From positions 32,538 through 96,537 of the forward strand of contig JAGWUP010000009.1 in the NCBI GenBank assembly GCA_028868375.1: 64,000 nt of DNA. The letters run 5' to 3'. The notes under the pieces were generated by a model that saw only the letters and a program-made list of their open reading frames with translations, was not told where the DNA came from and ran no database searches. The DNA is from Elusimicrobiota bacterium (GTDB taxonomy: Bacteria > Elusimicrobiota > Elusimicrobia > UBA1565 > UBA9628). Below are positions 1 through 64,000 of this stretch, in pieces (the first letter of the stretch is position 1; each line of letters begins with the position of its first letter). The position numbers were made by a program, and so were the translations under genes.

Positions 1-42
1 GGCGCGCGCGATGGCCACCCGCTGGCGCTGCCCGCCGGAAAG

Positions 43-456
43 CTACTCCGGGTAGCGCTCGAGCTCCCGGCCCAGTCCCACGGACTGCAGCATCGCCGCG
101 CAGCGCCGGCGCTTCTCCTCGGCGCCCAGCGCCGCCTCCAAGTCCAGCGACATCTGCACGTTCTGGAGTGCCGTCAGCGAGCGCAGCAGATTGTGGGCCT
201 GGAAGATGAAGCCTATGCTCCCGCGCGCGCCGACCAACTCGCCCAAGCCGGCGCCGTTGAGCTCGCGGCCCAGCACGCGCACGCTGCCTTTCTCGACGGA
301 GCGCAGGGCCCCGGCCAAGGTCAGCAAGGTGGTCTTTCCGGAGCCGGAGGGGCCGGTCAGGATGACGATCTCCCCGGCCTCGATCTCCAACGAGACCTCC
401 CGCAAGACCTGGCGTCGCAACTCTCCCCGGCCGTAGAAGTAATCGACGCCGGACAT
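43..456 (-). CDS. ABC transporter ATP-binding protein, DevA/LolD/MacB-like (exporter ATPase); possibly inactivated by an in-frame TAG at 40-42, after which the same frame continues as LSGGQRQRVAIARA to the window edge
   Basis: Walker A GPSGSGKTT, Q-loop and conserved ABC fold. The start at internal Met MSGVDYFYG was chosen by operon context (a permease and HlyD-like protein lie upstream). An amber codon interrupts the ABC signature motif. The gene is truncated by the window start. Confidence 0.7.
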   Translation of the reverse strand: MSGVDYFYGRGELRRQVLREVSLEIEAGEIVILTGPSGSGKTTLLTLAGALRSVEKGSVRVLGRELNGAGLGELVGARGSIGFIFQAHNLLRSLTALQNVQMSLDLEAALGAEEKRRRCAAMLQSVGLGRELERYPE

Positions 457-476
457 CGAGATGACCCGCTCCACGG

Positions 477-1634
477 CTAGAAGATCTCCGCCGGATCGGC
501 CAGCCTGAGGCGGCGCGTCGCCAGGACGCCGGAGGCCGCGCACATCAGCGCCGTCAGCGCGTAGACCGCCAGCAGCCGGCCGGGCGTCATGCGCAGGGGC
601 AGCAAGGTCGCGCTGGCGGCGACGCCGTAGACGCACTGGGACACGAGCGCTCCCGGCAGGAAGCCCAACAGCGACAGGATCAGGGCCTCCTGAAGGACCA
701 GGAAGAAGAAGTAGCGGTCCGGATAACCCATCGCCTTCAGGGTCGCGTATTCGCGCAGGTGGTCCGACACGTCCGTGTAGAGGATCTGGTAGACGATGAT
801 GCAGCCGACGATAAGGCCCATCAGCACCCCCAGGTTGAAAATGAAGCCTACGGGCGTGTTCTCGACCCAGTAGCTCCTCTCCAGCGCCATGAACTGCTCC
901 CGCGTCAGGACGCGCGCGCCGCGGGCAAGCCGCGCCGCCAGCGCATCCCGAACCTTGCCCGCGTCGACCCCGGGCCGCAGGTCGATGAGGCCCAGGCTGA
1001 TCCTGCCCGTTTTCCAGCCGGGAGCCAGGCGCGCGAAGTTCAGGTCGCCGGTCAGGACGGTTCCATCGACGCCGAAGGAGGTGCCGATCCTAAACAAGCC
1101 GGCGACGCGCACCCGCCGCCCCTCGATCTCGGTCGTCGGCGGGCGCCCCGCGCGGAACTCCTCGGCCACCGGCCCGAATTCGGAGCGGCTTCCGGAATCA
1201 AAGAGCACGGCCTCCGGATCGCGCAAGGCCAGCGCGCCCCGATCGATGTCCGGCAGGTCGAAGACCCCGGCTCGCGGCTTAAAGCCCAGCAGCAGGATCA
1301 CCCTGTCCTCGAGCGTGCTCGGATTCTTCCAGGAGACCAACGCCGCGTTCAGGAAGGAGACGGACTCGACTCCGGGAAAGCCCAGGGCCTGATAGAGGCG
1401 ATGCTGATCGAAGGTGCCGGTGGCCAGGACGTACTCATACTCCGGGCTGATCATCACCAAGTCGCAGGTCAGATGGGAATAGAGCAGGGAGGCGCTCTGG
1501 ATCAAGGTCTGCTTGAAGCCGAGCTGGACCAGCATCAACACGACGGCGAAGGCGATGCCGGCGATGGCGGCGGCCAGGCGGCGCTTCTCCCTGGAGAGCT
1601 GCAGCCAGGACAAGAAGACGCGGCCCGTCCTCAC
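477..1634 (-). CDS. ABC exporter permease, DevC/FtsX-like (MacB-type transmembrane domain)
   Basis: 385 aa with an N-terminal TM helix, a large periplasmic domain and a C-terminal 3-TM FtsX-like segment. ATGA start/stop overlap with the upstream HlyD gene. Confidence 0.8.
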   Translation of the reverse strand: MRTGRVFLSWLQLSREKRRLAAAIAGIAFAVVLMLVQLGFKQTLIQSASLLYSHLTCDLVMISPEYEYVLATGTFDQHRLYQALGFPGVESVSFLNAALVSWKNPSTLEDRVILLLGFKPRAGVFDLPDIDRGALALRDPEAVLFDSGSRSEFGPVAEEFRAGRPPTTEIEGRRVRVAGLFRIGTSFGVDGTVLTGDLNFARLAPGWKTGRISLGLIDLRPGVDAGKVRDALAARLARGARVLTREQFMALERSYWVENTPVGFIFNLGVLMGLIVGCIIVYQILYTDVSDHLREYATLKAMGYPDRYFFFLVLQEALILSLLGFLPGALVSQCVYGVAASATLLPLRMTPGRLLAVYALTALMCAASGVLATRRLRLADPAEIF

Positions 1635-2545
1635 GGATGTATCACCACGTCCACTTTCCCGTTGAGGAGATGCTCCAGGGCGCGCGAGCTGGCCTCGGGC
1701 AGGGAGATGACGACCTTGACGATGCGGGAGTCGGAGAAGGCCTCGGGATCTTCTGGAAGGACCGAGTTCTTGGAGATCTCCAAGCCGATGCGCTGCACGC
1801 GCCCCTCGATCGCGGCGGGCAACAAATCCCCGCTGACGGTGGCGCGCTGGCCCAGGCGCAGCCTGGCGATGTCGGTCTCGTAGACCTCCGCCTTGACGAC
1901 CAGGCGCTCGGTGTCCCCGAAGTCCAGCAGCCCCAAGGGCCCGATCTCCTCGCCCGCCTTGGCGCGTATCTTGAGTATGCGTCCGCTCTCCGGCGCGCGT
2001 ACCGTCGCGGCCTCGGCCTGCGCGCTAGCGCGAGCCACGTCCGCTGAGGCGGCCCGCAGTTGCGAGCGGGCTGTCTCAAGGGCCAGGCGCCTAGCGTCCA
2101 GCTCCGATGAGGAGACGTCATGCGTCTTGTAAAGCGCCTTGTACCGCTTTTCCTCTGCGGCGGCGTTTTCAAGGCGGGCGCGCGCCATGGCCAACCGGGC
2201 CCGGCTTTGCCCCAGCTCAGCCTCCAGCCGCGGGGCGCTCTGCAGGACGGCCAGCGGCTGCCCCTTGCGCACCCAATCCCCCTCGCCGACCAGCAGCTTG
2301 GCGACCAGAGCCGGGCGGCCCTGATCGTACGGCGCCGACACGCGGATGACGCCTCCCTCCGGCTCGATGCGGCCCAGGCAGCCGATCCCCTGGTTCGGCT
2401 GCGCGCCGACCGGCGGCCCTCCCGCCCGGGAATGGAGAAGCCGAGCCGCCAGCGCGGCGAGGAGAAGGCAGCCCGCGGCCGCGGCGGCAAGCGGCAGGCC
2501 ACGCCTGCCCGCAAGCCGGAAGCGGCCGCCGTTTTCTTTTTCCAT
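1631..2545 (-). CDS. HlyD/DevB-family membrane fusion (periplasmic adaptor) protein
   Basis: N-terminal TM anchor followed by a coiled-coil rich in Ala/Arg/Glu and a C-terminal beta domain. Its position between TolC-like and DevC-like genes supports the call. Confidence 0.8.
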   Translation of the reverse strand: MEKENGGRFRLAGRRGLPLAAAAAGCLLLAALAARLLHSRAGGPPVGAQPNQGIGCLGRIEPEGGVIRVSAPYDQGRPALVAKLLVGEGDWVRKGQPLAVLQSAPRLEAELGQSRARLAMARARLENAAAEEKRYKALYKTHDVSSSELDARRLALETARSQLRAASADVARASAQAEAATVRAPESGRILKIRAKAGEEIGPLGLLDFGDTERLVVKAEVYETDIARLRLGQRATVSGDLLPAAIEGRVQRIGLEISKNSVLPEDPEAFSDSRIVKVVISLPEASSRALEHLLNGKVDVVIHP

Positions 2546-2548
2546 GCG

Positions 2549-3895
2549 CTAGCGCACCATCGAGCGTATCGTGCCCATGGCCAGCCAAAGATCGAGGCGG
2601 GCCTTCTCAAAGGCGAAGAGGGCGTCGGCCCGCCGTTCTTGCGCGCCGGCCAGGCGCGCCTGGGCGTCGACGACGTCGACGTTGTCGGCGACGCCGGCTT
2701 CGTAGCGCCGCCTGGCTTGCTCTAGCTCTTGTCGCGAGAGCTCCAGGCCCTCTTGGGCCACCTCCAACCGCTCTTGGGAGAGTTGTCGGGTTTGCAGGGC
2801 GTCCCTCAACTCCAGTTCAACCTGGTCCTCCAGGTCCTCGGCCCGTATCTCCTCGGTCTTTAACCGCGCCAGGCTCCGCGCGTCGCGGGCCTTCAAGCGG
2901 AAGCCCTCGAAAAGCGGCAGCCTCAGCGCCGCGCCGACGACATGCGTAGCCACCGGGCGCTCCGAGCCGGCCTTGATCGAGCCGTAATCGCCGTAAGCCT
3001 CAAGAGAGGGGAAGTGCTCCCAGCGGGAGGCGGAGTCCAGCAGCCGGGCCTGCCGCAAACGATCCGACTGCTCCCTCAAATCGGCGCGCGCGCCTCTGGC
3101 CTTGGCCAGGACCGCGGAGAAATCCGGCGCTTGGCCCGGCTCTTCCAGGCCCGGGTCGTCGCTTAATTCTAGCTCGGTGCCTAGATCGAGCCGCAAGGCC
3201 CGCAGTAGGAGCAGCCGGTCATGAGCTCCCAGGATGCGCGCTCCCAGCAGGCGCTCCTGGTCGTCGTCCAGACGCGCCTGCGCCCGCACGACGTCCAAGC
3301 GCGTTGCCTTGCCCGCCGATTCCCGGCGCCGGGAAAGCTCCAGCAGTACGCTTCCCCTTTTGACGTCCTCGGCGGCAGTCCCGACGACGGCATCGGCGCG
3401 CAGGGCCTCCAGATAGAGCTCGCCCACCCGCGCGGCCAACACGTCCTCAAGGCGCTCCAGCCGCCCCGCGGCCGCCCCCGTCGCGGCCGCGGCGGCCCGC
3501 GCCTTCTGGAGAGCCCCGATATCCAGCAGGGTCGCCGTGGCCGACAGACGGGCGTCCAGGGTGTTGAAGGAGCCGGAGGAAGCCGGGAAATTGACGCCGG
3601 GAATCGGGGAGGCTGTCAGGCCGGCCGCCTGCAGGCTCAACTCCTGGTTTTGCCCGGACAGGGAGCCGTCCAGACGCGGCAGGAGAAACGAGCGCGACTC
3701 CTCGCTTTGGGCCTCGGCCACGCGCAGGGCTTGCCGCGCCTGGCGGAGCCCGAGATTTCCGGAGGCGGAGAGGGCCATCGCGACGGCTCCTCCGAGGCTG
3801 AGCGTCATCGGCGCGGCGGCGGCCCGCGCGGACTGCGGGACGGCGGCGAGCATCATGAACGCCGCCAGGCTCCGTCGCCCGAGGCTGAGTGGCAT
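2549..3895 (-). CDS. TolC-family outer membrane efflux protein
   Basis: Signal peptide MPLSLGRRSLAAFMMLAAVPQSARA, then two long coiled-coil repeats typical of TolC/OprM. It is the first gene of the DevBCA-like operon. Confidence 0.8.
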   Translation of the reverse strand: MPLSLGRRSLAAFMMLAAVPQSARAAAAPMTLSLGGAVAMALSASGNLGLRQARQALRVAEAQSEESRSFLLPRLDGSLSGQNQELSLQAAGLTASPIPGVNFPASSGSFNTLDARLSATATLLDIGALQKARAAAAATGAAAGRLERLEDVLAARVGELYLEALRADAVVGTAAEDVKRGSVLLELSRRRESAGKATRLDVVRAQARLDDDQERLLGARILGAHDRLLLLRALRLDLGTELELSDDPGLEEPGQAPDFSAVLAKARGARADLREQSDRLRQARLLDSASRWEHFPSLEAYGDYGSIKAGSERPVATHVVGAALRLPLFEGFRLKARDARSLARLKTEEIRAEDLEDQVELELRDALQTRQLSQERLEVAQEGLELSRQELEQARRRYEAGVADNVDVVDAQARLAGAQERRADALFAFEKARLDLWLAMGTIRSMVR

Positions 3896-3985
3896 CTTGG
3901 GGTGAAAGGTAGCCGCCGTCGCGCAAAAAGTCAAGCATTCCTTGATTTCACCAGAGACCCTCGCATTTGGTAGCATCACTTCAAC

Positions 3986-5245
3986 ATGACCTCCAAACCC
4001 AGCGTCGCGCCCGCCGCAAAGAAGCAGGGACGCCTGCGCCGCGGCGTCGGGATGACCAACGAGGAGATGCGCCACGTCGGCGGCCTCTCGGGCATCTTCG
4101 CGCTGCGCCTGCTTGGCCTCTTCCTGGTCCTACCCGTTCTCAGCATCTACGCCTTGGGCCTGCGCGGCGCAACGCCCTTCCTGGCAGGTCTCGCCGTCGG
4201 CTTCTACGGCTTGGCCCAGACCGGCATGCAATTGCCCTTCGGGATGCTCTCCGACCGCTTCGGCCGCAAGCCCGTCATCGTGGCCGGCCTGCTCATCTAC
4301 GTCGTCGGCAGCGTGGTGGCCGCCCTTTCCCACGGCATCTACGGCCTGCTCCTGGGCCGATTCATGCAGGGCATGGGTGCCATCGCCTCGGTGCTTTTGG
4401 CCCTCATCGCAGACCTCACGCGCGAGGAGGTGCGCGGCCGGGCCATGGCCTTCGTCGGCATCTCCATCGGCTTAAGCTTCACCTTGGGCTTCGTCCTGGG
4501 CCCCATCCTCGCGGCGCGCCACGGCGTGCCCTTCTTGTTCTGGATCCTGGCCGGCCTGGACTCCTTCGCCGTCTTCTACCTGCTGACCTTCATTCCCACC
4601 TGCCCTCCCAAGCGCGCCGCCGCCGTCAAGCTCAAGGACCTGGGCGTCGTCCTGGGCGACCGCAACCTCGTCTGCCTCGACGGCGTGATGTTCCTGCTGC
4701 ACCTGGGCCTGACGGCCATCTGGGTCGTGACTCCGGCCATCCTGCTGCAGCACTGGGACCGCCACGACATCTGGCGCGTCTATCTGCCGATGATCCTGCT
4801 GGCCGGCTTCATCATGCTGCCGGCGATGGGCTTCGCCGAGGCCAAGCAGCGGCTGCGCACGCTGCTGGCCGCCGGCCTCCTCCTGGCCGGCGCGGGCTTC
4901 CTCATCCTCGCCCTGGCGCCGGGCCGCCCGCTGGCCGCGGCCGGCGGGCTCATCGTCTACTTCATCGGCTTCAACCTGATGGAGCCCTGCCTGCCCTCCC
5001 TGGTCTCGCGCTTCGCCCCCGAGGACTTGCGCGGCAGCGCCATGGGGCTGTTCAACATGTCCCAGTTCATGGGCGCATTCTGCGGCGGAGCGCTCGGCGG
5101 CTTCGCCCTCGGCCACGGCCGCTACGTCCTCTATTGGATGCTGCTGGCCGCCTGCCTGCCCTGGGCCTGGCTGGCTTCCCGCGTCGAGGCCCCGCCGAGG
5201 CGCAAGCCCGCGCAGGACCTGGAAGCCGACATCGCCGCCGCCTAG
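3986..5245 (+). CDS. MFS transporter
   Basis: 419 aa with 12 predicted TM helices and the MFS motif GMLSDRFGRKPV between TM2 and TM3. Confidence 0.85.
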   Translation: MTSKPSVAPAAKKQGRLRRGVGMTNEEMRHVGGLSGIFALRLLGLFLVLPVLSIYALGLRGATPFLAGLAVGFYGLAQTGMQLPFGMLSDRFGRKPVIVAGLLIYVVGSVVAALSHGIYGLLLGRFMQGMGAIASVLLALIADLTREEVRGRAMAFVGISIGLSFTLGFVLGPILAARHGVPFLFWILAGLDSFAVFYLLTFIPTCPPKRAAAVKLKDLGVVLGDRNLVCLDGVMFLLHLGLTAIWVVTPAILLQHWDRHDIWRVYLPMILLAGFIMLPAMGFAEAKQRLRTLLAAGLLLAGAGFLILALAPGRPLAAAGGLIVYFIGFNLMEPCLPSLVSRFAPEDLRGSAMGLFNMSQFMGAFCGGALGGFALGHGRYVLYWMLLAACLPWAWLASRVEAPPRRKPAQDLEADIAAA

Positions 5246-5324
5246 CCGCCTGGCTGTCCGCGCTTCTTGATTTGACCGCGGCAAGCAACGCATAATTCTC
5301 GAAGCGCCGCAAAGGAGGCCAGCC

Positions 5325-5879
5325 ATGCCGAAGGGATTCTTTGCCGGAGTTCTCGCCGCCGTCGCCGCCCTGCTGCTGGGGGCGTATTGCTTCGTGGCCA
5401 TGGGCCTCATGCCGGCCAACGCCGACGGCCGGCCTCCCGCCTTGGAGAAATGGGCCGCCCGCAAGTCGCTGCGCGCGACCATCGCTCGAGAAGCCCCCCA
5501 AGGCGAGGGGCCGCTCAAGCCCACCGAGGAGAACCTGCTGGCCGGGGTGAAAATCTACGCCGCCAACTGCGCCGTCTGCCACGGCGGCTCCGACGGCCGC
5601 GCCTCGAACATCGCCACGGGATTGTACCAGCACGCGCCGCAATTGGCGCGGCACGGCGTCGAGGACGATCCGGCGGGAAACACCTATTGGAAGGTCCGCC
5701 ACGGCATCCGGATGACCGGAATGCCCTCCTTCGGCAAGGCGCTGACCGAGGATCAACTCTGGCAGGTCACGCTGATGCTCAAGCACATGGACGCGCTACC
5801 GGGGCGCGCGAAGAAGGCTTGGCTGGCCCTGCCCAGCCAGGCGGCCGGCAGGGGCCGCGACACTTCCGGCAAGGCGTAA
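5325..5879 (+). CDS. monoheme c-type cytochrome (class I-like)
   Basis: N-terminal signal/anchor, a single CAVCH heme motif and a downstream Met ligand region (MTGMPSF). Confidence 0.75.
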   Translation: MPKGFFAGVLAAVAALLLGAYCFVAMGLMPANADGRPPALEKWAARKSLRATIAREAPQGEGPLKPTEENLLAGVKIYAANCAVCHGGSDGRASNIATGLYQHAPQLARHGVEDDPAGNTYWKVRHGIRMTGMPSFGKALTEDQLWQVTLMLKHMDALPGRAKKAWLALPSQAAGRGRDTSGKA

Positions 5880-5914
5880 GCGTCTCATCACCAAGAGACT
5901 TTACGGAGGGATTC

Positions 5915-6373
5915 ATGAAATATTGGATGCAAGCCGTTCTCATCGCGGCGCTGGCGCTTTGCCTGACGCCCCGACTGCGGGCGCAGGACGAGGGAGAGGC
6001 AAGCCAGCCCCCGGCGGCCGCAAGCCCCAGCCACAAGGACGACGGGGCGATGCGGCAAGCCTGGCAAGCCGAACGGGAGGCCCTCAAGCCCATGCGCCGC
6101 CAGCTGCGCGACGCGGTTTTAAAGCTCCGCGATCAGCTGCAGGACAACGCCTCCGACCAGGACCTGCTCGCCTCCATGAGCCGGGTCAAGCAGGCGCGCT
6201 CTGCGCTGCAGGAGCAACGGGAGAAATTCCTCGAGGAGCATTTCACCGTCAAGCAGCGCGCCCAGATGATGGTCCGCATGGCTCGGCGCGGTCAGCAAGC
6301 CATGGGCCATGGCCGCCGGATGCGGCAGGGACAGGGACGGCGCCCCATGCGCGCCCCCCAAAACGGCGACTAG
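5915..6373 (+). CDS. periplasmic Spy/CpxP-like (LTXXQ-type) helical protein
   Basis: Internal ATG with a GGAGGG RBS, a signal peptide (MKYWMQAVLIAALALCLTPRLRA), and a helical Gln/Arg-rich body carrying an FTVKQRAQM LTXXQ-like motif. Confidence 0.5.
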   Translation: MKYWMQAVLIAALALCLTPRLRAQDEGEASQPPAAASPSHKDDGAMRQAWQAEREALKPMRRQLRDAVLKLRDQLQDNASDQDLLASMSRVKQARSALQEQREKFLEEHFTVKQRAQMMVRMARRGQQAMGHGRRMRQGQGRRPMRAPQNGD

Positions 6374-7142
6374 CGCCAAAGGGACGCGACTCCTCGGCGT
6401 CGTCATCGGCTCCATTTTGGGGCTCGTTTTGAGCGCCGGGGAAGCGCGCGCCTTCCTGTGGTGGCGGGATTCCGTTCGTAGCCATTGGACGGACAAGCCT
6501 CCCGCGCTCAGCGGCGAGGATGCCGCTTGGTCCGGCGCAGAAGAAATCGAGGAACCCCAGCTCGACGTGCGCGTCCTCAACGACGGCGAGGCCGTTTACG
6601 TGAGGTTGATCGCCGACGGGATGGATGGACGCGCCCTGCTGGCGGGAGCGTATCGTCAAGACGTGACCTTGTGGTTTTTGAATCCCGACGGCAAGGCCAA
6701 GGCCTGGGGCGTCACCATTCCCTTCAGCGCTCTCGGGCCCTCCCCCTCCCCGCTACGTCTCAACGAGGCTCCCCCCGTCCCGGACGTGGAGCCGCAGCCG
6801 GCCTCCGCGGGAACGGACGCAGCCCCCGCGGCGGCCTTGCCGCCGGGCCTGCGGGTGCGATCGGCCCTCTCCGGCAAGACTCCCGTCCTCGAGGCCGCTA
6901 TTGCCTTGCGCAGCCTGAAAATCAAGGACGGCAAGGAGATATTGCTGGACCTGGTCTCATCGCCCGTCAATCCCGACATCCGGCGCCAGCTCCAAGCCCG
7001 TCCGAAGGCTGGCCGCAGGCGCGGCGGCCGCCGCGGCGAAACGGCCGGCCCGGAATCGGAAGTCGATTTGCCCAGCCCCCTGCACTTGCGCTTGTCCATA
7101 CGCCTGGCTGGACGGCCTGAAGCGGCAAAAATGGTACAGTAG
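6309..7142 (+). CDS. hypothetical secreted/lipoprotein-like protein (start uncertain; overlaps previous gene)
   Basis: ORF with a hydrophobic N-region (LLGVVIGSILGLVLSAGEARA) and a Pro/Ala-rich linker. No recognisable family. Confidence 0.35.
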   Translation: MAAGCGRDRDGAPCAPPKTATSAKGTRLLGVVIGSILGLVLSAGEARAFLWWRDSVRSHWTDKPPALSGEDAAWSGAEEIEEPQLDVRVLNDGEAVYVRLIADGMDGRALLAGAYRQDVTLWFLNPDGKAKAWGVTIPFSALGPSPSPLRLNEAPPVPDVEPQPASAGTDAAPAAALPPGLRVRSALSGKTPVLEAAIALRSLKIKDGKEILLDLVSSPVNPDIRRQLQARPKAGRRRGGRRGETAGPESEVDLPSPLHLRLSIRLAGRPEAAKMVQ

Positions 7143-7161
7143 GTTTTAAAGGAGGAACCAC

Positions 7162-7344
7162 ATGGAAGAGCAGAAAGGAAGCGGAAAGGAGTGCGGACGG
7201 CGTTGCGGCGGCTGCAAGTTCATGGCCGGCATCTTGGTGGGGCTCTTGCTCGCCGCGGCGGCCTTCGGGTTGTTCCTGGCGGGACATTGCTCGGGCTACG
7301 GCCACCGCTACTGCCCGATCACGTCCATGCCCGCGCCGAAGTAG
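7162..7344 (+). CDS. small Cys-rich single-TM membrane peptide (60 aa)
   Basis: Strong RBS AAGGAGGAACCAC before the ATG, CGRRCGGC and HCSGYGHRYC Cys/His clusters flanking one TM helix, and locally lower GC. It sits immediately upstream of the ABC-2 transporter. Confidence 0.4.
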   Translation: MEEQKGSGKECGRRCGGCKFMAGILVGLLLAAAAFGLFLAGHCSGYGHRYCPITSMPAPK

Positions 7345-7351
7345 CGCCGCG

Positions 7352-8167
7352 TTGACGGGACCTCTCCCCACCGGCGACGTCGTCGTCGCCGAGGATTTGA
7401 CGCGCCGCTTCGGCGAGATCCTCGCGGTGGATCGCCTCTCCTTGCGCGTCAAGTCCGGGCAGATCTTCGGCCTGCTCGGGCCCAACGGCGCCGGCAAGAG
7501 CACGACGATCAAGATGCTGACGACCTTGCTGGAGCCATCGGCCGGAACGGCCTCCGTGGCCGGCTTCGACATCCGATCCCAGCCGCGGCGGGTGCGCGGC
7601 CGCATCGGCTACGTTCCGCAGCTGGTGTCGGCCGACGGAGCGTTGACCGCCTATGAGAACCTGAACCTCTCGGCGCGGCTCTATGGAATCTCCTCCCGCC
7701 AGCGAAAGGCCAGGATCGCCGAGGGCCTGGAATTCATGGGCTTAAGCGAGCACGGCGGGCGGCTGGTCAAGACCTTCTCGGGCGGAATGATCCGCCGCCT
7801 GGAACTGGCGCAAGCCCTGCTGCACCGTCCGGACCTCCTCTTCCTGGATGAGCCGACGATCGGGCTCGATCCGATGGCGCGCCGGACCGTCTGGGACAAG
7901 CTCAAGGAGCTGCGGCGCTCCCTGAACCTGACCGTCCTGATCACGACCCACGACATGGAGGAGGCCGACCAGCTCTGCGACGAGCTGGCGATCATGCTCG
8001 ACGGGCGTGTCATGGCCCGCGGCGAGAGCGCGGCGCTGAAGGCCGGGCTTGGGCAGGCTGCGACGCTCAACGACGTCTTCGCCGCGGCCTGCGGCGGCGT
8101 CATCCGCGAGAGCGGAGACTACCGCGGCGTCGGCCAGAGGCGCCGGACGGCCAGTCAACTGGGATGA
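7352..8167 (+). CDS. ABC transporter ATP-binding protein (ABC-2 / DrrA-like)
   Basis: Walker A GPNGAGKST, signature FSGGMIRRLELA, Walker B LLFLDEP and an H-loop. TTG start. Confidence 0.85.
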   Translation: MTGPLPTGDVVVAEDLTRRFGEILAVDRLSLRVKSGQIFGLLGPNGAGKSTTIKMLTTLLEPSAGTASVAGFDIRSQPRRVRGRIGYVPQLVSADGALTAYENLNLSARLYGISSRQRKARIAEGLEFMGLSEHGGRLVKTFSGGMIRRLELAQALLHRPDLLFLDEPTIGLDPMARRTVWDKLKELRRSLNLTVLITTHDMEEADQLCDELAIMLDGRVMARGESAALKAGLGQAATLNDVFAAACGGVIRESGDYRGVGQRRRTASQLG

Positions 8168-8940
8168 TCGCGGGGCAATTCCTGGAGCAGGGTTTGGCGA
8201 TCGCCGACGTGGAGGCGCGCAAGGTCCTGCGCGATCCCACCGAGCTCTTCTCCCGCGCCGTGCAGCCGGTCCTCTGGCTCGTGATCTTCGGCCGGGTCTT
8301 CGGCCGGGTGAGGGGCATTCCGACCGGGCATCTCGACTATACGGCCTTCCTGGCGCCGGGCATCTTGGCGCAAAGCATACTCTTCAGCTCGATTTTCTAC
8401 GGCATAGGGGTCATCTGGGAGCGCGACCTGGGCATCGTGCACAAGCTCCTGGTCAGCCCCGCGCACCGCAGCGCGCTGGTGCTGGGCAAGGCCCTGGCGG
8501 CCGGCCTGCGCGGGCTGGCGCAAGCGGTCCTGATCTACGTTTTGGTCTGCCTGATGGGCATCGGGCTGCGCTGGAGCCCCCAAGCCTTGCTGGGCGTCGT
8601 GCTGATGGTCGCGGCGGCCTCCGCGCTGTTTTCGACCTTCTCGCTGATGATCGCCTGCATCGTCAAGACGCGGGAGCGCTTCATGGGCATCGGCCAATTG
8701 TTGACGATGCCCCTCTTTTTCGCCAGCAACGCGATCTATCCTATCGCGCTCATGCCCGGCTGGCTGCGGATCGCGGCCCGGCTCAATCCGCTCACCTACG
8801 TCACCGACGCGCTCCGCGGGCTGATGATCGCCGGAGGAGGCAGCGTCTACGGCTTGAGGTTGGACTTCGCCGTCATCGCCGCGGCGTTCTTGGCTCTGAC
8901 GGCGGCCACGAGTGTCCTCTATCCGACGATCATCCGCTAG
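8164..8940 (+). CDS. ABC-2 family transporter permease
   Basis: 258 aa with 6 TM helices. ATGA overlap with the upstream ATPase gene. Confidence 0.8.
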   Translation: MIAGQFLEQGLAIADVEARKVLRDPTELFSRAVQPVLWLVIFGRVFGRVRGIPTGHLDYTAFLAPGILAQSILFSSIFYGIGVIWERDLGIVHKLLVSPAHRSALVLGKALAAGLRGLAQAVLIYVLVCLMGIGLRWSPQALLGVVLMVAAASALFSTFSLMIACIVKTRERFMGIGQLLTMPLFFASNAIYPIALMPGWLRIAARLNPLTYVTDALRGLMIAGGGSVYGLRLDFAVIAAAFLALTAATSVLYPTIIR

Positions 8941-8950
8941 CAGGACTCCG

Positions 8951-9292
8951 CTAGCGCCGGCGGCGGCTATCCCAGCGCCGCGCCATCTCGTCGAAGCGCT
9001 TCTGCTGCTCGGGTGTCAGCATCGCTCGGATGTCGGAGCGCGTCTGGGCGCGGATGGCCTTGAACTTGGCCGCCGTCTCCTCGCGCAAGGAGCGCAGCCG
9101 CCCCGCGCTGGCCTCCAGGGCGGCCTGCACGGAGAGACGCTGGGGGTCGCTTAAACCCAGCTCCCGCGAGAAGCGCTGCGCCAAGCGCGCGGGATCCGGC
9201 GCGTGGCGGCGGTGGCGCAGCCGCGGCAGGGCCAGCATGGCCGCCGCACCCAGCAAGAATCCGAGCAGGACCGGCAGGATCGATTTTCTCAT
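8951..9292 (-). CDS. periplasmic Spy/CpxP-family LTXXQ-motif protein
   Basis: Internal Met with a GGAGGGGG RBS, a signal peptide (MRKSILPVLLGFLLGAAAMLA) and an LTPEQQKRF motif. Overlaps the anti-sigma stop (ATGA). Confidence 0.6.
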   Translation of the reverse strand: MRKSILPVLLGFLLGAAAMLALPRLRHRRHAPDPARLAQRFSRELGLSDPQRLSVQAALEASAGRLRSLREETAAKFKAIRAQTRSDIRAMLTPEQQKRFDEMARRWDSRRRR

Positions 9293-9759
9293 CTGGCCGC
9301 CCCCTCCATCAGCGATAAAGCGTCCGTGCGGGATGGAGGCGGACCGGAGAGCCAAGCGAAAAAGCCGGCGCCGTCCGGCTCTGTTAAGAGAAGCGCCACG
9401 GCCGGATCGCGCGGCGACGAGGCGGGCGCGGCCAGCAGGAGCGCTGCGGCCAGCCCCAGGCCGAAAGCGGGAGCCAGCCAGCGCGGCGCAAGCCAAGACC
9501 AGGCGGGCCTTGACTCCGCCTTGGCCTTTACGGCCGCCATCACGCGGCGCGCAAAGGCCGCCGTCTCCGCCTCGTTCGCCGGCGCCTGCGCCCTAAAAAG
9601 CCGGGAAGAAGCCTCCCTCCAAGCCGCCAACTCCTGCCGGCACTCGCCGCAAGCCGCCAGATGGCTCTCGAAGGAACTGCGCCTCTCTAGCGGCAGCTCG
9701 CCGTCGTAGAACTCCCAGAGCGCCTCTTGCGCTTCCTCGTGTTCCATTCCCCCCTCCAT
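9289..9759 (-). CDS. anti-sigma factor, zinc-finger (ZAS, HxxxCxxC) type with C-terminal TM segment
   Basis: HLAACGECRQEL motif, a C-terminal hydrophobic stretch, and a position 4 nt downstream of the ECF sigma gene. Confidence 0.65.
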   Translation of the reverse strand: MEGGMEHEEAQEALWEFYDGELPLERRSSFESHLAACGECRQELAAWREASSRLFRAQAPANEAETAAFARRVMAAVKAKAESRPAWSWLAPRWLAPAFGLGLAAALLLAAPASSPRDPAVALLLTEPDGAGFFAWLSGPPPSRTDALSLMEGAAR

Positions 9760-9762
9760 CGA

Positions 9763-10362
9763 TTAGACGTCCTCCGGGGCGACTAAGTGCCGCAGCCGCT
9801 CCAGCAGATCTCGCCGCGCCCTCTGGAGGCGGGCCTTGACGGAATCCAGGGAGCAGTCCATCGTCTCGGCGATCTCCTCATAGCTGAGCCCGTTGAGCTC
9901 GCGCAGGGTCAGGATCAGCCGATAGGCCCGCGGCAGGCCGCCCAAGGCCGCCTCGAGGAGCTGCCTGTCCGCCAGAGCCGGCTCCGGGCCGGGAGCGGCC
10001 GGCAGGCGCAAGGCCGCTCCGGGGTCCTCCAGGGCCGCGTCGAGAGAGCGCGCCCCGGAACGCCCCATGCGCCTGCGCCAGTCGAGGCATTTGTTGGCGG
10101 CGATGCGGTAAAGCCAGCTAGAGAAGGCGCAGTCGCCGCGAAAATCTCCCAGGGCGGAGTAGGCCTTGAGAAAGGCCTCCTGCGCCGCGTCCTCGGCAGC
10201 CTCGGGCAGCAGCGAGCGGCACAGGGCGATGATCCGCGGGTGGTGGCGCCTGATCAGCTCGGCATAGGCGCCGTCGTCTCCCGCCTTGACCCGAGCGACG
10301 AGTTCCAAATCGGTGATGAGAGGGATATTACTATATGCCGATGATGGACGCCCGCCGCTCAA
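9763..10362 (-). CDS. ECF-type RNA polymerase sigma factor (sigma-70 family)
   Basis: Region 2 (AQEAFLKAYSALGDF, WLYRIAANKCLDWRRR) and region 4 (LSYEEIAETMDCSLDSVKARLQRAR). Start is uncertain (a TTG at 10362 or downstream). Confidence 0.85.
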   Translation of the reverse strand: MSGGRPSSAYSNIPLITDLELVARVKAGDDGAYAELIRRHHPRIIALCRSLLPEAAEDAAQEAFLKAYSALGDFRGDCAFSSWLYRIAANKCLDWRRRMGRSGARSLDAALEDPGAALRLPAAPGPEPALADRQLLEAALGGLPRAYRLILTLRELNGLSYEEIAETMDCSLDSVKARLQRARRDLLERLRHLVAPEDV

Positions 10363-11015
10363 AGCGCTACAGTGTCTGCATGCGCGACGATCGCGGCAAG
10401 GACAAGGGCGGCGTGCTCGCCGAGCATGGAAGCTGGGAGGCGGTCTATCGCGACCTCAAGCCGGAGGAGCTTCCCTGGAATGCGGGGGGACCGGACCCGG
10501 AGCTCGTCTCGCTCGTGGACTCCGGGGCGATCCCCGTCGGCCGCGCCATCGACATCGGCGCCGGGCCGGGTCACGACGCGATTTTCCTGGCCAAGCGCGG
10601 CTTCCGCGTGCTCGCCTTAGACATCGCCGCCTCCGCCATAGAGCTGGCGAAAGCCAACGCCAAGAAAGCCCGCGTAGGGGTCGCCATCGATTTCAGGGTC
10701 GAGGACGTCCTCAAGCTCTCCTCGCCTCCCGGCTCGGCCACCTTCGTCAACGACCGCGGCTGTTTTCACGTCCTGCCGGAACACCAGCGACGCGACTACC
10801 TGCGGCGGATCGGCGACGTCCTGGTCCGCGGCGGCCAGCTGCTGCTGAGGACCTTCAGCGAGAAGGAGCCGCCGGGTCCCGGGCCGCATCGCTTCACCGG
10901 CGAGCAGTTGGAGCGGATATTCTTTCCCCGCTTCGACTTCCTGCGCATGAAGGAAGGCCTCTTCGAGGGACCCCGCAAGCCCAAGGCACTGGTCTGTCTG
11001 CTGCGCAAAAAGTAG
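10335..11015 (+). CDS. class I SAM-dependent methyltransferase (TehB/TPMT-like)
   Basis: SAM-binding motif I AIDIGAGPGHDAIFLAKRG and post-I acidic LALDIA. The true start may be the ATG at 10379, which would avoid overlap with the divergent sigma gene. Confidence 0.7.
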   Translation: MPMMDARRSKRYSVCMRDDRGKDKGGVLAEHGSWEAVYRDLKPEELPWNAGGPDPELVSLVDSGAIPVGRAIDIGAGPGHDAIFLAKRGFRVLALDIAASAIELAKANAKKARVGVAIDFRVEDVLKLSSPPGSATFVNDRGCFHVLPEHQRRDYLRRIGDVLVRGGQLLLRTFSEKEPPGPGPHRFTGEQLERIFFPRFDFLRMKEGLFEGPRKPKALVCLLRKK

Positions 11016-11020
11016 CCGCG

Positions 11021-11896
11021 CTAGGGCGTTCCCGGCTCAGGCCGTCCCGCCGTCCCCACGCTCAACACCGGAAGACTCGAGTAGCGCAAGAGGCGCTGGA
11101 CCGTCATACCGAATCTCCATTCGCGCCAGAAGGGCTTGCGGTGCGCGGCCATGACGATGAGGTCGTAGCCGCCCAGCTCCGCCTCGCGCAGGATGGCTTC
11201 GGCAGGCTCGTAACGCGAGTGCTGGGCGATGAAGAGCGCCGAGCCGGCCGTCAGTTCTTCGACGTGCCGCCGCAGCTCATGCGCGGATTGCTCTTCCAGG
11301 GCTGATTCCGCCACATGGAGGACCCCTAGCGAAGCCTTCACGCTGCGCGCGAAAGCATCGGCATAAAGCAGGGCGCGGTCAGCGTAGTCTGTGAACTTCA
11401 TCGGGACCAGGACCTTCCTGGGCCAGCCGCCGTCGCTCCAGCGCGGCACGACCAACACCGGCACCCCGGTCTCGGCGATGACGGCCTCGGCGGTGGAGCC
11501 CAACACGGCCCTCGAAATGCCGGAGCGGCCGTGCGTGCCCATGGCGATCAATCCGCAGGAGCGCTCCCGTGCCGCTTCGACGATGGCCTCATCCGCGGGC
11601 CCATCCCTCACCCAGCAGGGTAAATCCGTTCCGGCGAATGTCTGCATCCTCATTTGCAGGCGACGGCGAAAGTCATCCAATTGCCGTCGTTCCTCCTGCG
11701 TGCCCTCGTTCTGGTTGAGGAAGGCCGGGATGTCCGCCGCACAGAGCAGCTCCAAGCGCGCGCTCCAGCGCTCCGCCAAGGCGCGCGCGGCGCACAGGGC
11801 AGCCACGGAGCGCCGACGGAGGTCGACGGCGCAGAGTATCCTCTCCGCCGGAGCCGTGACCATCGCCTCCTTGGAGGCTTGAGTCTGAGTCGTCAT
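11021..11896 (-). CDS. universal stress protein, tandem UspA domains
   Basis: Two USP domains with the G-x2-G-x9-G(S/T) ATP motifs HGRSGISRAVLGSTAE. Start set at MTTQTQ. Confidence 0.75.
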   Translation of the reverse strand: MTTQTQASKEAMVTAPAERILCAVDLRRRSVAALCAARALAERWSARLELLCAADIPAFLNQNEGTQEERRQLDDFRRRLQMRMQTFAGTDLPCWVRDGPADEAIVEAARERSCGLIAMGTHGRSGISRAVLGSTAEAVIAETGVPVLVVPRWSDGGWPRKVLVPMKFTDYADRALLYADAFARSVKASLGVLHVAESALEEQSAHELRRHVEELTAGSALFIAQHSRYEPAEAILREAELGGYDLIVMAAHRKPFWREWRFGMTVQRLLRYSSLPVLSVGTAGRPEPGTP

Positions 11897-11909
11897 GGAC
11901 CCCCCTCGC

Positions 11910-12806
11910 TCAACTGCTGGCGCCCAGGGCCTCCAGGCGTCGCTCCACTTGGGCCGCGCGCCCGGCCTGCCCGCAGCGCATAAATCCATCCCGCGCCTCC
12001 TGCAGGCATATGCGGGCCAAACGCGTCGTCTCCCGAGGATCCGGTTGGCAGGAGGCTAATTGGAGATAGCCGCCGGCCCGATTGAGTTGGGTGGCGGCGT
12101 ACTCGCAAGGATATCGGCTCTTTGAGCGTACCCTCAAGGCACGCTCAAAATGGCGCAGAGCGCGGCAGGCGTTTTGTTGCGGCCGTGCCGCGCCAGCGCA
12201 AAGACCCAAGAATGCGCTGCCCAAACCGTCGTGCAATCGCGCGTTTTTAAGCGGCATCAGCTGGAATGTAAAGACGCGCAGTGCTCTCCGGTAGCAGTCG
12301 ATCGCCTTAAGCGTGCTGGCCTTCCGGTCCTTAGAGGGCAGCTCGCGATATGCGATCGCCAAATTCTCAAGCGCGTCCGCGTAGAGCGCCGGAACCTGCC
12401 GGCGCGTCAACACCACCAAGGCCGCCTCGTAATGAAACACCGCATCCTCCCATGCCTTGGGAAAACCAGCCCCGGCCAAGCGGCGGCAAGCCTCGCCCTG
12501 CTTGCAGCGCTGCCGGGCCCAAGCGTCGATTTCTTCTTTCCTCATATATATCGCAGCCGCCGCTCCAAAACAAAGAATCGCCTCGCCGAAGCGCTCCTCC
12601 GGCTCTAGCCCCAGCCCCAGCGAGGCGCGGCCAAGCAGGTCGAGAAGCCTGGCTCTGGGCAAGCCCCCCCCGCCGGAAGCCAATCGCCGGCGCATGCCGC
12701 GCAGAAGCGTCAGCGCGACTCCACTCAGACGCCCCAGCATCCTCTCGCGCATATGCCTCCAGCGCGTCACGTTATTGAAGCCCGCAACGCGCCTGCCAGG
12801 GCGCAA
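11910..12806 (-). CDS. hypothetical protein, helical/TPR-like repeats
   Basis: ORF with repeated A-x-x-Y/AL-R helical hairpin patterns. No confident family. Confidence 0.35.
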   Translation of the reverse strand: MRPGRRVAGFNNVTRWRHMRERMLGRLSGVALTLLRGMRRRLASGGGGLPRARLLDLLGRASLGLGLEPEERFGEAILCFGAAAAIYMRKEEIDAWARQRCKQGEACRRLAGAGFPKAWEDAVFHYEAALVVLTRRQVPALYADALENLAIAYRELPSKDRKASTLKAIDCYRRALRVFTFQLMPLKNARLHDGLGSAFLGLCAGAARPQQNACRALRHFERALRVRSKSRYPCEYAATQLNRAGGYLQLASCQPDPRETTRLARICLQEARDGFMRCGQAGRAAQVERRLEALGASS

Positions 12807-12836
12807 GTTGCTCGCTAGGCCGCGGCCTTAGAGCCT

Positions 12837-13109
12837 ATCCCATAACTACAAGGCCACTCGGAGGGCCGAGTCCGCGACGATTTCGAGAAGCGAGGAGGGA
12901 GCATAGCGATAGCTATGTGACCGACGAGCGACGAAGAAATCGGCCGGAATCGGCCCTCCCTTCCCTTAAATCAAAAAAGAGGGGTCGAGCGCTTTCGGTC
13001 CCTGGCTGCATTGCTCATCGCTTACATGCCTATCGGCATGCTCGCTCTTCGCGCCTTGCCAGAAACCAAAAGCGCTCGACCAAGTGGCCTTGTAGTTATG
13101 GGATAGGCT
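12837..13109. repeat. 29-bp perfect inverted repeat (AGAGCCTATCCCATAACTACAAGGCCACT) flanking a ~222-bp spacer, immediately 3' of actF
   Basis: Left arm at 12840-12868 and its reverse complement at 13082-13110, read directly from the sequence. An inner small hairpin catgcc-tatc-ggcatg lies near 13026. Confidence 0.7.
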
Positions 13110-13110
13110 C

Positions 13111-14268
13111 TTAGGCGTGGTGGTGGAGGCTTTCGACGAGGTAGGGATCGCGCAGAGCCACCGGGGGAGCGGCGCTGAAGGTTCGGTCGAAGAGCAGGAT
13201 GAAGAGTCCGCCCGCCCCCAAGAATGCCCCCACCTCAAGCCAGCCGAACTGCGGATGAATGGTGACGGAGGGGCCGACCAAAAGGTAGAGATCGAGGCAG
13301 CGGCCGAAGAGCAGCAAAATGCAAACGGAAAATAAGCGGCGGATGCGCTTCTTTTGTCCGGCCGGCAAAAGAAGGGCGAAGGGCAAGGCGAAATTCACGA
13401 TCGGGTTGAGCCAGAAAAGAGGCTTCCAGCCGTTCGCCATGCGCGTGACGTAGTGGGCCGTCTCCTCGGGGAGATTGGAATACCAGATCAGAAGGTACTG
13501 GCAGAACCAAAGGTAGGCCCAGAAACAAGAAAAGGCGAAGAGGTACTTGCCAAGATCGTGGAAGTGGTGGGAGTTGAGCTCCCGATAGAGGCCGCGGCGA
13601 TGCAACAGCAGAAGAAGAAGGACCATCACGGCCAGCCCGGCCATGAACAAGCCGGAGAAAAGGTACCAAGGATAGATCGTGCTGTACCAGTCCGGCTCCA
13701 GGGACATGATCCAGAGAATCGCCGCCGCGGTGAAGGTCAGGGAAAAGGCGACGAGAAAGGCGGCGGAGACGCGCATCGCCCGCTCGCTTAAGTCCGCGCC
13801 GTCCCGCTCGTCCTGCGCCCGGGAAAGGCGGATCAAGGAGCGCGAGAGTCCGTACCAGACGGCGAAGCAGACGGCGGAGATGATGAAGAAGGAGACGGGA
13901 TTGAGAAACGCCGTCTTGGCGCGCAAAACGGGGTCTGCGGCCACCGTGGCGCTGTCGGCCCAAGGATAAAGCTTGCCGACGCCGAAGCATTGCAGGGCCA
14001 TCAACGCGGCGCCGACCGGCAGGTAGGCGCCCATGGCCTCCGGCACGCGGCAGAAGAGCGCCGACCAGCCGGCGCTGGACAGACGCTGGATCGCGGCGAA
14101 GACGAGCCCCCCCAAAGCCACGCAAACGAAGAAAAAGTTCGCCATCAGCAGAGCGCTCCAGGCGCGCCTCGGCTCCAGGAGCAAGCCCGCCGCCAGCACG
14201 GCGGCTGCCGCCGCCGCCAGAATGCCGAGCGTCCTCCTCTGATTTTCGTCCAATAGTCTAGCGGTCAT
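13111..14268 (-). CDS. actF: alternative complex III subunit ActF (NrfD-like integral membrane subunit)
   Basis: About 10 TM helices with NrfD/PsrC-like hydropathy, as the last gene of the act cluster. The ATG at 14268 overlaps the upstream stop (ATGA). Confidence 0.7.
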   Translation of the reverse strand: MTARLLDENQRRTLGILAAAAAAVLAAGLLLEPRRAWSALLMANFFFVCVALGGLVFAAIQRLSSAGWSALFCRVPEAMGAYLPVGAALMALQCFGVGKLYPWADSATVAADPVLRAKTAFLNPVSFFIISAVCFAVWYGLSRSLIRLSRAQDERDGADLSERAMRVSAAFLVAFSLTFTAAAILWIMSLEPDWYSTIYPWYLFSGLFMAGLAVMVLLLLLLHRRGLYRELNSHHFHDLGKYLFAFSCFWAYLWFCQYLLIWYSNLPEETAHYVTRMANGWKPLFWLNPIVNFALPFALLLPAGQKKRIRRLFSVCILLLFGRCLDLYLLVGPSVTIHPQFGWLEVGAFLGAGGLFILLFDRTFSAAPPVALRDPYLVESLHHHA

Positions 14269-16610
14269 GATGAGGGCTTCCCCGTTTCCCATGTCCTGAG
14301 GTATGCCACGATCTCGCGAATCTCGTCGGCCGACAGGGCCCGCACGCCCGGAGCGCCCAAGGCGAAAGGAGGCATCGGCGTGCCCGGACGCCCCATCGCG
14401 ATCGTCGCCAGCAGGAAGTTGTCGTCAGCCGCCTTTAGGAAGCCTGGATTATGCAAAGAGGGTCCGTAGTCGCCAGCTTCCAAGCCGTGCTTGCCCAATC
14501 CCCCCTCGCCGTGGCAGCGGGCGCAGTTCTGCTTGAAAAGGGCGCGGCCGCGCAGCGCCAGGGCCGGGGAGCGGTCGACCTCGCGCCGCTCGACGGGCGG
14601 ATGCCCGGAAAAGCTCATGAGATAGGTCGCCACGCTTTCGATGTCGTCTTCCGACAAATGGACCTTGCCGCTGTAAAAGGACGGCATGGGGGTATGATCG
14701 CGCCCGAGAACGAGGGTCGCCGCGATGAAACCGGCCGAGGCCACCCGCTGGAAGCCGGGCGCCCCCAGAGACGGCCCGCTGCCGCCCTGGGCGTGCTCGC
14801 CATGGCATTTCGCGCAGCCGGCCTTGCTGTGGAAGATCTCGTTGCCGTCGTCGGCGAAGGACCAGGAGAAGGTCGGCTTGAGGATCTCGGCGGGCGGATG
14901 CCTTTGAATTTGGCGCAAGTAGGCGATGACGTTATCGATATCGCCGACGCTCAGGGGATCGCGATCCCGATGCAGGAAGCCCTTCATCTCCGTTCCCCGC
15001 TTGCCGTGGGCGATCGTCTGGAAGAGGAAATCGTCGCTGACTTGGGTGCCGAAGGTGGGATTGCCGATCTGGGCGCCGACGTCGCCGGAGCCTCCGGCCA
15101 TGTGGCACTTCTGGCAGTTCGCCTTAAAGAGCGCCTGGCCAAGCTTCGGATCCCCGGAGATCGTCTTATTGGAGAGCGCGACGGAGGGCTCCGTCTGCCA
15201 GGAGCGGATGTGCGTGATGACGGCCGCAAGCTCCGCGGCGGAGAGCTGGCGCCAAGCGGGCATCGCGGTCTGCGGCCTTCCCTCGGTGATCACGTTATAA
15301 AGGAAGTGGTTGTCGGCCATCGAAAGGAAAGAGGGGCTGTTGAGGCGCGAGCCGATGCCGCCATCCCCATTCTGGCCGTGGCAGCCGGCGCAGCGCATCG
15401 CGAAGACGCGCGCTCCCTGGGCATTGGTGACGCGCGGCAGGAGGCGCTGGACCCGGGACCAGGACGGCGGCCTCGAGCGCCAGCTCTGGATCGCGGCGGA
15501 CAGATCGGCGACATCGGAAGCCTTCAAGCCGTAGGCCGCCGGCATCGCGGTATGGGGGCGTCCCCAAGCGATCGTCTCCCGCAGGAAACGCTTGGAGGCG
15601 ATGGAAAGGAAGGCGGGGCCGTTGAGGGAATTGCCGATGCCGCCCTGGCCGTTGCGGCCATGGCAGCCGGCGCAGCGCTTGGCAAAAAGGGCCTTCCCTT
15701 GAACGGCGTCGCCTCGGGCGGCCACCAGGCTGGCCGCGCTCGGGGCCGGCGTCGCCCAGGAGCGGATGTAGCGGACCAAGCTTTCGATCTGCGTCGGCGT
15801 CAAGGCCCCGCCCCAAGCCGGCATCGCGGTCCCCGCCCGCCCATGGGTTATGGTCTGACGGTAGTAATTATTGTCGGCGACGGCCAAGACGCTGGGCTGA
15901 TGCAGCGTCGGCACGCCATGCTGCGGATGAAGCCCTTCTTGGCCGTGGCAGACGGCGCAATGCTGGGCGAAGAGCTCCTTGCCGTAGCCGGCGGAGACGA
16001 GGGAGTCGCGGCGGGAGTCCTCCAAGGGGCTGCGCGGATAGGCGTGTCTGGCGATCTCCTGGCGCTGCAGGTTGCGCAGGTAGAGGATGATCTTCCAGCG
16101 ATCCTTCTGGGGAATTTGCGAGCCGTGCGCCGGCATCATGTTGAAGCCGTAGGTGATGACGTCGAAGATCGTGCCGTCCTTGAGGGCGTAGACCGATGGG
16201 GTCGCGATCGGAAAGGAAAAGGCCGGAAACAACTTGGCGACCGGACCGTCGCCCAGCCCCTCCTGCCCATGGCAGTGGGAGCAGTAGGCCTGGAAAAGCT
16301 GTTTGCCCTGGATCAGATTCTGGTAGGTCGGCAGCAATGGGTTCTTGAGCTCGCGGCCGGCAAGCTCGCGCCCCGCCGCGCCCGGACCGTAGGGCAGGGG
16401 CATGTAGCCGCGCGGGATGGTGCCGGGAACCGGCGGCTGCTCGGTGCGTCCGCCGGGCAAAACGGAATTTGGCATCTGGGATTTGTAGGCCTTCGAGTAG
16501 ACCATGTCGTTGAAAAGCCGCCAATGCGGCTCCTGCAAATCCCGCCGCACGGCCAGCACCATCGCCACCGCCGCCAGGACCAGGGCCGCCGGAGCCAGGA
16601 AACGCTTCAT
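14265..16610 (-). CDS. heptaheme c-type cytochrome built of seven tandem class-I cytochrome c domains, occupying the ActE position of ACIII
   Basis: Signal peptide, then seven CxxCH motifs: CSHCH, CAVCH, CAGCH, CAGCH, CQKCH, CAKCH and CARCH. Each is preceded by G..LF and followed by GxGG and a Met-ligand region (TAMPAW, TEMKGF, TPMPSF, TPMPPF). Confidence 0.8.
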   Translation of the reverse strand: MKRFLAPAALVLAAVAMVLAVRRDLQEPHWRLFNDMVYSKAYKSQMPNSVLPGGRTEQPPVPGTIPRGYMPLPYGPGAAGRELAGRELKNPLLPTYQNLIQGKQLFQAYCSHCHGQEGLGDGPVAKLFPAFSFPIATPSVYALKDGTIFDVITYGFNMMPAHGSQIPQKDRWKIILYLRNLQRQEIARHAYPRSPLEDSRRDSLVSAGYGKELFAQHCAVCHGQEGLHPQHGVPTLHQPSVLAVADNNYYRQTITHGRAGTAMPAWGGALTPTQIESLVRYIRSWATPAPSAASLVAARGDAVQGKALFAKRCAGCHGRNGQGGIGNSLNGPAFLSIASKRFLRETIAWGRPHTAMPAAYGLKASDVADLSAAIQSWRSRPPSWSRVQRLLPRVTNAQGARVFAMRCAGCHGQNGDGGIGSRLNSPSFLSMADNHFLYNVITEGRPQTAMPAWRQLSAAELAAVITHIRSWQTEPSVALSNKTISGDPKLGQALFKANCQKCHMAGGSGDVGAQIGNPTFGTQVSDDFLFQTIAHGKRGTEMKGFLHRDRDPLSVGDIDNVIAYLRQIQRHPPAEILKPTFSWSFADDGNEIFHSKAGCAKCHGEHAQGGSGPSLGAPGFQRVASAGFIAATLVLGRDHTPMPSFYSGKVHLSEDDIESVATYLMSFSGHPPVERREVDRSPALALRGRALFKQNCARCHGEGGLGKHGLEAGDYGPSLHNPGFLKAADDNFLLATIAMGRPGTPMPPFALGAPGVRALSADEIREIVAYLRTWETGKPSS

Positions 16611-17137
16611 GAGCCGGCTCCCGTCTCCACGACCCTGGACGCCCCCTGCTCCTCGAGGAAGCGCTGCACGACGCCCTCGCCGACCCCATCCGGCCCCTCG
16701 CGAAAGGTCAGCAGGAAGCGATCGTCAAGGGCGCCCAAGCCCTCCATGGCAGGACGGCGGCCGGGATGGAGGCGGCGCATGCGCATGAAGGTGGCGACCG
16801 TCCCCAGGCCGGCGATCAGCACGGTCAGCTCGAAGGCGATCGGGATGAGCGCTGGAGAGGCGTCGTAGGACTTGCCGCCGATGTTCAACGGCCAGTCGAA
16901 GACGCTGACCCAATATTGAAAGGAAAGGGCGGCGGTCAAGCCGATGGCGCCGAAGAGGAGGCAGAAGCGCGGCAAGGGCGAGGGCGCAAGACCCAGGGCC
17001 TCGTCCATGCCGTGGACCGGATAGGGCGTATAAGCGTCATGGACCGGCAGGCCGGCGGCTCGCGCCAGGCGGGCCGCGCGAAGCAGCTTCGTCTCCGATT
17101 CGAAGACGCCGACCACGAAACGATGCGGATGCGTCAT
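16607..17137 (-). CDS. actD: alternative complex III subunit ActD (DUF3341 membrane protein)
   Basis: 176 aa with two TM helices and the ActD-like PYPVHGMDEALG segment. Translationally coupled to both neighbours. Confidence 0.7.
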   Translation of the reverse strand: MTHPHRFVVGVFESETKLLRAARLARAAGLPVHDAYTPYPVHGMDEALGLAPSPLPRFCLLFGAIGLTAALSFQYWVSVFDWPLNIGGKSYDASPALIPIAFELTVLIAGLGTVATFMRMRRLHPGRRPAMEGLGALDDRFLLTFREGPDGVGEGVVQRFLEEQGASRVVETGAGS

Positions 17138-18507
17138 GCCTCCACCCCGGGGGCGTCCTTGGCGTAATGCAGCACGCTCTTGACCTCGCTCATCGCGATG
17201 ACCGGCAGCACGCGGCAGAAGAGGAAGAAGCAGGTGAAGAACAGCCCGAAGCTGCCGATGAGAGTGCCCACCTCGATATAGGTCGGATAGTACATCCGCC
17301 AGCTCGAGGGCAGGAAATCGCGATGCAGGGAGACCGTGATGATGACCCAGCGCTCAAGCCACATGCCGACGTTGATGAGGATCGAGATCACCCAGACCTT
17401 CCAAGGCGTCCTGCGCACGCGCTTGAACCAAAGGGCCTGCGGCGCGAAGACGTTGCAGAACACCATCGTCCAGTAGAAGGGCCAGTAGGGCCCGCGCATC
17501 CGGTTGACCGTCGAGAAGCGCTCGAAGGGATTGACGCTGTACCAGGAGGTGAACAGCTCCGTGGCGTAGGCCAAGCCCACGATCAGCGAGGTCAAGAGGG
17601 TGATCTTGCACATGGCGTCGATGTGCTCGATGGTGATGTAGGCCTCCAGGCGCATCACCTTGCGGGCGATGATCAAGAGGGTCAGGACCATCGCGAAGCC
17701 CGAGAAGATGGCCCCGCAGACGAAATAGGGCGGAAAGATGGTGCTGTGCCAGCCGGGCAAGATCGAGGTCGCGAAGTCGAAGCTGACGATGGTGTGCACC
17801 GAGAAGACCAGCGGGGTCGCCAGGCCGGCCAGCAGGAGGTACATCGACTCGTAGTGAGACCAGGTCCGCTGCGAGCCGTCCCAGCCGAGGCTCAGGCCCC
17901 GATAGAGCGTCTTACGCCAGCCCCGCGGCAGCCGCGCGGCCAGCGTCGCCAAGTCGGGCAGCAGACCGATGTACCAGAAGGTCGCCGAGATCGTGAAGTA
18001 GGTGCTGATGGCGAAGAAATCCCATAGCAGCGGGGAGCGGAAGTTGACCCAGAGAGGACCCCTGGGGTTGGGGTAGGGCACCACCCAATAGGCCAGCCAG
18101 GGACGGCCCATGTGGATCAATGGGAAAAGCGCGGCGCACATGACGGCGAAGAGGGTCATCGCCTCGGCCGAGCGGTTGATGGAGTTGCGCCAGCGCTGGC
18201 GGAACAGGAAAAGAATGGCGGAGATGAGCGTGCCGGCATGGCCGATACCGACCCAGAATACGAAGTTGGTGATGTCGAAGGACCAGCCGATCGTCTTGTT
18301 GAGGCCCCAGGTGCCGATGCCGGTCCACACCTGGTCGATGACCATGATCAGGCCCGTGAGCAGGGCCGTGGACGACAGGCCGAAACCCAGCCACCACAGG
18401 CGCGTCGGGGTGCGGTCCAGTGGATCGCAGACGTCGCGCGTGACGTCCGCGCAGGTCTTGTCGCCCTCGACCAGCGGCTTTCTCAACAGAGACAGGGTTG
18501 AGGTCAT
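17134..18507 (-). CDS. actC: alternative complex III subunit ActC (NrfD/PsrC-family quinol-interacting membrane subunit)
   Basis: MTSTLSLLRKPLVEG start (TGATG overlap with actB), then about 10 TM helices with polysulfide-reductase NrfD-like conservation (WGLNKTIGWSFDITNFVFWVGIGHAGT). Confidence 0.85.
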   Translation of the reverse strand: MTSTLSLLRKPLVEGDKTCADVTRDVCDPLDRTPTRLWWLGFGLSSTALLTGLIMVIDQVWTGIGTWGLNKTIGWSFDITNFVFWVGIGHAGTLISAILFLFRQRWRNSINRSAEAMTLFAVMCAALFPLIHMGRPWLAYWVVPYPNPRGPLWVNFRSPLLWDFFAISTYFTISATFWYIGLLPDLATLAARLPRGWRKTLYRGLSLGWDGSQRTWSHYESMYLLLAGLATPLVFSVHTIVSFDFATSILPGWHSTIFPPYFVCGAIFSGFAMVLTLLIIARKVMRLEAYITIEHIDAMCKITLLTSLIVGLAYATELFTSWYSVNPFERFSTVNRMRGPYWPFYWTMVFCNVFAPQALWFKRVRRTPWKVWVISILINVGMWLERWVIITVSLHRDFLPSSWRMYYPTYIEVGTLIGSFGLFFTCFFLFCRVLPVIAMSEVKSVLHYAKDAPGVEA

Positions 18508-21419
18508 CAGGCCTTCTCGCTGTCGTTGCGCACCTTGGTCTGGTAGAACACGGAGGGGCCGACGCCGAGCTCCGCCAGCACGCGATAGCTGCGCGAGCGC
18601 CGCGCCACCTTGGCCACGCGGCTGTCCGGATCGTTCATGTCTCCGAAGACGATCGCCTGCGCCGGGCAGCTTTGGGCGCAGGCCGGGGTGATGTCGCCGT
18701 CCTTGAGGACGCGATCGTCCTCGCGCGCCTGGAACTTGCCGGAATAAATCCTCTGGACGCAGAAGTTGCACTTTTCCATGACGCCGCGCTGGCGGACGGT
18801 GACGTCCGGATTGAGGGCGAGATTCTGGACCAGGTCCTGATGCGCGTAGTCGAACCAATTGAAGCGCCGGACCTTGTAGGGGCAGTTGTTCTCGCAGTAG
18901 CGGGTTCCCACGCAGCGGTTGTAGACCTGCATGTTGAGGCCCTCGCTGGAATGGACGGTGGCCAGCACCGGACAGACCGTCTCGCAGGGGGCGTTGTCGC
19001 AGTGCTGGCAGAGCATCGGCTGGAAAGCGACCTGCGGGCTTGCCTGCGGCTGTCCCGGAGCGCCGGAGTAATAGCGGTCGATGCGGATCCAGGACATGTC
19101 GCGGCCCTTGCGCACCTCGGCCTTGCCGACGACGGGGACATTGTTCTCCACCTGGCAGGCGATGACGCAGGCGGAGCAGCCGGAGCAGGAGTTCAAGTCG
19201 ATGGCCATGCCCCACTTATGCCCCGGGTACTTATGCCGCGGCCAAAGCTCTTCTTCTTTTTTCGGCGGTGGATTTCCGCTGTGCGGATCCAGGCGGTAGG
19301 CCGACTCCGTCGTCTCTTGCACGATATTCCGCTTCTGTCCCAGCAGCGGATCGGTCTCGAAATCGTAGATCTGGACCTTCGACAAGGGGCTGGTCCGGTC
19401 CGTCGCGGCAAGCGTCACCGCGCCCGAGGCGACGAAGGGCCGGATGTTCGCTCCCGCGAGGAGATCCTTCTCGATGGGGAACAGCTTGACGGTCGGGTAA
19501 TTCGCCGCGACCTTGCCCGCCCCCGTGCGGCCGTAGCCGAAGGCGACGGCCGCCACCCCCGGGGTCTGTCCCAGCTGCACGTAGGCCGGCAGCTCCGCCG
19601 AGCGGGCGCCATCGGACAGCCGCAGGACGCGGCCCTCCTCGACGCCCATGCGCTTGGCATCCTCGGGGGCCAGGCAGACGTAATTGCCCCAGGAGGCGCG
19701 GGTGACCGGATCGGAGAGCTCCTGGAGCCAGGGGTTGTTCGCCTGACGCCCATCGGCCAAGGCCACCGAGGCATAGGCAGCCAACTCAAAGGCTCCCGCC
19801 GCGGCGGGCTTGCGCGCCGGCTTCAAGCTGGAGACGGCACGGGCGGAGAAGTGCGCGGCCGGCATCCTAGGCTCGTCGGCCAGCACGACGCCTTTCTGCA
19901 GGGAGTCGCGCCAAAAAGCCTCGAAGCCATGGGCGCCATGGACATGGGGATAGACCTTGCGGCGCCAGAAGCCCTTGATGAAATCGTGGCCGCTGCTTCG
20001 ATCGCCGGACCAGCGCAGCACCGCCTCCAAGGCCGGACGGCTGTCGAAAAGCGGGGCGATCGTGGGCTGCTGGAGGCTGTAGACTCCGGAAACGGGCCGA
20101 GAGTCCCCGAAGGCTTCAAGCGAGTGCGAAAGCGGGGCGGCGATGCGGCAGAGGGAAGCCGTCTCGTCCAGGCGGTCGGCGAGGGCCACGGACAGCCCGA
20201 CTTTCTTGAGCCCTTCCTTGAACTCCTCGGCGCGGCCCAAATCGTAGACGGGATTGGCGTCGAGAACGATCAGGACGTCGACGGCGCCGCGGCCCATCTG
20301 CGCCAGCAGCTCGGAGACCGCGGAGTCGTCTCCTTGCGCCTGGCGGGAGGGGCGCTCGATGTCGATCGTCCTGCCGTAGGCGCCGAGCATCGCGTTGATC
20401 CAATTGACCAGTATCTGAACCGCCGGATCGTTGGAGCCGCTGACGACCAAAGCGTTCCTGCCGGCCTTGGAAAGAGCCCCCGCCGTCCGCTCGAGCGTCC
20501 CCTGATCCACCCCGCAAGCGCCTTCGACGGCGGGAAGCGGTCCTGTCCAGCCGGTATGGCTGGCGACCAAGCGGCCCAGGGCCGCCACGGCCGAGAACTC
20601 CTGGGAGGGCAGAAGTCCGGCGCGCAAATCGGCGTTAGCCCCCGTCACGGAGAGGCGGGGCTCGAACTGGGCATGCCACGACATTCCGCCCTGAGGCTGA
20701 TCCGGGCGGCGCCCCTTGGACCAGCCGCGGATGAATTCCACGGGGAAAAGCCACGCCCCCAGGAAATCCGCGTCGAAGCCGACGATGGCGCGCGCCTCGT
20801 CGAAGCGATAATGCGGCACGACGGCGCGGCCGTGGGTGCGGCGATGCGCCTCGGCGATCGCCCAGGAGGAAATGGGATCGTAAACGACCCGGCGAAGCGA
20901 CGGATAACGGCGCGCCATCCGTTCGATGGCCGCGTCCAGCGAGGGGCTGGTCGAGGTCCGGCCAAGGATGCGGACGGATTTAGCCGACCTCAGGCGCCGC
21001 CGGACCTCGGCGTCCACCGTCGCCCAGCTCGCCTCGCCGCCTCCGATGAGCGGCTGGCGCAGGCGCTCCGAATCGTAGAGGTCCAGGATCGTAGCCTGTC
21101 CCCGCGCGCACAAGCCGCCGCGCGACAAGGGATGGTCGGGATTGCCCTCCAGCTTGATCGGCCTGCCGTCCCGGCTCTTGACCAGGACGCCGCAGGCGGA
21201 ACTGCAGCCGCCGCAGGTGGAGGCGAACCACAAGGCCTTGCCGGCGACAGCGTCCTCGGGCTGCCGGACGTAGGGCAGAATCTTCTCGACCGGGGTGCGC
21301 AGCTTGCAGCCCGCCATCGATAGGGCGGCGAAGCTCGCTCCCAAGAACTCCAGAAAATCGCGGCGCGTCAGGCCGTCAGCCTTGTCGTCGGCGCCGGCCT
21401 TGGCGGCATCGTCTTCCAT
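18507..21419 (-). CDS. actB: alternative complex III subunit ActB (molybdopterin-oxidoreductase-like plus 4Fe-4S ferredoxin-like fusion, Tat-exported)
   Basis: Twin-arginine signal TRRDFLEFLGASFAAL, a MopB-like domain, then a C-terminal polyferredoxin region with repeated CxxCxxCxxxCP motifs (CSGCSACVIAC, CQHCDNAPCETVCP, CNFCVQRI). Start chosen at Met39 of the ORF. Confidence 0.85.
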   Translation of the reverse strand: MEDDAAKAGADDKADGLTRRDFLEFLGASFAALSMAGCKLRTPVEKILPYVRQPEDAVAGKALWFASTCGGCSSACGVLVKSRDGRPIKLEGNPDHPLSRGGLCARGQATILDLYDSERLRQPLIGGGEASWATVDAEVRRRLRSAKSVRILGRTSTSPSLDAAIERMARRYPSLRRVVYDPISSWAIAEAHRRTHGRAVVPHYRFDEARAIVGFDADFLGAWLFPVEFIRGWSKGRRPDQPQGGMSWHAQFEPRLSVTGANADLRAGLLPSQEFSAVAALGRLVASHTGWTGPLPAVEGACGVDQGTLERTAGALSKAGRNALVVSGSNDPAVQILVNWINAMLGAYGRTIDIERPSRQAQGDDSAVSELLAQMGRGAVDVLIVLDANPVYDLGRAEEFKEGLKKVGLSVALADRLDETASLCRIAAPLSHSLEAFGDSRPVSGVYSLQQPTIAPLFDSRPALEAVLRWSGDRSSGHDFIKGFWRRKVYPHVHGAHGFEAFWRDSLQKGVVLADEPRMPAAHFSARAVSSLKPARKPAAAGAFELAAYASVALADGRQANNPWLQELSDPVTRASWGNYVCLAPEDAKRMGVEEGRVLRLSDGARSAELPAYVQLGQTPGVAAVAFGYGRTGAGKVAANYPTVKLFPIEKDLLAGANIRPFVASGAVTLAATDRTSPLSKVQIYDFETDPLLGQKRNIVQETTESAYRLDPHSGNPPPKKEEELWPRHKYPGHKWGMAIDLNSCSGCSACVIACQVENNVPVVGKAEVRKGRDMSWIRIDRYYSGAPGQPQASPQVAFQPMLCQHCDNAPCETVCPVLATVHSSEGLNMQVYNRCVGTRYCENNCPYKVRRFNWFDYAHQDLVQNLALNPDVTVRQRGVMEKCNFCVQRIYSGKFQAREDDRVLKDGDITPACAQSCPAQAIVFGDMNDPDSRVAKVARRSRSYRVLAELGVGPSVFYQTKVRNDSEKA

Positions 21420-21439
21420 GATCTTTTCGCCTGTCTCGC

Positions 21440-22330
21440 TCACCAGTGGCATGCCGCGCAGTCGGTCGGCCCCCCCACGCGTTTCCAATGCGTCGGCGCC
21501 TGTCCGGGACGCAGGCGATGGCATTGGATGCACCAGCCCATCGACAGACTAGCCGCCTGCCTCACCCGATCCATTTTCTGGATCGGTCCGTGGCACTCCT
21601 GGCACTGGATGCCGTTGGCGATGTGGACACGGTGGCTGAAATGGGCGAAGTCCGGAAGATGGTGCACCCGCACCCACGGGATCGTCGCCGCCTCGGGAGT
21701 GGCGCGGGCATCCCAAAAATGGAGCAGCTTCGCGATCTCGGCGGACGGCTCCTTGGATCCCGCCATCCCCTTGACCACGTTATGGCAGTTCATGCAGACG
21801 CTGACCGCCGGCACCCCCGCCACGTCGCTGCTGCGAGCCCCATAGTGGCAATAGAAACAGGAAATCTTGAGCTTCCCCGCATGGATGGCGTGCGAAAAGG
21901 CGATCGGCTGCACCGGCTCGTAGCCTTGCTGATTGCCGAGCAGATGGAAATAGCGGCGCCCGCCCAAGGACAGGTAGGCGCAGAGTATCGCCAGCAAGGC
22001 CAGCACCAATGGAGCGCCTCGGACGCCGAACTGCCAGGCCCAAATCATCCCCGCCAGCAGCACCAAGGAAAAGGCGATGCCGGGCCAATAAATCGAGAAG
22101 CCCTCGTCGGGCGTCTTCACCTTGTCGGCCAGCGGCTCTTGCGGCAAGAGCTGCTGATCCAGGGAAGCCGCCGGGTCGCGATGACCCGGGACGACCGCAT
22201 GGTAGCGCAAGGTCTGCGCGCTCTTTCGTTTCGGGGCGTGACCCGTCCCCGCGACCGCTGGCCCCGCGGCCGCCAAGACGAGGAGCCAGGCCCACTTCAT
22301 TCGCCGAGTTCTCGCATGTCGCCTACCCAT
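21440..22330 (-). CDS. actA: alternative complex III subunit ActA, pentaheme c-type cytochrome
   Basis: Five CxxCH motifs (CFYCH, CMNCH, CQECH, CIQCH, CAACH) and an N-terminal signal/anchor. The start may be Met11 at 22300, given the position of the sigma-54 promoter. Confidence 0.85.
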   Translation of the reverse strand: MGRRHARTRRMKWAWLLVLAAAGPAVAGTGHAPKRKSAQTLRYHAVVPGHRDPAASLDQQLLPQEPLADKVKTPDEGFSIYWPGIAFSLVLLAGMIWAWQFGVRGAPLVLALLAILCAYLSLGGRRYFHLLGNQQGYEPVQPIAFSHAIHAGKLKISCFYCHYGARSSDVAGVPAVSVCMNCHNVVKGMAGSKEPSAEIAKLLHFWDARATPEAATIPWVRVHHLPDFAHFSHRVHIANGIQCQECHGPIQKMDRVRQAASLSMGWCIQCHRLRPGQAPTHWKRVGGPTDCAACHW

Positions 22331-22348
22331 TGATGCGTGGGGGTATCA

Positions 22349-22364
22349 GGCAACACTCTTGCCA
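22349..22364 (-). promoter_or_regulatory. sigma-54 (-24/-12) promoter TGGCAagagtgTTGCC upstream of actA
   Basis: Exact GG-N10-GC spacing with TGGCA and TTGC elements on the minus strand, 20-50 nt upstream of the candidate actA start codons. Confidence 0.6.
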
Positions 22365-22414
22365 TCGAACGCGGCAAATAAACGCATTTATTCTGAAATT
22401 ATTCTAAAAGCGCA

Positions 22415-22447
22415 GGAATAGATTCCAAGGGATTTAAAATAAATCCC
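22415..22447. promoter_or_regulatory. two adjacent palindromes (GGAATAGATTCC and GGGATTTAAAATAAATCCC) in an AT-rich region 50-85 bp upstream of the actA sigma-54 promoter; candidate activator (UAS) sites
   Basis: Perfect inverted repeats read from the sequence, in the position expected for bacterial enhancer-binding protein sites. Confidence 0.4.
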
Positions 22448-22478
22448 GGTCCGATACCGGCAGTCGCGAGGCCCGATC

Positions 22479-23024
22479 TCACTTGCTGGATCCCTTCGCC
22501 TCCGGTCCCTTCGTTTTCTCTTTGGCCTCCGGTTTCTTTGCTTCCTCCTTGAGCTTCTGCTTGATCAGGTCCGCCTTGCGAACCGATGAATCGTAGATCA
22601 AGAAGGCTGTGATCTTGTCTTCGTCCTTGTCGCTGATCCCGGAATGCCTCTTATGCCGCATCTTGCTCACGTAAGCCTTCCATTCCTCCGGCAAGGCGTA
22701 ATGCGAGTTGATCGGACGCGCCAAGGTATGGCAGCGCGAGCATTTTTGGGCGAAGACCTTGTAATTCTTCTGCTGCTCGGGCGGATACTTGGAGACGTCG
22801 ATGGTGTCCGGTCCGTTGTCGAACGGACAGACGCTGTTGCCGTCCTCGTCGAGCTTGCACTCGCTGCCCGGAATCGGCGTCAGCTTCTGCGCCGCCTGCC
22901 CGGAGTCGCCGTCGGCCCAAGCCGTCCCGCGGCCAACCGCCAGCCAGCCGCCGGCAAGCAAGACCGCGGCGACTCCGACGCTCTTTACAGTCCGCCAACC
23001 GCTAGAAGTCATCCTTCCCTCCAT
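22479..23024 (-). CDS. small secreted monoheme cytochrome c-like protein with Lys-rich C-terminal tail
   Basis: Signal peptide, a single CSRCH motif and a tail KEEAKKPEAKEKTKGPEAKGSSK. Lies 26 nt downstream of the cyc2-like gene. Confidence 0.55.
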   Translation of the reverse strand: MEGRMTSSGWRTVKSVGVAAVLLAGGWLAVGRGTAWADGDSGQAAQKLTPIPGSECKLDEDGNSVCPFDNGPDTIDVSKYPPEQQKNYKVFAQKCSRCHTLARPINSHYALPEEWKAYVSKMRHKRHSGISDKDEDKITAFLIYDSSVRKADLIKQKLKEEAKKPEAKEKTKGPEAKGSSK

Positions 23025-23049
23025 GCATCCCGCTGGCCGCGACGCCGGC

Positions 23050-24417
23050 CTAGAAGCCCACCTCCACCTGCAGGCTGGCCCGATCGCCGTGCACCGCCAG
23101 AGTGCCCGCGGTTGCGGTCAGCGTCCCGCCCTGGTAACCCCGCGTCGTGTCCACGGAGTACTCGGCGAAAGCCTTCACGTTGGGCTGGAAATAATGCGCC
23201 AGGTGGAAGGTGATGTAATTGAACTGCTGCGTGCCGTTGAAGGTCGTGTACCAGTTCTCGCGAATCAACGGCATCAGGAACGGATATGCCTCGTTGCCCC
23301 TCTTGTAGGCATAGGCCAACTCGGCGTAGGCCGCGCGATCCGTCGCAGTGGCCCCGTCGAAGGAGGGATCGCCCTCATGAGTGTAGGCGAAGGCTCCGCG
23401 CGCGGCGAAGTTGCCGATCTCCCAAAGGGCGTCGAAGCCGGTCCAGACGAACTGCTGCTTGGACAAGACTCCCGCCGTGCCCCCAGTGAAGCCGCTGGCG
23501 TCGCGAGGCCCCTCGTGGCCGTAGGACCCGAAGGCTCCGACCATCAGCCCGGAGTTGTTGTCGAAGGCCAGCCGCAGGTCTCCGTTGGTCGGCGCGTTGG
23601 CCTGCCGGCCCAGGTCGTCATCCTTGCTGGCGCCCGCCGCATAATAAAGGAACGCGGCGTTCGGCAGCGGAACCTGTCCGTAGACGTACATCGTCTGCTG
23701 CGTGCCGGTCAGGGAATTGCCGGCCACCGAGCTCTGATCCGGCTGCAGCAGGTCCGTCGCCCGGTTTGCGATCGTCGGGCTCTCCGCCGCGGACAGCGTC
23801 TGGTAGGGATCGTCGACGAAGAAACCGCGGCGCGCCAGCACCACGTTGAGCTGGTCATAGGGATGATAGCCGAAGCGCAGGTCGCCCAAACCCGGAGCGA
23901 AGCCGCCCGCTGCGTTGGCGTCCATCTCGCCGAAGTAGGAGATTTGCCTGGCCGCGTCTCCCCCCGCCACGAAGAAATCCACGTCGTTGAGCGGCTGGGA
24001 CTTGAAGCCGCCCGTGTTGGGACTCGCCGTGCCGCCCATCTGGCCTCCGGCGTTCGCGATGTTGCCGCGCCCGTTGTCGAAAGGCCGAGAGCGCACGATC
24101 ACCGCCCAGGGGAATATCTTCTCGATGCTCATCTGCTTATCGGAGCTCTTGAGCACGCCGACGTCGGAGTCCTTATCCCGGACGTAGCCGTTCATCTTGA
24201 ACTGCCGGCCGTAGGCGTTGAGGATCGGGAAGGCGTAATGGCATTGCGAGCAAGAGACTCCGTACTTGCGCGCGAAGGACGGAAGGGCCTGGACCGACTC
24301 GACGGCGCTGCGGCGCAGCGGGCAGAGGTGCTCGCACGTCTGATGCAGGGGCGGCAGCAGCCAAGCGACGGCCAATAGGACCGCCGCCAGAGCCGGGATC
24401 ATGAATTTCTTGGACAT
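23050..24417 (-). CDS. Cyc2-like fused monoheme cytochrome c / outer-membrane beta-barrel porin (candidate Fe(II) oxidase / extracellular electron transfer protein)
   Basis: GAGGAG RBS, signal peptide MSKKFMIPALAAVLLAVAWLL and the N-terminal motif LPSFARKYGVSCSQCHYAFPILNAYGRQFK carrying one CxxCH. About 400 aa of Gly/Tyr/Asp-rich amphipathic beta-strand sequence end in a terminal Phe (QVEVGF). Confidence 0.6.
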   Translation of the reverse strand: MSKKFMIPALAAVLLAVAWLLPPLHQTCEHLCPLRRSAVESVQALPSFARKYGVSCSQCHYAFPILNAYGRQFKMNGYVRDKDSDVGVLKSSDKQMSIEKIFPWAVIVRSRPFDNGRGNIANAGGQMGGTASPNTGGFKSQPLNDVDFFVAGGDAARQISYFGEMDANAAGGFAPGLGDLRFGYHPYDQLNVVLARRGFFVDDPYQTLSAAESPTIANRATDLLQPDQSSVAGNSLTGTQQTMYVYGQVPLPNAAFLYYAAGASKDDDLGRQANAPTNGDLRLAFDNNSGLMVGAFGSYGHEGPRDASGFTGGTAGVLSKQQFVWTGFDALWEIGNFAARGAFAYTHEGDPSFDGATATDRAAYAELAYAYKRGNEAYPFLMPLIRENWYTTFNGTQQFNYITFHLAHYFQPNVKAFAEYSVDTTRGYQGGTLTATAGTLAVHGDRASLQVEVGF

Positions 24418-24456
24418 AGTCTCCTCACTCGATGGATGATGTTGTTCTGCGCACAC

Positions 24457-24472
24457 AGCAACATTTTTGCCA
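24457..24472 (-). promoter_or_regulatory. sigma-54 (-24/-12) promoter TGGCAaaaatgTTGCT upstream of the cyc2-like gene
   Basis: Consensus spacing, located about 40 nt upstream of the ATG and directly downstream of the NtrC-family regulator gene. GATTCC...GGAATTTC repeats lie 40-75 bp further upstream (24509-24534). Confidence 0.6.
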
Positions 24473-24552
24473 AAGAACGCGTCAAAATATCATATTTCCC
24501 GACTGGATGATTCCAATCCAAAGAGAGGAATTTCTAAAAAGCTTGAAAAAGC

Positions 24553-25926
24553 TCAGCGGTAGAGCCGCGGCTGGAGGCCGTATTTCTTAAGGTACCAATA
24601 CAAGTTGCTCAGCGGCAGGGCCGCGGCCTGGGCCGCCGCCTTGGCGTTGCCGTGGTGTTCCTTAAGGAGAGCGTCGAAGTATTCCCGCTCGAAGGCCTGG
24701 ATGCCCTGCCTCTTTCGCTCCACGAACCCCCCCCGCGCCTCGAGCGGCTCCGTCGGAGCCGAGACGAGGTTCTCGGGAAGGTCCTCGGGCCGCAGGAGGC
24801 TGCGGCCGCACAGCAGGATGGAGCGCTTGAGGACGTTCTGCAGCTCGCGGATGTTTCCGGGCCAGGAGTAGCTCGTCAAAATCTCCAGCGCCGCGGGGTC
24901 GACGCGCAAAACGTTCGAGTCCAGCTCCTTGGAGTAGCGCGGCAGGAAATGCTCCAGCAGCAGCCGTATGTCGTCCGGGCGCTCGCGCAGCGGAGGCACG
25001 CGGATGGCGACCACGTTCAAGCGATAGAAGAGATCGGAGCGGAAGCGCCCCGCCGCGACGTCCGCCTTCAAGTCGCGATTGGTGGCGGCGACGACGCGCA
25101 CGTCGACGCTTTGGACCTCGTTGCCTCCGACCCGGCGAAATTGCCGCTCCTGGAGCGCGCGCAGGAGCTTGGCCTGCAGCCCTCCCGGCAATTCCCCCAC
25201 CTCGTCCATGAAGAAAGTGCCGTGGTCGGCGAACTCCAGGAGCCCCGGAGCGGCCTCTCCCGCGTCGGTGTAGGCCCCGCGCTCGTGGCCGAAGAACTCG
25301 TTTTCAAGCAGGTTCTCCGGGATCGCGCCGCAGTCCACCGGCACGAAGCGCCCACGCCTGCCGGAGCGCGCGTGCAGGCGCCGCGCGATGAGCTCCTTGC
25401 CGGTTCCCGACTCGCCCAGGATCAGCACGTCCGCCGCCGTCGCCGCCACCTTGTCGACCAGCGCCAAGACCTCCAGAATGCTGGGGCTGGCGCCCACGAT
25501 GCCGTCGGTAGCGTATTCCCGGGTGAGGTGCCTGGTGAGCAGGCGATGCTCCCCCTTGAGCCGCCTCTGCTCCAAGGCGCGCGCCACCTTCAGGCGCAGG
25601 TCGTCGGGGTGGAAGGGCTTGATCAAGTAGTCCAGCGCCCCGTCGCGCAGCGCCTGCACGGCGGATTCGACGCCCGGGAAAGCCGTGATCAGGATGAAGG
25701 GAAGCTCGGCGTCCGTCTTCTTGGCGGCGCGCAAAAGCTCCAGGCCGCTTAAACCCGGCATGTTGATGTCGGCCACCACCGCGTCGAACGTTCCCCGGGT
25801 CAAGCGCTCCAGGGCGCGCGGCGCATCCGCCTCCAGCACGACGTTGACGGCCTCCCGCGAGAGCGCGGCCTTGCAGGTCGAGAGCATGTCCCTCTCGTCG
25901 TCGACGACGAGGACGCTCTGGGTCAC
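24553..25926 (-). CDS. sigma-54-dependent response regulator (NtrC/AtoC family: REC + AAA+ + Fis HTH)
   Basis: REC domain (VLVVDDERDM, phospho-Asp), AAA+ Walker A GESGTGKE, the GAFTGA-like ENEFFGHERGAYTDA sigma-54 contact loop, and a C-terminal HTH. Confidence 0.9.
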   Translation of the reverse strand: MTQSVLVVDDERDMLSTCKAALSREAVNVVLEADAPRALERLTRGTFDAVVADINMPGLSGLELLRAAKKTDAELPFILITAFPGVESAVQALRDGALDYLIKPFHPDDLRLKVARALEQRRLKGEHRLLTRHLTREYATDGIVGASPSILEVLALVDKVAATAADVLILGESGTGKELIARRLHARSGRRGRFVPVDCGAIPENLLENEFFGHERGAYTDAGEAAPGLLEFADHGTFFMDEVGELPGGLQAKLLRALQERQFRRVGGNEVQSVDVRVVAATNRDLKADVAAGRFRSDLFYRLNVVAIRVPPLRERPDDIRLLLEHFLPRYSKELDSNVLRVDPAALEILTSYSWPGNIRELQNVLKRSILLCGRSLLRPEDLPENLVSAPTEPLEARGGFVERKRQGIQAFEREYFDALLKEHHGNAKAAAQAAALPLSNLYWYLKKYGLQPRLYR

Positions 25927-27287
25927 GGCGCCGGAGCCCCCGGAGCGGGAAAGCGGATGGTGAAGCTCGCCCCCCGGCCGACGCCCCCGTCCACCAGGAT
26001 TTCCCCGCCGTGCGCCTTGACGAAGGACAGGGAGATCGGCAGGCCCAGGCCGGTCCCGTGGTCGGCCGTCTTGGTCGAGAAAAGGGGCTCGAAGATCTTG
26101 CGCAGATGCTCCGGCGCGATGCCTTCCCCGGTGTCCGAGATCACCGTCTCGATCCAGCCGCCCGCCTCGCGCGTGGCGGCGCCGAGCCGGCCCCCGCGAG
26201 GCATGGCCTCGATCGCGTTATGGATCACGTTCAGGTAGGCATGAAAGAGGTCGTCGTAGCTGGCCCGCACCGGCGCGACGGCGCGCAAATCGCGGCGGAC
26301 CTCTATGCCGCGGGCGCGCGCCTGCGCCGCGCTCGTGGCCAAGGCGTCGCAGAGCACCTCGTTGACGTCCACCTCGCCGCGCGGCTCGGAGGAAGGCTTG
26401 AGCAGGCGCAGCAGGCGCTGCACGACCCGGCCCACGCGATCGCTCTGGCGGTCGACGATCTCCAGGGACTCCTCAAGGAACTCCCCGGAGCGAAACTCCG
26501 GGGAGCCGGAGCGCAGCAGCTTCATGCGCGCGGAGATGATCCCGATGGGGTTATTGACCTCGTGCGCGATGAAGCCGACGATCTGCCCCAAAGCGCCCAG
26601 CCGCTCGGCCTTGAGCAGCCGCTCCTGGCTGTCGCGCAGCCTGCCCATGATCGTCGTGATGAAGTAGGCCGTGCCGGCCAATAGCCCCAGGAAGGTCGCC
26701 GTCATGCCCACGACCTCCCTCAGCCGCTCCGGGCTGGCGAACGCCAGCAGGCGGTAGTGAGGCCAGAGGCCGGCGTACTCGCCGAAGCTCAGGCAGCAGA
26801 AGAGGCCCCCCGCCATGGCGGTCACCAGCCAGGCGTCGGAGACCGACAGGAGAATCCCCGCCATCAAAACGTGGAAGACGTAGAGAACGTACAGGGGGTT
26901 CTCCAGCCCTCCTGAAAAATGGAGCAGAAAGGTCAGCAAGACCAGGTCGAAGGCCATCTGCGCCAGCAGGAATGGGCGCTGCCGGCGCAGCCTGGAGCGC
27001 AGGGACAGGAAAGCGAAATTCCCGAGCAGGATGGCCGCCACGCATGTCCAGAGCGGCGCGGCCAAGGAGGGATCGACCCAGCCCAGGACGTGGGCGGCTA
27101 AAAAGACCGTCACGCCGGCCGCGGTCGCCGCCACGCCGCGCATGCGGATAAGCCAATCGGCCGGGCCGCGGCCGCTGCCGGCCGCCTCGGCGCCGATGAT
27201 CAGGGGAAGCTCCGGCGCCAGCCGCCGTCCCATCACCGCCGCGCCGACGGCCACCAGGCAGAGCAGGACGCCTAGGCCTTCGAGCAT
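25923..27287 (-). CDS. membrane sensor histidine kinase
   Basis: About 6 N-terminal TM helices, H-box FIAHEVNNPIG, and an HATPase_c with N, G1 (DTGEGI) and G2 (GTGLGL) boxes. Overlaps the regulator gene start. Confidence 0.85.
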   Translation of the reverse strand: MLEGLGVLLCLVAVGAAVMGRRLAPELPLIIGAEAAGSGRGPADWLIRMRGVAATAAGVTVFLAAHVLGWVDPSLAAPLWTCVAAILLGNFAFLSLRSRLRRQRPFLLAQMAFDLVLLTFLLHFSGGLENPLYVLYVFHVLMAGILLSVSDAWLVTAMAGGLFCCLSFGEYAGLWPHYRLLAFASPERLREVVGMTATFLGLLAGTAYFITTIMGRLRDSQERLLKAERLGALGQIVGFIAHEVNNPIGIISARMKLLRSGSPEFRSGEFLEESLEIVDRQSDRVGRVVQRLLRLLKPSSEPRGEVDVNEVLCDALATSAAQARARGIEVRRDLRAVAPVRASYDDLFHAYLNVIHNAIEAMPRGGRLGAATREAGGWIETVISDTGEGIAPEHLRKIFEPLFSTKTADHGTGLGLPISLSFVKAHGGEILVDGGVGRGASFTIRFPAPGAPAP

Positions 27288-27346
27288 ATCTGGCGGTTAT
27301 TTTAGCGAAATTCCCCCAACCGCGGCCAGACACGGACGCAAGCCGG

Positions 27347-28165
27347 CTACGCCTGCGTGGAGCCTCGGCGGCGGCTTGTCGCTAGCAGCAGAAGCAGGAA
27401 GACGGCCAGCATGATCAGGACGATCGTGCCGCCGGTCGAGAGATTCAGATAGAAGGAGGCGAGCATCCCGCAGACCACCGAGAACAGGGAGATCGCCTCC
27501 GCGTAGGCGATCGTGGCGGCGAAGCTGCGGCGCAGCTGCAGGGCGGCCACGACCGGCACCACGATCAGGGCCGCGATCAGCAGAACCCCTATGATGGGAA
27601 TCGACAGGGTGATGGTCAAGGCGGAGAGCAGTATCAGGATCACGTTGATCGCCCGCGTCGGCAAGCCGGAGACCCGCGCCGATTCCTCGTCGAACGTGAT
27701 GTAGACCAGCTCCTTATAAAGGAAGGCGACGGCGGCGGCGACGATGACGGCCAAGACGGAGATCGTCAGGACGTCCCCCCTGGTGACCGTGACGATGCTT
27801 CCAAAAAGATAGTTGAAGAGGCTGGTGTTGAAGCCCCGGCCCAGGCTGAGCAGGATGGTCGCCAAGGCCAGGCTGCCGGACAAGAACAGGGCCAGCGCCG
27901 ACTCGCCGTAGACGCGTCGGGTCAGCCTGAGGCTCTCGATGCCGAGGCTGGCCAGCACGGTGACGGCCAGGGCGGCGAGGATGGGGTTAAAGCCCAGCAG
28001 CAGGCCCAGGGCGATGCCGGCCAAGGAGACGTGCGCCAGGGTGTCGGCGATCAAGGAGTAGCGCCGCAGCACCAAAAAGGTGCCGATCAAGGGGGCCACC
28101 AGGGCGACGATGATCCCGGCCTCGAAGCCCCGCAGCACGAAGCCGTAATGGAAGAGGGCCAGCAC
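27347..28165 (-). CDS. metal ABC transporter permease (ZnuB/TroC/MntB family)
   Basis: GTG start overlapping the ATPase stop (TAGTG), with an AGGAGG RBS. 8 TM helices with ZnuB-like conservation (SLIADTLAHVSLAGIALG). Confidence 0.75.
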   Translation of the reverse strand: MLALFHYGFVLRGFEAGIIVALVAPLIGTFLVLRRYSLIADTLAHVSLAGIALGLLLGFNPILAALAVTVLASLGIESLRLTRRVYGESALALFLSGSLALATILLSLGRGFNTSLFNYLFGSIVTVTRGDVLTISVLAVIVAAAVAFLYKELVYITFDEESARVSGLPTRAINVILILLSALTITLSIPIIGVLLIAALIVVPVVAALQLRRSFAATIAYAEAISLFSVVCGMLASFYLNLSTGGTIVLIMLAVFLLLLLATSRRRGSTQA

Positions 28166-28932
28166 TAGGCCTCCTGGCCGCGGCGCTCGTGGGGATGGAT
28201 CTCCGCGTGGGTCTTGCGGAAATAATCGTCCAGGGACTCGTGAAAAAACAGGGTCCGGTCGACGCAGGCGACGTGCATCGCCTGATGCGCCATCCGCTCG
28301 ATGTCGTGGGTCACCAGGACGACCGTCAAGCGCAGCTCCTCGTTGAGGCGCCTGAGCAGCCGGTAGAATTCGTCCTTGACCGCCTGCTCGACTCCCACCG
28401 TGGGCTCGTCTAGAAACAGGACCTCCGGCTCGCCGGCCAGCGCGCGCGCGATGAAGACCCGCTGCTGCTGGCCGCCGGAGAGATCCCCGATGAGGCGTCC
28501 CCGCTGCGGCAACAGGCCCACCCGCTCGAGCGCCAGCTCGGCCTGGGCCCTGTCCTGCCTGCCCAGGCGCCGCAGCAGGCCCCGCCGCGCGAAGCGCCCC
28601 ATCAATACGACTTCCTCGACCGTGGCGGGAAAATTCTCGTCGAAGCTGGTCGCCTTCTGAGGCACGTAGCCGATCCGAAACCATTGCCGGAAGGCCGAGA
28701 TGTCCTGGCCGAAGAGCCGGACCGCGCCTGAGGAAGGCTTGAGCAGGCCCAGCGTGATCCGCAGCAGGGTCGTTTTTCCAGCCCCGTTGCCGCCGACGAT
28801 GCCGAGATAGTCGCCGCGATGAACCGCCAGGCTGACGTCGCTTAGAATCTCGCGGGCTCCGTAGGAAAAGGACGCGTGCGAGACCTCGATGATGTTGTCG
28901 CGATGATCGACGGCCGCGGCGGCTAGCGGCAT
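28165..28932 (-). CDS. metal ABC transporter ATP-binding protein (ZnuC/TroB family)
   Basis: Walker A GGNGAGKTT, signature LSGGQQQRVFIARA, Walker B LFLDEP and an H-loop. Start is 4 nt after the substrate-binding protein's stop. Confidence 0.85.
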   Translation of the reverse strand: MPLAAAAVDHRDNIIEVSHASFSYGAREILSDVSLAVHRGDYLGIVGGNGAGKTTLLRITLGLLKPSSGAVRLFGQDISAFRQWFRIGYVPQKATSFDENFPATVEEVVLMGRFARRGLLRRLGRQDRAQAELALERVGLLPQRGRLIGDLSGGQQQRVFIARALAGEPEVLFLDEPTVGVEQAVKDEFYRLLRRLNEELRLTVVLVTHDIERMAHQAMHVACVDRTLFFHESLDDYFRKTHAEIHPHERRGQEA

Positions 28933-29753
28933 CGCAGGGCCGTCCTGAGGGCGGCGAGGTTGGCCCTCATCCGCGCGAAATAGTCCTTTTGAGCGGGCAG
29001 GGTGGCCTCCAGCGAATCGAGGGACAGCGCCGTCGCTCCGGTCTCGCCGGCCACGGTGCGGGCCAGCTTGGGGGAGACCAGGGGCTCGAAAAAGACGGTC
29101 GTGACGCGGTGCTGCCGCGCGAAATCGACGACTCCGGCCAGGCGCCGAGGGGAGGGCTGGGAATCCGGGGACAGCCCTAAAATCGCGACCTGCCGCAGCC
29201 CGTAGGCCGCGGCGAGGTAGCCGAAGGCGGCATGGGAGACGACGATGTCGCGGCCGGCGCAGCGCGCCAGGCCTCGCCGATAGTCCCCGTCCAAGGCCTC
29301 CAGGCGGGCGTGGAGGAGGCGCTCGTTGGCGGCGAAGAACGGCGCGTCGGCGGCGTCCGCCCCGGCCATGGCCCGCTCGATGTCCGCGGACAGGCGCTCG
29401 GCCAGCCTCGCAGACAGCCAGACATGGGGATCCGGATCGCCGAAGCCGACGCGCGCCGAGCGGGAGCGCCGCGACTTGAGGGACTCGGCGAGGCGCTCTC
29501 CCCACGGTTCCACGACGCCGTCGAAAAGAAACAGCCCGCTGCCCTCGATGCGGGCGACGTCGCGAGCCGTCGGCTCGTAGTCGTGCGGCTCGGCGCCGGC
29601 CGGAGTGACGTTGAACACCGCGGCGCGGCGTCCCCCGATCGAAGAGGCGAAAAACCAGATCGGATAAAAGCTGGCCGCGACCGTCAAGCGGGGCGCGGCG
29701 GCCGCCGGAGCGCCCAAGGCCAGCAGCGCGGCCAGGAGCGCCGAGGGCCTCAT
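28923..29753 (-). CDS. metal ABC transporter substrate-binding protein (ZnuA/TroA cluster-9 family)
   Basis: Signal peptide MRPSALLAALLALGAPAAA, conserved HAAFGYL and DPHVWL metal-site motifs. ATGA overlap with the upstream yceI-like gene. Confidence 0.8.
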   Translation of the reverse strand: MRPSALLAALLALGAPAAAAPRLTVAASFYPIWFFASSIGGRRAAVFNVTPAGAEPHDYEPTARDVARIEGSGLFLFDGVVEPWGERLAESLKSRRSRSARVGFGDPDPHVWLSARLAERLSADIERAMAGADAADAPFFAANERLLHARLEALDGDYRRGLARCAGRDIVVSHAAFGYLAAAYGLRQVAILGLSPDSQPSPRRLAGVVDFARQHRVTTVFFEPLVSPKLARTVAGETGATALSLDSLEATLPAQKDYFARMRANLAALRTALRCR

Positions 29754-30364
29754 GGCGCGCGAGCGCCCTTGCCCGCCGCGACCGCCTCGACGTCGATGCG
29801 GATTTGGACCTCGTCGCCGACCATCACCCCGCCGCTCTCCAGGACCTTGTTCCAGACCAAGCCGAAATCCCTGCGGTCGATCTTCGTCGTGGCGGAGGCC
29901 CCCAATCGCTCGTGGCCCCACGGATCCTTGACGGTGCCGCCCACCTCCAGCGCCAGCGCCACCGGCCTGCTCACCCCTCTGATCGTCAGCTCGCCGTAGA
30001 GCGTGCCGGAGCCGTCCTTGCCGAGCGCGGCGCGCCGGCTCTCAAAGACGACCTCGGGAAACTTCTCGACGTCCAGGAAATCCGCCGAGCGCAGATGCTT
30101 GTCGCGCGCCGCCACCCCGGTGTCGATGGAGGCGGCGTCGATCTTCGCCTGAGCCCCCCAAGCCGAGGGCTTGCCCTTCTCGTAGTCGATGCTCCCCGAG
30201 AAGCGGCTAAAATGCCCGTTGACCTCGCTGATCACCAGGTGCTTGACCCGGAAGCTCACCGCGCTGTGCTGCGGATCGATCTCGTAGCGCTCGGCCCGGG
30301 CCAGCCCCGGCAGAAGGGCCAGCGACAAGCCCAGCGGCAGCCAAATTCCAGCCCTGATCCCCAT
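29750..30364 (-). CDS. YceI-family periplasmic protein
   Basis: Signal peptide, YEIDPQHSAVSFRVKH N-terminal motif and a YceI-like 8-strand barrel length. It is the first gene of the metal ABC operon. Confidence 0.8.
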   Translation of the reverse strand: MGIRAGIWLPLGLSLALLPGLARAERYEIDPQHSAVSFRVKHLVISEVNGHFSRFSGSIDYEKGKPSAWGAQAKIDAASIDTGVAARDKHLRSADFLDVEKFPEVVFESRRAALGKDGSGTLYGELTIRGVSRPVALALEVGGTVKDPWGHERLGASATTKIDRRDFGLVWNKVLESGGVMVGDEVQIRIDVEAVAAGKGARAP

Positions 30365-30462
30365 AAATCCCTTTCTCCTCGGTGCGGCAGGTGGAAGCCT
30401 CCTTAAGCGTAGCAGAAAGGAAGCCGCGTCTTCACCTGCACGCCGCAGCGGCTCTGGTTGGC

Positions 30463-31170
30463 TTATCGGGAGCGCGGACTCAAATGGCGCCGTTGGATGG
30501 CCCGCCAGAGATTGGAGGGCTTGATGCAGAGGTTCTGGCGAGTGATGTTAGGACGGCCCTCGTACTCGTTCTCCAGAAGGCCGATGAAAGCGTCGTCGAA
30601 CTTGAACAAGAAGCGGGAGCCGCCGCTCTCGGCCCTGTAGAGGCCCTTCAAGACCAAACCGGGGACCACGACACCGACGGCTGACTCGCGCGAGGAATAA
30701 AGCGGCTCCATGGCGCCCCCGTCGTAGAGCCTGAGCTCGAAGCCCGGCTCCGACTGCAGGAACAAGCGTGAGGGCCCGTCCCCCGAGCTCGGAGGCTGTA
30801 GCTTGCCCTGGATGTCTCGGCACAGGTCACGCTTGAGGCGCGGGTAGTCGCCGTCGGGGGAAGCGAGGATCGCCCGCAGGGCTTCATCCGGGCTGTCGCT
30901 GCCCAAGCCGGGGAACAGACCCTGCCTGCGCTGGGCCAGGACAAATAGAGAGCGCAACCCCTCTTCCACCCTGGGAACGACCTGCACTCCGGGAGAACAA
31001 AATAAACCCTCCTGCTCCCGCAGCCAGGCTTTATCTTCTAGCGGGCGATGCGCGGAAAGATAGTTGAGCCGGACCCAAATGGCGACTTGGCCTAAGGGAT
31101 CGTCCTGCGCCGGCGCCGGCATGGCCGCCGCGCCGAAGGCCAAGGCGAGCAGGAGAGATGCCGTCTTCAC
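30463..31170 (-). CDS. hypothetical periplasmic protein
   Basis: GTG start giving the signal peptide VKTASLLLALAFGAAAMPAPA. No family recognised. Confidence 0.35.
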   Translation of the reverse strand: MKTASLLLALAFGAAAMPAPAQDDPLGQVAIWVRLNYLSAHRPLEDKAWLREQEGLFCSPGVQVVPRVEEGLRSLFVLAQRRQGLFPGLGSDSPDEALRAILASPDGDYPRLKRDLCRDIQGKLQPPSSGDGPSRLFLQSEPGFELRLYDGGAMEPLYSSRESAVGVVVPGLVLKGLYRAESGGSRFLFKFDDAFIGLLENEYEGRPNITRQNLCIKPSNLWRAIQRRHLSPRSR

Positions 31171-31241
31171 GCCCTCAGTGTAGGGCGTCGGGCCCGCCCC
31201 GTCAAGCGTCCCAAGCGGCGGCAACCTGGTAGAATGGTGGC

Positions 31242-31796
31242 ATGCCGAGCTGGCTGTCCCACTCCTGGAAGGTGCTGACGCTGTTCTTGATCCCGGTCGG
31301 GGGCGGCATCCCCGCCGGGGTGCTGCTGGCGCGCCATTACGCCCTGCCCTGGCCGGCCACGACGGCCCTCTACTGGCTTTCCGACGTCATCCTCGCCTGC
31401 CTCTTCGAGCCCTTGCTTAAGCTCATGGTCGTCGCCGGCCGGCACGTCGCGCTGCTGGGCCGCTTGGCGCAGGGCCTGCGGGAGGCGGTGCGCCGCACGA
31501 CCGCCCTTTATGGAGAAAGCAACGGCCCCCTGGGCCTGATCCTGGTCGCCTTCGGGGTCGATCCGATGACAGGGCGGGCCGCCGCCGCCGCGGCCGGACA
31601 CGGCTTTCTGTCCGGCTGGACCTTGTCGATCACCGGGGACATGCTCTATTTCTTCGTCATCATGGCCTCGACCCTCTGGCTCAGTTCAATCCTGGGAAAC
31701 GGAACCGTGGCGACGACGACGATCTTGGTCGTGATGACGCTCGTTCCCCCTCTCCTCGATCGCTGGCGCCGCCGCCGGCGCCTGGTCAGTAGCTGA
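31242..31796 (+). CDS. small integral membrane protein (COG2426 small multidrug-export-like)
   Basis: 184 aa with 4-5 TM helices and an N-terminal LIPVGGGIPAG motif. Confidence 0.4.
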   Translation: MPSWLSHSWKVLTLFLIPVGGGIPAGVLLARHYALPWPATTALYWLSDVILACLFEPLLKLMVVAGRHVALLGRLAQGLREAVRRTTALYGESNGPLGLILVAFGVDPMTGRAAAAAAGHGFLSGWTLSITGDMLYFFVIMASTLWLSSILGNGTVATTTILVVMTLVPPLLDRWRRRRRLVSS

Positions 31797-32802
31797 ACTT
31801 CCCCAGCTCGACGCGGCCGCGGAAGACCCAGTAGATGACGGCCGTATAGGCCAGCACGAAGGGCATGCCGCAGAGGGCGATCACGGCCATGATGCCCAGG
31901 GTCTTGGCCGAGGAGGAGGCGTTGACGACGGTCAGGCTCCAGTCCGGATTGAGGCTGGAGACGATCAGGTTGGGATAGAGGGCCGCCCCGAAGAGGGCGA
32001 TGAGCGCCGCGATGGACGCCGCCGAGGAGAGGAAGGCCTGGCCGGGGCGCCGCAAAAACAGGGAGCGCGGGATGTTGGCCAAGGCCAGCACGTTGACAGC
32101 CACCGCTCCCCACAGCCAGGGCAGCCGCTGGAAGTTGGCGATGGCGCGCGGCAGGCTCACGAGCGTGACGATGGTCGTAAAAAGGTAGAGCGTCAGGAAA
32201 ATCCCGAAGGCATGCCAGGCCCAGCGGCGCACGCGCCGCTGCAGCTCCCCGCCGGTCTTGAGGTTCAGGTAGATGGCGCCGTGCAGCGTAAAGAGGGAGA
32301 CGTTGAGCGCTCCCACCAGCAGGGCGTAGGGACGCAGGAGGTCCAAAAAACCGCCGGCGAACTCGTGGCCGCGGGCGATCGGGATGCCGAGCATGGAGTC
32401 GCCCACCGCCACGCCGAAGAGCAGCGCCGCCAGAAAGCTCGCCGCCGAGAAGGAGACGTCCCAGGCCCCGCGCCAGAGCGGGGAGGAGCGCTTGCCGCGA
32501 AACTCCATCGACACGGCCCGGAAGATCAGCGCGAAGAGCAGCAGCATGAAGGGCAAATAGAAGGCGGAGAAGGCGGTGGCGTAGGCCTCCGGGAAGGCCG
32601 CGAACAGAGCCCCGCCGAAGGTCACCAGCCACACCTCGTTGCCGTCCCACAACGGGCCGATCGAGTTCATGAACAGGCGGCGCTCCCGATCGTCGCGCGC
32701 GCCCAGATGGAGGATGCCGACGCCCAGGTCGAAGCCGTCGAGGATGGCGTAGCCGGAAAGCAGTATCCCCAGCAGGACGAACCAGAGAGCGCGCAGATCC
32801 AT
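31786..32802 (-). CDS. cydB: cytochrome bd ubiquinol oxidase subunit II
   Basis: [32 protein letters not shown]-terminus and 8-9 TM helices. ATGA overlap with cydA. Confidence 0.9.
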   Translation of the reverse strand: MDLRALWFVLLGILLSGYAILDGFDLGVGILHLGARDDRERRLFMNSIGPLWDGNEVWLVTFGGALFAAFPEAYATAFSAFYLPFMLLLFALIFRAVSMEFRGKRSSPLWRGAWDVSFSAASFLAALLFGVAVGDSMLGIPIARGHEFAGGFLDLLRPYALLVGALNVSLFTLHGAIYLNLKTGGELQRRVRRWAWHAFGIFLTLYLFTTIVTLVSLPRAIANFQRLPWLWGAVAVNVLALANIPRSLFLRRPGQAFLSSAASIAALIALFGAALYPNLIVSSLNPDWSLTVVNASSSAKTLGIMAVIALCGMPFVLAYTAVIYWVFRGRVELGKFSY

Positions 32803-34217
32803 CAGGGCTCCTCCTTCGCCTCGGTCAGCGAGCCCCCGGCGGGATCGGCGAGCTGGGCGGCCGACTCCAGCCAGCCGCGGGCGGGGACGGCGGCTGGCAG
32901 CTCCTCCGGGCCGCGCCGGATCTTGTCGTCGAGCACGCTCAACCAGACGGCCAAGAGCAGGGCGTAGATGAGCGCGAACAGGGTGATCGACAGCAATACC
33001 TCGGGAGCCGGAACCGAGCGGGAGACGGCGTCGCGCGTGCGCAGCAGGCCGTAGACGATCCAAGGCTGTCGGCCGACCTCCGCCGCGCACCAGCCCAGCT
33101 CGTTGGCCGCCAAGGCCGGCACCACGGAGCCGACCAGCGCCTTGAGCAGCCAGCGCTGCCCGTAGAGGCGGCCGCCGCGCAGCCCCCAAGCCGCCGCGCA
33201 GAACAAGGCGGCCAGCAGGAGCCCGCAGCCCACCATGGAGTGGAAGAGCCAATACGACGCCGCCACCGGCGGGCGGTCCCCCGGAGGGAAGGCGTCCAGG
33301 CCGGTGACCGGGGCGTCGAGGCGCCGATGGACTAGCCAGCTCAGCAGGCCGGGAACGGCAAGCTCTGCGCGGAGCTTTTGCCGCTTGCCGTCCGGAATGC
33401 CGAAGAGCGTCAAGGGGGCGCGGGGCTGGCTGCGGTAGAGCCCCTCGAAGGCGGCCAGCTTGGCCGGCTGCAGGCGCGCGATCAGCCGCGCCTGGACGTC
33501 TCCGGAGAGCGGCAAGAGCAGGGAGGCGCTCGCCCCGAGGAGCACCGAGACCGCCAGCGACTTGCGCGCCAGCGAGGGTCCGCGGCCCTTGAGCAGGTAG
33601 AAGGCCGAGACGCTGGCCACGAAGGCCGCGCCCAGCATCCAGGCTCCCAGGACGGTATGGACGAGGCGCGGAATGCTGGAGGGATTAAAGACCACCGCCC
33701 AGAAGCTTGCGACCTCGGCGCGCAGCACTCCCCCGTGGGACACCAGGACGTAGCCGGCGGGGGTCTGCTGCCAGGAATTGGCGACGATGATCCAGACCGC
33801 CGAGAACAGGGCCCCCAGGGCGACCAGGCAGGTCGAGAGAAAATGCATCCGCGCCGAGACCCGATCCCAGCCGAAGACCAGCACCGCCAGGAAGCCGGAC
33901 TCGAGGAAGAAGGCGAAGATGCCCTCCGCCGCCAGGGCCGAGCCGAAGACGTCGCCGACGAAACGCGAGTAGACCGCCCAATTCGTGCCGAACTGGAACT
34001 CCATCACGATTCCGCTGGCCACGCCCATGGCGAAGTTCACGGCGAAGATCTTGGTCCAGAAGCGCGCCAGGCTCTCCCATTCCTTGTCGCCGGTCCGCAG
34101 GTAGGCGCCTTCCATCAGCACCAGCAGCAGGCCCAGACCGATGGAGAGGGGCGGGAACAGGTAGTGGAACATGATCGTCAGCGCGAACTGCAGCCGCGAC
34201 AGCGTGACGATGCTCAT
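32802..34217 (-). CDS. cydA: cytochrome bd ubiquinol oxidase subunit I
   Basis: Conserved [14 protein letters not shown], heme-ligand region, a Q-loop and 9 TM helices. Confidence 0.9.
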
Positions 34218-34320
34218 GACCAGGCCCTCCCGGCTCTCATTCTAGCTCTTTGTGCGCGGCAAGCCGCCCCACGCAACGGAGGAGCCGGAATCCTTTTTGT
34301 TGCGGGAGCATCTAAAGGTC

Positions 34321-35691
34321 ATGGCGGTTTTACTGGCGATTTTGTTGGCGGCGTCCTTGCCGCCGGCTCTCTGCGCGGCCCCGGCCGCCCAGCGCTGGAG
34401 CCTGACGCAGGCAGTCGAGGAGGTCCTCTCCGCGAGCCCCGAGCTGGCCCAGGCCAGGGAGCGGCGAGAAGCGGCCGCGGCCGGCCTGGCCCAAGCGAGG
34501 CTGGAGGCCCTGCCGCGCCTGACGGCCCGGGCGCAGGTCGCGCGCGGCGACGACCCGGTCTACGTTTTTTCCTCCCTCTTGCAGCAGCGCCGCTTCGAGG
34601 CCCGGAACTTCGCGCTCGACGCGCTCAACCACCCGGGCGATCTGACCGCGATCCACGGCGCCCTGGAGCTGGGGCTGCCGCTGTTCACCGCCTATGCCTT
34701 GACCACCGAGCGCTTAAAGGCGCGCGCGGGGCTTTCAGCGGCGCGGGCCGCTGGCGAGGCCTCCCTGCAGGCGGAGCGCGCTCAGGCCGTGGAGGCCTAC
34801 CTGCGCATCCTGCTGGCGAGCTCCCTGCTGGCCAACGACAGCAAGCGCGTCGAGGCGGCGAAAACCGAGATCGAAGAGGCTGACCGCCTGCGCGAGCGCG
34901 GGCTGGTGCTGGGCGCGGATTTCTACGCGGCCCGGGCGCTGCTGGCCGGGCTGCGCGCCTCGCAATCGCGCCGGCGAAGCGAGCTGGCCTCGGCTCAGGC
35001 GACGCTGGCTCTATTGGCCGGGCGCGGGGAGGAGGAGGCGATCGAGACGACGGGCCGCCTGGACGGGACGGACTCTCCGGAGGTCTCCCTGCGAAGCTTG
35101 ACGGAGGAGGCGCTGCAAAGACGCGGCGAGCTGCTGCGGGCGCGGGCCGACGAGATTTCGGCCGCCGCCGGCCTGCGGCGCGCGCGCCTAAGCGCCCTGC
35201 CGAGCCTGGAGGCCTTCGCGGCCCTCTCGGCTGACTCCTCCGATCTGTCCTCCAGCGCCTCCAGCCGCCTCGTCGGCCTGCGCGCCTCCCTGCCGCTGGG
35301 CGACCCAAGCTATTTCGAGCGGCGCCGCCGCGCCGCAGCCCAGCTCGGCGCCGCGCGCGCCGACTCCAAGACCCTGGAGCGCTCCATCCGCATAGAGCTT
35401 GCCCAGCGCTACCAGGACTACGAGTCCGCCCGCGCGCAACTCCCCCTGGCGCGCTCGGCCGCCCAGGAGGCGGCCAGCTCGCTGCGGCTTCTGCGCCCCC
35501 TCTATCGCGAGGGCCGAGAGAGCATCCTCGACGTCCTAAAGGGAGAGAGGGCGCTCGAGGAGGCGCGCGCGGCCGCCCTGCAGGCGGCGTTTTCGGCGCA
35601 TCTGGGCTACGCCAGGCTGCGGGCGGCGGCCGGGACCCTCGATGAGGCCGCCGTCGGCGAGATCGCCGCGCGGCTGGGAGAGGCACGATGA
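34321..35691 (+). CDS. TolC-family outer membrane efflux protein
   Basis: Signal peptide MAVLLAILLAASLPPALCAAPAA and duplicated coiled-coil/beta repeats. Confidence 0.75.
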   Translation: MAVLLAILLAASLPPALCAAPAAQRWSLTQAVEEVLSASPELAQARERREAAAAGLAQARLEALPRLTARAQVARGDDPVYVFSSLLQQRRFEARNFALDALNHPGDLTAIHGALELGLPLFTAYALTTERLKARAGLSAARAAGEASLQAERAQAVEAYLRILLASSLLANDSKRVEAAKTEIEEADRLRERGLVLGADFYAARALLAGLRASQSRRRSELASAQATLALLAGRGEEEAIETTGRLDGTDSPEVSLRSLTEEALQRRGELLRARADEISAAAGLRRARLSALPSLEAFAALSADSSDLSSSASSRLVGLRASLPLGDPSYFERRRRAAAQLGAARADSKTLERSIRIELAQRYQDYESARAQLPLARSAAQEAASSLRLLRPLYREGRESILDVLKGERALEEARAAALQAAFSAHLGYARLRAAAGTLDEAAVGEIAARLGEAR

Positions 35692-38600
35692 GCGGCGAGG
35701 GCCGCCGCCTGGGCGCCGCCGGAGCCCTGGCGCGCGCCTTCGTCGACTCCAAGCTCACCTTGCTCTTGGTCCTGGGCTCGCTGCTTCTGGGGCTCTTCGC
35801 CATCCTGCGGCTGCCGCGCGAGGAGGAGCCGCAGATCGACGTCCCCTTCTTCGACATCTTCGTGCCCTTCCCCGGGGCCGGGGCCAAGGAGGTCGAGCGC
35901 CGCGTCGTCGACGTAGGGGAGCGCAAGCTTTGGGAAATCCCGGGCGTCGAGTACGTCTACTCCACCGCCCAGCCGGGCTCGGCGCTCTTCATCGTCCGCT
36001 TCAAGGTCGGAATGGACCCGGACGAGGCGATGACCCGGGTCTACACCAAGGTCTTCTCCAACCTCGACCTGCTGCCCGCGGGGGCGCTGCCTCCCCTCAT
36101 CAAGCCCCGGTCGATCGACGACGTCCCCATCCTGGCGCTGACCCTCTCCGGCCCCGGCCTGGACGGCCTGGCCCTGCGGCGCGCGGCCGCGACTCTGCGC
36201 GAGAAGATCAGCTCGGCGGAAAACGTCTCCGACATAGAGATCATCGGGGGGCGGCGCCGGCAATTCTCCGTGCGCTTCAGTCCTGAGGCCCTGGCGCGCC
36301 GCCGGCTGACCCCCGAGAGGATCGCCGCCATCATCCGCGGCTCCAACGCGCGCCTGTCGGCCGGCAGGATCGACGAGGGGATGCGCTCGCTGGATGTGGA
36401 GACGGACTCTTTCATCCGCACGGCCGATGACCTGCGCCAGGTCGTGCTCGGAGTCTCCGCTGGCCGGCCCATCCGCCTGGGCGAGGTGGCGCAAGTCTTA
36501 GACTCCGTCGACGAGACCCAGCATGAGGTCCTGCTCGACGGGCATCCCGCCGTCACCCTGGCCGTCTCCAAGCGCCGCGGCTCCAACGCCACGACCGTCT
36601 CGCGCGAGGCTCTGGCGCGAGTGGCGCAAGCCCGGCCCGAGCTGCCGCCCCAGCTCAAGATCGCGGTCACGCGCGACTACGGCCGCAGCGCCAAGGAAAA
36701 GTCGGACGAGCTGCTCTTTCACATGGCGCTGGCCACGCTCTCCGTGGCCCTTCTCATCGCCCTGGCCCTGGGCCCGCGCGAGGCCGCCGTCGTCTTGGTG
36801 GCCATCCCGGTCACGCTGAGCCTGACCCTGCTGGTCTACTTCCTGCTGGGCTACACCCTCAACCGCATCACCCTCTTCGCCCTGATATTCTCCATCGGCA
36901 TCCTGGTCGACGACGCCATCGTGGTCGTAGAGAACATCCACCGCCATTTCGCGATGGCAGACGAGCGCCCCCTGTCCGCGCTGGCCGTGGAGGCCGTGGC
37001 CGAGGTGGGAAACCCGACCATCCTCGCCACCTGGGCCGTGATCGCCGCGATCCTGCCCATGGCCTTCGTGGGCGGCCTGATGGGCCCCTACATGCGCCCG
37101 ATCCCCGTGGGGGCCTCCTGCGCGATGCTCTTCTCCCTGGCGGTCGCCTTCGTCGTCTCCCCCTGGGCCTTCACGCGCGTGCTGGCGGTCTGGAAGCCGA
37201 ATCGAGACGGCTGCCGCGGCAAGGAGGGCCGCCTGGACCGGCTCTACCGCCGCGGCATGCGCGCCCTGCTCGAGCGCCCCGGATTGCGCCGCGCCTACTT
37301 CGCGGCGACGGCGCTGCTTCTCATCGGGGCGGGCGCCTTGGTGCTGGCGGGCAAGGTCGTCGTCAAGATGCTTCCCTTCGACAACAAGGACGAGTTCGAG
37401 GTCGTTCTCAATCTGCCGGAGGACGCCAGCTTCGCGGCCACGCGCAAGGCCAGCGCCGAGATCGCGGGCTACCTAAAGACAATCCCGGAGGTCCGGCGCG
37501 TCGTCTCCTACGTCGGCGCCTCCGCGCCCTACAACTTCAACGGCCTGGTGCGGCATTACTTCCTGCGCCGAAACCCCAACCAGGCCGACATCGCCGTCCA
37601 GCTGCTGCCGCGCTCCCGGCGCCGCCGCCAAAGCCACGAGATCGCCCGCGCCGCGCGCGCTCCGCTCTCGGCGATCGCCAGGCGCTACGGCGCCCGGCTG
37701 CAGGTCGCCGAGGTCCCCCCCGGCCCGCCGGTGCTCTCGACCCTGGTGCTGGAGCTCTACGGCCCGAGGCGGCGAGAGCTCGCCCGCAAGGTCCTGGCCC
37801 TGCTTCAATCGGCTCCCGGAATCGTCGATGTAGACACCTACGAGGCCGGCCCCCAGCCGTTGGAGCGATTGCTCGTCGATCGCCAGAAGAGCGCCTTGAA
37901 CGCGATCGCCCCCGCCCGAATCGCCCAGGCGGCGCGGCAGGCCGTCTCGGGCGAGCTGGTGGATCTGGCCCACACCGAGGCGGACAAGGAGCCGGTCGAG
38001 ATCAGGCTGCGCCTGCCGCAGGCCAGGCGCCACGATCTCTCCGCGCTGCTGCGCACCTCCCTGATCTCCCGCTCCGGCTCTCCCCTGTCGATCGGAGCCC
38101 TGACGAGCGCGCGCCGAGCTTTCCAGGACGAACCGATTGACCACAAGAACCTCCGTTCCGTCTCCTACGTGCTGGCCGACGTCTCCGGCCCTCAGGAATC
38201 CCCCATCTACGCCATGCTTAACCTCCAGCCCAAGATCCGCGCCCTGGGGGTCGCGCAATACTTCGCGCGGCAGCCCTCGGACTCGCGGCAGCCGGCGCTC
38301 AAGTGGGACGGGGAATGGCAGATCACCTACGAGGTCTTTAGAGACCTGGGCCTGGCCTTCCTCCTGGCGCTCCTGCTCATCTACGCCCTGGTGGTGGCTT
38401 GGTTTGAGTCCTTCTCGATTCCGCTGGTCATCATGGCTCCCATCCCCCTGACACTGATCGGCATCCTCCCGGCGCATTGGCTGCTGGGGGCCTTCTTCAC
38501 CGCCACCTCGATGATCGGCTTCATCGCTGGGGCGGGCATCGTGGTGCGCAACTCCATTATCCTTGTCGACTTCATCGAATTGCGGCGCCGCCAGGGCGTC

Positions 38601-38822
38601 GGATTGCGCGAGGCTGTCGTCGACGCCGGCGCCGTCCGCTTTCGGCCGATGCTGCTGACCGCCGCGGCGGTGGCGGTGGGCGCCGGGGTGATCCTGTTCG
38701 ACCCCATCTTCCAGGGCCTGGCCATCTCCCTGATCGCCGGGGAAGCCGCCTCGACTCTCTTGTCGCGCACGGCCGTGCCGATCCTCTATTTCCTGCTCAA
38801 GCGCCGCCAGGAGGCCTCATGA
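35688..38822 (+). CDS. RND family efflux transporter permease (AcrB/CzcA superfamily)
   Basis: 1044 aa with 12 TM helices, two large periplasmic loops, and conserved VVENI and FDPIFQG-like motifs. ATGA overlap with the upstream TolC-like gene. No adaptor gene lies between them. Confidence 0.85.
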   Translation: MSGEGRRLGAAGALARAFVDSKLTLLLVLGSLLLGLFAILRLPREEEPQIDVPFFDIFVPFPGAGAKEVERRVVDVGERKLWEIPGVEYVYSTAQPGSALFIVRFKVGMDPDEAMTRVYTKVFSNLDLLPAGALPPLIKPRSIDDVPILALTLSGPGLDGLALRRAAATLREKISSAENVSDIEIIGGRRRQFSVRFSPEALARRRLTPERIAAIIRGSNARLSAGRIDEGMRSLDVETDSFIRTADDLRQVVLGVSAGRPIRLGEVAQVLDSVDETQHEVLLDGHPAVTLAVSKRRGSNATTVSREALARVAQARPELPPQLKIAVTRDYGRSAKEKSDELLFHMALATLSVALLIALALGPREAAVVLVAIPVTLSLTLLVYFLLGYTLNRITLFALIFSIGILVDDAIVVVENIHRHFAMADERPLSALAVEAVAEVGNPTILATWAVIAAILPMAFVGGLMGPYMRPIPVGASCAMLFSLAVAFVVSPWAFTRVLAVWKPNRDGCRGKEGRLDRLYRRGMRALLERPGLRRAYFAATALLLIGAGALVLAGKVVVKMLPFDNKDEFEVVLNLPEDASFAATRKASAEIAGYLKTIPEVRRVVSYVGASAPYNFNGLVRHYFLRRNPNQADIAVQLLPRSRRRRQSHEIARAARAPLSAIARRYGARLQVAEVPPGPPVLSTLVLELYGPRRRELARKVLALLQSAPGIVDVDTYEAGPQPLERLLVDRQKSALNAIAPARIAQAARQAVSGELVDLAHTEADKEPVEIRLRLPQARRHDLSALLRTSLISRSGSPLSIGALTSARRAFQDEPIDHKNLRSVSYVLADVSGPQESPIYAMLNLQPKIRALGVAQYFARQPSDSRQPALKWDGEWQITYEVFRDLGLAFLLALLLIYALVVAWFESFSIPLVIMAPIPLTLIGILPAHWLLGAFFTATSMIGFIAGAGIVVRNSIILVDFIELRRRQGVGLREAVVDAGAVRFRPMLLTAAAVAVGAGVILFDPIFQGLAISLIAGEAASTLLSRTAVPILYFLLKRRQEAS

Positions 38823-39004
38823 CCATCGAGCACCGCATCCGCTTCATCGCCGGGACCGCGATCCTGGCCAGCCTCGCGCTGGCCCATTGGGTCAGCCCCT
38901 ACTTCCTCTGGCTGACCGCCTTCGTCGGGGCCAATCTGCTGCAGTCCTCCATCACCAAATGGTGCCTGATGGAGGACATCCTGCGCGCCCTGGGCTATCG
39001 TTGA
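38819..39004 (+). CDS. DUF2892 (YgaP-like) small inner membrane protein
   Basis: 61 aa MTIEHRIRFIAGTAILASLALAHWVSPYFLWLTAFVGANLLQSSITKWCLMEDI, overlapping the RND stop. Confidence 0.55.
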   Translation: MTIEHRIRFIAGTAILASLALAHWVSPYFLWLTAFVGANLLQSSITKWCLMEDILRALGYR

Positions 39005-40995
39005 AGCGGCCGGGCCGGCTCGACCTCGTAGAGCTTGCGTCCTCCGCCTTGGTCCAGCAGCCGCAAGGGCCAGCGAGAGACGACCCGCAGCAGCGCCGGC
39101 GGCTGCTTGGGATCGACGAGCACGTAGCGGACCCTCGACTGGCGCAGCCAGCGCGAGGCGCGCGCGTCGCTCAGCACCGCCGCGGGCGCGGCTCCAGCCT
39201 GCGCGGCGACCAGCGCGGTCAGGAATGGGTCGCCCCGCATGGCGTCGTAAGTCAGTCGCGAGACCCGCGTCAGATAGCCTCCGACGATCGGCTTCTCGTG
39301 GATCATCTGGTAGATGGGGTCGAAAGCCCGTCCCATCCCTCCCTCGGCGGAGAGTCCGTTGAAGATCGCCCCCGCCGGAATGCGCAGCAGCGCCCCATAG
39401 GGCCTTTGGCGCAGCCGCGCGTAGAGGGGCGGCACGCTCAAGCCGATCATGCTGACCCTCGCGGCGCTCTCGAAGGCCAGCAGGCCCAGCGTCACGGCCA
39501 GCAGCGCCGCGCGCTCGCGCGAGGGCAGGCGGCCGCGCAGGCGGTCGTAGGCCGCAGCGAAGATCAGGCAGAGAAACAACATGATGAAGACATGGAAGCG
39601 CATCCCCGTTTGCATGCCGTCGAAAAACGGCAGCAGATGGGCGAAATAAAACGGCATCGGCAGGTAGGTGTCGACGCCGAAGATTTTGATCCAGGGCCCC
39701 AGGGTCATCGCGAAACTGAAGGCCGCGGCCGCGTACCACAGCCGCACCTGCCGCCGCTCCGGCTTCTGGCGCCACAGCCACCAGGCCGCCAGCAGCGGCA
39801 AGAAGCCAAGAGAAGAGCCGCTGTAGGAGGCGCCGGCGGGCCCCCCCATGGGCACATAGCCCAGATGGAGCCAGGCGCCGAGGCGCCGGACCGCGCCGCC
39901 CCACAACGGATTGTAATAGCCGGGCAAGAACATCCAAGCGATCTCGGTGGCGTTTCCGCCGCCGCGCCAGGGGCTCAGCGGGGCGGCCAGATCGCCGTTG
40001 CGCCAAAAATGCAGCACGCAGACGATGAAGGGCAGGTTCATCGCCGCGTAGATCGAGATCAAGGCGACATACGGCGAGAGGCTAGGCCACGAGAAGGCGG
40101 CGCGCTTAAGACGCAAGCGCGGCTTGTAGCGGACGGCCAGAGCCGCCAGCGCGCAGCCCCAGAAGCCGGCGTAGGGAGCGACATAGCGCAGCAACTCCAG
40201 GGCGCCGCCGCGGCCATGAAACTGCCGCTGGCCGCTCCTCCAGGCCAGCCAGGCGCAGGCGGCCGCCGCCAGCGCCAGGACAGCCAGCGCCGCGCGCGCC
40301 GGCCCAGAGGACGCCCGTCGCTGCGCCGAAGCCGACAGCGGCCGCTCGTTCCAAAAGTAAAGGAAGGCGATGAGCAGCAGGCAGAACATGAAGTAGTAGT
40401 AGTTCGACAGCCAGACCCAGGTCAGGCACAGGGCCGCCAGCGCCGCGTCGCGCAAGGCGCGCGTGCGCAGGGCGCGCGTCAGGGTCCAGACGAAGAACGG
40501 CAGCACGTGCAGGCAGCTGTAGTCGAGGCAGGAGATCGCCTCCAGCACCCGGATGCTGCCCGGGCCGAAGGCGAAAAGCCCTCCCGCCAGCAGGCTCGCC
40601 GGCCAGCTTAAGCCATTGTCGCGGCAGAGCAACAGCGTCCCCCAGCCGGCCAGAACCAGCGAGAAGAGGCTGATCGCGTTATAGGTCGCGGTCATCCCCC
40701 AGCGCGGCAGCAAGAAGTAGCCGATGGCGTCGTAGAACAGTGTGTCGTGGTGCAGCAGGAGGTTGGCGCCGTAGGGCCAGTATTGATAGTCGGTCCAGAG
40801 CAGATTGCCGCCGAAGCGCAGGGCATGGCGGAAGTACCAGATGTTCCAGGCTCCGGTCGTTATGTCGCCGTTGCCCAGGTACATGCTGGAAAAATGCCGG
40901 GCCAAGGGCCACGTGAAGGCGACGGCCAGCAGCGCGTAGGCGGCCAGGGCGGCCAGGTGGCGCGACGACTCGGCGAGGGACGCTCGAAATCTCAC
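38995..40995 (-). CDS. polytopic GT-C-like membrane glycosyltransferase (ArnT/PMT/YfhO-like), putative
   Basis: GTG start overlapping the GT2 stop (GTGA). About 12 TM helices plus a C-terminal periplasmic domain, in a GT2 + epimerase operon context. Confidence 0.5.
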   Translation of the reverse strand: MRFRASLAESSRHLAALAAYALLAVAFTWPLARHFSSMYLGNGDITTGAWNIWYFRHALRFGGNLLWTDYQYWPYGANLLLHHDTLFYDAIGYFLLPRWGMTATYNAISLFSLVLAGWGTLLLCRDNGLSWPASLLAGGLFAFGPGSIRVLEAISCLDYSCLHVLPFFVWTLTRALRTRALRDAALAALCLTWVWLSNYYYFMFCLLLIAFLYFWNERPLSASAQRRASSGPARAALAVLALAAAACAWLAWRSGQRQFHGRGGALELLRYVAPYAGFWGCALAALAVRYKPRLRLKRAAFSWPSLSPYVALISIYAAMNLPFIVCVLHFWRNGDLAAPLSPWRGGGNATEIAWMFLPGYYNPLWGGAVRRLGAWLHLGYVPMGGPAGASYSGSSLGFLPLLAAWWLWRQKPERRQVRLWYAAAAFSFAMTLGPWIKIFGVDTYLPMPFYFAHLLPFFDGMQTGMRFHVFIMLFLCLIFAAAYDRLRGRLPSRERAALLAVTLGLLAFESAARVSMIGLSVPPLYARLRQRPYGALLRIPAGAIFNGLSAEGGMGRAFDPIYQMIHEKPIVGGYLTRVSRLTYDAMRGDPFLTALVAAQAGAAPAAVLSDARASRWLRQSRVRYVLVDPKQPPALLRVVSRWPLRLLDQGGGRKLYEVEPARPLQR

Positions 40996-41711
40996 GCGGA
41001 GCGGAACAGGCGCCAGTATTCGGCCAGATTCGCGAGGACCTTCATGCTGCTGGCGCCGCGCTTGAGATCGTAGCGGTAGACCATGGGGACCTCGCCGCAG
41101 CGGACCGGTCCCGCGCGCTGGACCTTCAGCAGGATCTCGCAGTTGGCGCAAAAGCCCCGGCGCTCGATGAAGCGCGGCCCGCAGCGCGCCAGCGCGCGCT
41201 TCAAGACCTCCGCCCGATAGGCCCGACAGAAGAGGGTGTAGTCCTTGACCCCCGGAATCCCGATGATCCAGCGCGCGGCCAGGTTGGCGCCCAAGCTTAG
41301 AATCCGGCGCTTGAGGGGAAAGCCCACGTAGGCCCCGCCGCGGGCGTAGCGGGAGGCGCAGACGACGTCGCAGCCTTGGCGGAGGCGCTCGATCATGCTC
41401 GGGACGCAGGCGGGATCGTTGGTCATGTCCCCCTCGAGGGTGACCACGATGTCGTCGTCCGAGGCTTCGGCGCAGGCCCGGCGCAGGCCGGTGTCGAAGG
41501 CCCGGCCGACGCCCTGGTTGACCGGATGGCCGAGCAGGGTCACCGGCAGAGACCGGGCGGCCTGCCGCGCCGCCGCGGCGGTGCCGTCGCGCGAGCCGTC
41601 ATCGACCACGAGAAATCGGTGGGGCTCTCCCGCCAAGCGCTCCTCAAGCGCCCGCAGCAAGCCGGGCAGGGCCGCCTCCTCGTTGTAAGCCAGGATGACG
41701 GCGAAGATCAT
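40992..41711 (-). CDS. family 2 glycosyltransferase, polyprenyl-phosphate sugar synthase-like (DPM1/ArnC/GtrB-like)
   Basis: IFAVILAYNEE, VVDDGSRDGT and DxD-like TLEGDMTNDP motifs. ATGA overlap with the epimerase gene. Confidence 0.8.
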   Translation of the reverse strand: MIFAVILAYNEEAALPGLLRALEERLAGEPHRFLVVDDGSRDGTAAAARQAARSLPVTLLGHPVNQGVGRAFDTGLRRACAEASDDDIVVTLEGDMTNDPACVPSMIERLRQGCDVVCASRYARGGAYVGFPLKRRILSLGANLAARWIIGIPGVKDYTLFCRAYRAEVLKRALARCGPRFIERRGFCANCEILLKVQRAGPVRCGEVPMVYRYDLKRGASSMKVLANLAEYWRLFRSA

Positions 41712-42745
41712 CGCCGCGAAGCGGCGACGCGCGGGGCAAGCCAGCGCCACAGCCGCTCCAACCCGCGCTCAAGCCCGATCTCGGGGCGCCAGCCCAGGAG
41801 CCTCGCGGCCTTGGAGACGTCGGAGACGTAGACCTTCTGATCCCCCGGCCGCCACTCGCGAAAGCTCAGGGGCGGCTTGACGCCGTGGCGCAGCCGCATC
41901 CAGTCCAGCAGCTCCAGCAGAGAAAGGGTGCGCCCCGGCCCGCCGCCGGCGTTGAAGACCTGGCCGGAGCAGGCGGCGGAGCGCTGCCAGGCGCGGTCGT
42001 AGAGCGCAAGCAGGTCGTCGACATCGAGCGCGTCGCGGACCTGCTTGCCGTCGCCGTAGACGACGATGGGGAGCCCGCCCTGCGCGGCGATCATGAACCA
42101 CGCCACCCAGCCCTGGTCCGTCTCGCCGTACTGCCAGGGCCCGTAGATGCAGGACTGGCGAAAGACCACCGTCGAGAGGCCGTAGACGCGGGCGTAGTCG
42201 CGCACGTACTGGTCGGCCGCTCCCTTCGAGCAGCCGTAGGGGGAATGGAAATCGAGCGGGGCGCTCTCGTCGATGCCGCCGCGCGGCCGCCGCAGGGCGT
42301 AGCGGGTACGGCCCTCGACGAGGGCGGTTTTTAGCCCGCCCAGCTCTCCGTAGACCTTGTTGGTCGAGGCGAAGATCACGAAGGCCTTCGGGCTTAGGCG
42401 GCGGACGGCCTCCAGCAAGTTCAGGGTCCCGCGGGCGTTGATATCGAAGTCGGGCTCCGGATCGGCGACGGAGGCGGTGACGGCGACCTGGGCCGCGAGA
42501 TGGACGACCAGATCGAAGGGGCCGTGCCGGTTAAAGAGGGCGCGCAGGGCCGCCGCGTCCCGGATGTCTCCGCGCACCAGGCGGGTCCGGGGAGGCGGGG
42601 AGCGCCGGAACTCGGCCAAGTTGCGGCGCGCCGTGCCGCGGGAGACGTCGTCGAAGAGGATCACCGAGCGGCCGCGGCGGGAGTGGCGCAAGGCCGCGTT
42701 GTAGCCCACGAAGCCCAATCCCCCGGTAATCAGGCACTTTTTCAT
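41708..42745 (-). CDS. NAD-dependent epimerase/dehydratase (SDR family)
   Basis: Rossmann motif ITGGLGFVGYN and a catalytic YGCSK (YxxxK). Confidence 0.85.
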   Translation of the reverse strand: MKKCLITGGLGFVGYNAALRHSRRGRSVILFDDVSRGTARRNLAEFRRSPPPRTRLVRGDIRDAAALRALFNRHGPFDLVVHLAAQVAVTASVADPEPDFDINARGTLNLLEAVRRLSPKAFVIFASTNKVYGELGGLKTALVEGRTRYALRRPRGGIDESAPLDFHSPYGCSKGAADQYVRDYARVYGLSTVVFRQSCIYGPWQYGETDQGWVAWFMIAAQGGLPIVVYGDGKQVRDALDVDDLLALYDRAWQRSAACSGQVFNAGGGPGRTLSLLELLDWMRLRHGVKPPLSFREWRPGDQKVYVSDVSKAARLLGWRPEIGLERGLERLWRWLAPRVAASRR

Positions 42746-42782
42746 GGACGCCCAATGTAACAAATTTAGCTAGAATCCGCCC

Positions 42783-44042
42783 ATGAAGTCACTCCTGCTC
42801 GCCGCGTCCTTGGCGGCCGGCGCGCTGGCCTCGCCGATCGCGCGTCACTTCAAGAGCGGCTGGACCAAGATCGAAGCCGGCGCGCTGCCCCCGGCGCCGA
42901 CGGTCCACGGCCTCAGGACAGACCTGGGTCAACCGGCGAGAGCAGCCTACAACGTCGTCACGCATATCTATTTGACCCGCCAGGCCTACCGCCTCTACGC
43001 CAGCCGCTACGACTGCGGAGAGCTGGCCCGCTACATCGGCGGCATCCAAGCCAATCGCCCCTCCACGGACGAGCCGACCAACGTGATCGCCGGCTCCTAC
43101 GATGAGGACATCCCCTTTGAAAACCCTTGGAGCCAGCTAGTCCCGGAATTGCGGCACTTCTGGGACTACCGCAAGGGGCGCACGGAAGGCTTCGCCGGCT
43201 ACGACAGCTCGGTCGACAGGGCCTACAAGTATTTCACCGGCGGCTTCGGCTACAACGGCAGGTACGATGACGGCTGGTCGCACGGCGGGCAAAGGGGCGC
43301 GGGCGCCGTCGCCCTCTATAAGAGCGGGAACAAGGCCCTGGCCTTCTGGTATCTCGGCCATGCGAGCCACCTGCTCGAGGACCTGAGCGTGCCCGCGCAC
43401 GCGCTGCTCTGGCCGCACCCCGTTCGCGGGGTGGACGCCTACGAGACCTTCATCGGCAAGCGCGTCTCCGGCTGGCCGGCGCTGGACGGGGAGCCGGTCG
43501 AGCGCTTCAACACCCTCTACGACCTCTTCCTGCGCACCGGTCAAGTCTCGGCCGGATTCGACGCCGGCTACGGGCCGGGGCCGATGGAAGGCGTCGACGG
43601 CACCAGGGACCGCGGCCGGCGGCGCGCGGAGGGCTTCCCGCGGCCGGCCCTCCTCCAGGAGGAGTCCGTCCTCATCCCCCTGGCCATCCGCAGGATCGCC
43701 GCCCTCTTCCGGCTTTTCTACGCCCAAGTCGATCATGCTCCGCCGACGGTCTCCCTGCGGGTGCTGCGCCGAGGCCGCCGCGCGCGGCTGACCGCCCTGG
43801 CGCGCGATGCGCAAAGCGGGGTCGATCGCCGCGGCTTCCGCTTTCAATACCGACTGCTCGGGACAAGACCTTGGCGGGAAGCCTCCGCGGGGCCCACGGG
43901 GCCGGTCAGGTATTTGCCGTTGCGGCCGCAAGCCGCCTACGCCTTCCGCGTCCGGGCCGTCGACTCCGTCGGCAACGCCGCCTACTCGCCGATCGTCGTT
44001 TCCTTGCCCCGAACGAGGCCCGCGCTGCTGGCCGTACGCTGA
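42783..44042 (+). CDS. secreted protein with zinc-dependent phospholipase C/S1-P1 nuclease-like N-domain and C-terminal Ig/FN3-like domain, putative
   Basis: Signal peptide MKSLLLAASLAAGALASP, an HASHLLEDLSVPAHA His/Asp metal-site-like segment, and a C-terminal beta-rich domain. Confidence 0.35.
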   Translation: MKSLLLAASLAAGALASPIARHFKSGWTKIEAGALPPAPTVHGLRTDLGQPARAAYNVVTHIYLTRQAYRLYASRYDCGELARYIGGIQANRPSTDEPTNVIAGSYDEDIPFENPWSQLVPELRHFWDYRKGRTEGFAGYDSSVDRAYKYFTGGFGYNGRYDDGWSHGGQRGAGAVALYKSGNKALAFWYLGHASHLLEDLSVPAHALLWPHPVRGVDAYETFIGKRVSGWPALDGEPVERFNTLYDLFLRTGQVSAGFDAGYGPGPMEGVDGTRDRGRRRAEGFPRPALLQEESVLIPLAIRRIAALFRLFYAQVDHAPPTVSLRVLRRGRRARLTALARDAQSGVDRRGFRFQYRLLGTRPWREASAGPTGPVRYLPLRPQAAYAFRVRAVDSVGNAAYSPIVVSLPRTRPALLAVR

Positions 44043-44046
44043 CGAG

Positions 44047-45192
44047 CTACTCCGAGCGGGGCAGGCTGACGACGAACTCGCCGCCGCGCCCGGGCCTGGA
44101 GCGGGCGGCGATGGAACCGCCCATCAGCTCCAGGGCTTGCCGGCAGAAAGCCAATCCCAGGCTGGCGCCGCAGCGAGTCTCCCCAAGCTGCGCCTCAGCC
44201 CCGCGATAACGCTCGAAGAGACTAGGCAGATCCTCCTTGGGAACGCCGCGACCTGAATCCCGGAAGGACAGGGAGACGGCGGCCCCGGAAGCGGCGGCCT
44301 CGATTCGCGCGCTCCCCGAGACGGGCGAGAACTTGATGGCGTTGTTGAGAAGGTTCTCGACGACTCGCCGCAGCAGCGCCGCGTCGGCCCTGGCGCTCAA
44401 ACCGGAGGGCACGGCGAGGCTGACGGAAATCTTGCGCGAGGAGGCCAGCGGGGCCTGGGCCTCGGCCACGGAGCGCACCAGGGGCTCCAGCTCGACGTCC
44501 TCGACGGACACCGCCACCTCCTTGGCGTCCAGGCGCGAGACCTCCAGATAGAGGTCTAAAAGCTCCATCATCCTCCGGCAACTCGACAAGCCGGCCGCAA
44601 TGATTTTGCGCTCGTCCGAGGAGCCCGTGGCGCGCTCCTCTTGCAGCAGCAGCAAACTGGAGTATACGCTGCTCAACGGCGCGCGCAAGTCATGGGCGAC
44701 CATCCCGCGCCAGCCCGCGCGGCGGCGCTCCAGCTCCAGCGCCGAGGCCGCGTCCTCGATGAAAACCAGATGGACCTCCTCGAGGCCGCCCCGCTTCCCA
44801 GGCAAGCCGGCGCGCAGGCAGCGCACGCGCAGGTCGCGCCAACGCTGCGCGCGCTCGACGTGGTCGTCGCGCCAGTTGAACTCAGAGCGGGGACCATGGC
44901 GCCCGGAAAAGGTGACGGCTCTCTCTTGACGCTCGGCGGCCGCTCGGCGCAGCGGGCAGTCACGGATGGGGATGGAAAGGCCGTTCTCCCCCTCCAGCCT
45001 GCCGCAAAGCGTCTCGCAGATATTGGCCAGTCCTCGCGCGGAGGTGTCCGCCAACAATCGGACGGCCGCCCTATTCGCGTAGATGACCTTGCCGGAGGCG
45101 TCCGCCACGCAGACTCCATCCTCGACCTGTTCGAAGAGGGCGAACAGGCCGCCCCATTGCTGCCAGCCCGTCTCGGTCCCGGCATTCTCCAT
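44047..45192 (-). CDS. PAS-domain sensor histidine kinase (soluble)
   Basis: PAS (GVCVADASGKVIYANRAAVRLL), H-box MVAHDLRAPL and HATPase_c (NLLNNAIKF, DSGRGV, GASLGL). Confidence 0.8.
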   Translation of the reverse strand: MENAGTETGWQQWGGLFALFEQVEDGVCVADASGKVIYANRAAVRLLADTSARGLANICETLCGRLEGENGLSIPIRDCPLRRAAAERQERAVTFSGRHGPRSEFNWRDDHVERAQRWRDLRVRCLRAGLPGKRGGLEEVHLVFIEDAASALELERRRAGWRGMVAHDLRAPLSSVYSSLLLLQEERATGSSDERKIIAAGLSSCRRMMELLDLYLEVSRLDAKEVAVSVEDVELEPLVRSVAEAQAPLASSRKISVSLAVPSGLSARADAALLRRVVENLLNNAIKFSPVSGSARIEAAASGAAVSLSFRDSGRGVPKEDLPSLFERYRGAEAQLGETRCGASLGLAFCRQALELMGGSIAARSRPGRGGEFVVSLPRSE

Positions 45193-45286
45193 GCGGACGT
45201 CTTTAGGCCCGCAACGCAAAGACCAGCGCTCCGGCCGCAAGCCGGAGCGCCGACGCTGGCTGACGCCCAAGCCGGCTGGCGCCGGC

Positions 45287-46675
45287 TTAGAACATGAACT
45301 GGAACAGCATCCGAGCCTCCACCACCGTTCGCCGGGCCGTTCCGTTGCCTTTGGTGGCCAGCACCGAATTCTGCGTCGTGGCGGTCGGATCGGGGAAGGC
45401 GTAGGCGCCCAGGGGGGTCGGGGCCGCCTCGGTGCCCTTGCCGATGTTGTCGTACCAGATGGGGCAGTTCAGCGTCACCGGGAGGTCGGCGACGATCTTC
45501 ATGTGATTGCCCCGGAAATGCCAGCTTAGGGACGGCGTGATCTCGTGGATCGCCGTGCCGAGATCATTGTTGACCACCGGTCCCAGGATCTGCGGAGGGC
45601 CGGCCTTGGCCGTGCTCAGGAACCCAGACTTGGTGTCCATGGACAGGACCGCGTAGCGCAGCCCCACCGCGAAGCGGCCGACTCTATAGTCGCCCTGGAC
45701 CCTGGCGTTCGCCAGATGGATGACGCCGTAGCGGTTCTGATAGCCGCCCCAGTTGGCCTCGATCTCCCCCTCCAGGGCCGAGCCGACGCCCAGGGGGTGG
45801 CGCAGGACGGCATCCCCGCCCAGCCAGTAGAGGTTGCCGCGCTGCATGTTCGCCGTGTTAGCCGCCGTGTCTCCGGGGCCCGCGCCGATGTAGGGGTTGA
45901 AGCCGGAATCGACCAGCAGGTTCTTGTCGATGGTCCGGACCTGGAGGGCCGAGGAATGGCCGATCAAGGTGTCCTGCATGTAGATGGCGTCGAAGTAAGC
46001 CGCCTTGGTCGTGCGCGTCAGATGGTCGTCGGTGCCGACGACGTGGTAGATGTCCTCGTCGACGCCGTCGTTGTAGCCGAAGCGCGCGGCCAAGTACGGC
46101 ACGCCCAGACGCTCCGGCAGGAAGCGCTGCGGCACGTCCCGCCCGCCGGAGGAAAACGTGCCGAGCGTCCCGGTCCACTTGCCGCTGGCGGCCAGCAAAG
46201 CCAAGCCGTAGTCCCGGCTCTGGTAGGAGCCGAGGTTGGCGATCGAGCGGGAGGTGAAGAGGGCGTAGCCCTGATCGGTCAAGCCCTCGCGGCTGTAGGG
46301 AACCCGAAACTGGCCGATCTTCAGGATCGTGCCCTTCGGGCCGAAGTCCAAGGGGACGTCGGCCACGAAATCCAGCAGCGAGAGGTCGGTGTTGCTGCCG
46401 TTGGCGTCCTCGCCGCCGAAGGCGAACTGCGCGTCGTAGCGGAAGGCGTCCTCGTAATGCCCCTTGAAGCCGATGCGGGCCTGCTTCTGGAACAGATAGA
46501 GCCGGTTATGGTCTCGGTAGGGGTCGGGAACGTTCTCGAGCACGCCCAACATCTGCTCGCGCCCGTAGACGTCGAGGCCGAAGGCGTCATTGTTTACGAT
46601 CTCGACCGCCTGGGCCGGCAGGATCAAGGCGAGAAGCGCGGCCAGCGCCAGCCACGGCCATTTTTTTGTGATCAT
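45287..46675 (-). CDS. outer membrane porin (OprO/OprP-like beta-barrel), putative
   Basis: Signal peptide MITKKWPWLALAALLALILPAQA, alternating beta-strand pattern, and a C-terminal Phe (MLFQFMF). Confidence 0.6.
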   Translation of the reverse strand: MITKKWPWLALAALLALILPAQAVEIVNNDAFGLDVYGREQMLGVLENVPDPYRDHNRLYLFQKQARIGFKGHYEDAFRYDAQFAFGGEDANGSNTDLSLLDFVADVPLDFGPKGTILKIGQFRVPYSREGLTDQGYALFTSRSIANLGSYQSRDYGLALLAASGKWTGTLGTFSSGGRDVPQRFLPERLGVPYLAARFGYNDGVDEDIYHVVGTDDHLTRTTKAAYFDAIYMQDTLIGHSSALQVRTIDKNLLVDSGFNPYIGAGPGDTAANTANMQRGNLYWLGGDAVLRHPLGVGSALEGEIEANWGGYQNRYGVIHLANARVQGDYRVGRFAVGLRYAVLSMDTKSGFLSTAKAGPPQILGPVVNNDLGTAIHEITPSLSWHFRGNHMKIVADLPVTLNCPIWYDNIGKGTEAAPTPLGAYAFPDPTATTQNSVLATKGNGTARRTVVEARMLFQFMF

Positions 46676-47301
46676 GATTTTTTCTCCTTGTCGGAATGCG
46701 CCTTCTCCAGAACCAGATGAAACCGGATGACGACCCGGTCCGCTGTCTTGATCGCGCCGAAGGCCAAGCGCGGCGGCCGCACGCCGAAATCGGTCATGAG
46801 CAGAGGCTGTTGACCGTCGATGATGATGCGACCCTCTTTAAAGGAAAGCGCGGCCTCGATTCGCTCCGGCCGCGTCCGGCCCGCCACGGACAGCTCGCCG
46901 TAGGCCGTTACCGTCGCCGCACCGCTCTCAAGCCGCCCGGCGACGCTGTAGCGATCCATCGCGAACACGATCTCCGGAAAGCGCTCAGCCTTGAGCGCCC
47001 GGGCCATGTTTTTATCGAGCAAGCGATGCGGCGAGCGCAGGGCGGCGACCGGGATGCTCAGCGTCAGGCGCGCGGGAAGCTCGGAGACGACGGCAGAGGA
47101 CAACGATTCCAGGGAAGAAGCGCTCGAAAAGACCAGCTCTAAATCGCTGAAGGTCGCCTGGCTCTCGTAGGCGTGCAGGGTGGACTCCCCCTCCAGCCAA
47201 ATCTTGCTGCCCTCCGCCAGCCCGGCTTGAAAGGCGGCCTGAGCCGCCGGAACCAGGATGATGGCCAAAGAAACGATAACGAATTGGATTATCTTTTTCA
47301 T
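46672..47301 (-). CDS. YceI-family periplasmic protein
   Basis: Signal peptide, YceI-like length and motifs. ATGA overlap with the porin gene. Confidence 0.65.
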   Translation of the reverse strand: MKKIIQFVIVSLAIILVPAAQAAFQAGLAEGSKIWLEGESTLHAYESQATFSDLELVFSSASSLESLSSAVVSELPARLTLSIPVAALRSPHRLLDKNMARALKAERFPEIVFAMDRYSVAGRLESGAATVTAYGELSVAGRTRPERIEAALSFKEGRIIIDGQQPLLMTDFGVRPPRLAFGAIKTADRVVIRFHLVLEKAHSDKEKKS

Positions 47302-47328
47302 CTTATTTTAATCTGGCTAATTTGATTA

Positions 47329-47344
47329 ATGCAACAAAATAGCC
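47329..47344 (-). promoter_or_regulatory. sigma-54 (-24/-12) promoter TGGCTattttgTTGCA upstream of yceI-porin operon
   Basis: Perfect GG-N10-GC spacing in an AT-rich intergenic region, about 28 nt upstream of the yceI ATG. Confidence 0.55.
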
Positions 47345-47380
47345 AAAACAATAAGACGACTTACTTTCGCTAGCCTTGAA

Positions 47381-48337
47381 TCAGCGCCCGAGGCTGGAGA
47401 GGTAGCGGGCCAGGTCCTCGATCTGCAGATCGGTCAACTGGCCGCGGAAGGCAGGCATGCCGGACTTGGGATTGGTCTTGGCGGGATCTTCGATGTAGCG
47501 GACGATGAAGGACTTGTCTCGCGCCGAGCCGATCGTGGAGAGATCGGGACCGACCTCCCCTCCCTGGCCGCGGATCTTATGGCAGACGGCGCAGTTCTCG
47601 GCGAAAAGCTTCGGCGCCTCCTGGGTGAAGGGCTCGTTGGCGATCGACTTAAGGTAGGCCGTCAGGGCCTTGATCTCGTCGTCCAGCAGGCCCAGGCGCG
47701 GCATCGCGGAATGGGGCGTGACGGCGCTGGGATCGCGGAAATGCCGCTCCAGCCACTCGGGCGACTCGGCGCCGACGACCCGGTCGAGCTGGGGCCCGAC
47801 GACGCCGCCCTTGCCGCGAATCTTGTGGCAGTAGGCGCAGTTAAGCTGCCGGTAGAGGCGCGCGCCCTCCACGACCTCGGGGTTTTTCTCGACGACCGGG
47901 TTGACCAAGGGGCTGCGGTAGCCCTCCACCGTCAGGGCCGTGACGCCGGCGATCGCCAAGACCCCCAAGCCGGTCAAAAACGGGCGATCCAGGGGATGGC
48001 GCTTGTGGCCTCGGTCGAACAAGGGCAGGAAAAACAAGGCCGCGAAGACGGCTCCCGGCAGCACCACGGCGGCCACCGACTCCAAGCTGCCGGGGAAGGC
48101 CTTCAAAGCCTGGAACAGAAAGAGGAAATACCATTCCGGCCTCGGGTTGTAGGAGGTGTCGGTGGGGTCGGCCAAGCTCTCCAGATGGGCCCCCAACTTC
48201 CAGGCCAGGAAGGCCAGCAGCCCGAAGAGGAGGAAGGCCACGAGGCAATCCTTGAAGACCGCGTACGGAAAGAAGGACTTGCCCTTCTGCTTGAGCTCCT
48301 TATAGCGGCGCTCGTAGTCCTGATGCCAATCAGCCAA
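47381..48337 (-). CDS. cytochrome bc complex subunit: cytochrome b C-terminal (subunit IV-like) domain fused to diheme cytochrome c
   Basis: N-terminal 3-TM PetD-like segment (FPYAVFKDCLVAFLLFG), then two CxxCH motifs (CAYCH, CAVCH). Confidence 0.8.
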   Translation of the reverse strand: MADWHQDYERRYKELKQKGKSFFPYAVFKDCLVAFLLFGLLAFLAWKLGAHLESLADPTDTSYNPRPEWYFLFLFQALKAFPGSLESVAAVVLPGAVFAALFFLPLFDRGHKRHPLDRPFLTGLGVLAIAGVTALTVEGYRSPLVNPVVEKNPEVVEGARLYRQLNCAYCHKIRGKGGVVGPQLDRVVGAESPEWLERHFRDPSAVTPHSAMPRLGLLDDEIKALTAYLKSIANEPFTQEAPKLFAENCAVCHKIRGQGGEVGPDLSTIGSARDKSFIVRYIEDPAKTNPKSGMPAFRGQLTDLQIEDLARYLSSLGR

Positions 48338-49037
48338 GAGGGTTTCCCTCCCCGCGCCGCCGGGCGCGCTCCGGAGGCTCGGAGATGCCGTGCCAGACCA
48401 CCAGGAAGAGGTGGATGCCGATGAGGAGGAGGACGACGGCCGGCAGCACCAGCACGTGCAGGGCGTAGAAACGGGTCAAAGTCGAGGCCCCCATCTCGCC
48501 GCCGCCCTTGAGGATCTTGGAGACGAGGGGACCCACAAAAGGAGTCTGCCCGGCGATGTTGGTGCCCACCATCGTGGCCCAATACGCCTTCTGGTCCCAC
48601 GGCAAGAGGTAGCCGGTGAAGCCGAAGCCGATGACGACGAGCAGCAGGACGACGCCGACCATCCAGGTGCCCTCGCGCGGGTATTTGTAGGCGCCCATGA
48701 AGTAGACGCGCAGCATGTGCAGCACGACCAGCACGACCATGAAGCTGGCGCCGAAATGATGGAGGCCGTGGATGAAGGAGCCGCAGAGGACCTTCTCGTT
48801 GATGAAGCGCACGGAATCGTAGGCGTGGTCCGGCGAGGGCACGTAGTTCATCGCCAGCAGCGCCCCGGTGACGGCCTGGACCACGAAGATGAAGAGTGTG
48901 GCGCTGCCCAAAGTGTAGAGCCAGGCCGTCGGTCCCTCGGCCTCCGGGATGTGGCGGGCGAAGAGGGTCTCCCAGACCCGGTCGCAGCCCGTGCGCCGGC
49001 GCAGCCACTCCCCGACGGCGCGGCAGCGGCGCTTCAC
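48330..49037 (-). CDS. cytochrome b6-type (N-terminal four-helix) subunit of a cytochrome bc complex
   Basis: Four TM helices with conserved heme-ligand His pairs (FIHGLHHFGASFM and YALHVLVLP). ATGA overlap with the Rieske gene. Confidence 0.85.
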   Translation of the reverse strand: MKRRCRAVGEWLRRRTGCDRVWETLFARHIPEAEGPTAWLYTLGSATLFIFVVQAVTGALLAMNYVPSPDHAYDSVRFINEKVLCGSFIHGLHHFGASFMVVLVVLHMLRVYFMGAYKYPREGTWMVGVVLLLVVIGFGFTGYLLPWDQKAYWATMVGTNIAGQTPFVGPLVSKILKGGGEMGASTLTRFYALHVLVLPAVVLLLIGIHLFLVVWHGISEPPERARRRGEGNPLG

Positions 49038-49564
49038 GCGGCCCCCTTCTCGTCAACCGGGCGTATGAGCAGGCGGCCGGAGACGACCTTGACCGGGAAG
49101 CGGTCCAGCGGCCGCGGCGGAGGCCCGGAGAGCACCTTCCCCTCCCGGTCGAAGACCCCCGCGTGGCAGGGGCAGAGAAACTCCTGCTTGCCCTGGTCCC
49201 AGCGGTAGGGGCAGCCCAAATGCGTGCAGCGCGGATCGAAGGCGATGAAGCGCCCCCCTCCGAGATTCGACAGCCAGACCGAGGACCTCTTCTCGGTGAC
49301 GACCCAGGCGTCCCGCTTGCGGGCCACGTAGTCCACCTTGACCGGAGCGCCGGTCCTCAGCTCGGAGGCCCTGCCGACGTCGATCCAATTCTCATCCTCC
49401 TTCTCGAAGGCGGGAGAGACGAAATAAGACAGGCCGGCGGCTCCGAGGACCGAGGCGATCGTCCCCGCGAGGAGGGCCGCCGCGCCGGCCAAGAAGCCTC
49501 GGCGCGTGACCCCCTGCTCCTCCGCCTCCGATTCGCAGGGGCAGCGGCCCAGGCCCGTCGTCAT
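49034..49564 (-). CDS. Rieske [2Fe-2S] iron-sulfur protein, Tat-exported
   Basis: Tat signal TRRGFLAGAAALLAG and Rieske boxes CTHLGC and CPCHAG. Confidence 0.9.
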   Translation of the reverse strand: MTTGLGRCPCESEAEEQGVTRRGFLAGAAALLAGTIASVLGAAGLSYFVSPAFEKEDENWIDVGRASELRTGAPVKVDYVARKRDAWVVTEKRSSVWLSNLGGGRFIAFDPRCTHLGCPYRWDQGKQEFLCPCHAGVFDREGKVLSGPPPRPLDRFPVKVVSGRLLIRPVDEKGAA

Positions 49565-49565
49565 C

Positions 49566-49943
49566 CTACTCGACGTCCTTCTTGACGGCCTTCCGGGATT
49601 CCGTCTTGGCGCCGAACGCCCTCAAATAGGCCACGACGTCCGCTATCTCCGCATCCTTGAGCTTTCCCTTGAACGCCGGCATGGTCTTCCTGCCCGCCTC
49701 GTTGCTCACACCCTCGGAAACGGCCGAGGCGAGCTTCTCATCGGAGAGTCCCTGAATCCTTGCCGAGCCCAGGTTGAGGTCCTCCAGCTTGGCCTTGAAC
49801 AGCCTGGCGATCCCCGGATTGCCCTTGCCGTCCTTGGCATGGCATGCGGAGCATTTGGCGAGGAACAGATTCCGACCTTCCGTCTTGGAGGCGGGAGCGG
49901 CGGCAGCGCAGACGGCCAACAACAGGATGACGATTGATTTCAT
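49566..49943 (-). CDS. monoheme class I cytochrome c (c6/c553-like)
   Basis: Signal peptide, CSACH and a Met ligand region KTMPAF. Confidence 0.8.
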   Translation of the reverse strand: MKSIVILLLAVCAAAAPASKTEGRNLFLAKCSACHAKDGKGNPGIARLFKAKLEDLNLGSARIQGLSDEKLASAVSEGVSNEAGRKTMPAFKGKLKDAEIADVVAYLRAFGAKTESRKAVKKDVE

Positions 49944-49976
49944 TGCTTCTCCTTTAAGTCTAGCAAGTCTCGAATC

Positions 49977-51020
49977 TCAGGCCACCGCCTCTCGCGGCCG
50001 AGCGAAAGCGGCCGCCTTGTCTAGCTCCAGGGCGCAGCGGGAGGCCGCCTCCGAGACCAAGCTCTCGGCCGCGGCCTTGTCCTTCGCCTTGGCCTCGACG
50101 CTGCGGGCCACGACCTGCTTGAGGTCGTCCAGATCGTAGAGATACGCCCCGCTGACCGCAGCGCAGCCGGGATCGACGTTCCTGGGCATGCCCAGGTCGA
50201 TCAAGAAAAGCGGCCGCCTCCGGCGCGCGACGATGCCGCGCAGCATTTCGGCCTGCAGCAGCGCCGCCGGGCTGGCGGTGGAGAAGACGCCGACCTCGGC
50301 GCGGGCCAAAAGCTCCAGCCCCTCCGCAAACGTCATCGGCCGCCCCCCGATCCTGCGCGCCAGCTCCTCCGCCCGCTCCGGCGTCCGGTTGGCCACGCTG
50401 ATGTCCTTGAAATTCTTGACGGCCAAATGACGCGCCACGGCCTCCGCCGCCTCCCCCGCCCCGAAGACGACGATGGAGCCGTCGTCGCGCGAGCCGAAAA
50501 TCTGCCGCGCCAGCGCGGCCGCTGCCCCCCCGATCGAGGACACCCCGTTCTGGATGCCGGTGCGCGCGCGCGCCGACTTGCCGGCGGCCAGGGCGCTTTG
50601 AAAGCACCGGTTAAGCCAAGGCCCCGTCATTTTAGCCGCGCGAGCCGCCTCGTAGGCCCGCTTGACCTGCCCCAGCACCTCGGATTCGCCGATGATCCAG
50701 GAATCCAAGCCGGCGGCCACCCGGAAGAGATGCCCCAGCGCGGCATTGCCGAGCAGGCTGCCCAGGCTGCCCTCAAGCCCGGGTCCGCCGCGCCGCAAGA
50801 ACCATGCTCTCGCCCGACCGGCGGCTTGCCCGGCGCGCGGCGCAACTCCGTAGATCTCAAGCCGGCTGCAGGTCGACAGCAACACCAGCTCCGAAACCCC
50901 CAGCTCGCGGGCCAGCCCGGGCAATTGCGCCGCCACTTCAACCTCCGGCACGGAGGCCCGCTCCCGCTCCTTTAAGGGCGCCGACAAGTGGCTGAAGCCG
51001 ACCTTGAAGAGCTCGCTCAT
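49977..51020 (-). CDS. hemA: glutamyl-tRNA reductase
   Basis: Conserved catalytic LSTCSRLE (Cys), NADPH-binding VFGAGEAAE, and typical HemA order of domains. Confidence 0.85.
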   Translation of the reverse strand: MSELFKVGFSHLSAPLKERERASVPEVEVAAQLPGLARELGVSELVLLSTCSRLEIYGVAPRAGQAAGRARAWFLRRGGPGLEGSLGSLLGNAALGHLFRVAAGLDSWIIGESEVLGQVKRAYEAARAAKMTGPWLNRCFQSALAAGKSARARTGIQNGVSSIGGAAAALARQIFGSRDDGSIVVFGAGEAAEAVARHLAVKNFKDISVANRTPERAEELARRIGGRPMTFAEGLELLARAEVGVFSTASPAALLQAEMLRGIVARRRRPLFLIDLGMPRNVDPGCAAVSGAYLYDLDDLKQVVARSVEAKAKDKAAAESLVSEAASRCALELDKAAAFARPREAVA

Positions 51021-51069
51021 GTTCGGATTGTTCTTCGATTAAGCAACCAAGCAACGCTACGGCCAAATC

Positions 51070-51085
51070 TCTAAAAAGCGAGGGA
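51070..51085 (-). promoter_or_regulatory. sigma-54 (-24/-12) promoter TGGCCgtagcgTTGCT upstream of the hemA-bc complex operon
   Basis: Perfect spacing, about 50 nt upstream of the hemA ATG. Confidence 0.5.
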
Positions 51086-51112
51086 GAGCGCCGCGGCGCC
51101 CCCCTCGTCGGA

Positions 51113-53080
51113 TCAGAACTTCGCCGACAACGACAGCTCGCTGACGCCTATGCGGCCGTTCTGCGAGCCGTCCAGCTTATCGACCCACTGCTCCTCGTCG
51201 TAGGAGGCCCGGGCGCTGAGGTTCTTGTAGAGCTCGCGCGCCAGGGACACCGTCCAGTGCGTGATCCGGACCTCGGTGGGAGCCAGGTCCGAGAGATGGA
51301 CGCCGACGGAGGCCCCCGTGAAGTAGGGGTCGAAGGCCGTCACGAACCAGTGCGCGTTGGAGATCGTATACGACAGATTCGCGCGCGCCGTCAACTTCAG
51401 GGGCAAGCATGCCATGCCGTTGGCCGAGATGACATGGTTTTCGTAGTCGTAGCTGGAATCCGGGATGTGGATCAGGTTGACGACGTTGTTGCCGTTAAAC
51501 GCGACGTTGCTGGCTCCGAAGTAGGCGTCGATGGTGTCTTTGCCTCGCTCGTAGGCGTAGCCGCCTCCCAGGGAGGCCTTGCCGTCCTGGCGGGACCACT
51601 GCAGGTCGAAGAGCACCCGGTTGAGCCGCTGCTTGAAGTTGTTCGGCGAGCGGTCGCTGTCCTCGCCGATGCCGTCCCAGTTGGCGTTGAAGGCCAGCGT
51701 CTCCGCCAGGGGAACGTAGATCGCGACGGTCTCGTAGTGGCCGAGGGTCGGCGAGTTCTCGTAGGCGGCGCGGTTCGCGGTCAGGAAACGATAGCCCGCC
51801 GAGAGGCTGGCCCCGGCCGGCAGGTCGAAATCCGCCATCAACTCGACCTGATGCTTGGTGTCCTTCGTCTGCGGTCCGTAGAACTGCGTCTCGGCCGGCT
51901 GGAAGGTGCCGTCCTGGTAGAGGGCGTCGTCGCCGTAATCGCCCGGCCTCTGGTCGGCGTTGCGCCGATAATTGTACTCCGGCTTGTAGCCCAGGGAGAG
52001 GGCCACGTGCTCTATGCCGGTGTAGCGCGCCTTGACGTCGGCCCGCATCTGGTAGAAGTCGATGCGCGGGTCCGGCGGGCTGGCGTTGTCGAAGGCCGCG
52101 AAGCTGTTGTTGACCGCGGTGTTCATCACGTGGTCGTAGAGCCGCGCGGAGATCGAGAAGTCCTTGGCCGGCAAATACAGCGTCCCGAGGTTGCTGTCGA
52201 CGACTTTCACCTTGTAGCCGTTGGTCTCTCCGACTCGCTCGCGGTAATCCACACCGCCGGCCGCGTTGATGTCGGCCGTCAGCGGGAAGTGGAAGGCCGC
52301 CTGGTGTATGTCCGTGCGCTGCTCGGAGACCCAGCTTAAGTCGGCGGTCGGATAGCCGCTGAAGGTGCCCGCGATCTTCGAGTCCACTGAGCTCGGGGCC
52401 TTGTCCGCGAACTTGCGCGCCGTGTAGGTGTAGCTGACCTCGCCCTTGCCGACATCCGCCTGGGCGCCCACCGTCACGTCCCTGGTGAAGCGGTCGATCT
52501 GCTGGGAGGTCACGTCCTCCTTGGTCGCCCCGGTCGTGCCGTCATAGCCCAGGGGCTGGGTGCCCTTCTCCGTTTCCTGCCAGTAGCCGGCCAGCAGGCG
52601 CAGGGCCGGCATGCGCGGGCAGGACAGCCACAGGTCGGCGTTCTCCTCGGTCCTTTTGAAGAGAAGGTCCTCGCCGCCGTAGTCGACCTTGGTCTGCGTA
52701 TTAGGAGTCCACTGGCCGTCCTGGATGATGCCGTTGGTGACGATGGGTTGGCGATGGGTCAGGATGCCGAAGCTGGAGTCCAGGCCCAGATAGCCGCCGA
52801 CGTTGAGGTCAAGACGCCCGCTCTCGTTGGAGCTGCCGACGTCGTTGATCCCCAGGTCCAACAAGGCGTTGCCGAAGTCGGACTTCACCCAAGCGCTGCC
52901 CTCCAGCGGATTGTACAGGTTTCCGTCATACTCGCGGACGTTGCCCTGGAATCCCCTGCGATCCGCCGAGAAGAACTTAGCCTCGGCCCCCGCCGAGCCC
53001 TCCGCCGCACGCAGCGGCCAGGCCAACGCGAGCAGCATCCCTCCCAATCCGGCGGCTACCGCCGCCTTGATGAACCTCAT
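51113..53080 (-). CDS. MtrB/PioB/MtoB-family outer membrane beta-barrel protein (porin partner of a decaheme cytochrome), putative
   Basis: GAAGGAGG RBS, signal peptide MRFIKAAVAAGLGGMLLALAWPLRA, about 630 aa of Asp/Gly/Tyr-rich alternating strands, and a terminal Phe (SLSAKF). Lies 55 nt downstream of the decaheme gene. Confidence 0.55.
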   Translation of the reverse strand: MRFIKAAVAAGLGGMLLALAWPLRAAEGSAGAEAKFFSADRRGFQGNVREYDGNLYNPLEGSAWVKSDFGNALLDLGINDVGSSNESGRLDLNVGGYLGLDSSFGILTHRQPIVTNGIIQDGQWTPNTQTKVDYGGEDLLFKRTEENADLWLSCPRMPALRLLAGYWQETEKGTQPLGYDGTTGATKEDVTSQQIDRFTRDVTVGAQADVGKGEVSYTYTARKFADKAPSSVDSKIAGTFSGYPTADLSWVSEQRTDIHQAAFHFPLTADINAAGGVDYRERVGETNGYKVKVVDSNLGTLYLPAKDFSISARLYDHVMNTAVNNSFAAFDNASPPDPRIDFYQMRADVKARYTGIEHVALSLGYKPEYNYRRNADQRPGDYGDDALYQDGTFQPAETQFYGPQTKDTKHQVELMADFDLPAGASLSAGYRFLTANRAAYENSPTLGHYETVAIYVPLAETLAFNANWDGIGEDSDRSPNNFKQRLNRVLFDLQWSRQDGKASLGGGYAYERGKDTIDAYFGASNVAFNGNNVVNLIHIPDSSYDYENHVISANGMACLPLKLTARANLSYTISNAHWFVTAFDPYFTGASVGVHLSDLAPTEVRITHWTVSLARELYKNLSARASYDEEQWVDKLDGSQNGRIGVSELSLSAKF

Positions 53081-53135
53081 GGCTTGCCTCCTTCTGTCGC
53101 TTCGTCCATACGCCTTGAGCGTTTCCATGGCGGCC

Positions 53136-54077
53136 TCAATGCGGAATGAACCGCATATGGCGGTCCGAGCCGTGGATCTCGCGGTGGCAGTTGACGCAGC
53201 GGCCGCGCTGCAGCAACAGGGCGCTGCTGGTGTATGCGTTGGCGTTATTAACGGTGCCGGTGTGCGGGAACTTGTGGCACTGCAGGCACAAGAACGGCAG
53301 CGCCTGCTTGAGCATGCGGTCGTTGATGCTGCCGTGCGGATCGTGGCAGTTGAGGCAGTTCTCGGTGACCGGCGGATGCTCGTAGGCGAACGGCCCCAGC
53401 TTCTCGGCGTGGCACTTGCCGCAGAGCTCCGGCACGCTGCCGGCCCGGATATTGCCGGACTCGCCCCCGTGCGGGTTGTGGCAGCTGGCACAGCTCATCT
53501 TGCCCTCCATCACGGGATGATGGGAGGGAAGGTTCATGCCCAGCTTCTTGGTCTTGTGGCACTTAAGGCAGGTCTCCGTCTCCGCCAGATACTCGTTGGA
53601 ATTCTCGACCTTCAGGTTGCGCGGGCCGTGGCCCTGATGGACGCTGTGGCAGGTCAGGCAGGAGAGGCCGTTGGCCGCATGCGGGCCGATGTTCCAATAC
53701 ATGACCTCCTGCTGCTTGTGGCAGTTGAGGCAGAACTTGCTCTGCTCGGCCGGCGGCAGCTTCAGGGGATCGATGATGGTGGCAAACCCCGGATTGCTCC
53801 TGTCTCCCGCGGCGGCCGCATGCAGGGAGCCGGGGCCGTGGCAGGTCTCGCAGCTCTTCTCGAAGTCGATGCCCTTGACCACCGGCAGGCGCTTTCCGTG
53901 CATCGACTGCTTGAACTGCTCCGCCTTGTCGGAATGGCAGGCGATGCAAGTCGAGGCGCCGACGTACGTCGGCTCGTCTACGGCGCGCGCCGCGCCGGCC
54001 AGGCAGAAGGCGAGCGCTCCCGCAAGCGCAGCCGTCCCCAGCCCCCTCATCCCCTCTCGGCCCGTCCTTGATCTCAT
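53136..54077 (-). CDS. periplasmic decaheme c-type cytochrome, MtrA/DmsE/PioA/MtoA family
   Basis: AAGGAG RBS, signal peptide and ten CxxCH motifs in 313 aa (CIACH, CETCH, CLNCH, CLTCH, CLKCH, CASCH, CGKCH, CLNCH, CLQCH, CVNCH). Confidence 0.8.
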   Translation of the reverse strand: MRSRTGREGMRGLGTAALAGALAFCLAGAARAVDEPTYVGASTCIACHSDKAEQFKQSMHGKRLPVVKGIDFEKSCETCHGPGSLHAAAAGDRSNPGFATIIDPLKLPPAEQSKFCLNCHKQQEVMYWNIGPHAANGLSCLTCHSVHQGHGPRNLKVENSNEYLAETETCLKCHKTKKLGMNLPSHHPVMEGKMSCASCHNPHGGESGNIRAGSVPELCGKCHAEKLGPFAYEHPPVTENCLNCHDPHGSINDRMLKQALPFLCLQCHKFPHTGTVNNANAYTSSALLLQRGRCVNCHREIHGSDRHMRFIPH

Positions 54078-54883
54078 CGCGCTTCTCCTTGCCAGGGATA
54101 TCGCCGCTGGCCTTTCCCGTCTTTTAAATTCTGCCCGTTGTCGGGATCGCGCCGCGATGACCGAAGTGCCGCGCGGTCTTGATAAAAGTCATCCGCGGCC
54201 GCGGGCAGGCAGGCCGCGGCGCGCAGCCGCCGTTGGTCGAGCACGCGGGCGACGCGCCCCTCGAGGGCGAGGATCCCGCCGCGCTCCAGTTGCGCCAGGG
54301 CGCGGCAGACGACCTCGGGAGCGGTCCCCAGGCGCTTGGCCAGCTGCTGGCGCGAGGCTCCCAGATCGGCCAGGCGCGAGCCGGGGGCGCGCTCCAATTC
54401 GCGGGCGATCAGCCTGGCCAAGCGCTCGCGCAGCGGGCGCAGGCCGAGCTCGGCGCAAAGATCCTGGACCTGCCCCAAGCGCTCGGCCAGACGGCGGGCC
54501 AGGGCGCGCACCAAGGCCGGCTCCCCCTCCCAGAGGCGGCGGAAGCGGGAGGCGTCGAGAAAGCAGATGCGCGAGTCCTCGGCGGCCTCGGCCGTGGCCT
54601 CGTAGGGCCGTCCCGCGATCAAGGCCCGCTCGCCCAAAACATCAGGCCCCGAGGCGAAGCGCACGATCTGCTGGCGGCCGCTGCCGGCGCTCTGCGACAA
54701 GGCGACTCGTCCGGAGCAGACGAAGTAGAGGCCCTGCGGCTCGTTGCCTTGGTAGAAGAGGATATCTCCGCGGCGGTAATCGTTGCCGCGCCAGCCCTGG
54801 CACAGCCTGTCCGCTGCCGTCCGCGGCAGGGCCAGCGAGGCGGGCCAGCGCAACAGGCCGCAGCGCCCGCGCATGCCCCTCAT
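54074..54883 (-). CDS. Crp/Fnr-family transcriptional regulator
   Basis: cNMP-binding beta-roll (DILFYQGNEPQGLYFVCSGRVAL), a C-terminal HTH (RQQLAKRLGTAPEVVCRAL) and an ATGA-type overlap with the decaheme gene. Start approximate (ORF extends to 55078). Confidence 0.75.
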   Translation of the reverse strand: MRGMRGRCGLLRWPASLALPRTAADRLCQGWRGNDYRRGDILFYQGNEPQGLYFVCSGRVALSQSAGSGRQQIVRFASGPDVLGERALIAGRPYEATAEAAEDSRICFLDASRFRRLWEGEPALVRALARRLAERLGQVQDLCAELGLRPLRERLARLIARELERAPGSRLADLGASRQQLAKRLGTAPEVVCRALAQLERGGILALEGRVARVLDQRRLRAAACLPAAADDFYQDRAALRSSRRDPDNGQNLKDGKGQRRYPWQGEAR

Positions 54884-54979
54884 CCCGCAGGGACCACGAT
54901 CGCATTCATGCCAGCTTCGCGCCATTGAACGGCGCGAAGCAACACAATGGCCCGGCAGATTCGTTGCTTTTAACCGATC

Positions 54980-55624
54980 ATGGCCGCGCGCGGCGAGCTC
55001 GCCTACCTTTATAAGGGGCGTCTCTACCTCAACCTGACCAATCGCTGCCCCACCGCCTGCCGCTTCTGCGCCAAGCACGCCTGGGACTGGAATTATCGGG
55101 GCTCACGGCTGCTGCTTGGGCGCGAGCCGACGGTCGGCGAGCTGCTGGACGCGGCGCGCTGCAGGCTGCCCGACGCCCCGTCGCGGGAAATTATTTTTTG
55201 CGGCTTCGGCGAGCCCACGGAGCGCCTGGCGACCTTGCTCGACCTCTCGGAGGCCCTGCGCAGCGGCCAGCCCGGCCTGTCGCTGCGCCTCAACACCGTG
55301 GGCCTGGGCACCCTCTCCAACCGCCGCGACATCGTCCCGGAGCTGGCGGCGGTCCTCGACTCGGTCTCGGTCAGCCTCAACACGGCCGACGCCGCTCAAT
55401 GGCGCTTCCTGCACCGCCCGCGCGCCAATCTCGCCGCGGCCGGGTTTTGCGCCGTCTGCGACTTCATCCGCGGCTGCGTCCAAGCGAAGCTGGAGACGAC
55501 GGTCACGGCCGTCGAGCAGCCCGGCGTCGACTTGGCGGCCGTGGCGGCGCTCTCCCGCCGCTTGGGGGCCGGCTTCCGCCTGCGCCCGCAGCTCGTCGAT
55601 CGCCCTCAGCGGGCCGGCTCGTAG
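54980..55624 (+). CDS. small radical SAM protein
   Basis: CxxxCxxC motif NRCPTACRFC near the N-terminus, 214 aa. Confidence 0.6.
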   Translation: MAARGELAYLYKGRLYLNLTNRCPTACRFCAKHAWDWNYRGSRLLLGREPTVGELLDAARCRLPDAPSREIIFCGFGEPTERLATLLDLSEALRSGQPGLSLRLNTVGLGTLSNRRDIVPELAAVLDSVSVSLNTADAAQWRFLHRPRANLAAAGFCAVCDFIRGCVQAKLETTVTAVEQPGVDLAAVAALSRRLGAGFRLRPQLVDRPQRAGS

Positions 55625-56667
55625 AGGCAGCCCGGATCGGAGGCCAGGTAATCGCCCGTCATCGCGTGGGCGCGGGCGCGGGAGCCGGAGCAGACGACGC
55701 GGAACTCGCAGGCGCCGCATTTGCCCTTGAGCCGAGAGGGATCGCGCAGGGCCAAGAAAAGATCGGAGTCGCGGTAGACCTTCGCGATGGAGTCCGTGCG
55801 CACGTTGCCGGCCGCCAGCGGCAAGAAGCCGGAGGGGCAGATGTCGCCGCGGTAATCCACGAAAGCGAAGCCCTTGCCGGCGTTGACGGCCACCTTGGTG
55901 GCCGTCGCCCCTCCTCTAATGCCGGGGCCCTTGGCCGCGCCGGCCGCAAGCCCGCCATGCTGAGCCAAGTACCTGCGGTAATGCTGCCCCTCGGTCAGCT
56001 TGACGACGAAGCCGGCCCCCGCTTCAAGCTGGCGCAAGCGCTCGAAGGCGTCCTCGAACTCTTGGGGCGAGAGCCCGCCCAGCTCCACTCCGCGTCCGAC
56101 CGGAATCAGGAAGAAGACCTCCCAGAACACCACGCCCAGGCGGCAGACCAGCTCGATCATCGCCTCGAGGGCGTGGGCGTTGGAGCGAGAGAAGCAGGTG
56201 TTGATCTGCAGGGGCAGCCCCAGCTCACGCGCCCAGCCCGCCGCCTCCAGGGTGCGCTCGAAGGCTCCCGGCACCCCGCGCAGGCTGTCGTGCAGCGCCG
56301 CGTCCGGGCCGTCGAGGCTCAGGGCCAGCTGATCGAGGCCCAGATCGCGCAGGCCCTCCAGCCGGCGGCGCGTCAAATTCGGCGTGGCCGCCGGGATCGT
56401 GCCCATGCGCAGGCCTCGCTCCTTGCCGCGCGCCACCAAAACCTCCAGGTCGGGGCGATTGAAGGGGTCTCCACCGGAGAGGATCATGATCGGGGTGCCC
56501 ATCCCGGCCACCGCGTCGATGAGCCCGCGGCCCTCCTCGCTCGTCAACTCCTGCGGCGAGCGCCCCAGCTCGGCTGAGGCGCGGCAATGTCGGCAGGCCA
56601 GGGCGCAGGAGCGAGTCGTCTCCCAGATGACCAAGAGCGGCGCGACGCCGAAATCAGGCGCCTTCAT
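55606..56667 (-). CDS. radical SAM/SPASM-domain protein (NirJ/AhbC/AhbD/PqqE-like)
   Basis: N-terminal LLVIWETTRSCALACRHC (CxxxCxxC) and a C-terminal SPASM Cys cluster (CPSGF, CGACEFRVVCSGSRARAH). Confidence 0.75.
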   Translation of the reverse strand: MKAPDFGVAPLLVIWETTRSCALACRHCRASAELGRSPQELTSEEGRGLIDAVAGMGTPIMILSGGDPFNRPDLEVLVARGKERGLRMGTIPAATPNLTRRRLEGLRDLGLDQLALSLDGPDAALHDSLRGVPGAFERTLEAAGWARELGLPLQINTCFSRSNAHALEAMIELVCRLGVVFWEVFFLIPVGRGVELGGLSPQEFEDAFERLRQLEAGAGFVVKLTEGQHYRRYLAQHGGLAAGAAKGPGIRGGATATKVAVNAGKGFAFVDYRGDICPSGFLPLAAGNVRTDSIAKVYRDSDLFLALRDPSRLKGKCGACEFRVVCSGSRARAHAMTGDYLASDPGCLYEPAR

Positions 56668-57046
56668 GGCCCAGATTCGCCACGAGCGACCGGAGGATGT
56701 CCATCGCCGAGACGATGCCGACCAGCCGCCCCCCGCGCGTGACCAGCAGGCGGTGGATGCGGCGCTCGAGCATCACGCGCGCCACCTCCTCCGTGGGCGT
56801 GTCCTCCTCGCAGCAAACCGGCTTGTTGGTCATCACCGAGGCCACCGAGGCGCCGGCGGCCGGGCCGCCCTGCCCCTGGAAACGCGTCAGGTCGGTCTGG
56901 GAGACCACGCCCAACAGCCTCCCTTCCGCGTCGACGACCGGAGCGCCGCTGATGCGGCTCTCGCTCAGCAGCCGCGCCGCCTCCGAGATATCGGCATCGG
57001 GCGGCAGCGTGATCAGCTCGCGGCTCATGATGTCCTTGGCGTTCAT
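56654..57046 (-). CDS. CBS domain pair protein
   Basis: MNAKDIMSRELITL start and two CBS repeats (ARLLSESRISGAPVVD, ARVMLERRIHRLLVT). Confidence 0.7.
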   Translation of the reverse strand: MNAKDIMSRELITLPPDADISEAARLLSESRISGAPVVDAEGRLLGVVSQTDLTRFQGQGGPAAGASVASVMTNKPVCCEEDTPTEEVARVMLERRIHRLLVTRGGRLVGIVSAMDILRSLVANLGHEGA

Positions 57047-57110
57047 GAAGGATTCGCCCTTATCTTGCAACAGGTCTGCCATCGGCCGGGTTGTTGCTGC
57101 GGTTTTCATC

Positions 57111-57917
57111 ATGATGATCCACGTTCCCCCTCGACGGCTGCTGGTCGCCTATGATTTTTCGCGGCGCGCCGCCTTGGCCTGGCGCGCCGCCCTGGCCTTG
57201 GGGCGGCTGTGGGGCTGCGGGGTGGAGGCCCTGCACGTCGTCGATCCGATGGAATCTCCCGGACGCGCCCCGCTGACTCTCGCGCCATCGAGGCGCGGCC
57301 TGCTGCGCCGCCGCCTGGAACAAGCCATCCCGGGCGCTTCCTCCTATTTCATCGCCCTGGGCGACCCTGCCTTCTGCATCCTCGAGCACGCCCGCTGGCG
57401 CCGCCCGGACTTGATCGTGCTGCCCTACGAGGGCAGGCGCGGCGTCGCTCGGCTGCTGAAAGCCTCGGTCGCCGAGATCGTCGCCGGGCAGGCCTGCGCC
57501 CCGGTCCTTGTCTTGAAAGGCTGCCCCCGACGAGTGCGCTCGGTCCTCTTTCCGATCCTCGCCGCGGACGCCGAGCATTCCGCGCTGCGCCAGGCGGCGG
57601 GGATCGCGGCGGCCCTATCGGCCCACATGACGGTGATGCGCGTGCGGCGCGCGCCTTGGCCGCGGCCAAGGGCGCTCTCGAAGCTGGAAAGCGTCCTGGA
57701 GACGCTGGACCCGGCCGTCCGAGCCGTCGTCAAGCCGGACATGCGACTGGCCGCCGGCAGCCCGGCGCGGCGCCTTGCCGAGGAGTCCGGGCGCCATGAC
57801 CTGCTCGTGCTGCCCCTGGCGCCTGGCCGCGCCGGCTCTCAAGCGCTGCGGCTCTCCGAAGCGCGCCGTCTCATGCGCCTCTCTCGGGCCGCGGTGCTTA
57901 CCTTGCCTTCTGAGTGA
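57111..57917 (+). CDS. universal stress protein (tandem UspA-like)
   Basis: Internal ATG start MMIHVPPRRLLVAYDFS and two USP-like halves (VLPYEGRRGVARLLKASVAEIV). Confidence 0.55.
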   Translation: MMIHVPPRRLLVAYDFSRRAALAWRAALALGRLWGCGVEALHVVDPMESPGRAPLTLAPSRRGLLRRRLEQAIPGASSYFIALGDPAFCILEHARWRRPDLIVLPYEGRRGVARLLKASVAEIVAGQACAPVLVLKGCPRRVRSVLFPILAADAEHSALRQAAGIAAALSAHMTVMRVRRAPWPRPRALSKLESVLETLDPAVRAVVKPDMRLAAGSPARRLAEESGRHDLLVLPLAPGRAGSQALRLSEARRLMRLSRAAVLTLPSE

Positions 57918-59244
57918 CCGCCACGCCGTAGGATTTAAGCTTGCGCCAGAGGGTGTTGCGCCCGACTCCGAGCCGCCGGGCCGCCTCGGTGGCGTTGCCG
58001 CCGCAGGCCTCAAAGACGGCGAGAATATGCTTGCGCTCCAGCTCCTCCAAGGTCTCGGCCGCGACGCCGCTCGGCCCCTGCAGCTCCGCCGGCAAATCCG
58101 GCAAGGACACCGCGGGACCGGAGGCCATGATCAGGGCCCGCTCGATGGCGTGCTCCAGCTCCCGGACGTTCCCCGGCCAAGAGTAGGCCGCAAGCGCCGA
58201 GGCCGCCTCCGGGGCCAGCCGCACGGCCGAGCCCCCCGTCTTCTTCTTGGCCTTGCGCAAGAAATGCTCGGCCAGCGGCAGGATGTCCTCCCGGCGCTGG
58301 CGCAGCGGCGGAATCTCGATGGGAAAGACCTTCAGCCGGTAGTAGAGATCTTCCCGGAATTTCCCCTCTTTGACGCGCTGGGCCAGGTCCTTGTTGGTGG
58401 CCGCGACCAGGCGGCCGGACACCTTGATGGGGTGGTTGTCGCCGACGCGCCGCACCTCCCCCTCCTGCAGCGCGCGCAGGAGCTTGACCTGCAGGGCCAA
58501 GCTCGTCTCGCTGATCTCGTCGAGAAACAGGGTCCCGCCGCTGGCCTCCTCGAAGAGCCCGCGCTTGTTGCGGTCCGCGCCCGTAAACGAGCCCTTGACG
58601 TGCCCGAAGAGCTCGCTCTCGAGCAGCCCCTCCGGCAGCGCGCCGCAGTTGATCGCCACGAAGGAGCCGCTGCGCCGGGGGCTGTTCTCGTGAATGGCGC
58701 GGGCGACGAGCTCCTTTCCGGTGCCGGACTCCCCGCAGACCAGCACCGTCGCCTCGGTGACGGCGACTTTCTTGACTAACTCCAGCACCCGGTGCATCTG
58801 GGGCGAGCCGTAGACGATGCCCTCGAAGCTGTACTTGCCCTTCACCTCCTCGCGCAGCCGGCGCACCTCTCCCAGCAGGCTTCTGCGCTCCAAAGCCTTG
58901 TGCAGCACCAGCGCCAACTGCTCGGTCTCGATCGGCTTGGTCAGGAAATCGAAGGCCCCCGCCTTCATCGCGGCCACGGCCGAGGAAATCGAGCCGTGCC
59001 CGGTGACCACGACGACCTCGGCGTCCGGCTGCTCGCGCTTGGAGGCGCGCAGCACCTCGAGGCCATCGCTGTCTGCCAAGCGCAGATCGGTCAGCACCAG
59101 CTCGTAGTTGTCTCGCGCCAGATGCGCGAGCGCCTCGGATGCCGATTTCGCTGCGGTCACCGCGTAGCCTCGCCCCTTGAGCTCGAAGGAGAGCAGGGTC
59201 TGCTGCGAGGGATCATCCTCCACCAGCAATATCTTGAGCGCCAT
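57898..59244 (-). CDS. sigma-54-dependent response regulator (NtrC family)
   Basis: [17 protein letters not shown]+ [14 protein letters not shown]-like [15 protein letters not shown] and a C-terminal Fis-type HTH. TGATG overlap with the kinase gene. Confidence 0.9.
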
Positions 59245-60695
59245 CAGTCCCCCGAGAAGCCGAGCTGGACCTGGAAACGGGTGCGCCCCGGCCGAGTCTC
59301 CACGAAGATCGCCCCGCCGTGAGCCTTGACGATGCGCTCCGCGATCGCCAGCCCCAGGCCGGTGCCCTGCTGCTTGGTCGTCTGGAAGGGCTTGAACATC
59401 GAGGCGCGCATCGCCTCCGGAATGCCGGGGCCGGTGTCCTCGACCTCGAAGAAGGCGCGCCCGCCGCTGCGCCCCGTGCGCACGCTGAGCTTCCCCCCGC
59501 CGGCCAAGGCCTGCAGGGCGTTGATCATCAGATTCCAGACCACCTGCCGGAGCTGGTCGGCGTCCATCGGGAAGGGCTTGAGCTCCTTCGACAGGGAGAG
59601 GACGATCTGCGTGGAGGCCTTGAGCTCGGCGTTGGACTCGATCATGCGCGCCGTCTCCTCGATCAAGCCGTTGAGATCGGAGCGCGCCAGCTTCAGCTCC
59701 CGCGGCCGGGCGAAGGAGAGGAAGTTGGTGAGCGCCTCGTTGAGCCGTTGGCTTTCGTGGCGCAGCACGCGCATGACGACGTCCCTGTCCTCCGCGTTGA
59801 GCTCGGAGCCGGAGGCCAGCTCCTTGGCCGCCATCACGATGGAGCTTAAGGGATTGCGTATCTCGTGGGCGACGACGGCGGCCATCTCGCCCAGGGAGGC
59901 CAGGGCCTCCGAGTCGGCCACGCGCGCCTGCAGCGCCAAGTGCTCGGTCATGTCGACCGCGTTCGAGATGTAGCCCACGATCTCTCCGGCCCCGTCGCGC
60001 ACGGCGGTGATGGTCAAGACCAGCGGTATCTCGCGCCCGTCCTTGGCCTTGTTGATCATCTCGCCGCGCCAGTGGCCCTTGGTGAGGATCGCTTCCCACA
60101 TCCTCTTATAGAGCTCGTCGCTGGAGTGGCGCGAGCGCAGGATGCGGGGAGTGCGGCCGACCGCCTCCTCCCGCGACCAGCCGTAATGGCGGCTGAAGGC
60201 CTCGTTGACGTCGAGGATCGTCCCGTTGCGGTCGCAGTAGAACATCACCTCGTTGGAGCGGCGGAAGGCCTCGTAAAGGGTCAGGGCCAGCCGGCGGTCG
60301 CGCGCCTGCTCGCCGATGTCGCGCGCGGTCACGAGGACGGCCCGCTCCGCTCCCAGCCGCACCAGCCTGCCCTTCTGCTCGACGGCCACCGGCCGTCCGA
60401 TCTTGTCGCGCAGGGTCGCCGGAAAATCCCCGGAGCCCGCCGCCAGCACGCGGCGGATCCAGGCCTTGTCCAAGGCCGCGTCCTTGGGGTCATAATAGAA
60501 TTCCGAGATCGAGCGGCCGAGAAGCTCCCCCTTGTCGTAGCCGGTCCCGCGCAGAGCCGCCGCGTTGACGTCGAGCACCGTCCCCTCGGGATCGCGCAGC
60601 CAGACCCAATCCGGCAACAGCTCGAAGATGTCGAGCTCGTGGACCACGTTCTGGCGACGGACCATGCGTCTATTAAATATAATTTTGCGTTCCAT
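59244..60695 (-). CDS. tandem-PAS sensor histidine kinase (soluble)
   Basis: Two PAS domains, H-box VAHEIRNPL and HATPase_c (DTGPGI, GTGLGL). Confidence 0.85.
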   Translation of the reverse strand: MERKIIFNRRMVRRQNVVHELDIFELLPDWVWLRDPEGTVLDVNAAALRGTGYDKGELLGRSISEFYYDPKDAALDKAWIRRVLAAGSGDFPATLRDKIGRPVAVEQKGRLVRLGAERAVLVTARDIGEQARDRRLALTLYEAFRRSNEVMFYCDRNGTILDVNEAFSRHYGWSREEAVGRTPRILRSRHSSDELYKRMWEAILTKGHWRGEMINKAKDGREIPLVLTITAVRDGAGEIVGYISNAVDMTEHLALQARVADSEALASLGEMAAVVAHEIRNPLSSIVMAAKELASGSELNAEDRDVVMRVLRHESQRLNEALTNFLSFARPRELKLARSDLNGLIEETARMIESNAELKASTQIVLSLSKELKPFPMDADQLRQVVWNLMINALQALAGGGKLSVRTGRSGGRAFFEVEDTGPGIPEAMRASMFKPFQTTKQQGTGLGLAIAERIVKAHGGAIFVETRPGRTRFQVQLGFSGD

Positions 60696-60726
60696 TTCGG
60701 ATCAAACGGCATAGCGAAAACGATTT

Positions 60727-60742
60727 TGGCCGTTTTATTGCA
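60727..60742 (+). promoter_or_regulatory. sigma-54 (-24/-12) promoter TGGCCgttttaTTGCA upstream of the rpoN-like gene
   Basis: Perfect spacing, about 30 nt upstream of the ATG at 60773, in the AT-rich divergent intergenic region. Confidence 0.55.
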
Positions 60743-60772
60743 ATACCATCATGGAACATTCCGGCCAATGAC

Positions 60773-61861
60773 ATGAACAAACAACGTTTGGACGCGCGCT
60801 TGCGCCAGGAGCAACGATTGGCTCTCTTCGGCCGGATGCGGATGGCCGAATGGATCGAGATGCCGGAGCGGGACTTCGCCCGGGAGATCGAGCGGCTGGA
60901 GAAGGACGAGCTCTTCCGAAGGCTCTATTTCGGCTCCGGGCAGCGCGCGGGAGCCATCCGGCGGCAGCGCTGGCCGCGGGCGCGCTTCGCCGGCATCGGC
61001 GAGCTCAACGAGCGGGTGACGGCCGGGGGCGGGGAGCGGGTCAAGGTGGAGGAGCGCCTCGAGGACCAAGGCGAGATCGCCGAGACCATCCGCAGGCTGG
61101 GGCGCGAGAACTTCGAGCGCTACTTCCTCTACGCCGAGGAAGCCCTGCCGCTCTCGGAGATCGCCAAGCGCACCGGGCTGGACGAGGCCGCGATCAAGGC
61201 GATCAACGATTTCTTGGTCGAGATCGGCGCCGAGTCGGAGTTCTCCTCGCTGCCGCGCGCCTCCGGAGGGGTGGGCTGCTATTGCGTGGCGCGCCTGACC
61301 GTCGTCGACGAGGAGCCGGTCTTCGAGTTCTTCTCCCCCCACTGGGCGCGCGGCCTCTACCAGATCCGCTACGACATCATCGAGCAGATGAAGGACACCA
61401 GCGAGCTGGTCGGCGGCGACGTCAAGCGCCTGCCCAATCTCCTCAAGCGCATCGAGACGATCAACCTGCGCCAGAGCACGATGTTCCGCGTGCTGGAGAC
61501 CCTCTCCAAGGTGCAGGTCGGCTATCTGAAAACCAGGCGAGACGATCTCAAGCGCCCGATCAGCCTGCGCATGCTGGCCAAGAGGCTGGACCTGGCCCCC
61601 AGCACCGTCAGCCGCGCCCTTTCGGAGCGCTCCGTGCGCCTGCCCTGGGACAAGGAGGCTCCCTTAATCGAGCTCTTGCCCGGCCGCCGCCGGCAACTGC
61701 GGCTGATCCTCAACCGCTGGCTGTCCGAGGACGCCAGCCCCACCGACGCGGCGCTGACCTCCCGCCTGAAGCAGGAATACGGCATCGCCGTGTCCCGGCG
61801 CACCGTCAACGCCGTCCGCCATGAATTGCGCCCCGGCGGGACGAGGCGCGCTTCCCCCTGA
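60773..61861 (+). CDS. RNA polymerase sigma-54 factor-like protein, compact (362 aa)
   Basis: C-terminal DNA-binding domain with HTH (ISLRMLAKRLDLAPSTVSRA) and RpoN box (GIAVSRRTVNAVRHEL). A region upstream of it resembles INQRQQT (INLRQSTMFRV). The N-terminus has an L/Q/R-rich region-I-like segment. Shorter than typical RpoN. Confidence 0.65.
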   Translation: MNKQRLDARLRQEQRLALFGRMRMAEWIEMPERDFAREIERLEKDELFRRLYFGSGQRAGAIRRQRWPRARFAGIGELNERVTAGGGERVKVEERLEDQGEIAETIRRLGRENFERYFLYAEEALPLSEIAKRTGLDEAAIKAINDFLVEIGAESEFSSLPRASGGVGCYCVARLTVVDEEPVFEFFSPHWARGLYQIRYDIIEQMKDTSELVGGDVKRLPNLLKRIETINLRQSTMFRVLETLSKVQVGYLKTRRDDLKRPISLRMLAKRLDLAPSTVSRALSERSVRLPWDKEAPLIELLPGRRRQLRLILNRWLSEDASPTDAALTSRLKQEYGIAVSRRTVNAVRHELRPGGTRRASP

Positions 61862-61898
61862 GCGATCGCTTGGCCGTGGCGTTGCAGAGTAGACGGAC

Positions 61899-62096
61899 GT
61901 GGACTTGAACATCACCTCAGACATGACGATCCGCGACGTCATCGAGCGCTTCCCGGCCACGCGGAAGGTCTTCTTCAGGCACCGCTTGGAGGCCTGCTGC
62001 GGGGGCGCTCATTCGATCGCGGTGGCCGCCGTGGCCCGCGGCATCGACCCGGACCATCTGATCTCGGAGATTCGCCGGGCCGTCGAGGCGGCCTGA
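61899..62096 (+). CDS. DUF1858 domain protein (hybrid-cluster-protein-associated redox disulfide-like)
   Basis: 65 aa with TIRDVIERFPATRKVFFRHRLEACCGGAHSIAVAAVARGIDPDHL, typical of DUF1858/ScdA N-domain. Confidence 0.6.
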   Translation: MDLNITSDMTIRDVIERFPATRKVFFRHRLEACCGGAHSIAVAAVARGIDPDHLISEIRRAVEAA

Positions 62097-62191
62097 CGGG
62101 GAACCTGGCCACAAAAGACTTGCGCGAAACGACGGCGTATGCTATATAGATAGAAGAGTTTCGAACCTGAGACTAGAAATGTCAGGACCGA

Positions 62192-62223
62192 CCCGCCAAG
62201 AAAACGGCGGGTTTCGTGTTTTC
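62192..62223 (+). terminator. Rho-independent terminator (CCCGCC-loop-GGCGGG followed by TTTCGTGTTTT)
   Basis: GC stem plus T-tract about 100 nt downstream of the DUF1858 stop. A second GC hairpin (GGCCCGC-gta-GCGGGCC) follows. Confidence 0.5.
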
Positions 62224-62342
62224 TAGGCCCGCGTAGCGGGCCTGCCGGCGCCGTAAGGCCCGGTCCGCCTAGGTCCATCGTTCCTCCTCGCAGGGGCCGC
62301 TCGGCCCTTCCGCTCAAACGGCCTCCACGCTAAAATAATGTC

Positions 62343-63596
62343 ATGAGACTATTAGCCGTCTCGCTGGTCCTCGCTTGCCTGCCATGGACGGCTCCCGCCC
62401 GAGCGGGGATGAACGAGGCCGCTCCCGCCCCAGAGCTTTTGCTGCTCCCGTTTCCAGCCGCCGCGCCCCAGACCGTAATCCAGTTGCAAGCCTTCCTGAA
62501 AACTCAAGAGGGCCAGGGTTTGGCCTTCTTGGTTCCAGACTTGGCCGGCCTGGCCCAAGCCGATCCGAACGCCCTGATGACGCGGCAATTGGTCGGCGCC
62601 CTGTCGCAAACGCAAGCCTGGCGGCCGGGCTTCATCCGTCCGCTGTTCACTGTCCAGTTAAGCCAAGCCATGGCTAAGAGGGACCGTCGACTTCGGGAAG
62701 CAGCGGCCCGCAATCTCGAGCGCGCCTGCCGGCAAGCCAAGCCGTCCGTAACAGCCGCCCTGGAGGCATTGCGCCGACGCGTCAAGGATGAGGCCAAGAG
62801 CGACGGCTCATTGACGCCGGAGCAAGCCCGGGAAATTGCCGACCAGCTGGAGCAGGCCGGCCTCTTCGGCCAGCTGACCGGGAATCTGGCGCGAGACATC
62901 CGCGTTATGGCCATGGTCCAGCCGGCGCTGCAGACGCTGACAGGGGGCTGCGCCGAAAGCGAGGCCGCCGCGCCAAGCGAGCCGGTGCCGGCTCCGGCCG
63001 GAAAGACGGAAACAACTCGAAGCCGCCTTAGCGTGGTGGACGGTTTGAGAGCGGACCTGGATAATGCCCCCCCGCGCGAAGTCGCCCCGCTGGCGAGAGC
63101 TCTCTCCACGCTGATGGAGGTCCGCGGCAAGGTCGGGGAAGACGCCGTCAAGGCCCTGTTTTATCGCGTTTCCCTGGCCGCGAAGGCCGGCGATCAAGTG
63201 CGCGCCGTCACCTTGCTCGAGGCGGCCGTCCCCGAGGCGCCAAAGCTTGCCGAAATGGCGCGGAAAAATCCCGCTCTGCCGGGCCTGCTGCGCCATAGGC
63301 TGGCCGAGCGCCGGCATAATCTCCGCGGGGAGCAGACGGACTACGCGGCGGCGCTGGAAGCCGCCCGGCAAAGGCTGCAGGCGGCCCAAGAGCAGTTGGA
63401 TAATGACAAGGCTTCCGCCGCCGTCCTCGACTGGATCAAGCAAGAGGATGGGTCCCGGACGGAAACGACGCCTCCCCCCTCCGAGAAGGCCCCGGCCTGG
63501 CAAAGCATCCTCATCATGCTGTCCATATCGGCCCTCCTTTGGTGGGGAGCTGCGGAGCTACTGTCCTTGCTTGAGCGGCTGTTCCACCACCTCTAA
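62343..63596 (+). CDS. hypothetical exported helical protein with C-terminal TM anchor
   Basis: Signal peptide MRLLAVSLVLACLPWTAPARA, Ala/Leu/Arg/Glu-rich helical body and a C-terminal hydrophobic segment (ILIMLSISALLWWGAAELL). Confidence 0.4.
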   Translation: MRLLAVSLVLACLPWTAPARAGMNEAAPAPELLLLPFPAAAPQTVIQLQAFLKTQEGQGLAFLVPDLAGLAQADPNALMTRQLVGALSQTQAWRPGFIRPLFTVQLSQAMAKRDRRLREAAARNLERACRQAKPSVTAALEALRRRVKDEAKSDGSLTPEQAREIADQLEQAGLFGQLTGNLARDIRVMAMVQPALQTLTGGCAESEAAAPSEPVPAPAGKTETTRSRLSVVDGLRADLDNAPPREVAPLARALSTLMEVRGKVGEDAVKALFYRVSLAAKAGDQVRAVTLLEAAVPEAPKLAEMARKNPALPGLLRHRLAERRHNLRGEQTDYAAALEAARQRLQAAQEQLDNDKASAAVLDWIKQEDGSRTETTPPPSEKAPAWQSILIMLSISALLWWGAAELLSLLERLFHHL

Positions 63597-63603
63597 GAGC
63601 GGC

Positions 63604-64000
63604 TTAGTCCAGGAGGTCGGAGGGCTGGGCGAACAGGTTCTTGGCGGCGCCGGCCTGCTTGAGCAGGGGGTTGTCGGGGCGGCCGCGCTTGAGCAGCACG
63701 TGCTCGTGAACGTCCCGCTCTCCCTTCATCCCCTTATTGACGTTGATGGAGAGATCGGCGGTGATGTCGAGGGGATCGACCAACTGGATGAGCACGCGGA
63801 GCATGTCGTTGAAAGCCACGCCGGCGCCGTCACGGCCGGAGAGCAGGTCGACGAAGGCGCGGGCTTGCTTCTGCGGCGTGGGGCAGCGCCGGGCGGCGGC
63901 GATCGCGCGGACGATCGACTCGGCCTGGTAGGCGAGCAGATCGGCGCGGCCCGCGGCGTCGTCTCCGAAGCGATGCTCGCCTTCTAGAGCGGAGCGATCG
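63604..64000 (-). CDS. partial CDS (C-terminal ~130 aa; continues beyond window end), unidentified
   Basis: An open minus-strand frame with no stop up to the window edge, ending ...NLFAQPSDLLD. The family could not be identified. Confidence 0.4.
   Translation of the reverse strand, partial: DRSALEGEHRFGDDAAGRADLLAYQAESIVRAIAAARRCPTPQKQARAFVDLLSGRDGAGVAFNDMLRVLIQLVDPLDITADLSINVNKGMKGERDVHEHVLLKRGRPDNPLLKQAGAAKNLFAQPSDLLD

What the first reader, a model, noticed from the sequence alone, without database searches (positions are those of the whole stretch)
13111..27287. A cyc2-like cytochrome-porin, a small cytochrome c and a full ACIII operon form one same-strand respiratory island next to a sigma-54 two-component system
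A Cyc2-type fused monoheme cytochrome/outer-membrane barrel (with the N-terminal LPSFARKYGVSCSQCH motif) is followed 26 nt later by a small secreted cytochrome c and then by actA-B-C-D, a heptaheme gene and actF. Sigma-54 promoters precede both cyc2 and actA, and the NtrC-type regulator and kinase genes sit immediately upstream. This architecture would carry electrons from outside the cell through periplasmic cytochromes c to a quinone-reactive complex. It is the logic proposed for neutrophilic Fe(II) oxidation and for extracellular electron uptake. The physical linkage of cyc2 with ACIII under a shared regulator would be a notable, possibly undescribed, arrangement.
Basis: partly seen in the sequence, partly recalled or inferred. 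Interest (0 to 1): 0.85.

Follow-up and report, generated by a model that had tools for sequence, protein, structure and literature searches.

The report
Cyc2 iron-oxidase gene joined to ACIII
An uncultured Elusimicrobia genome places a Cyc2-type outer-membrane cytochrome-porin (the candidate iron-oxidising enzyme of iron bacteria), a small partner cytochrome and a complete alternative complex III side by side behind matching sigma-54 promoter motifs; relatives repeat the linkage, which is gene-neighbourhood support for a long-suspected but unproven Cyc2-ACIII connection.

Summary
On the minus strand, 27287-13111 encodes a multi-TM histidine kinase, an NtrC-type sigma-54 activator, a 455-aa Cyc2-family cytochrome-porin, a secreted 181-aa monoheme cytochrome c, and actABCDEF.

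- **Cyc2 membership.** The protein meets every published sequence criterion for Cyc2. It models as a 16-strand barrel whose best solved match is OprP, as reported for Cyc2 of Mariprofundus.
- **The "heptaheme gene".** This is ActE itself, extended by six extra cytochrome c domains.
- **Promoters.** Near-identical -24/-12 motifs precede cyc2 and actA. The strict motif occurs 4 times in the window against 0.44 expected.
- **Linkage.** Among 16 informative loci of this Elusimicrobia Cyc2 clade, 9 have ACIII within 10 kb, in at least four arrangements. None of 73 loci outside the clade does.
- **Prior literature.** A Cyc2-like gene in Elusimicrobiota and ACIII in Elusimicrobia were each reported separately. 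A Cyc2-to-ACIII model exists for proteobacterial iron oxidisers. I found no report of physical linkage.
- **Open points.** Fe(II) oxidation itself and the direction of electron flow through ACIII remain inferred.

The window also holds an MtrAB-like decaheme/26-strand-barrel pair next to a bc complex, a second sigma-54 activator system and a short rpoN-like gene. Verdict: a new variant of a known kind, of moderate interest.

The parts
25923..27287 (-). Sensor histidine kinase with a multi-pass membrane N-terminus and no PAS or periplasmic domain. Overlaps the activator gene by 4 nt.
   Evidence: HisKA + HATPase_c, with a weak PilS-like 6TM hit. Sub-threshold full-length similarity to ActS/PrrB/RegB redox kinases (100 bits against a cutoff of 350).
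24553..25926 (-). NtrC-type sigma-54 enhancer-binding response regulator (EBP1).
   Evidence: Response_reg, Sigma54_activat (E=1.4e-63) and AAA_lid_14. AtoC/NtrC models score below their cutoffs. The GAFTGA loop reads GAYTDA.
24457..24472 (-). Sigma-54-type -24/-12 element TGGCAAAAATGTTGCT, 40 nt upstream of the cyc2 ATG.
23050..24417 (-). Cyc2-family fused monoheme cytochrome / 16-strand outer-membrane porin, 455 aa.
22479..23024 (-). Secreted monoheme cytochrome c (181 aa) with a Lys-rich tail. It is the conserved partner gene of cyc2 in this clade.
   Evidence: One CXXCH at residue 95 and a signal peptide ending AWA. Weak Cytochrome_CBB3 and SorB hits. Homologues follow cyc2 directly in L003, L005, L006, L009-L013, L087 and L089.
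22436..22460 (-). Terminator-like hairpin CCGGTATCGGACCGG followed by GATTTATTTT, after the small cytochrome gene.
22349..22364 (-). Sigma-54-type -24/-12 element TGGCAAGAGTGTTGCC upstream of actA.
   Evidence: It shares extended similarity with the cyc2 promoter.
21440..22330 (-). actA, pentaheme cytochrome c subunit. An alternative start lies at 22300.
   Evidence: Five CXXCH motifs. Cytochrome_C7 and QrcA hits.
18507..21419 (-). actB, fused molybdopterin-like/FeS subunit with a Tat motif (RRDFL).
   Evidence: 6f0k_B E=1.1e-183; 6btm_B E=4.2e-178.
17134..18507 (-). actC, NrfD-type quinone-interacting membrane subunit.
   Evidence: NrfD, E=1.3e-21. Its start overlaps the actB stop.
16607..17137 (-). 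actD.
   Evidence: PF11821 ActD, E=3.5e-47, matched over its full length.
14265..16610 (-). actE extended to seven monoheme class-I cytochrome c domains (781 aa), with an N-terminal membrane anchor.
   Evidence: Residues 27-184 match ActE of solved ACIII (6btm_E E=3.1e-26; 6f0k_E E=9.6e-24). The remaining domains resemble CcoP and c552. Seven CXXCH motifs. The ~780-aa family is common in Elusimicrobia and also occurs in Planctomycetes.
13111..14268 (-). actF, the second NrfD-like membrane subunit.
   Evidence: 6btm_F E=1.6e-57; 6f0k_F E=6.8e-52.
12825..13116 (-). A ~290-nt, strongly self-complementary element starting at the actF stop codon. Its role is unknown; it could be a terminator or 3' stabiliser, or a mobile-element remnant.
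   Evidence: 37-nt inverted repeat, 95% complementary, with nested repeats. RNA fold -185.5 kcal/mol, z=-13.8. No Rfam match and no other copy found.
12784..12798 (-). Third strict sigma-54-type motif, TGGCAGGCGCGTTGC, about 30 nt before an ATG at 12751-12749. That ATG opens an unannotated ORF (to 11910) followed by a tandem Usp gene (11989-11021). Possibly the same regulon; uncertain.
   Evidence: Usp, E=7.8e-42.

Best explanation
This is a two-operon respiratory module of an uncultured Elusimicrobia bacterium.

- **Proposed pathway.** A Cyc2-family outer-membrane cytochrome-porin takes electrons from a soluble extracellular donor, most likely Fe2+. It hands them to a co-transcribed, secreted monoheme cytochrome c. 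That cytochrome feeds the periplasmic c-type cytochrome pool.
- **Link to quinone.** An adjacent alternative complex III, whose ActE subunit carries seven haems instead of one, connects the same cytochrome pool to the quinone pool.
- **Regulation.** Both operons appear to be switched on together, through near-identical sigma-54 promoters, by the neighbouring membrane-embedded kinase and NtrC-type activator.
- **Shown here.** The identity of every part, the Cyc2 family features, the barrel fold, completeness of ACIII, the promoter motifs, and recurrent cyc2-ACIII linkage in relatives.
- **Inferred.** That the donor is Fe(II), that the small cytochrome is the carrier, and that EBP1 drives both promoters.
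- **Unresolved.** Whether ACIII runs in reverse (cytochrome c to quinone, uphill, as proposed for autotrophic iron oxidisers) or forward (quinol to cytochrome c, sharing the oxidase branch with Cyc2). I lean slightly towards a shared cytochrome c / oxidase branch, with reversal possible.
For: **Cyc2 membership.**
- The motif, its spacing, PxL, the length and the single haem all fit the criteria of Keffer 2021.
- A motif scan of 185,579 species genomes gave 590 tblastn-confirmed relatives. They include Chlorobium, Acidiferrobacteraceae, Nitrospirae and Acidobacteriota. Many of these carry a dihaem cytochrome right after cyc2, as cyc1 does in known systems.
- A 59%-identical homologue lies in a record titled 'Elusimicrobia bacterium isolate MAG 13' (L008). 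Grettenberger & Hamilton report a Cyc2-like gene in their Elusimicrobiota MAG 13, which was abundant where Fe(II) was 403 uM.

**ACIII.** Matches to solved ACIII subunits B, E and F, plus PF11821 ActD.

**Linkage.**
- ACIII lies within 10 kb of cyc2 in the window, L001, L005, L006, L011, L087, L088, L089 and L090. That is 9 of 16 informative clade loci.
- Cyc2 identity to the window across these loci is 40-65%.
- There are four arrangements: cyc2-cyt-actA..F; actA..F-cyc2; convergent; and ACIII-SCO1-cox-cyc2.
- None of 73 loci outside the clade (L014-L086) has ACIII within 10 kb.
- L006 adds a haem-copper oxidase (COX1-4 plus SCO1) between ACIII and cyc2.

**Regulation.** The strict -24/-12 motif is enriched and sits before both operons, with shared flanks.

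**Physiological precedent.** ACIII rises by log2FC 6.84 after an Fe(II) pulse in Sideroxydans ES-1 (PMC8788666).

**Context.** A second outer-membrane electron conduit (DmsE-family decahaem plus an MtrB-like barrel) and a bc complex lie in the same window.
Against: - No experiment ties this clade's Cyc2 to iron. Cyc2 homologues occur in many organisms not known to oxidise iron (PMC7029218, PMC8406198).
- The clade has a conserved 20-residue insert with an invariant Cys before the Cyc2 motif, absent from the distant homologues. This could alter haem ligation or substrate.
- ACIII is not essential for Fe(II) oxidation in Zetaproteobacteria (PMC6443915).
- Seven clade loci lack nearby ACIII, including MAG 13 itself (L008).
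- The seven-haem ActE is common in Elusimicrobia and Planctomycetes irrespective of cyc2.
- MAG 13 is listed without carbon fixation, so a need for reverse electron flow is not evident.
- Sigma-54 motifs precede cyc2 in only 2 of the 14 other clade loci scanned.
- EBP1 has a non-canonical GAYTDA loop. No shared activator-binding site was identified.
Confidence: 0.6

Rival explanations
1. Reverse-ACIII iron lithotrophy. Electrons from Fe(II) pass from Cyc2 to the small cytochrome, then to the seven-haem ActE, and are driven uphill by proton-motive force through ACIII to quinone and on to NAD(P)H. ACIII would be dedicated to the iron pathway.
For: The same logic is proposed for Mariprofundus, Ferriphaselus and Sideroxydans, and ACIII is induced by Fe(II) in ES-1. 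The organism also has a separate bc-type complex (49564-47381), so ACIII could be specialised, as petI and petII are in Acidithiobacillus (my own knowledge). The promoters are shared and the linkage recurs.
Against: No carbon-fixation genes lie in the window, and the related MAG 13 is scored 'No' for carbon fixation. L006 links ACIII and cyc2 through a haem-copper oxidase, which is the forward-chain arrangement. ActB here is fused, unlike the split ActB1/B2 of the iron-oxidiser ACIII clade. Reversal of ACIII has never been demonstrated biochemically (my own knowledge).
Confidence: 0.3
2. Outward electron transfer. Quinol is oxidised by ACIII and electrons leave through the ActE haem chain, the small cytochrome and Cyc2 to an external acceptor such as soluble Fe(III), Mn or humics.
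For: Forward quinol oxidation is the only ACIII activity characterised in the work cited by Kato 2015. The window also carries an MtrAB-like conduit whose family works in either direction. Both a Crp/Fnr regulator and a cytochrome bd subunit suggest life at low or variable O2.
Against: All characterised Cyc2 proteins are oxidases of Fe2+, and Cyc2 of PV-1 sits at +208 mV. A single buried haem in a narrow pore suits soluble Fe2+ uptake. L006 couples cyc2 to an O2 reductase operon.
Confidence: 0.1
3. The proximity has no specific functional meaning. Respiratory genes simply cluster in these genomes, and the Cyc2-like protein serves an unrelated role, for example another redox substrate or a porin with a sensory haem.
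For: Respiratory genes are generally clumped here: bc complex, bd oxidase, decahaem conduit and hemA all lie within 64 kb. Seven clade loci have no ACIII nearby. The clade-specific N-terminal insert hints at divergence.
Against: Linkage is kept through at least four different rearrangements at 40-65% protein identity. In L088 cyc2 lies 53 nt after actF, and in L090 177 nt after it. The window's two promoters are near-identical. One ACIII locus in a genome of about 3.4 Mb (size taken from MAG 13) gives roughly a 0.6% chance of proximity per independent gene.
Confidence: 0.15

Closest known systems
Cyc2 fused cytochrome-porins (Cyc2 of Mariprofundus ferrooxydans PV-1, Cyc2 of Acidithiobacillus ferrooxidans, Cyt572 of Leptospirillum)
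   Same: A single N-terminal CXXCH. The family-specific AxPxFAR[Q/K][T/Y] and PxL motifs at the published spacing. A length of about 450 aa. A 16-strand OprO/P-like barrel. A periplasmic cytochrome c gene directly downstream.
   Different: A clade-specific insert of about 20 residues (W-LL-PP...H...H-x-C-P-V-R-P-D-G) lies between the signal sequence and the Cyc2 motif, with an invariant extra Cys. The partner is a novel 171-193-aa monohaem cytochrome rather than dihaem Cyc1. There is no Pfam or NCBIfam model hit. The cluster (1, 2 or 3) was not assigned.
Cyc2-like gene reported in Elusimicrobiota MAG 13 from acid mine drainage (Grettenberger & Hamilton 2021, PMC8357290)
   Same: Same phylum and a similar GC content (about 67%). 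L008 carries the record title 'Elusimicrobia bacterium isolate MAG 13' and encodes a 59%-identical homologue.
   Different: In L008 no ACIII lies within 10 kb of cyc2, and the small cytochrome is 6.5 kb away on the other strand. The paper does not discuss gene context or ACIII.
[quoted passage not shown]
   Same: Subunits ActA (pentahaem), fused ActB, ActC, ActD, ActE and ActF in the canonical order, with strong sequence matches.
   Different: ActE carries six additional cytochrome c domains, seven haems in all. No cytochrome oxidase genes are attached in this window, unlike in L006.
Proposed Cyc2 -> Cyc1 -> bc1/ACIII 'uphill' pathway of Zetaproteobacteria and Gallionellaceae (Barco 2015; Kato 2015, PMC4643136; Zhou 2022, PMC8788666)
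   Same: The same three functional tiers: an outer-membrane Cyc2, a periplasmic cytochrome c, and ACIII at the inner membrane. In ES-1, ACIII is co-induced with Fe(II).
   Different: In those organisms I found no report of cyc2 adjoining the act genes. ActB there is split into B1 and B2. Here the genes are contiguous, share a promoter type, and sit in a phylum with no cultured iron oxidiser.
rus operon of Acidithiobacillus ferrooxidans (cyc2-cyc1-orf-coxBACD-rus; from my own knowledge)
   Same: cyc2 is genetically fused to the respiratory complex that receives its electrons. L006 (ACIII-SCO1-cox-cyc2-cyt) is the nearest analogue.
   Different: No rusticyanin. The partner complex in the window is ACIII rather than an aa3 oxidase.

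Membership tests
Cyc2 fused cytochrome-porin (criteria of Keffer et al. 2021 / FeGenie) | N-terminal signal peptide | tested here: inconclusive
   MSKK followed by a hydrophobic stretch (residues 5-21), modelled as helix 3-28. No SignalP was available. The cleavage site is unclear because a conserved 20-residue insert precedes the Cyc2 motif.
Cyc2 fused cytochrome-porin (criteria of Keffer et al. 2021 / FeGenie) | Exactly one CXXCH haem-binding motif near the N-terminus | tested here: met
   C56-S-Q-C-H60 is the only CXXCH.
Cyc2 fused cytochrome-porin (criteria of Keffer et al. 2021 / FeGenie) | AxPxFAR[Q/K][T/Y] motif upstream of CXXCH, with FAR followed by five residues | tested here: met
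   A44-L-P-S-F-A-R-K-Y52, then G-V-S, then C56. P46, R50 and Y52 are invariant in all 42 clade sequences, and A44, F48, A49 and K51 are nearly so. Criterion quoted.
Cyc2 fused cytochrome-porin (criteria of Keffer et al. 2021 / FeGenie) | PxL motif four residues after CXXCH | tested here: met
   H60-Y-A-F-P64-I-L66. P64 is invariant in all 50 aligned sequences.
Cyc2 fused cytochrome-porin (criteria of Keffer et al. 2021 / FeGenie) | Length of at least 365 aa | tested here: met
   455 aa.
Cyc2 fused cytochrome-porin (criteria of Keffer et al. 2021 / FeGenie) | 16-strand beta-barrel with OprO/OprP-like fold | tested here: met
   [not shown]
Cyc2 fused cytochrome-porin (criteria of Keffer et al. 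2021 / FeGenie) | Score above cutoff on a FeGenie Cyc2 cluster HMM, and placement in cluster 1, 2 or 3 | not testable with these tools
   The FeGenie HMMs and the reference tree are not available here. Pfam and NCBIfam hold no Cyc2 model that hits. The supplement search for cluster placement of MAG 13 found nothing.
Cyc2 fused cytochrome-porin (criteria of Keffer et al. 2021 / FeGenie) | Haem incorporation, outer-membrane location and Fe(II) oxidase activity | not testable with these tools
   Needs experiments.
Alternative complex III (ACIII) | ActB: fused molybdopterin-like and 4Fe-4S subunit with a Tat signal | tested here: met
   6f0k_B E=1.1e-183; 6btm_B E=4.2e-178. RRDFL is present.
Alternative complex III (ACIII) | ActA pentahaem cytochrome | tested here: met
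   Five CXXCH motifs. Cytochrome_C7 and QrcA similarity.
Alternative complex III (ACIII) | ActC and ActF, NrfD-type membrane subunits | tested here: met
   ActC: NrfD, E=1.3e-21. ActF: 6btm_F, E=1.6e-57.
Alternative complex III (ACIII) | ActD (PF11821), which separates ACIII from Qrc | tested here: met
   E=3.5e-47, full-length match.
Alternative complex III (ACIII) | ActE monohaem cytochrome c | tested here: met
   Residues 27-184 match 6btm_E (E=3.1e-26) and 6f0k_E. The subunit departs from the canonical form by carrying six extra haem domains.
Alternative complex III (ACIII) | Quinol:cytochrome c oxidoreductase activity, and its direction in vivo | not testable with these tools
   Needs biochemistry.
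Sigma-54-dependent, two-component-controlled regulon | -24 GG / -12 GC promoter at the correct spacing upstream of the operons | tested here: met
   TGGCA-N6-TTGC lies before cyc2 and before actA. There are 4 hits against 0.44 expected.
Sigma-54-dependent, two-component-controlled regulon | Activator with an AAA+ sigma-54 interaction domain and a GAFTGA loop | tested here: inconclusive
   The Sigma54_activat domain scores E=1.4e-63, but the loop is GAYTDA rather than GAFTGA.
Sigma-54-dependent, two-component-controlled regulon | Sigma-54 encoded by the genome | tested here: inconclusive
   The window holds only a short (362 aa) rpoN-like protein, with the DNA-binding domain and an RpoN-box-like SRRTV (60773-61861). 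A canonical rpoN, if present, lies outside the window.
Sigma-54-dependent, two-component-controlled regulon | Activator binding sites upstream, and activator-dependent transcription | tested here: inconclusive
   No shared inverted repeat was found between the two upstream regions. Only short shared words turned up (TTGGAATC, TTTTAGAA). Transcription itself is not testable here.

The most novel reading that the evidence does not exclude
In this Elusimicrobia lineage, Cyc2, a dedicated monohaem shuttle and an ACIII with a seven-haem ActE 'wire' form one co-regulated electron-uptake machine. ACIII would work as a cytochrome c:quinone oxidoreductase. The same genome would pair its second outer-membrane conduit (MtoAB-like) with a bc complex. 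Two parallel iron or electron-uptake routes would then each be hard-wired to a different quinone-reactive complex. This would be the first gene-neighbourhood evidence that Cyc2 and ACIII are direct functional partners, and would mark an uncultured phylum as iron-oxidising or electrotrophic.
Probability: 0.3. Interest if true: 0.75.

Novelty: new variant of a known kind. Interest (0 to 1): 0.55.

Why it matters
- **An open question.** The place of ACIII in neutrophilic iron oxidation has been debated since 2011. [quoted passage not shown] Evidence so far is co-occurrence plus one transcriptome (PMC8788666).
- **What this adds.** Conserved physical linkage of cyc2 with ACIII, kept through several rearrangements in a distant phylum, is independent evidence that the two work together.
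- **A testable system.** It offers a compact set of genes: a 455-aa Cyc2, a 181-aa cytochrome and an ActE with six extra haem domains. Electron hand-over and ACIII directionality could be tested on these.
- **Ecology.** It supports the suggestion that free-living Elusimicrobia take part in iron cycling in groundwater and mine-drainage settings.
- **Annotation.** A Cyc2 clade of at least 77 sequence clusters is labelled only 'hypothetical protein' in current databases.

Tried and rejected
- **Family and structure searches on the Cyc2-like protein.** Pfam, NCBIfam and PDB sequence searches gave no hits. Membership therefore had to be judged from published motifs, the model and the fold search.
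- **AlphaFold-database fold search.** It was unavailable, so annotated Cyc2 models could not be matched.
- **Cluster placement of MAG 13's Cyc2.** A search of the supplement of PMC8357290 found nothing usable.
- **Loose sigma-54 consensus.** With 2 mismatches it is not enriched (22 against 22.2). Only the strict core is enriched.
- **Conservation of the sigma-54 promoter before cyc2 orthologues.** It was found only in L003 and L089 among the 14 other clade loci scanned. Sigma-54 control is therefore not a family trait.
- **Shared activator-binding site.** A search between the cyc2 and actA upstream regions gave only 8-9-nt words.
- **Rfam.** No family reached its threshold in the whole window.
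- **The structured element after actF.** It has no second copy in the window, in the fetched loci or in metagenome contigs. The repeated mobile-element idea is therefore unsupported.
- **"Not really Cyc2, just a porin with a chance CXXCH".** I considered this and rejected it, because the full motif and its spacing are conserved across 50 sequences.
- **"The heptahaem is a separate carrier gene".** Rejected, because its first domain is ActE.

Full report
**Origin and layout**

The window has about 67% G+C. Its Cyc2-like protein is 100% identical to a hypothetical protein of an Elusimicrobia metagenome-assembled genome, KGO96_08735, on a 125-kb contig.

On the minus strand, 27287-13111 carries these genes in order:
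- a histidine kinase, 27287-25923;
- an NtrC-type activator, 25926-24553;
- the Cyc2-like gene, 24417-23050;
- a 181-aa cytochrome c, 23024-22479, 25 nt after cyc2;
- after a 148-nt spacer, actA (22330-21440), actB (21419-18507), actC (18507-17134), actD (17137-16607), a 781-aa heptahaem gene (16610-14265) and actF (14268-13111).

From actB to actF the genes overlap by 1-4 nt. They therefore form a single translationally coupled operon.

**Is the 455-aa protein a Cyc2?**

Pfam, NCBIfam and PDB sequence searches return nothing. I therefore tested the published definition.

Keffer et al. 2021 (PMC8406198) define the family by six features:
- a signal peptide;
- one CXXCH;
- the family-unique motif AxPxFAR[Q/K][T/Y] upstream of the haem site;
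- PxL four residues downstream;
- a length of at least 365 aa;
- a 16-strand barrel structurally like OprO/OprP.

The window protein reads A44-L-P-S-F-A-R-K-Y52-G-V-S-C56-S-Q-C-H60-Y-A-F-P64-I-L66. It has a single CXXCH and is 455 aa long. These positions are invariant or nearly so in 42 clade members and in 8 distant homologues.

A motif-based scan of one genome per species found 590 tblastn-confirmed relatives. They occur in Chlorobium, Acidiferrobacteraceae, Nitrospirae, Acidobacteriota, Ignavibacteria and others. In many Acidobacteriota loci a dihaem cytochrome follows cyc2, as cyc1 does in known systems.

One hit, L008, has the record title 'Elusimicrobia bacterium isolate MAG 13' and is 59% identical. 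Grettenberger & Hamilton 2021 (PMC8357290) report a Cyc2-like cytochrome in their Elusimicrobiota MAG 13. That MAG has 67% GC and was abundant where Fe(II) was 403 uM and O2 78 uM.

Membership in the Cyc2 family is therefore well supported. Cluster assignment and enzymatic activity could not be tested.

One difference stands out. The clade has a conserved insert (W19, P22-P23, H, H, C32-P33, R35, then usually P-D-G) between the signal sequence and the Cyc2 motif. It contains an invariant extra cysteine. The model is unconfident there, with pLDDT below 50 for residues 31-45.

**ACIII**

- ActB matches the solved ACIII B subunits at E=1e-183 (6f0k_B) and E=4e-178 (6btm_B).
- ActF matches 6btm_F at E=1.6e-57.
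- ActD is a full-length PF11821 match, and ActC is NrfD-type.
- ActA has five CXXCH motifs.

The heptahaem gene is not an extra carrier. Its residues 27-184 are ActE (6btm_E E=3e-26; 6f0k_E E=1e-23). Six further class-I cytochrome c domains of the CcoP/c552 type follow.

About 75 clusters of such ~780-aa ActE proteins exist, mostly in Elusimicrobia and some in Planctomycetes. Forms of about 900 aa occur in Binatia, Hydrogenedentes and Planctomycetota. The extended ActE is thus a lineage trait of this ACIII type, not something specific to cyc2.

**Regulation**

The kinase has a multi-pass membrane N-terminus and no PAS or periplasmic domain. It has only sub-threshold similarity to RegB/PrrB-type redox kinases. 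The activator has receiver and sigma-54-interaction domains, but its GAFTGA loop reads GAYTDA.

TGGCAAAAATGTTGCT lies 40 nt before the cyc2 ATG. TGGCAAGAGTGTTGCC lies 18 nt before the first actA ATG. The strict core TGGCA-N6-TTGC occurs four times in 64 kb against 0.44 expected, and 0 of 100 shuffles reached four. The two promoters align beyond the core, as CGCGTTC-N2/3-TGGCAA-N3-TGTTGC.

A hairpin with a T-run follows the small cytochrome gene. I therefore read two transcription units with one promoter type.

A third strict match (12798-12784) precedes an unannotated ORF and a tandem Usp gene just after actF.

The sigma-54 link is not a family trait. Among the 14 other clade loci scanned, only L003 and L089 show such a motif before cyc2. 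I found no convincing shared activator-binding site.

**Gene-neighbourhood test of the cyc2-ACIII link**

I examined 16 informative loci of the Elusimicrobia Cyc2 clade (35-100% identity to the window protein).

| Arrangement | Loci |
|---|---|
| cyc2-cytochrome-actA..F | window, L005, L011, L087, L089 |
| actA..F-cyc2 | L088 (53-nt gap), L090 (177-nt gap) |
| Convergent, 2.3 kb apart | L001 |
| ACIII (monohaem ActE)-SCO1-COX2/1/3/4-cyc2-cytochrome | L006 |
| No ACIII within reach | L003, L004, L008, L009, L010, L012, L091 |

ACIII thus lies within 10 kb in nine of the sixteen. None of the 73 loci outside the clade (L014-L086) has ACIII within 10 kb.

Equal contig lengths in the two protein searches suggest further linked pairs: P0013/P0100, P0030/P0107 and P0057/P0098. 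I did not verify these.

The small cytochrome is the most constant neighbour of cyc2. It is 171-193 aa long, with the motif IDVSxYPxEQQxNYxVFAxKCSxCHTLARPIN, a cleavable signal peptide and a charged tail.

Retention of linkage through several rearrangements, at 40-65% protein identity, argues for selection on co-inheritance or co-expression rather than chance.

**Literature**

- The Cyc2 -> periplasmic cytochrome -> bc1/ACIII 'uphill' scheme is an established hypothesis for Zeta- and Betaproteobacterial iron oxidisers (PMC4643136; PMC6443915; PMC10734462).
- ACIII is strongly induced by Fe(II) in Sideroxydans ES-1 (PMC8788666).
- ACIII is absent from some iron-oxidising Zetaproteobacteria.
- In 'Ca. 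Tenderia' cyc2 is given its own locus tag and the paper reports no adjacency to the ACIII genes.
- Meheust et al. (bioRxiv 10.1101/765248) report ACIII in Elusimicrobia lineage IV without mentioning iron or Cyc2.
- Searches combining Cyc2, ACIII, gene cluster, adjacent and Elusimicrobia found no description of physical cyc2-ACIII linkage. The library is limited to open-access papers, so this is not proof of absence.

**Mechanism**

My best-supported reading has four steps:
1. Cyc2 oxidises soluble Fe2+ at the outer membrane.
2. The co-transcribed monohaem cytochrome carries the electron across the periplasm.
3. The cytochrome c pool is connected to quinone by the co-regulated ACIII, whose seven-haem ActE offers an extended docking and relay surface.
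4. A terminal oxidase takes the downhill share. A cytochrome bd subunit lies at 34217-32802, and aa3/cbb3 oxidases are presumably encoded elsewhere, as in MAG 13.

Direction through ACIII is unresolved.
- *For reversal:* the analogy with autotrophic iron oxidisers, and the presence of a separate bc complex in the window.
- *Against a need for reversal:* MAG 13 lacks carbon fixation, L006 has an oxidase-linked arrangement, and ActB is of the fused, non-iron-oxidiser type.
- *Outward electron transfer* is a minor alternative, as is functionally meaningless clustering.

**Wider context found on the way**

Directly downstream lie hemA, a cytochrome c, Rieske, cytochrome b and a cytochrome b/c fusion (51020-47381). 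A TGGCC-type -24/-12 motif precedes them.

A second activator, a PAS kinase and a short rpoN-like gene lie at 57.9-61.9 kb. The homologue of the rpoN-like gene sits right next to cyc2 in L003, and near it in L091.

**Verdict**

- The parts are known families.
- The new points are the recurrent cyc2-ACIII linkage, the dedicated small cytochrome, the clade-specific Cyc2 N-terminal insert, and the pairing with an ACIII that has a seven-haem ActE.
- Interest is moderate. It sharpens an open question in iron-oxidation bioenergetics and makes it testable, but does not overturn anything.

Noticed in passing
[not shown]
   Followed up: yes
window 47381-51065 (-): hemA, a cytochrome c, Rieske, cytochrome b(N) and a cytochrome b(C)/dihaem c fusion (a bc-type complex) lie directly downstream of the MtrAB-like pair. 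A TGGCC-type -24/-12 motif (51065-51051) sits 30 nt before the hemA ATG. So each outer-membrane conduit in this window sits beside a different quinone-reactive complex.
   Followed up: partly
window 57898-61885: A second NtrC-type activator (59262-57898, with a GSFTGA loop and HTH_8), a PAS histidine kinase (60695-59244) and a short 362-aa rpoN-like protein (60773-61861). The last has only the sigma-54 DNA-binding domain and an RpoN-box-like SRRTV. TGGCC-N6-TTGC motifs lie just before and just after it. Its 60%-identical homologue lies immediately upstream of cyc2 in L003, and about 9 kb from cyc2 in L091.
   Followed up: partly
window 12825-13116: A ~290-nt element beginning at the actF stop codon. 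It has a 37-nt inverted repeat (95% complementary) enclosing nested repeats. The predicted RNA fold is -185.5 kcal/mol (z=-13.8). There is no Rfam match and no other copy in the window, the fetched loci or metagenome contigs.
   Followed up: partly
window 23050-24417 (-), protein residues 19-38: A clade-specific insert between the signal sequence and the Cyc2 motif. W19, P23, C32 and P33 are invariant apart from one gapped sequence (41 of 42); P22 and R35 are nearly so, and there are two frequent His. It is absent from distant Cyc2 homologues. The extra Cys could be a haem ligand, a lipid-attachment site or a metal site.
   Followed up: partly
window 11021-12798 (-): A third strict sigma-54-type motif (12798-12784) lies about 30 nt before an ATG. 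That ATG opens an ORF with no family hit (to 11910), followed by a tandem universal stress protein gene (11989-11021). Its upstream region shares AGGCCGCGGCC and GAGCAACTTG with the region upstream of the cyc2 promoter.
   Followed up: partly
window 45287-47345 (-): A YceI-like gene (47301-46672) and a 462-aa phosphate-porin-like gene (46675-45287, with no CXXCH checked) lie behind a sigma-54-like motif, TGGCTATTTTGTTGCA (47345-47330). The same YceI-porin pair (66% identical porin) lies about 5 kb from cyc2 in L003.
   Followed up: partly
L003, L005, L089 (about 1.4 kb next to cyc2): A 466-480-aa ankyrin-repeat protein is encoded immediately beside cyc2 in three related loci. No homologue was detected in the window.
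   Followed up: partly
window 27347-29921 (-): A cluster-9-type metal ABC importer lies directly upstream of the kinase on the same strand. It comprises an ABC-3 permease (28684-27347) and a ZnuA-like binding protein (29921-28923). Its relation to the respiratory island is unknown.
   Followed up: no
window 32802-34217 (-), 54074-55078 (-) and 55606-56667 (-): Cytochrome bd oxidase subunit I; a Crp/Fnr-family regulator just upstream of the decahaem gene; and a radical SAM/SPASM protein related to the haem b synthase AhbD (TIGR04053, 427 bits). Together these fit a low-oxygen, haem-intensive lifestyle.
   Followed up: no

Follow-up and report, generated by a model that had tools for sequence, protein, structure and literature searches.

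A heptahaem ActE in Elusimicrobia ACIII operons: an ActE module joined to six class-I cytochrome c domains

Introduction

ActE is the cytochrome subunit encoded between actD and actF in the operons of alternative complex III (ACIII; menaquinol:cytochrome c oxidoreductase), for instance in Rhodothermus marinus (6F0K_E) and Flavobacterium johnsoniae (6BTM_E). The canonical protein comprises 160–210 aa, carries one class-I His/Met haem, described as the highest-potential exit haem of the complex, and is anchored by a lipobox Cys (PMC7439408). A four-haem ActE-like protein has been noted in the candidate phylum MBNT15 (PMC9386147). We found no published description of a heptahaem ActE in the literature.

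Chains that link outer-membrane Cyc2 to an inner-membrane complex are the second point of reference. In the proteobacterium Acidithiobacillus ferrooxidans, the rus operon has the order cyc2-cyc1-cox, and petI the order cycA1-bc1. In neutrophilic iron oxidisers, the standing model, explicitly speculative, leads from Cyc2 through a periplasmic cytochrome (Cyc1) to ACIII or bc1, with ACIII proposed as the point at which electrons enter the quinone pool uphill; no one has yet demonstrated ACIII running in reverse, and the literature itself calls this ‘highly speculative’. Here, we describe a locus from an uncultured Elusimicrobia bacterium, known from genes alone, that has the same three elements (outer-membrane Cyc2, class-I cytochrome, and inner-membrane complex), but in which, unlike in rus and petI, ACIII itself adjoins cyc2 and part of the periplasmic link is fused to the complex.

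The actE7 gene and its operon

The window (the whole 64-kb stretch of DNA that was analysed) contains a complete act operon, actABCDEF, with gene overlaps of 1–4 nt (Table 1). An earlier note on this DNA had described a 781-aa ORF with seven CxxCH motifs without stating its strand, which is minus; translation from the ATG start codon bears the ORF out. The motifs lie at residues 110, 218, 313, 407, 499, 599, and 696, at a spacing of 92–108 aa, and account for all 14 Cys of the protein, there being none outside CxxCH in the whole 781-aa translation. The Met ligand that had been read in each haem domain is also present, in a (G)T.MP context 38–45 residues past each haem-binding His, and the seven ligands are invariant or ≥90% conserved in 27 orthologues. 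Pfam annotation returns seven stretches of Cytochrome_CBB3 (PF13442, E 6e-81) and seven of Cytochrom_C (PF00034). The computed mass is 84 kDa for the apoprotein and ~88 kDa with seven haems.

The flanking genes are securely actD and actF, as the note had assigned them, and ATGA overlaps join the actD stop to the actE7 start and the actE7 stop to the actF start, both in the sequence and in public gene calls; actE7 is thus an integral, translationally coupled member of the operon in the ActE slot. Among the other subunits, the actB product resembles QrcB/QrcC, and ActC is 76% identical to that of a second locus (L001).

We find actE7 to be one intact gene. Three independent assemblies, NCBI GCA_028865065.1 and two from Logan, encode the identical product, and GC3 is 0.84 in the actE7 frame versus 0.66 in an 805-aa shadow ORF on the plus strand. 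A search of the gene against itself found no near-identical DNA repeats; those present are short and 63–78% identical and therefore do not point to a collapsed or expanded repeat.

Table 1. Features of the act operon, of actE7, and of the neighbouring genes in the window.
Feature	Position	Strand	Evidence
actF, 385 aa	13111..14268	minus	6btm_F E 1.6e-57; 6f0k_F E 6.8e-52
actE7, heptahaem ActE, 781 aa	14265..16610	minus	ORF, translation, seven PF13442 stretches
Six-domain class-I cytochrome c array D2–D7, residues 206–781 (block from ~196)	14268..15995	minus	alignments, AF2
CxxCH of D2–D7	15945-15959, 15660-15674, 15378-15392, 15102-15116, 14802-14816, 14511-14525	minus	translation
Hinge between ActE module and array, residues ~189–205	15996..16046	minus	AF2 pLDDT
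ActE module proper, residues 23–189 (pre-haem extension, haem domain 1)	16044..16544	minus	phmmer, Foldseek
N-terminal hydrophobic helix, residues 1–22, probable membrane anchor	16545..16610	minus	AF2, orthologue N-termini
actD	16607..17137	minus	PF11821, E 3.5e-47
actC, NrfD-like quinol-binding membrane subunit, 457 aa	17134..18507	minus	PF03916; gene call in L090
actB, molybdopterin-like and Fe-S subunit, 978 aa	18507..21443	minus	Molybdop_Fe4S4, Fer4_11, Fer4_7; gene call
actA, pentahaem, membrane-anchored	21440..22300	minus	five CxxCH, Cytochrome_C7, gene call
Sigma-54-type -24/-12 box TGGCAAGAGTGTTGC, intergenic, upstream of actA	22350..22364	minus	pattern match only
Monohaem cytochrome c between cyc2 and actA, 177 aa	22479..23012	minus	single CSRCH, weak cytochrome c matches
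Cyc2-family fused cytochrome-porin, 455 aa, candidate distal partner	23050..24417	minus	motif, AF2, PDB matches
Sigma-54-type -24/-12 box TGGCAAAAATGTTGC, upstream of cyc2	24458..24472	minus	pattern match only
NtrC-type sigma-54 activator	24553..25926	minus	Sigma54_activat E 1.4e-63, Response_reg
Histidine kinase	25923..27287	minus	HATPase_c, HisKA

An ActE module followed by a six-domain block

The protein had been read as seven c552-like modules in series. Seven class-I His/Met domains are indeed present, 25–46% identical to one another and about equally conserved, but they are not equivalent: the first is ActE, and the other six form a distinct block. Residues 1–189, made of module 1 and a 60-residue N-terminal extension, are a true ActE. 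In phmmer searches, this part matches 6btm_E (E 2.9e-27, query 27–184) and 6f0k_E (E 9.6e-25), as well as the chains of Roseiflexus (6lod_E) and Chloroflexus (8k9e_E), with homology that takes in the haem domain as well as the extension before it, and E values from 3e-27 to 2.6e-10 over the four solved chains (residues 27–189), which are also the top Foldseek matches. The haem of this domain is bound by CSHCH (16269-16283) and Met158; unlike in the canonical protein, six more domains follow this exit haem.

The N-terminus differs from that of canonical ActE. AF2 places a helix at residues 4–20, and the N-termini of the heptahaem orthologues compared share a helix, after which comes a conserved RRD/RRN motif, and lack a lipobox; the helix probably stands in for the lipobox Cys as the membrane anchor. 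In the AF2 model of the whole chain (pLDDT 83, pTM 0.71), residues 189–195 are the sole internal segment with pLDDT <50, and the linkers within D2–D7, an array predicted with high confidence, are all >80, as might be expected of a fairly rigid unit on a flexible hinge.

No solved chain matches the overall arrangement of ActE7 (Foldseek; best TM-score normalised to query 0.18). Partial likenesses are found in actinobacterial QcrC (cytochrome cc), CcoP of cbb3 oxidase, and cytochrome c4, all of which have tandem His/Met class-I domains that align with consecutive ActE7 domain pairs, although they have two such domains versus the six or seven of ActE7. They are dihaem cytochromes that take the place of soluble cytochrome c and, like ActE7, are joined or belong to a respiratory complex.

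Closer relatives of D2–D7 exist outside ACIII. The same six domains, in the same order, make up haems 5–10 of decahaem proteins encoded with GltD-like, Rieske, and cytochrome b subunits, and haems 1–6 of free hexahaem proteins of ~650 aa. Judged by these alignments, D2–D7 is a pre-existing block in which each domain has a fixed positional identity. Like ActE7, the relatives are placed where a quinol-oxidising membrane module passes its electrons on, but the module is Rieske/cytochrome b and not ACIII, and the N-terminal partner of the block is a helix-anchored tetrahaem module or a helix alone, in place of ActE. At ~47 loci in Planctomycetota, Binatia, Hydrogenedentota, and other phyla, their genes immediately precede that of a NapA-like molybdoenzyme, accompanied by NapG- and NapH-like genes. 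Cyc2 is absent from these ~47 clusters, and the general role of the block is therefore not iron-specific.

C-terminal extension of ActE has also taken other forms. Dihaem and tetrahaem ActE homologues (P0195, P0197, and P0208) likewise carry added C-terminal c-type haem domains, which match D2–D7 at 29–43 bits and not colinearly; these are not positional orthologues of D2–D7 and are therefore independent extensions. None of them, nor the MBNT15 protein (set apart by its description), has seven haems.

Distribution of heptahaem ActE

The earlier note had left room for such multi-domain proteins being routine in this lineage, and in the sequence databases they are: 76 clusters of seven-haem proteins, mostly of ~770–800 aa, were retrieved, and the order actB-actC-actD-heptahaem gene-actF recurs in 31 further species-level genomes (MAGs), wherever the flank was available. 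Some entries of ~200–490 aa resemble shorter forms of ActE7; the sole one whose contig was read (P0193) is cut by the contig end.

Cyc2 and regulatory genes next to the act operon

Upstream of actA, a small monohaem cytochrome and a Cyc2-family protein are encoded. The latter has the ALPSFARKY motif, a single CSQCH, and PIL from four residues past the His, agrees with the published description of Cyc2, and has a motif that 25 homologues retain unchanged or almost unchanged. AF2 predicts a β-barrel of ~16 strands (pTM 0.74), and the best PDB matches include the porins OprO (4RJW) and OprP (2O4V).

Proximity of Cyc2 to ACIII is recurrent but not universal. Seven contigs, i.e., the window and six others, have a Cyc2-like gene no more than ~2.5 kb from the ACIII cluster, in three arrangements. 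Homologues of the monohaem cytochrome adjoin Cyc2-like genes at four loci (L001, L092, L095, and L099), and at a fifth (L100) one lies upstream of actA. The Cyc2-like gene and ACIII are on separate contigs in MAG 13 (L013 and L094), an Elusimicrobiota genome of the same lineage that is reported to encode a Cyc2-like protein together with oxidases of the caa3, cbb3, and bd types. One ACIII locus with the heptahaem protein (L003) has no Cyc2-like gene within 10 kb, and one locus (L097) has a Cyc2-like gene with ACIII not nearby.

Sigma-54-type boxes precede both actA and cyc2, and the NtrC-type activator and histidine kinase lie directly upstream of the cyc2 unit. With the pattern TGGCAC-N5-TTGC, which TGGCAAGAGTGTTGC matches with one mismatch, only six one-mismatch sites occur in the 64-kb window, although pattern matches overall are not enriched (49 found versus 62 expected). 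The cyc2 and monohaem cytochrome genes are probably co-regulated with the act operon.

Proposed role of ActE7

On balance, we favour ActE7 as an ACIII subunit with a built-in periplasmic relay to a distal partner, most likely the adjacent Cyc2. A canonical ActE module, probably anchored by a helix instead of a lipid, is retained in a complete ACIII and fused through a short flexible hinge to six class-I domains, whose haems are probably of high potential because they are His/Met-ligated. The haem wire of ACIII (five ActA haems and the ActE exit haem) would thereby be lengthened by six haems, and the relay would replace a diffusible carrier, with electrons passing between the inner-membrane complex and the cytochrome-porin, helped by the small monohaem cytochrome. 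A plausible route runs from Fe(II) through Cyc2 and cytochrome c to ActE7, and from there either into ACIII, which would reduce menaquinone by working in reverse, or on to cytochrome c oxidases. The suggestion of a wire to Cyc2-like or outer-membrane cytochromes had been made before, and the Cyc2 context supports it without proving it, given that the block serves NapA-like clusters elsewhere. Were D2–D7 compact, ActE7 would not span the periplasm; if extended, the ACIII of these uncultured Elusimicrobia may have an electron cable across the periplasm built into its exit subunit.

A possible though rather unlikely alternative is that the six extra domains replace soluble cytochrome c as a tethered carrier that feeds haem-copper oxidases (caa3/cbb3), possibly in a supercomplex, with Cyc2 incidental. 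Such an assembly would resemble the actinobacterial bcc-aa3 with its dihaem QcrC or the F. johnsoniae ACIII-aa3 supercomplex, and it would suit the alignment of domain pairs with CcoP and QcrC, the high potential suggested by His/Met ligation, the type A, caa3, and cbb3 oxidases reported for the lineage, and the transfer of electrons by canonical ACIII to oxidases or soluble carriers. However, clustering with cox genes is typical of oxidase-serving ACIII, and at five annotated loci, haem-copper oxidase genes are missing from the ~10 kb around the operon; known supercomplexes need one or two fused domains, which six conserved, non-equivalent domains exceed; and Cyc2 proximity recurs in rearranged forms.

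We regard as improbable a role of the array as donor to a periplasmic reductase, e.g., a Nap-like nitrate reductase or other N-oxide reductases. The NapA-linked paralogues in other phyla speak for it, as do the genes for NapH-like, YHS, and ferredoxin proteins that precede actA at L003 and the N-oxide reductases reported in related Elusimicrobia; yet the window has no NapA-, NapG-, or NapH-like genes, and they are missing from the flanks read at most ACIII-type loci. Still less credible is the array as a capacitor that stores electrons, or as a redox buffer, attached to ACIII: one polypeptide does hold seven one-electron centres, but fixed domain positions across three architectures and equal conservation are more in keeping with a defined path or with docking surfaces than with a non-directional reservoir. 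Finally, an artefactual ORF (frameshift, misassembly, or gene-calling fusion of separate cytochrome genes), a concern raised in the earlier note, is refuted by the identical product across assemblies, the 76 clusters with their synteny, and the lack of near-identical repeats.

The favoured periplasmic relay would share with the porin-cytochrome conduits MtrCAB and MtoAB/PioAB a possible part in electron transfer across the cell envelope. Those conduits have densely packed bis-His haems, in contrast to ActE7, which has one Met-ligated haem per ~95–108 residues and is thus not a packed multihaem fold. Separately, the window also encodes a decahaem cytochrome of the MtrA/DmsE family with a putative barrel.

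An Intact Seven-Heme Gene in the ActE Position

The window encodes a complete alternative complex III (ACIII) operon, in which a 781-residue gene, actE7, is the sole occupant of the ActE position. A pentaheme ActA, ActB, NrfD-like ActC and ActF, and ActD are all present in this one operon. Neighboring act genes overlap by 1–4 nt in the public gene calls, 4-nt ATGA overlaps are visible in the sequence at both actE7 junctions (with actD and actF), and a terminator-like hairpin lies ~155 nt 3′ of actF. Judged by its subunits, the complex would be of the quinol:cytochrome c (or cupredoxin) oxidoreductase type. The pentaheme ActA of the window lacks the N-terminal class-I monoheme domain of Flavobacterium johnsoniae ActA, which is present in the 362-residue ActA of the closest relative (contig L001, 4073–5161).

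Features of the act region and other respiratory loci in the window
Feature	Coordinates	Strand	Basis or content
Small monoheme class-I cytochrome c, 184 aa	5325–5879	plus	~8 kb from act operon
actF	13111–14268	minus	6btm_F, E = 1.6e-57
actE7, heptaheme gene	14265–16610	minus	seven CxxCH
actD	16607–17137	minus	PF11821, E = 3.5e-47
actC	17134–18507	minus	NrfD (PF03916)
actB	18507–21443	minus	Molybdop_Fe4S4 and Fer4 (Fe-S) domains
actA	21440–22300	minus	pentaheme; 5 CxxCH, Cytochrome_C7
Sigma-54-type box TGGCAA-N5-TTGC	22350–22364	minus	20–50 nt upstream of actA; pattern match
Monoheme cytochrome c, 177 aa	22479–23012	minus	CSRCH; lysine-rich tail
Predicted Cyc2-family cytochrome-porin, 455 aa	23050–24417	minus	Cyc2 motifs and predicted barrel
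Sigma-54-type box TGGCAA-N5-TTGC	24458–24472	minus	~40 nt upstream of cyc2; pattern match
NtrC-type sigma-54 activator and histidine kinase	24553–27287	minus	next genes upstream of cyc2
cydA and cydB, cytochrome bd oxidase	31786–34217	minus	
Rieske/bc-type cluster	47381–49943	minus	monoheme cytochrome c, Rieske, split cytochrome b6, subunit IV fused to diheme cytochrome c
DmsE/MtrA-family decaheme and putative outer-membrane barrel	51113–54077	minus	313 aa, 10 CxxCH, TIGR03508 above cut-off

The ORF list holds actE7 at exactly its reported coordinates, as a 781-residue reading frame with an ATG start. Its seven CxxCH motifs begin at residues 110, 218, 313, 407, 499, 599, and 696, i.e., with a spacing of 92–108 residues, and every one of the 14 cysteines of the protein lies inside them. 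Pfam recognizes seven stretches each of Cytochrome_CBB3 (PF13442, E = 6e-81) and Cytochrom_C (PF00034), which is the domain check proposed in the earlier note, while in NCBIfam the protein partly matches the models of ccoP, actinobacterial QcrC, c550/c551, and related class-I cytochromes. A methionine in a (G)T.MP context follows each heme-binding histidine by 38–45 residues. An alignment of 27 orthologues shows no variation in the seven CxxCH motifs and at least 90% conservation, up to full invariance, in the seven methionine ligands; conservation is about equal across all seven domains (D1–D7), so none of them is decaying. ORF, Pfam, and operon evidence thus agree with the earlier note in placing an intact heptaheme gene between actD and actF, overlapping both. 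An 805-residue plus-strand ORF antisense to actE7 (14451–16868) is a shadow ORF of GC-rich DNA rather than a gene, with a GC3 of 0.66 versus 0.84 in the actE7 frame.

A frameshift, an assembly artefact, or a repeat misassembly can be ruled out. The identical 781-residue protein is encoded on another assembly (GCA_028865065.1, contig JAGWKZ010000010.1) and in two independent Logan assemblies (runs SRR32006849 and SRR32006850). DNA-level repeats within the gene are short and only 63–78% identical, none near-identical, and therefore nothing points to repeat expansion by the assembler. A homology search returned 76 seven-heme clusters, mostly of 770–800 residues and sharing 43–61% identity with ActE7; they stem from MAGs of Elusimicrobiota and from some that are labelled Planctomycetota. 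When one genome per species was scanned, 31 further genomes proved to have full-length orthologues, among them ‘MAG 13’ of Grettenberger and Hamilton, from an acid-mine-drainage site (GTDB placement Elusimicrobiota; Elusimicrobia; UBA1565; UBA9628). Finally, a tblastn survey of 35 ACIII-type loci, including two additional relatives, answered the proposal to compare ACIII operons in relatives: actB-actC-actD lie upstream and actF downstream of the heptaheme gene wherever the contig allowed this to be read. The actE7 gene is therefore real and standard in its lineage. These sequences have been public for years under the label ‘c-type cytochrome’, the only name they carry. The earlier note had named a protein already routine in the lineage as a refutation; this applies to the databases and not to the literature. 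Méheust et al. recorded ACIII in Elusimicrobia ‘lineage IV’ (which we do not equate with the lineage of the window) and did not comment on ActE. Our search of the open-access literature found no published seven-heme or multi-domain ActE and no shared six-domain block, the sole near case being the mention of a four-heme ActE-like protein in candidate phylum MBNT15 (PMC9386147).

Anatomy of ActE7

Residues 27–189 of the protein, spanning the pre-heme extension and the first heme domain, are homologous to the ActE chains of solved ACIII structures. Phmmer aligned them with chain E of F. johnsoniae (6btm_E; E = 2.9e-27, query residues 27–184 to chain residues 6–161), Rhodothermus marinus (6f0k_E; 9.6e-25), Roseiflexus (6lod_E; 2.5e-12), and Chloroflexus (8k9e_E; 2.6e-10), which is the comparison with Rhodothermus and Chloroflexus suggested in the earlier note. 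The same chains are the top Foldseek matches of the AlphaFold model of ActE7. Both homology to structurally characterized ActE and the location between actD and actF, kept wherever the flank of an ACIII-type locus could be read, identify the protein as an ActE. It departs from the canonical form in two respects. Canonical ActE is a monoheme protein of ~160–210 residues, whereas ActE7 has 781 residues and seven CxxCH motifs; and canonical ActE is a lipoprotein with an N-terminal lipobox cysteine (PMC7439408), whereas ActE7 has no cysteine outside its CxxCH motifs. The N-termini of its orthologues consist instead of a hydrophobic helix, which we infer to act as a membrane anchor, and a conserved RRD/RRN after it.

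All seven domains resemble other class-I cytochromes in type, with CxxCH near the domain N-terminus, a distal methionine, and matches to the ccoP and QcrC models; however, c4, CcoP, and QcrC are two-domain diheme proteins, and ActE7 has seven domains. It also differs from the packed multihemes of the MtrA, OmcS, and c3–c7 types, in which CxxCH spacing is short and ligation mostly bis-His, in contrast to the wide spacing and methionine ligands seen here; only negligible partial matches to Cytochrome_C7 and an MtrC domain were found, below cut-off. D2–D7 share 25–46% identity with one another and 18–31% with D1. The earlier description as seven c552-like modules thus holds insofar as all seven are class-I His/Met domains, and fails as to their equivalence: ActE7 is an ActE module (D1, residues 1–189) followed by a portable block of six domains (D2–D7). 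An origin of seven equivalent c552 modules by recent tandem duplication is ruled out, because the domains are only 18–46% identical and each is nearer to its positional orthologue in other proteins.

In the AlphaFold model, built on a 27-sequence alignment (mean pLDDT 83, pTM 0.71), confidence drops in only two places ahead of the extreme C-terminus, residues 21–48 and a hinge at residues 189–195 between the ActE module and D2, and the linkers inside D2–D7 all score above 80. The model suggests that D2–D7 form a six-domain rigid body tethered to ActE through one flexible hinge. In a Foldseek search, no solved structure resembled the whole protein (best TM-score normalized to query 0.18).

The Six-Domain Block in Other Proteins

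Weaker matches of the homology search fall into two types: proteins of ~860–1000 residues with ten CxxCH motifs, in which an N-terminal helix and four close motifs precede six motifs at ~100-residue spacing, and proteins of ~650 residues with six CxxCH motifs. Domain-by-domain BLAST aligned D2–D7 with hemes 5–10 of the decaheme and hemes 1–6 of the hexaheme proteins in almost every comparison. The colinearity is strict, each domain of the block being nearer to its positional counterpart than to the adjacent domains, and the same comparison found no counterpart of D1 in either type. The decaheme protein is thus a tetraheme module joined to the same six-domain block as in actE7.

Decaheme genes lie in a conserved cluster at ~47 loci (L005, L006, L037, L038, and L040–L086), from Planctomycetota/Phycisphaerae, Binatia, Hydrogenedentota, myxobacterial MAGs, and others. 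The cluster comprises a GltD-like NAD(P) oxidoreductase, Rieske, cytochrome b, the decaheme gene, a NapA-like molybdoenzyme, and two NapG-like and two NapH-like genes, resembling the anammox-type Rieske/cytochrome b complexes with an NAD(P) module. We know of no description of this GltD-like/Rieske/cytochrome b/decaheme/NapA-like cluster. A free hexaheme gene adjoins the same molybdoenzyme and ferredoxin genes. Thus, one six-domain block has been joined to three different N-terminal parts, always beside a quinol-oxidizing or periplasmic redox module: Elusimicrobia carry it on ACIII, other phyla on Rieske/cytochrome b complexes. At a more distant ACIII-heptaheme locus (L003, 1–3861), the genes immediately preceding actA encode NapH-like (Fer4_5), YHS-domain, and NapG-like ferredoxin proteins and have homologues in the Rieske/cytochrome b clusters.

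A Cyc2-Family Neighbor

Directly upstream of actA lie genes for a 177-residue monoheme cytochrome and a 455-residue protein. The latter has no Pfam or NCBIfam match, and a homology search with it returned only Elusimicrobia proteins without a functional name. In the definition of Keffer et al., a Cyc2 carries a signal peptide and a single CXXCH, with AXPXFAR[Q/K][T/Y] shortly before it and PXL four residues after it; the protein has 365 residues or more and the fold of a 16-stranded porin like OprO (4RJW) and OprP (2O4V). The window protein reads ...Q-ALPSFARKY-GVS-CSQCH-YAF-PIL... and ends in ...VEVGF; its CSQCH is single, and CXXCH, upstream motif, PXL, and length all agree with the definition, with the motif residues invariant or at least 90% conserved among 25 homologues. 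AlphaFold2 predicts a barrel of ~16 long strands (pTM 0.74), and Foldseek returned OprO 4RJW as the first and OprP 2O4V as the twelfth match of this model, in agreement with the 16-stranded porin. By every testable sequence and fold criterion, the predicted protein is a Cyc2-family cytochrome-porin. Its gene suggests that this Elusimicrobia MAG has the potential to oxidize Fe(II) and, more broadly, points to Fe(II) oxidation in free-living members of a phylum cultured only as anaerobes.

The proximity of Cyc2 and ACIII is recurrent but not universal. In seven contigs, the window included, a Cyc2-like gene lies less than 2.5 kb from the ACIII-heptaheme cluster, in three arrangements: upstream and on the same strand (the window, L001, L092, and L095), directly 3′ of actF (L009 and L100), or convergent with the cluster (L093). 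By a crude sign, matching listed contig sizes, a Cyc2-like homologue and a heptaheme protein share a contig in at least nine cases. On the other hand, L003 lacks a Cyc2-like gene in the 10 kb around its ACIII-heptaheme cluster, L097 has a Cyc2-like gene with ACIII not nearby, and MAG 13 carries the two on separate contigs. A ‘Cyc2-like’ protein has been published for MAG 13, and the assembly encodes a 59%-identical homologue of the window protein; we found no identifiers for the published protein in the supplements of that paper. Homologues of the 177-residue monoheme cytochrome adjoin Cyc2-like genes in four relatives and lie upstream of actA in a fifth. It is a candidate periplasmic partner, and its position is analogous to that of cyc1, a member of the rus operon of A. 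ferrooxidans.

A Possible Extension of the ACIII Wire

ACIII has been seen to date as a six-heme wire that ends in the one heme of ActE and hands electrons over to a diffusible or docked partner. ActE holds the highest-potential heme and forms the exit of the wire, with measured values of +391 mV in Chloroflexus and +331/+439 mV in F. johnsoniae; by analogy, ActE7 would take the same exit role. We infer the direction of electron flow, the potentials, and the contacts of ActE7 as follows. In the simplest reading, six His/Met domains attached through a hinge would lengthen the ACIII wire into the periplasm, in place of a diffusible carrier. The complex measures 141 × 98 × 80 Å with a 42 Å membrane arm, so that its peripheral arm already stands several tens of Å above the membrane. 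Class-I cytochrome domains are ~25–30 Å across, and D2–D7 could add between ~60 Å, if packed in pairs, and ~170 Å, if in line; of the two geometries, only the latter would reach the outer membrane. Conservation of an ACIII with six added, built-in heme domains reveals a modular output side in quinol-oxidizing complexes.

The main rival reading is that D2–D7 tether ACIII to caa3 or cbb3 oxidases, both of which have been reported for the lineage (in the MAG 13 and Elusimicrobia literature). Around the act operon, five loci with gene-level annotation have no heme-copper oxidase genes within ~10 kb, and the sole terminal oxidase in the window is cytochrome bd, which uses quinol and not cytochrome c. 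A second rival, donation from D2–D7 to Nap-like or other periplasmic reductases, would fit the Nap-like gene context of the paralogues of the block.

Since Cyc2-like genes recur, rearranged, near the cluster, the Cyc2/monoheme pair is the best candidate partner of a lengthened ACIII wire here. Cyc2 of Mariprofundus PV-1 has a potential of +208 mV, and Fe(II) electrons would thus go downhill into His/Met hemes. From ActE7, they might pass to cytochrome c oxidases or, through ACIII reversed by the proton-motive force, to menaquinone. The earlier suggestion of a wire to Cyc2 is in this respect plausible, with genomic support from the recurrent proximity, and unproven. In its most specific form, the proposal is that ActE7 is a periplasm-spanning, high-potential heme chain coupling an outer-membrane Cyc2 Fe(II) oxidase to ACIII, a hard-wired Fe(II):menaquinone (or Fe(II):oxidase) path without a diffusible carrier, and that the six-domain block serves as a portable ‘extension lead’, plugged by different phyla onto either ACIII or Rieske/cytochrome b complexes; we think it rather improbable that all of this is correct. 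A route from Cyc2 through cytochrome c to ACIII has long been drawn for neutrophilic iron oxidizers, although its own authors term it ‘highly speculative’, and has stood in models of iron oxidation for over a decade without evidence. The frequent Cyc2-family gene near ACIII in this lineage is unusually direct genomic support for it, and ActE7, if it does couple Cyc2 to ACIII, would for the first time give a concrete molecular link to the role postulated for ACIII in neutrophilic iron oxidation. It is also a defined test protein, a ~88-kDa cytochrome that should in principle be expressible in E. coli with a Ccm heme-maturation plasmid, as was Cyc2 (Keffer et al.).

Regulation and Other Respiratory Genes

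A terminator-like hairpin separates the cyc2/monoheme unit from the act unit. The sigma-54 box TGGCAC-N5-TTGC has six one-mismatch matches in the window, two of them correctly oriented upstream of cyc2 and actA. Over the window as a whole, the pattern occurs no more often than expected (49 found versus 62 expected), and relatives conserve the box only in part. By their position alone, the two boxes suggest, together with the adjacent NtrC-type activator, a common regulation of the cyc2 and act units.

The Rieske/bc-type cluster, which comes after hemA (49977–51020), is a second quinol:cytochrome c module, so that the organism combines ACIII with a bc-type complex. The DmsE/MtrA-family decaheme gene is followed by that for a putative barrel of ~646 residues ending in ...SLSAKF (the listed 792-residue ORF starts too early), a pair that resembles the MtoAB/PioAB porin-cytochrome conduits.

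Other Extended Forms of ActE

The ActE module alone was searched against 1.84 billion representative proteins. One heme is found in 130 of the 147 newly returned representatives of ActE homologues; several matches are ActD-ActE fusions, and a few are ActE forms with two or four hemes (P0195, P0197, and P0208). Neither in order nor in score are the extra domains of these three related to D2–D7, indicating that ActE has been extended more than once, independently. Among apparent close one-heme relatives of the module (P0193, P0194, and P0198), the one inspected, P0193 (198 residues, 55% identical), was rejected because a contig end cuts its gene within an identical operon. An extreme poly-cytochrome c, P0196, unrelated to the window, has 1399 residues and 19 CxxCH motifs with an almost exact 71-residue period.
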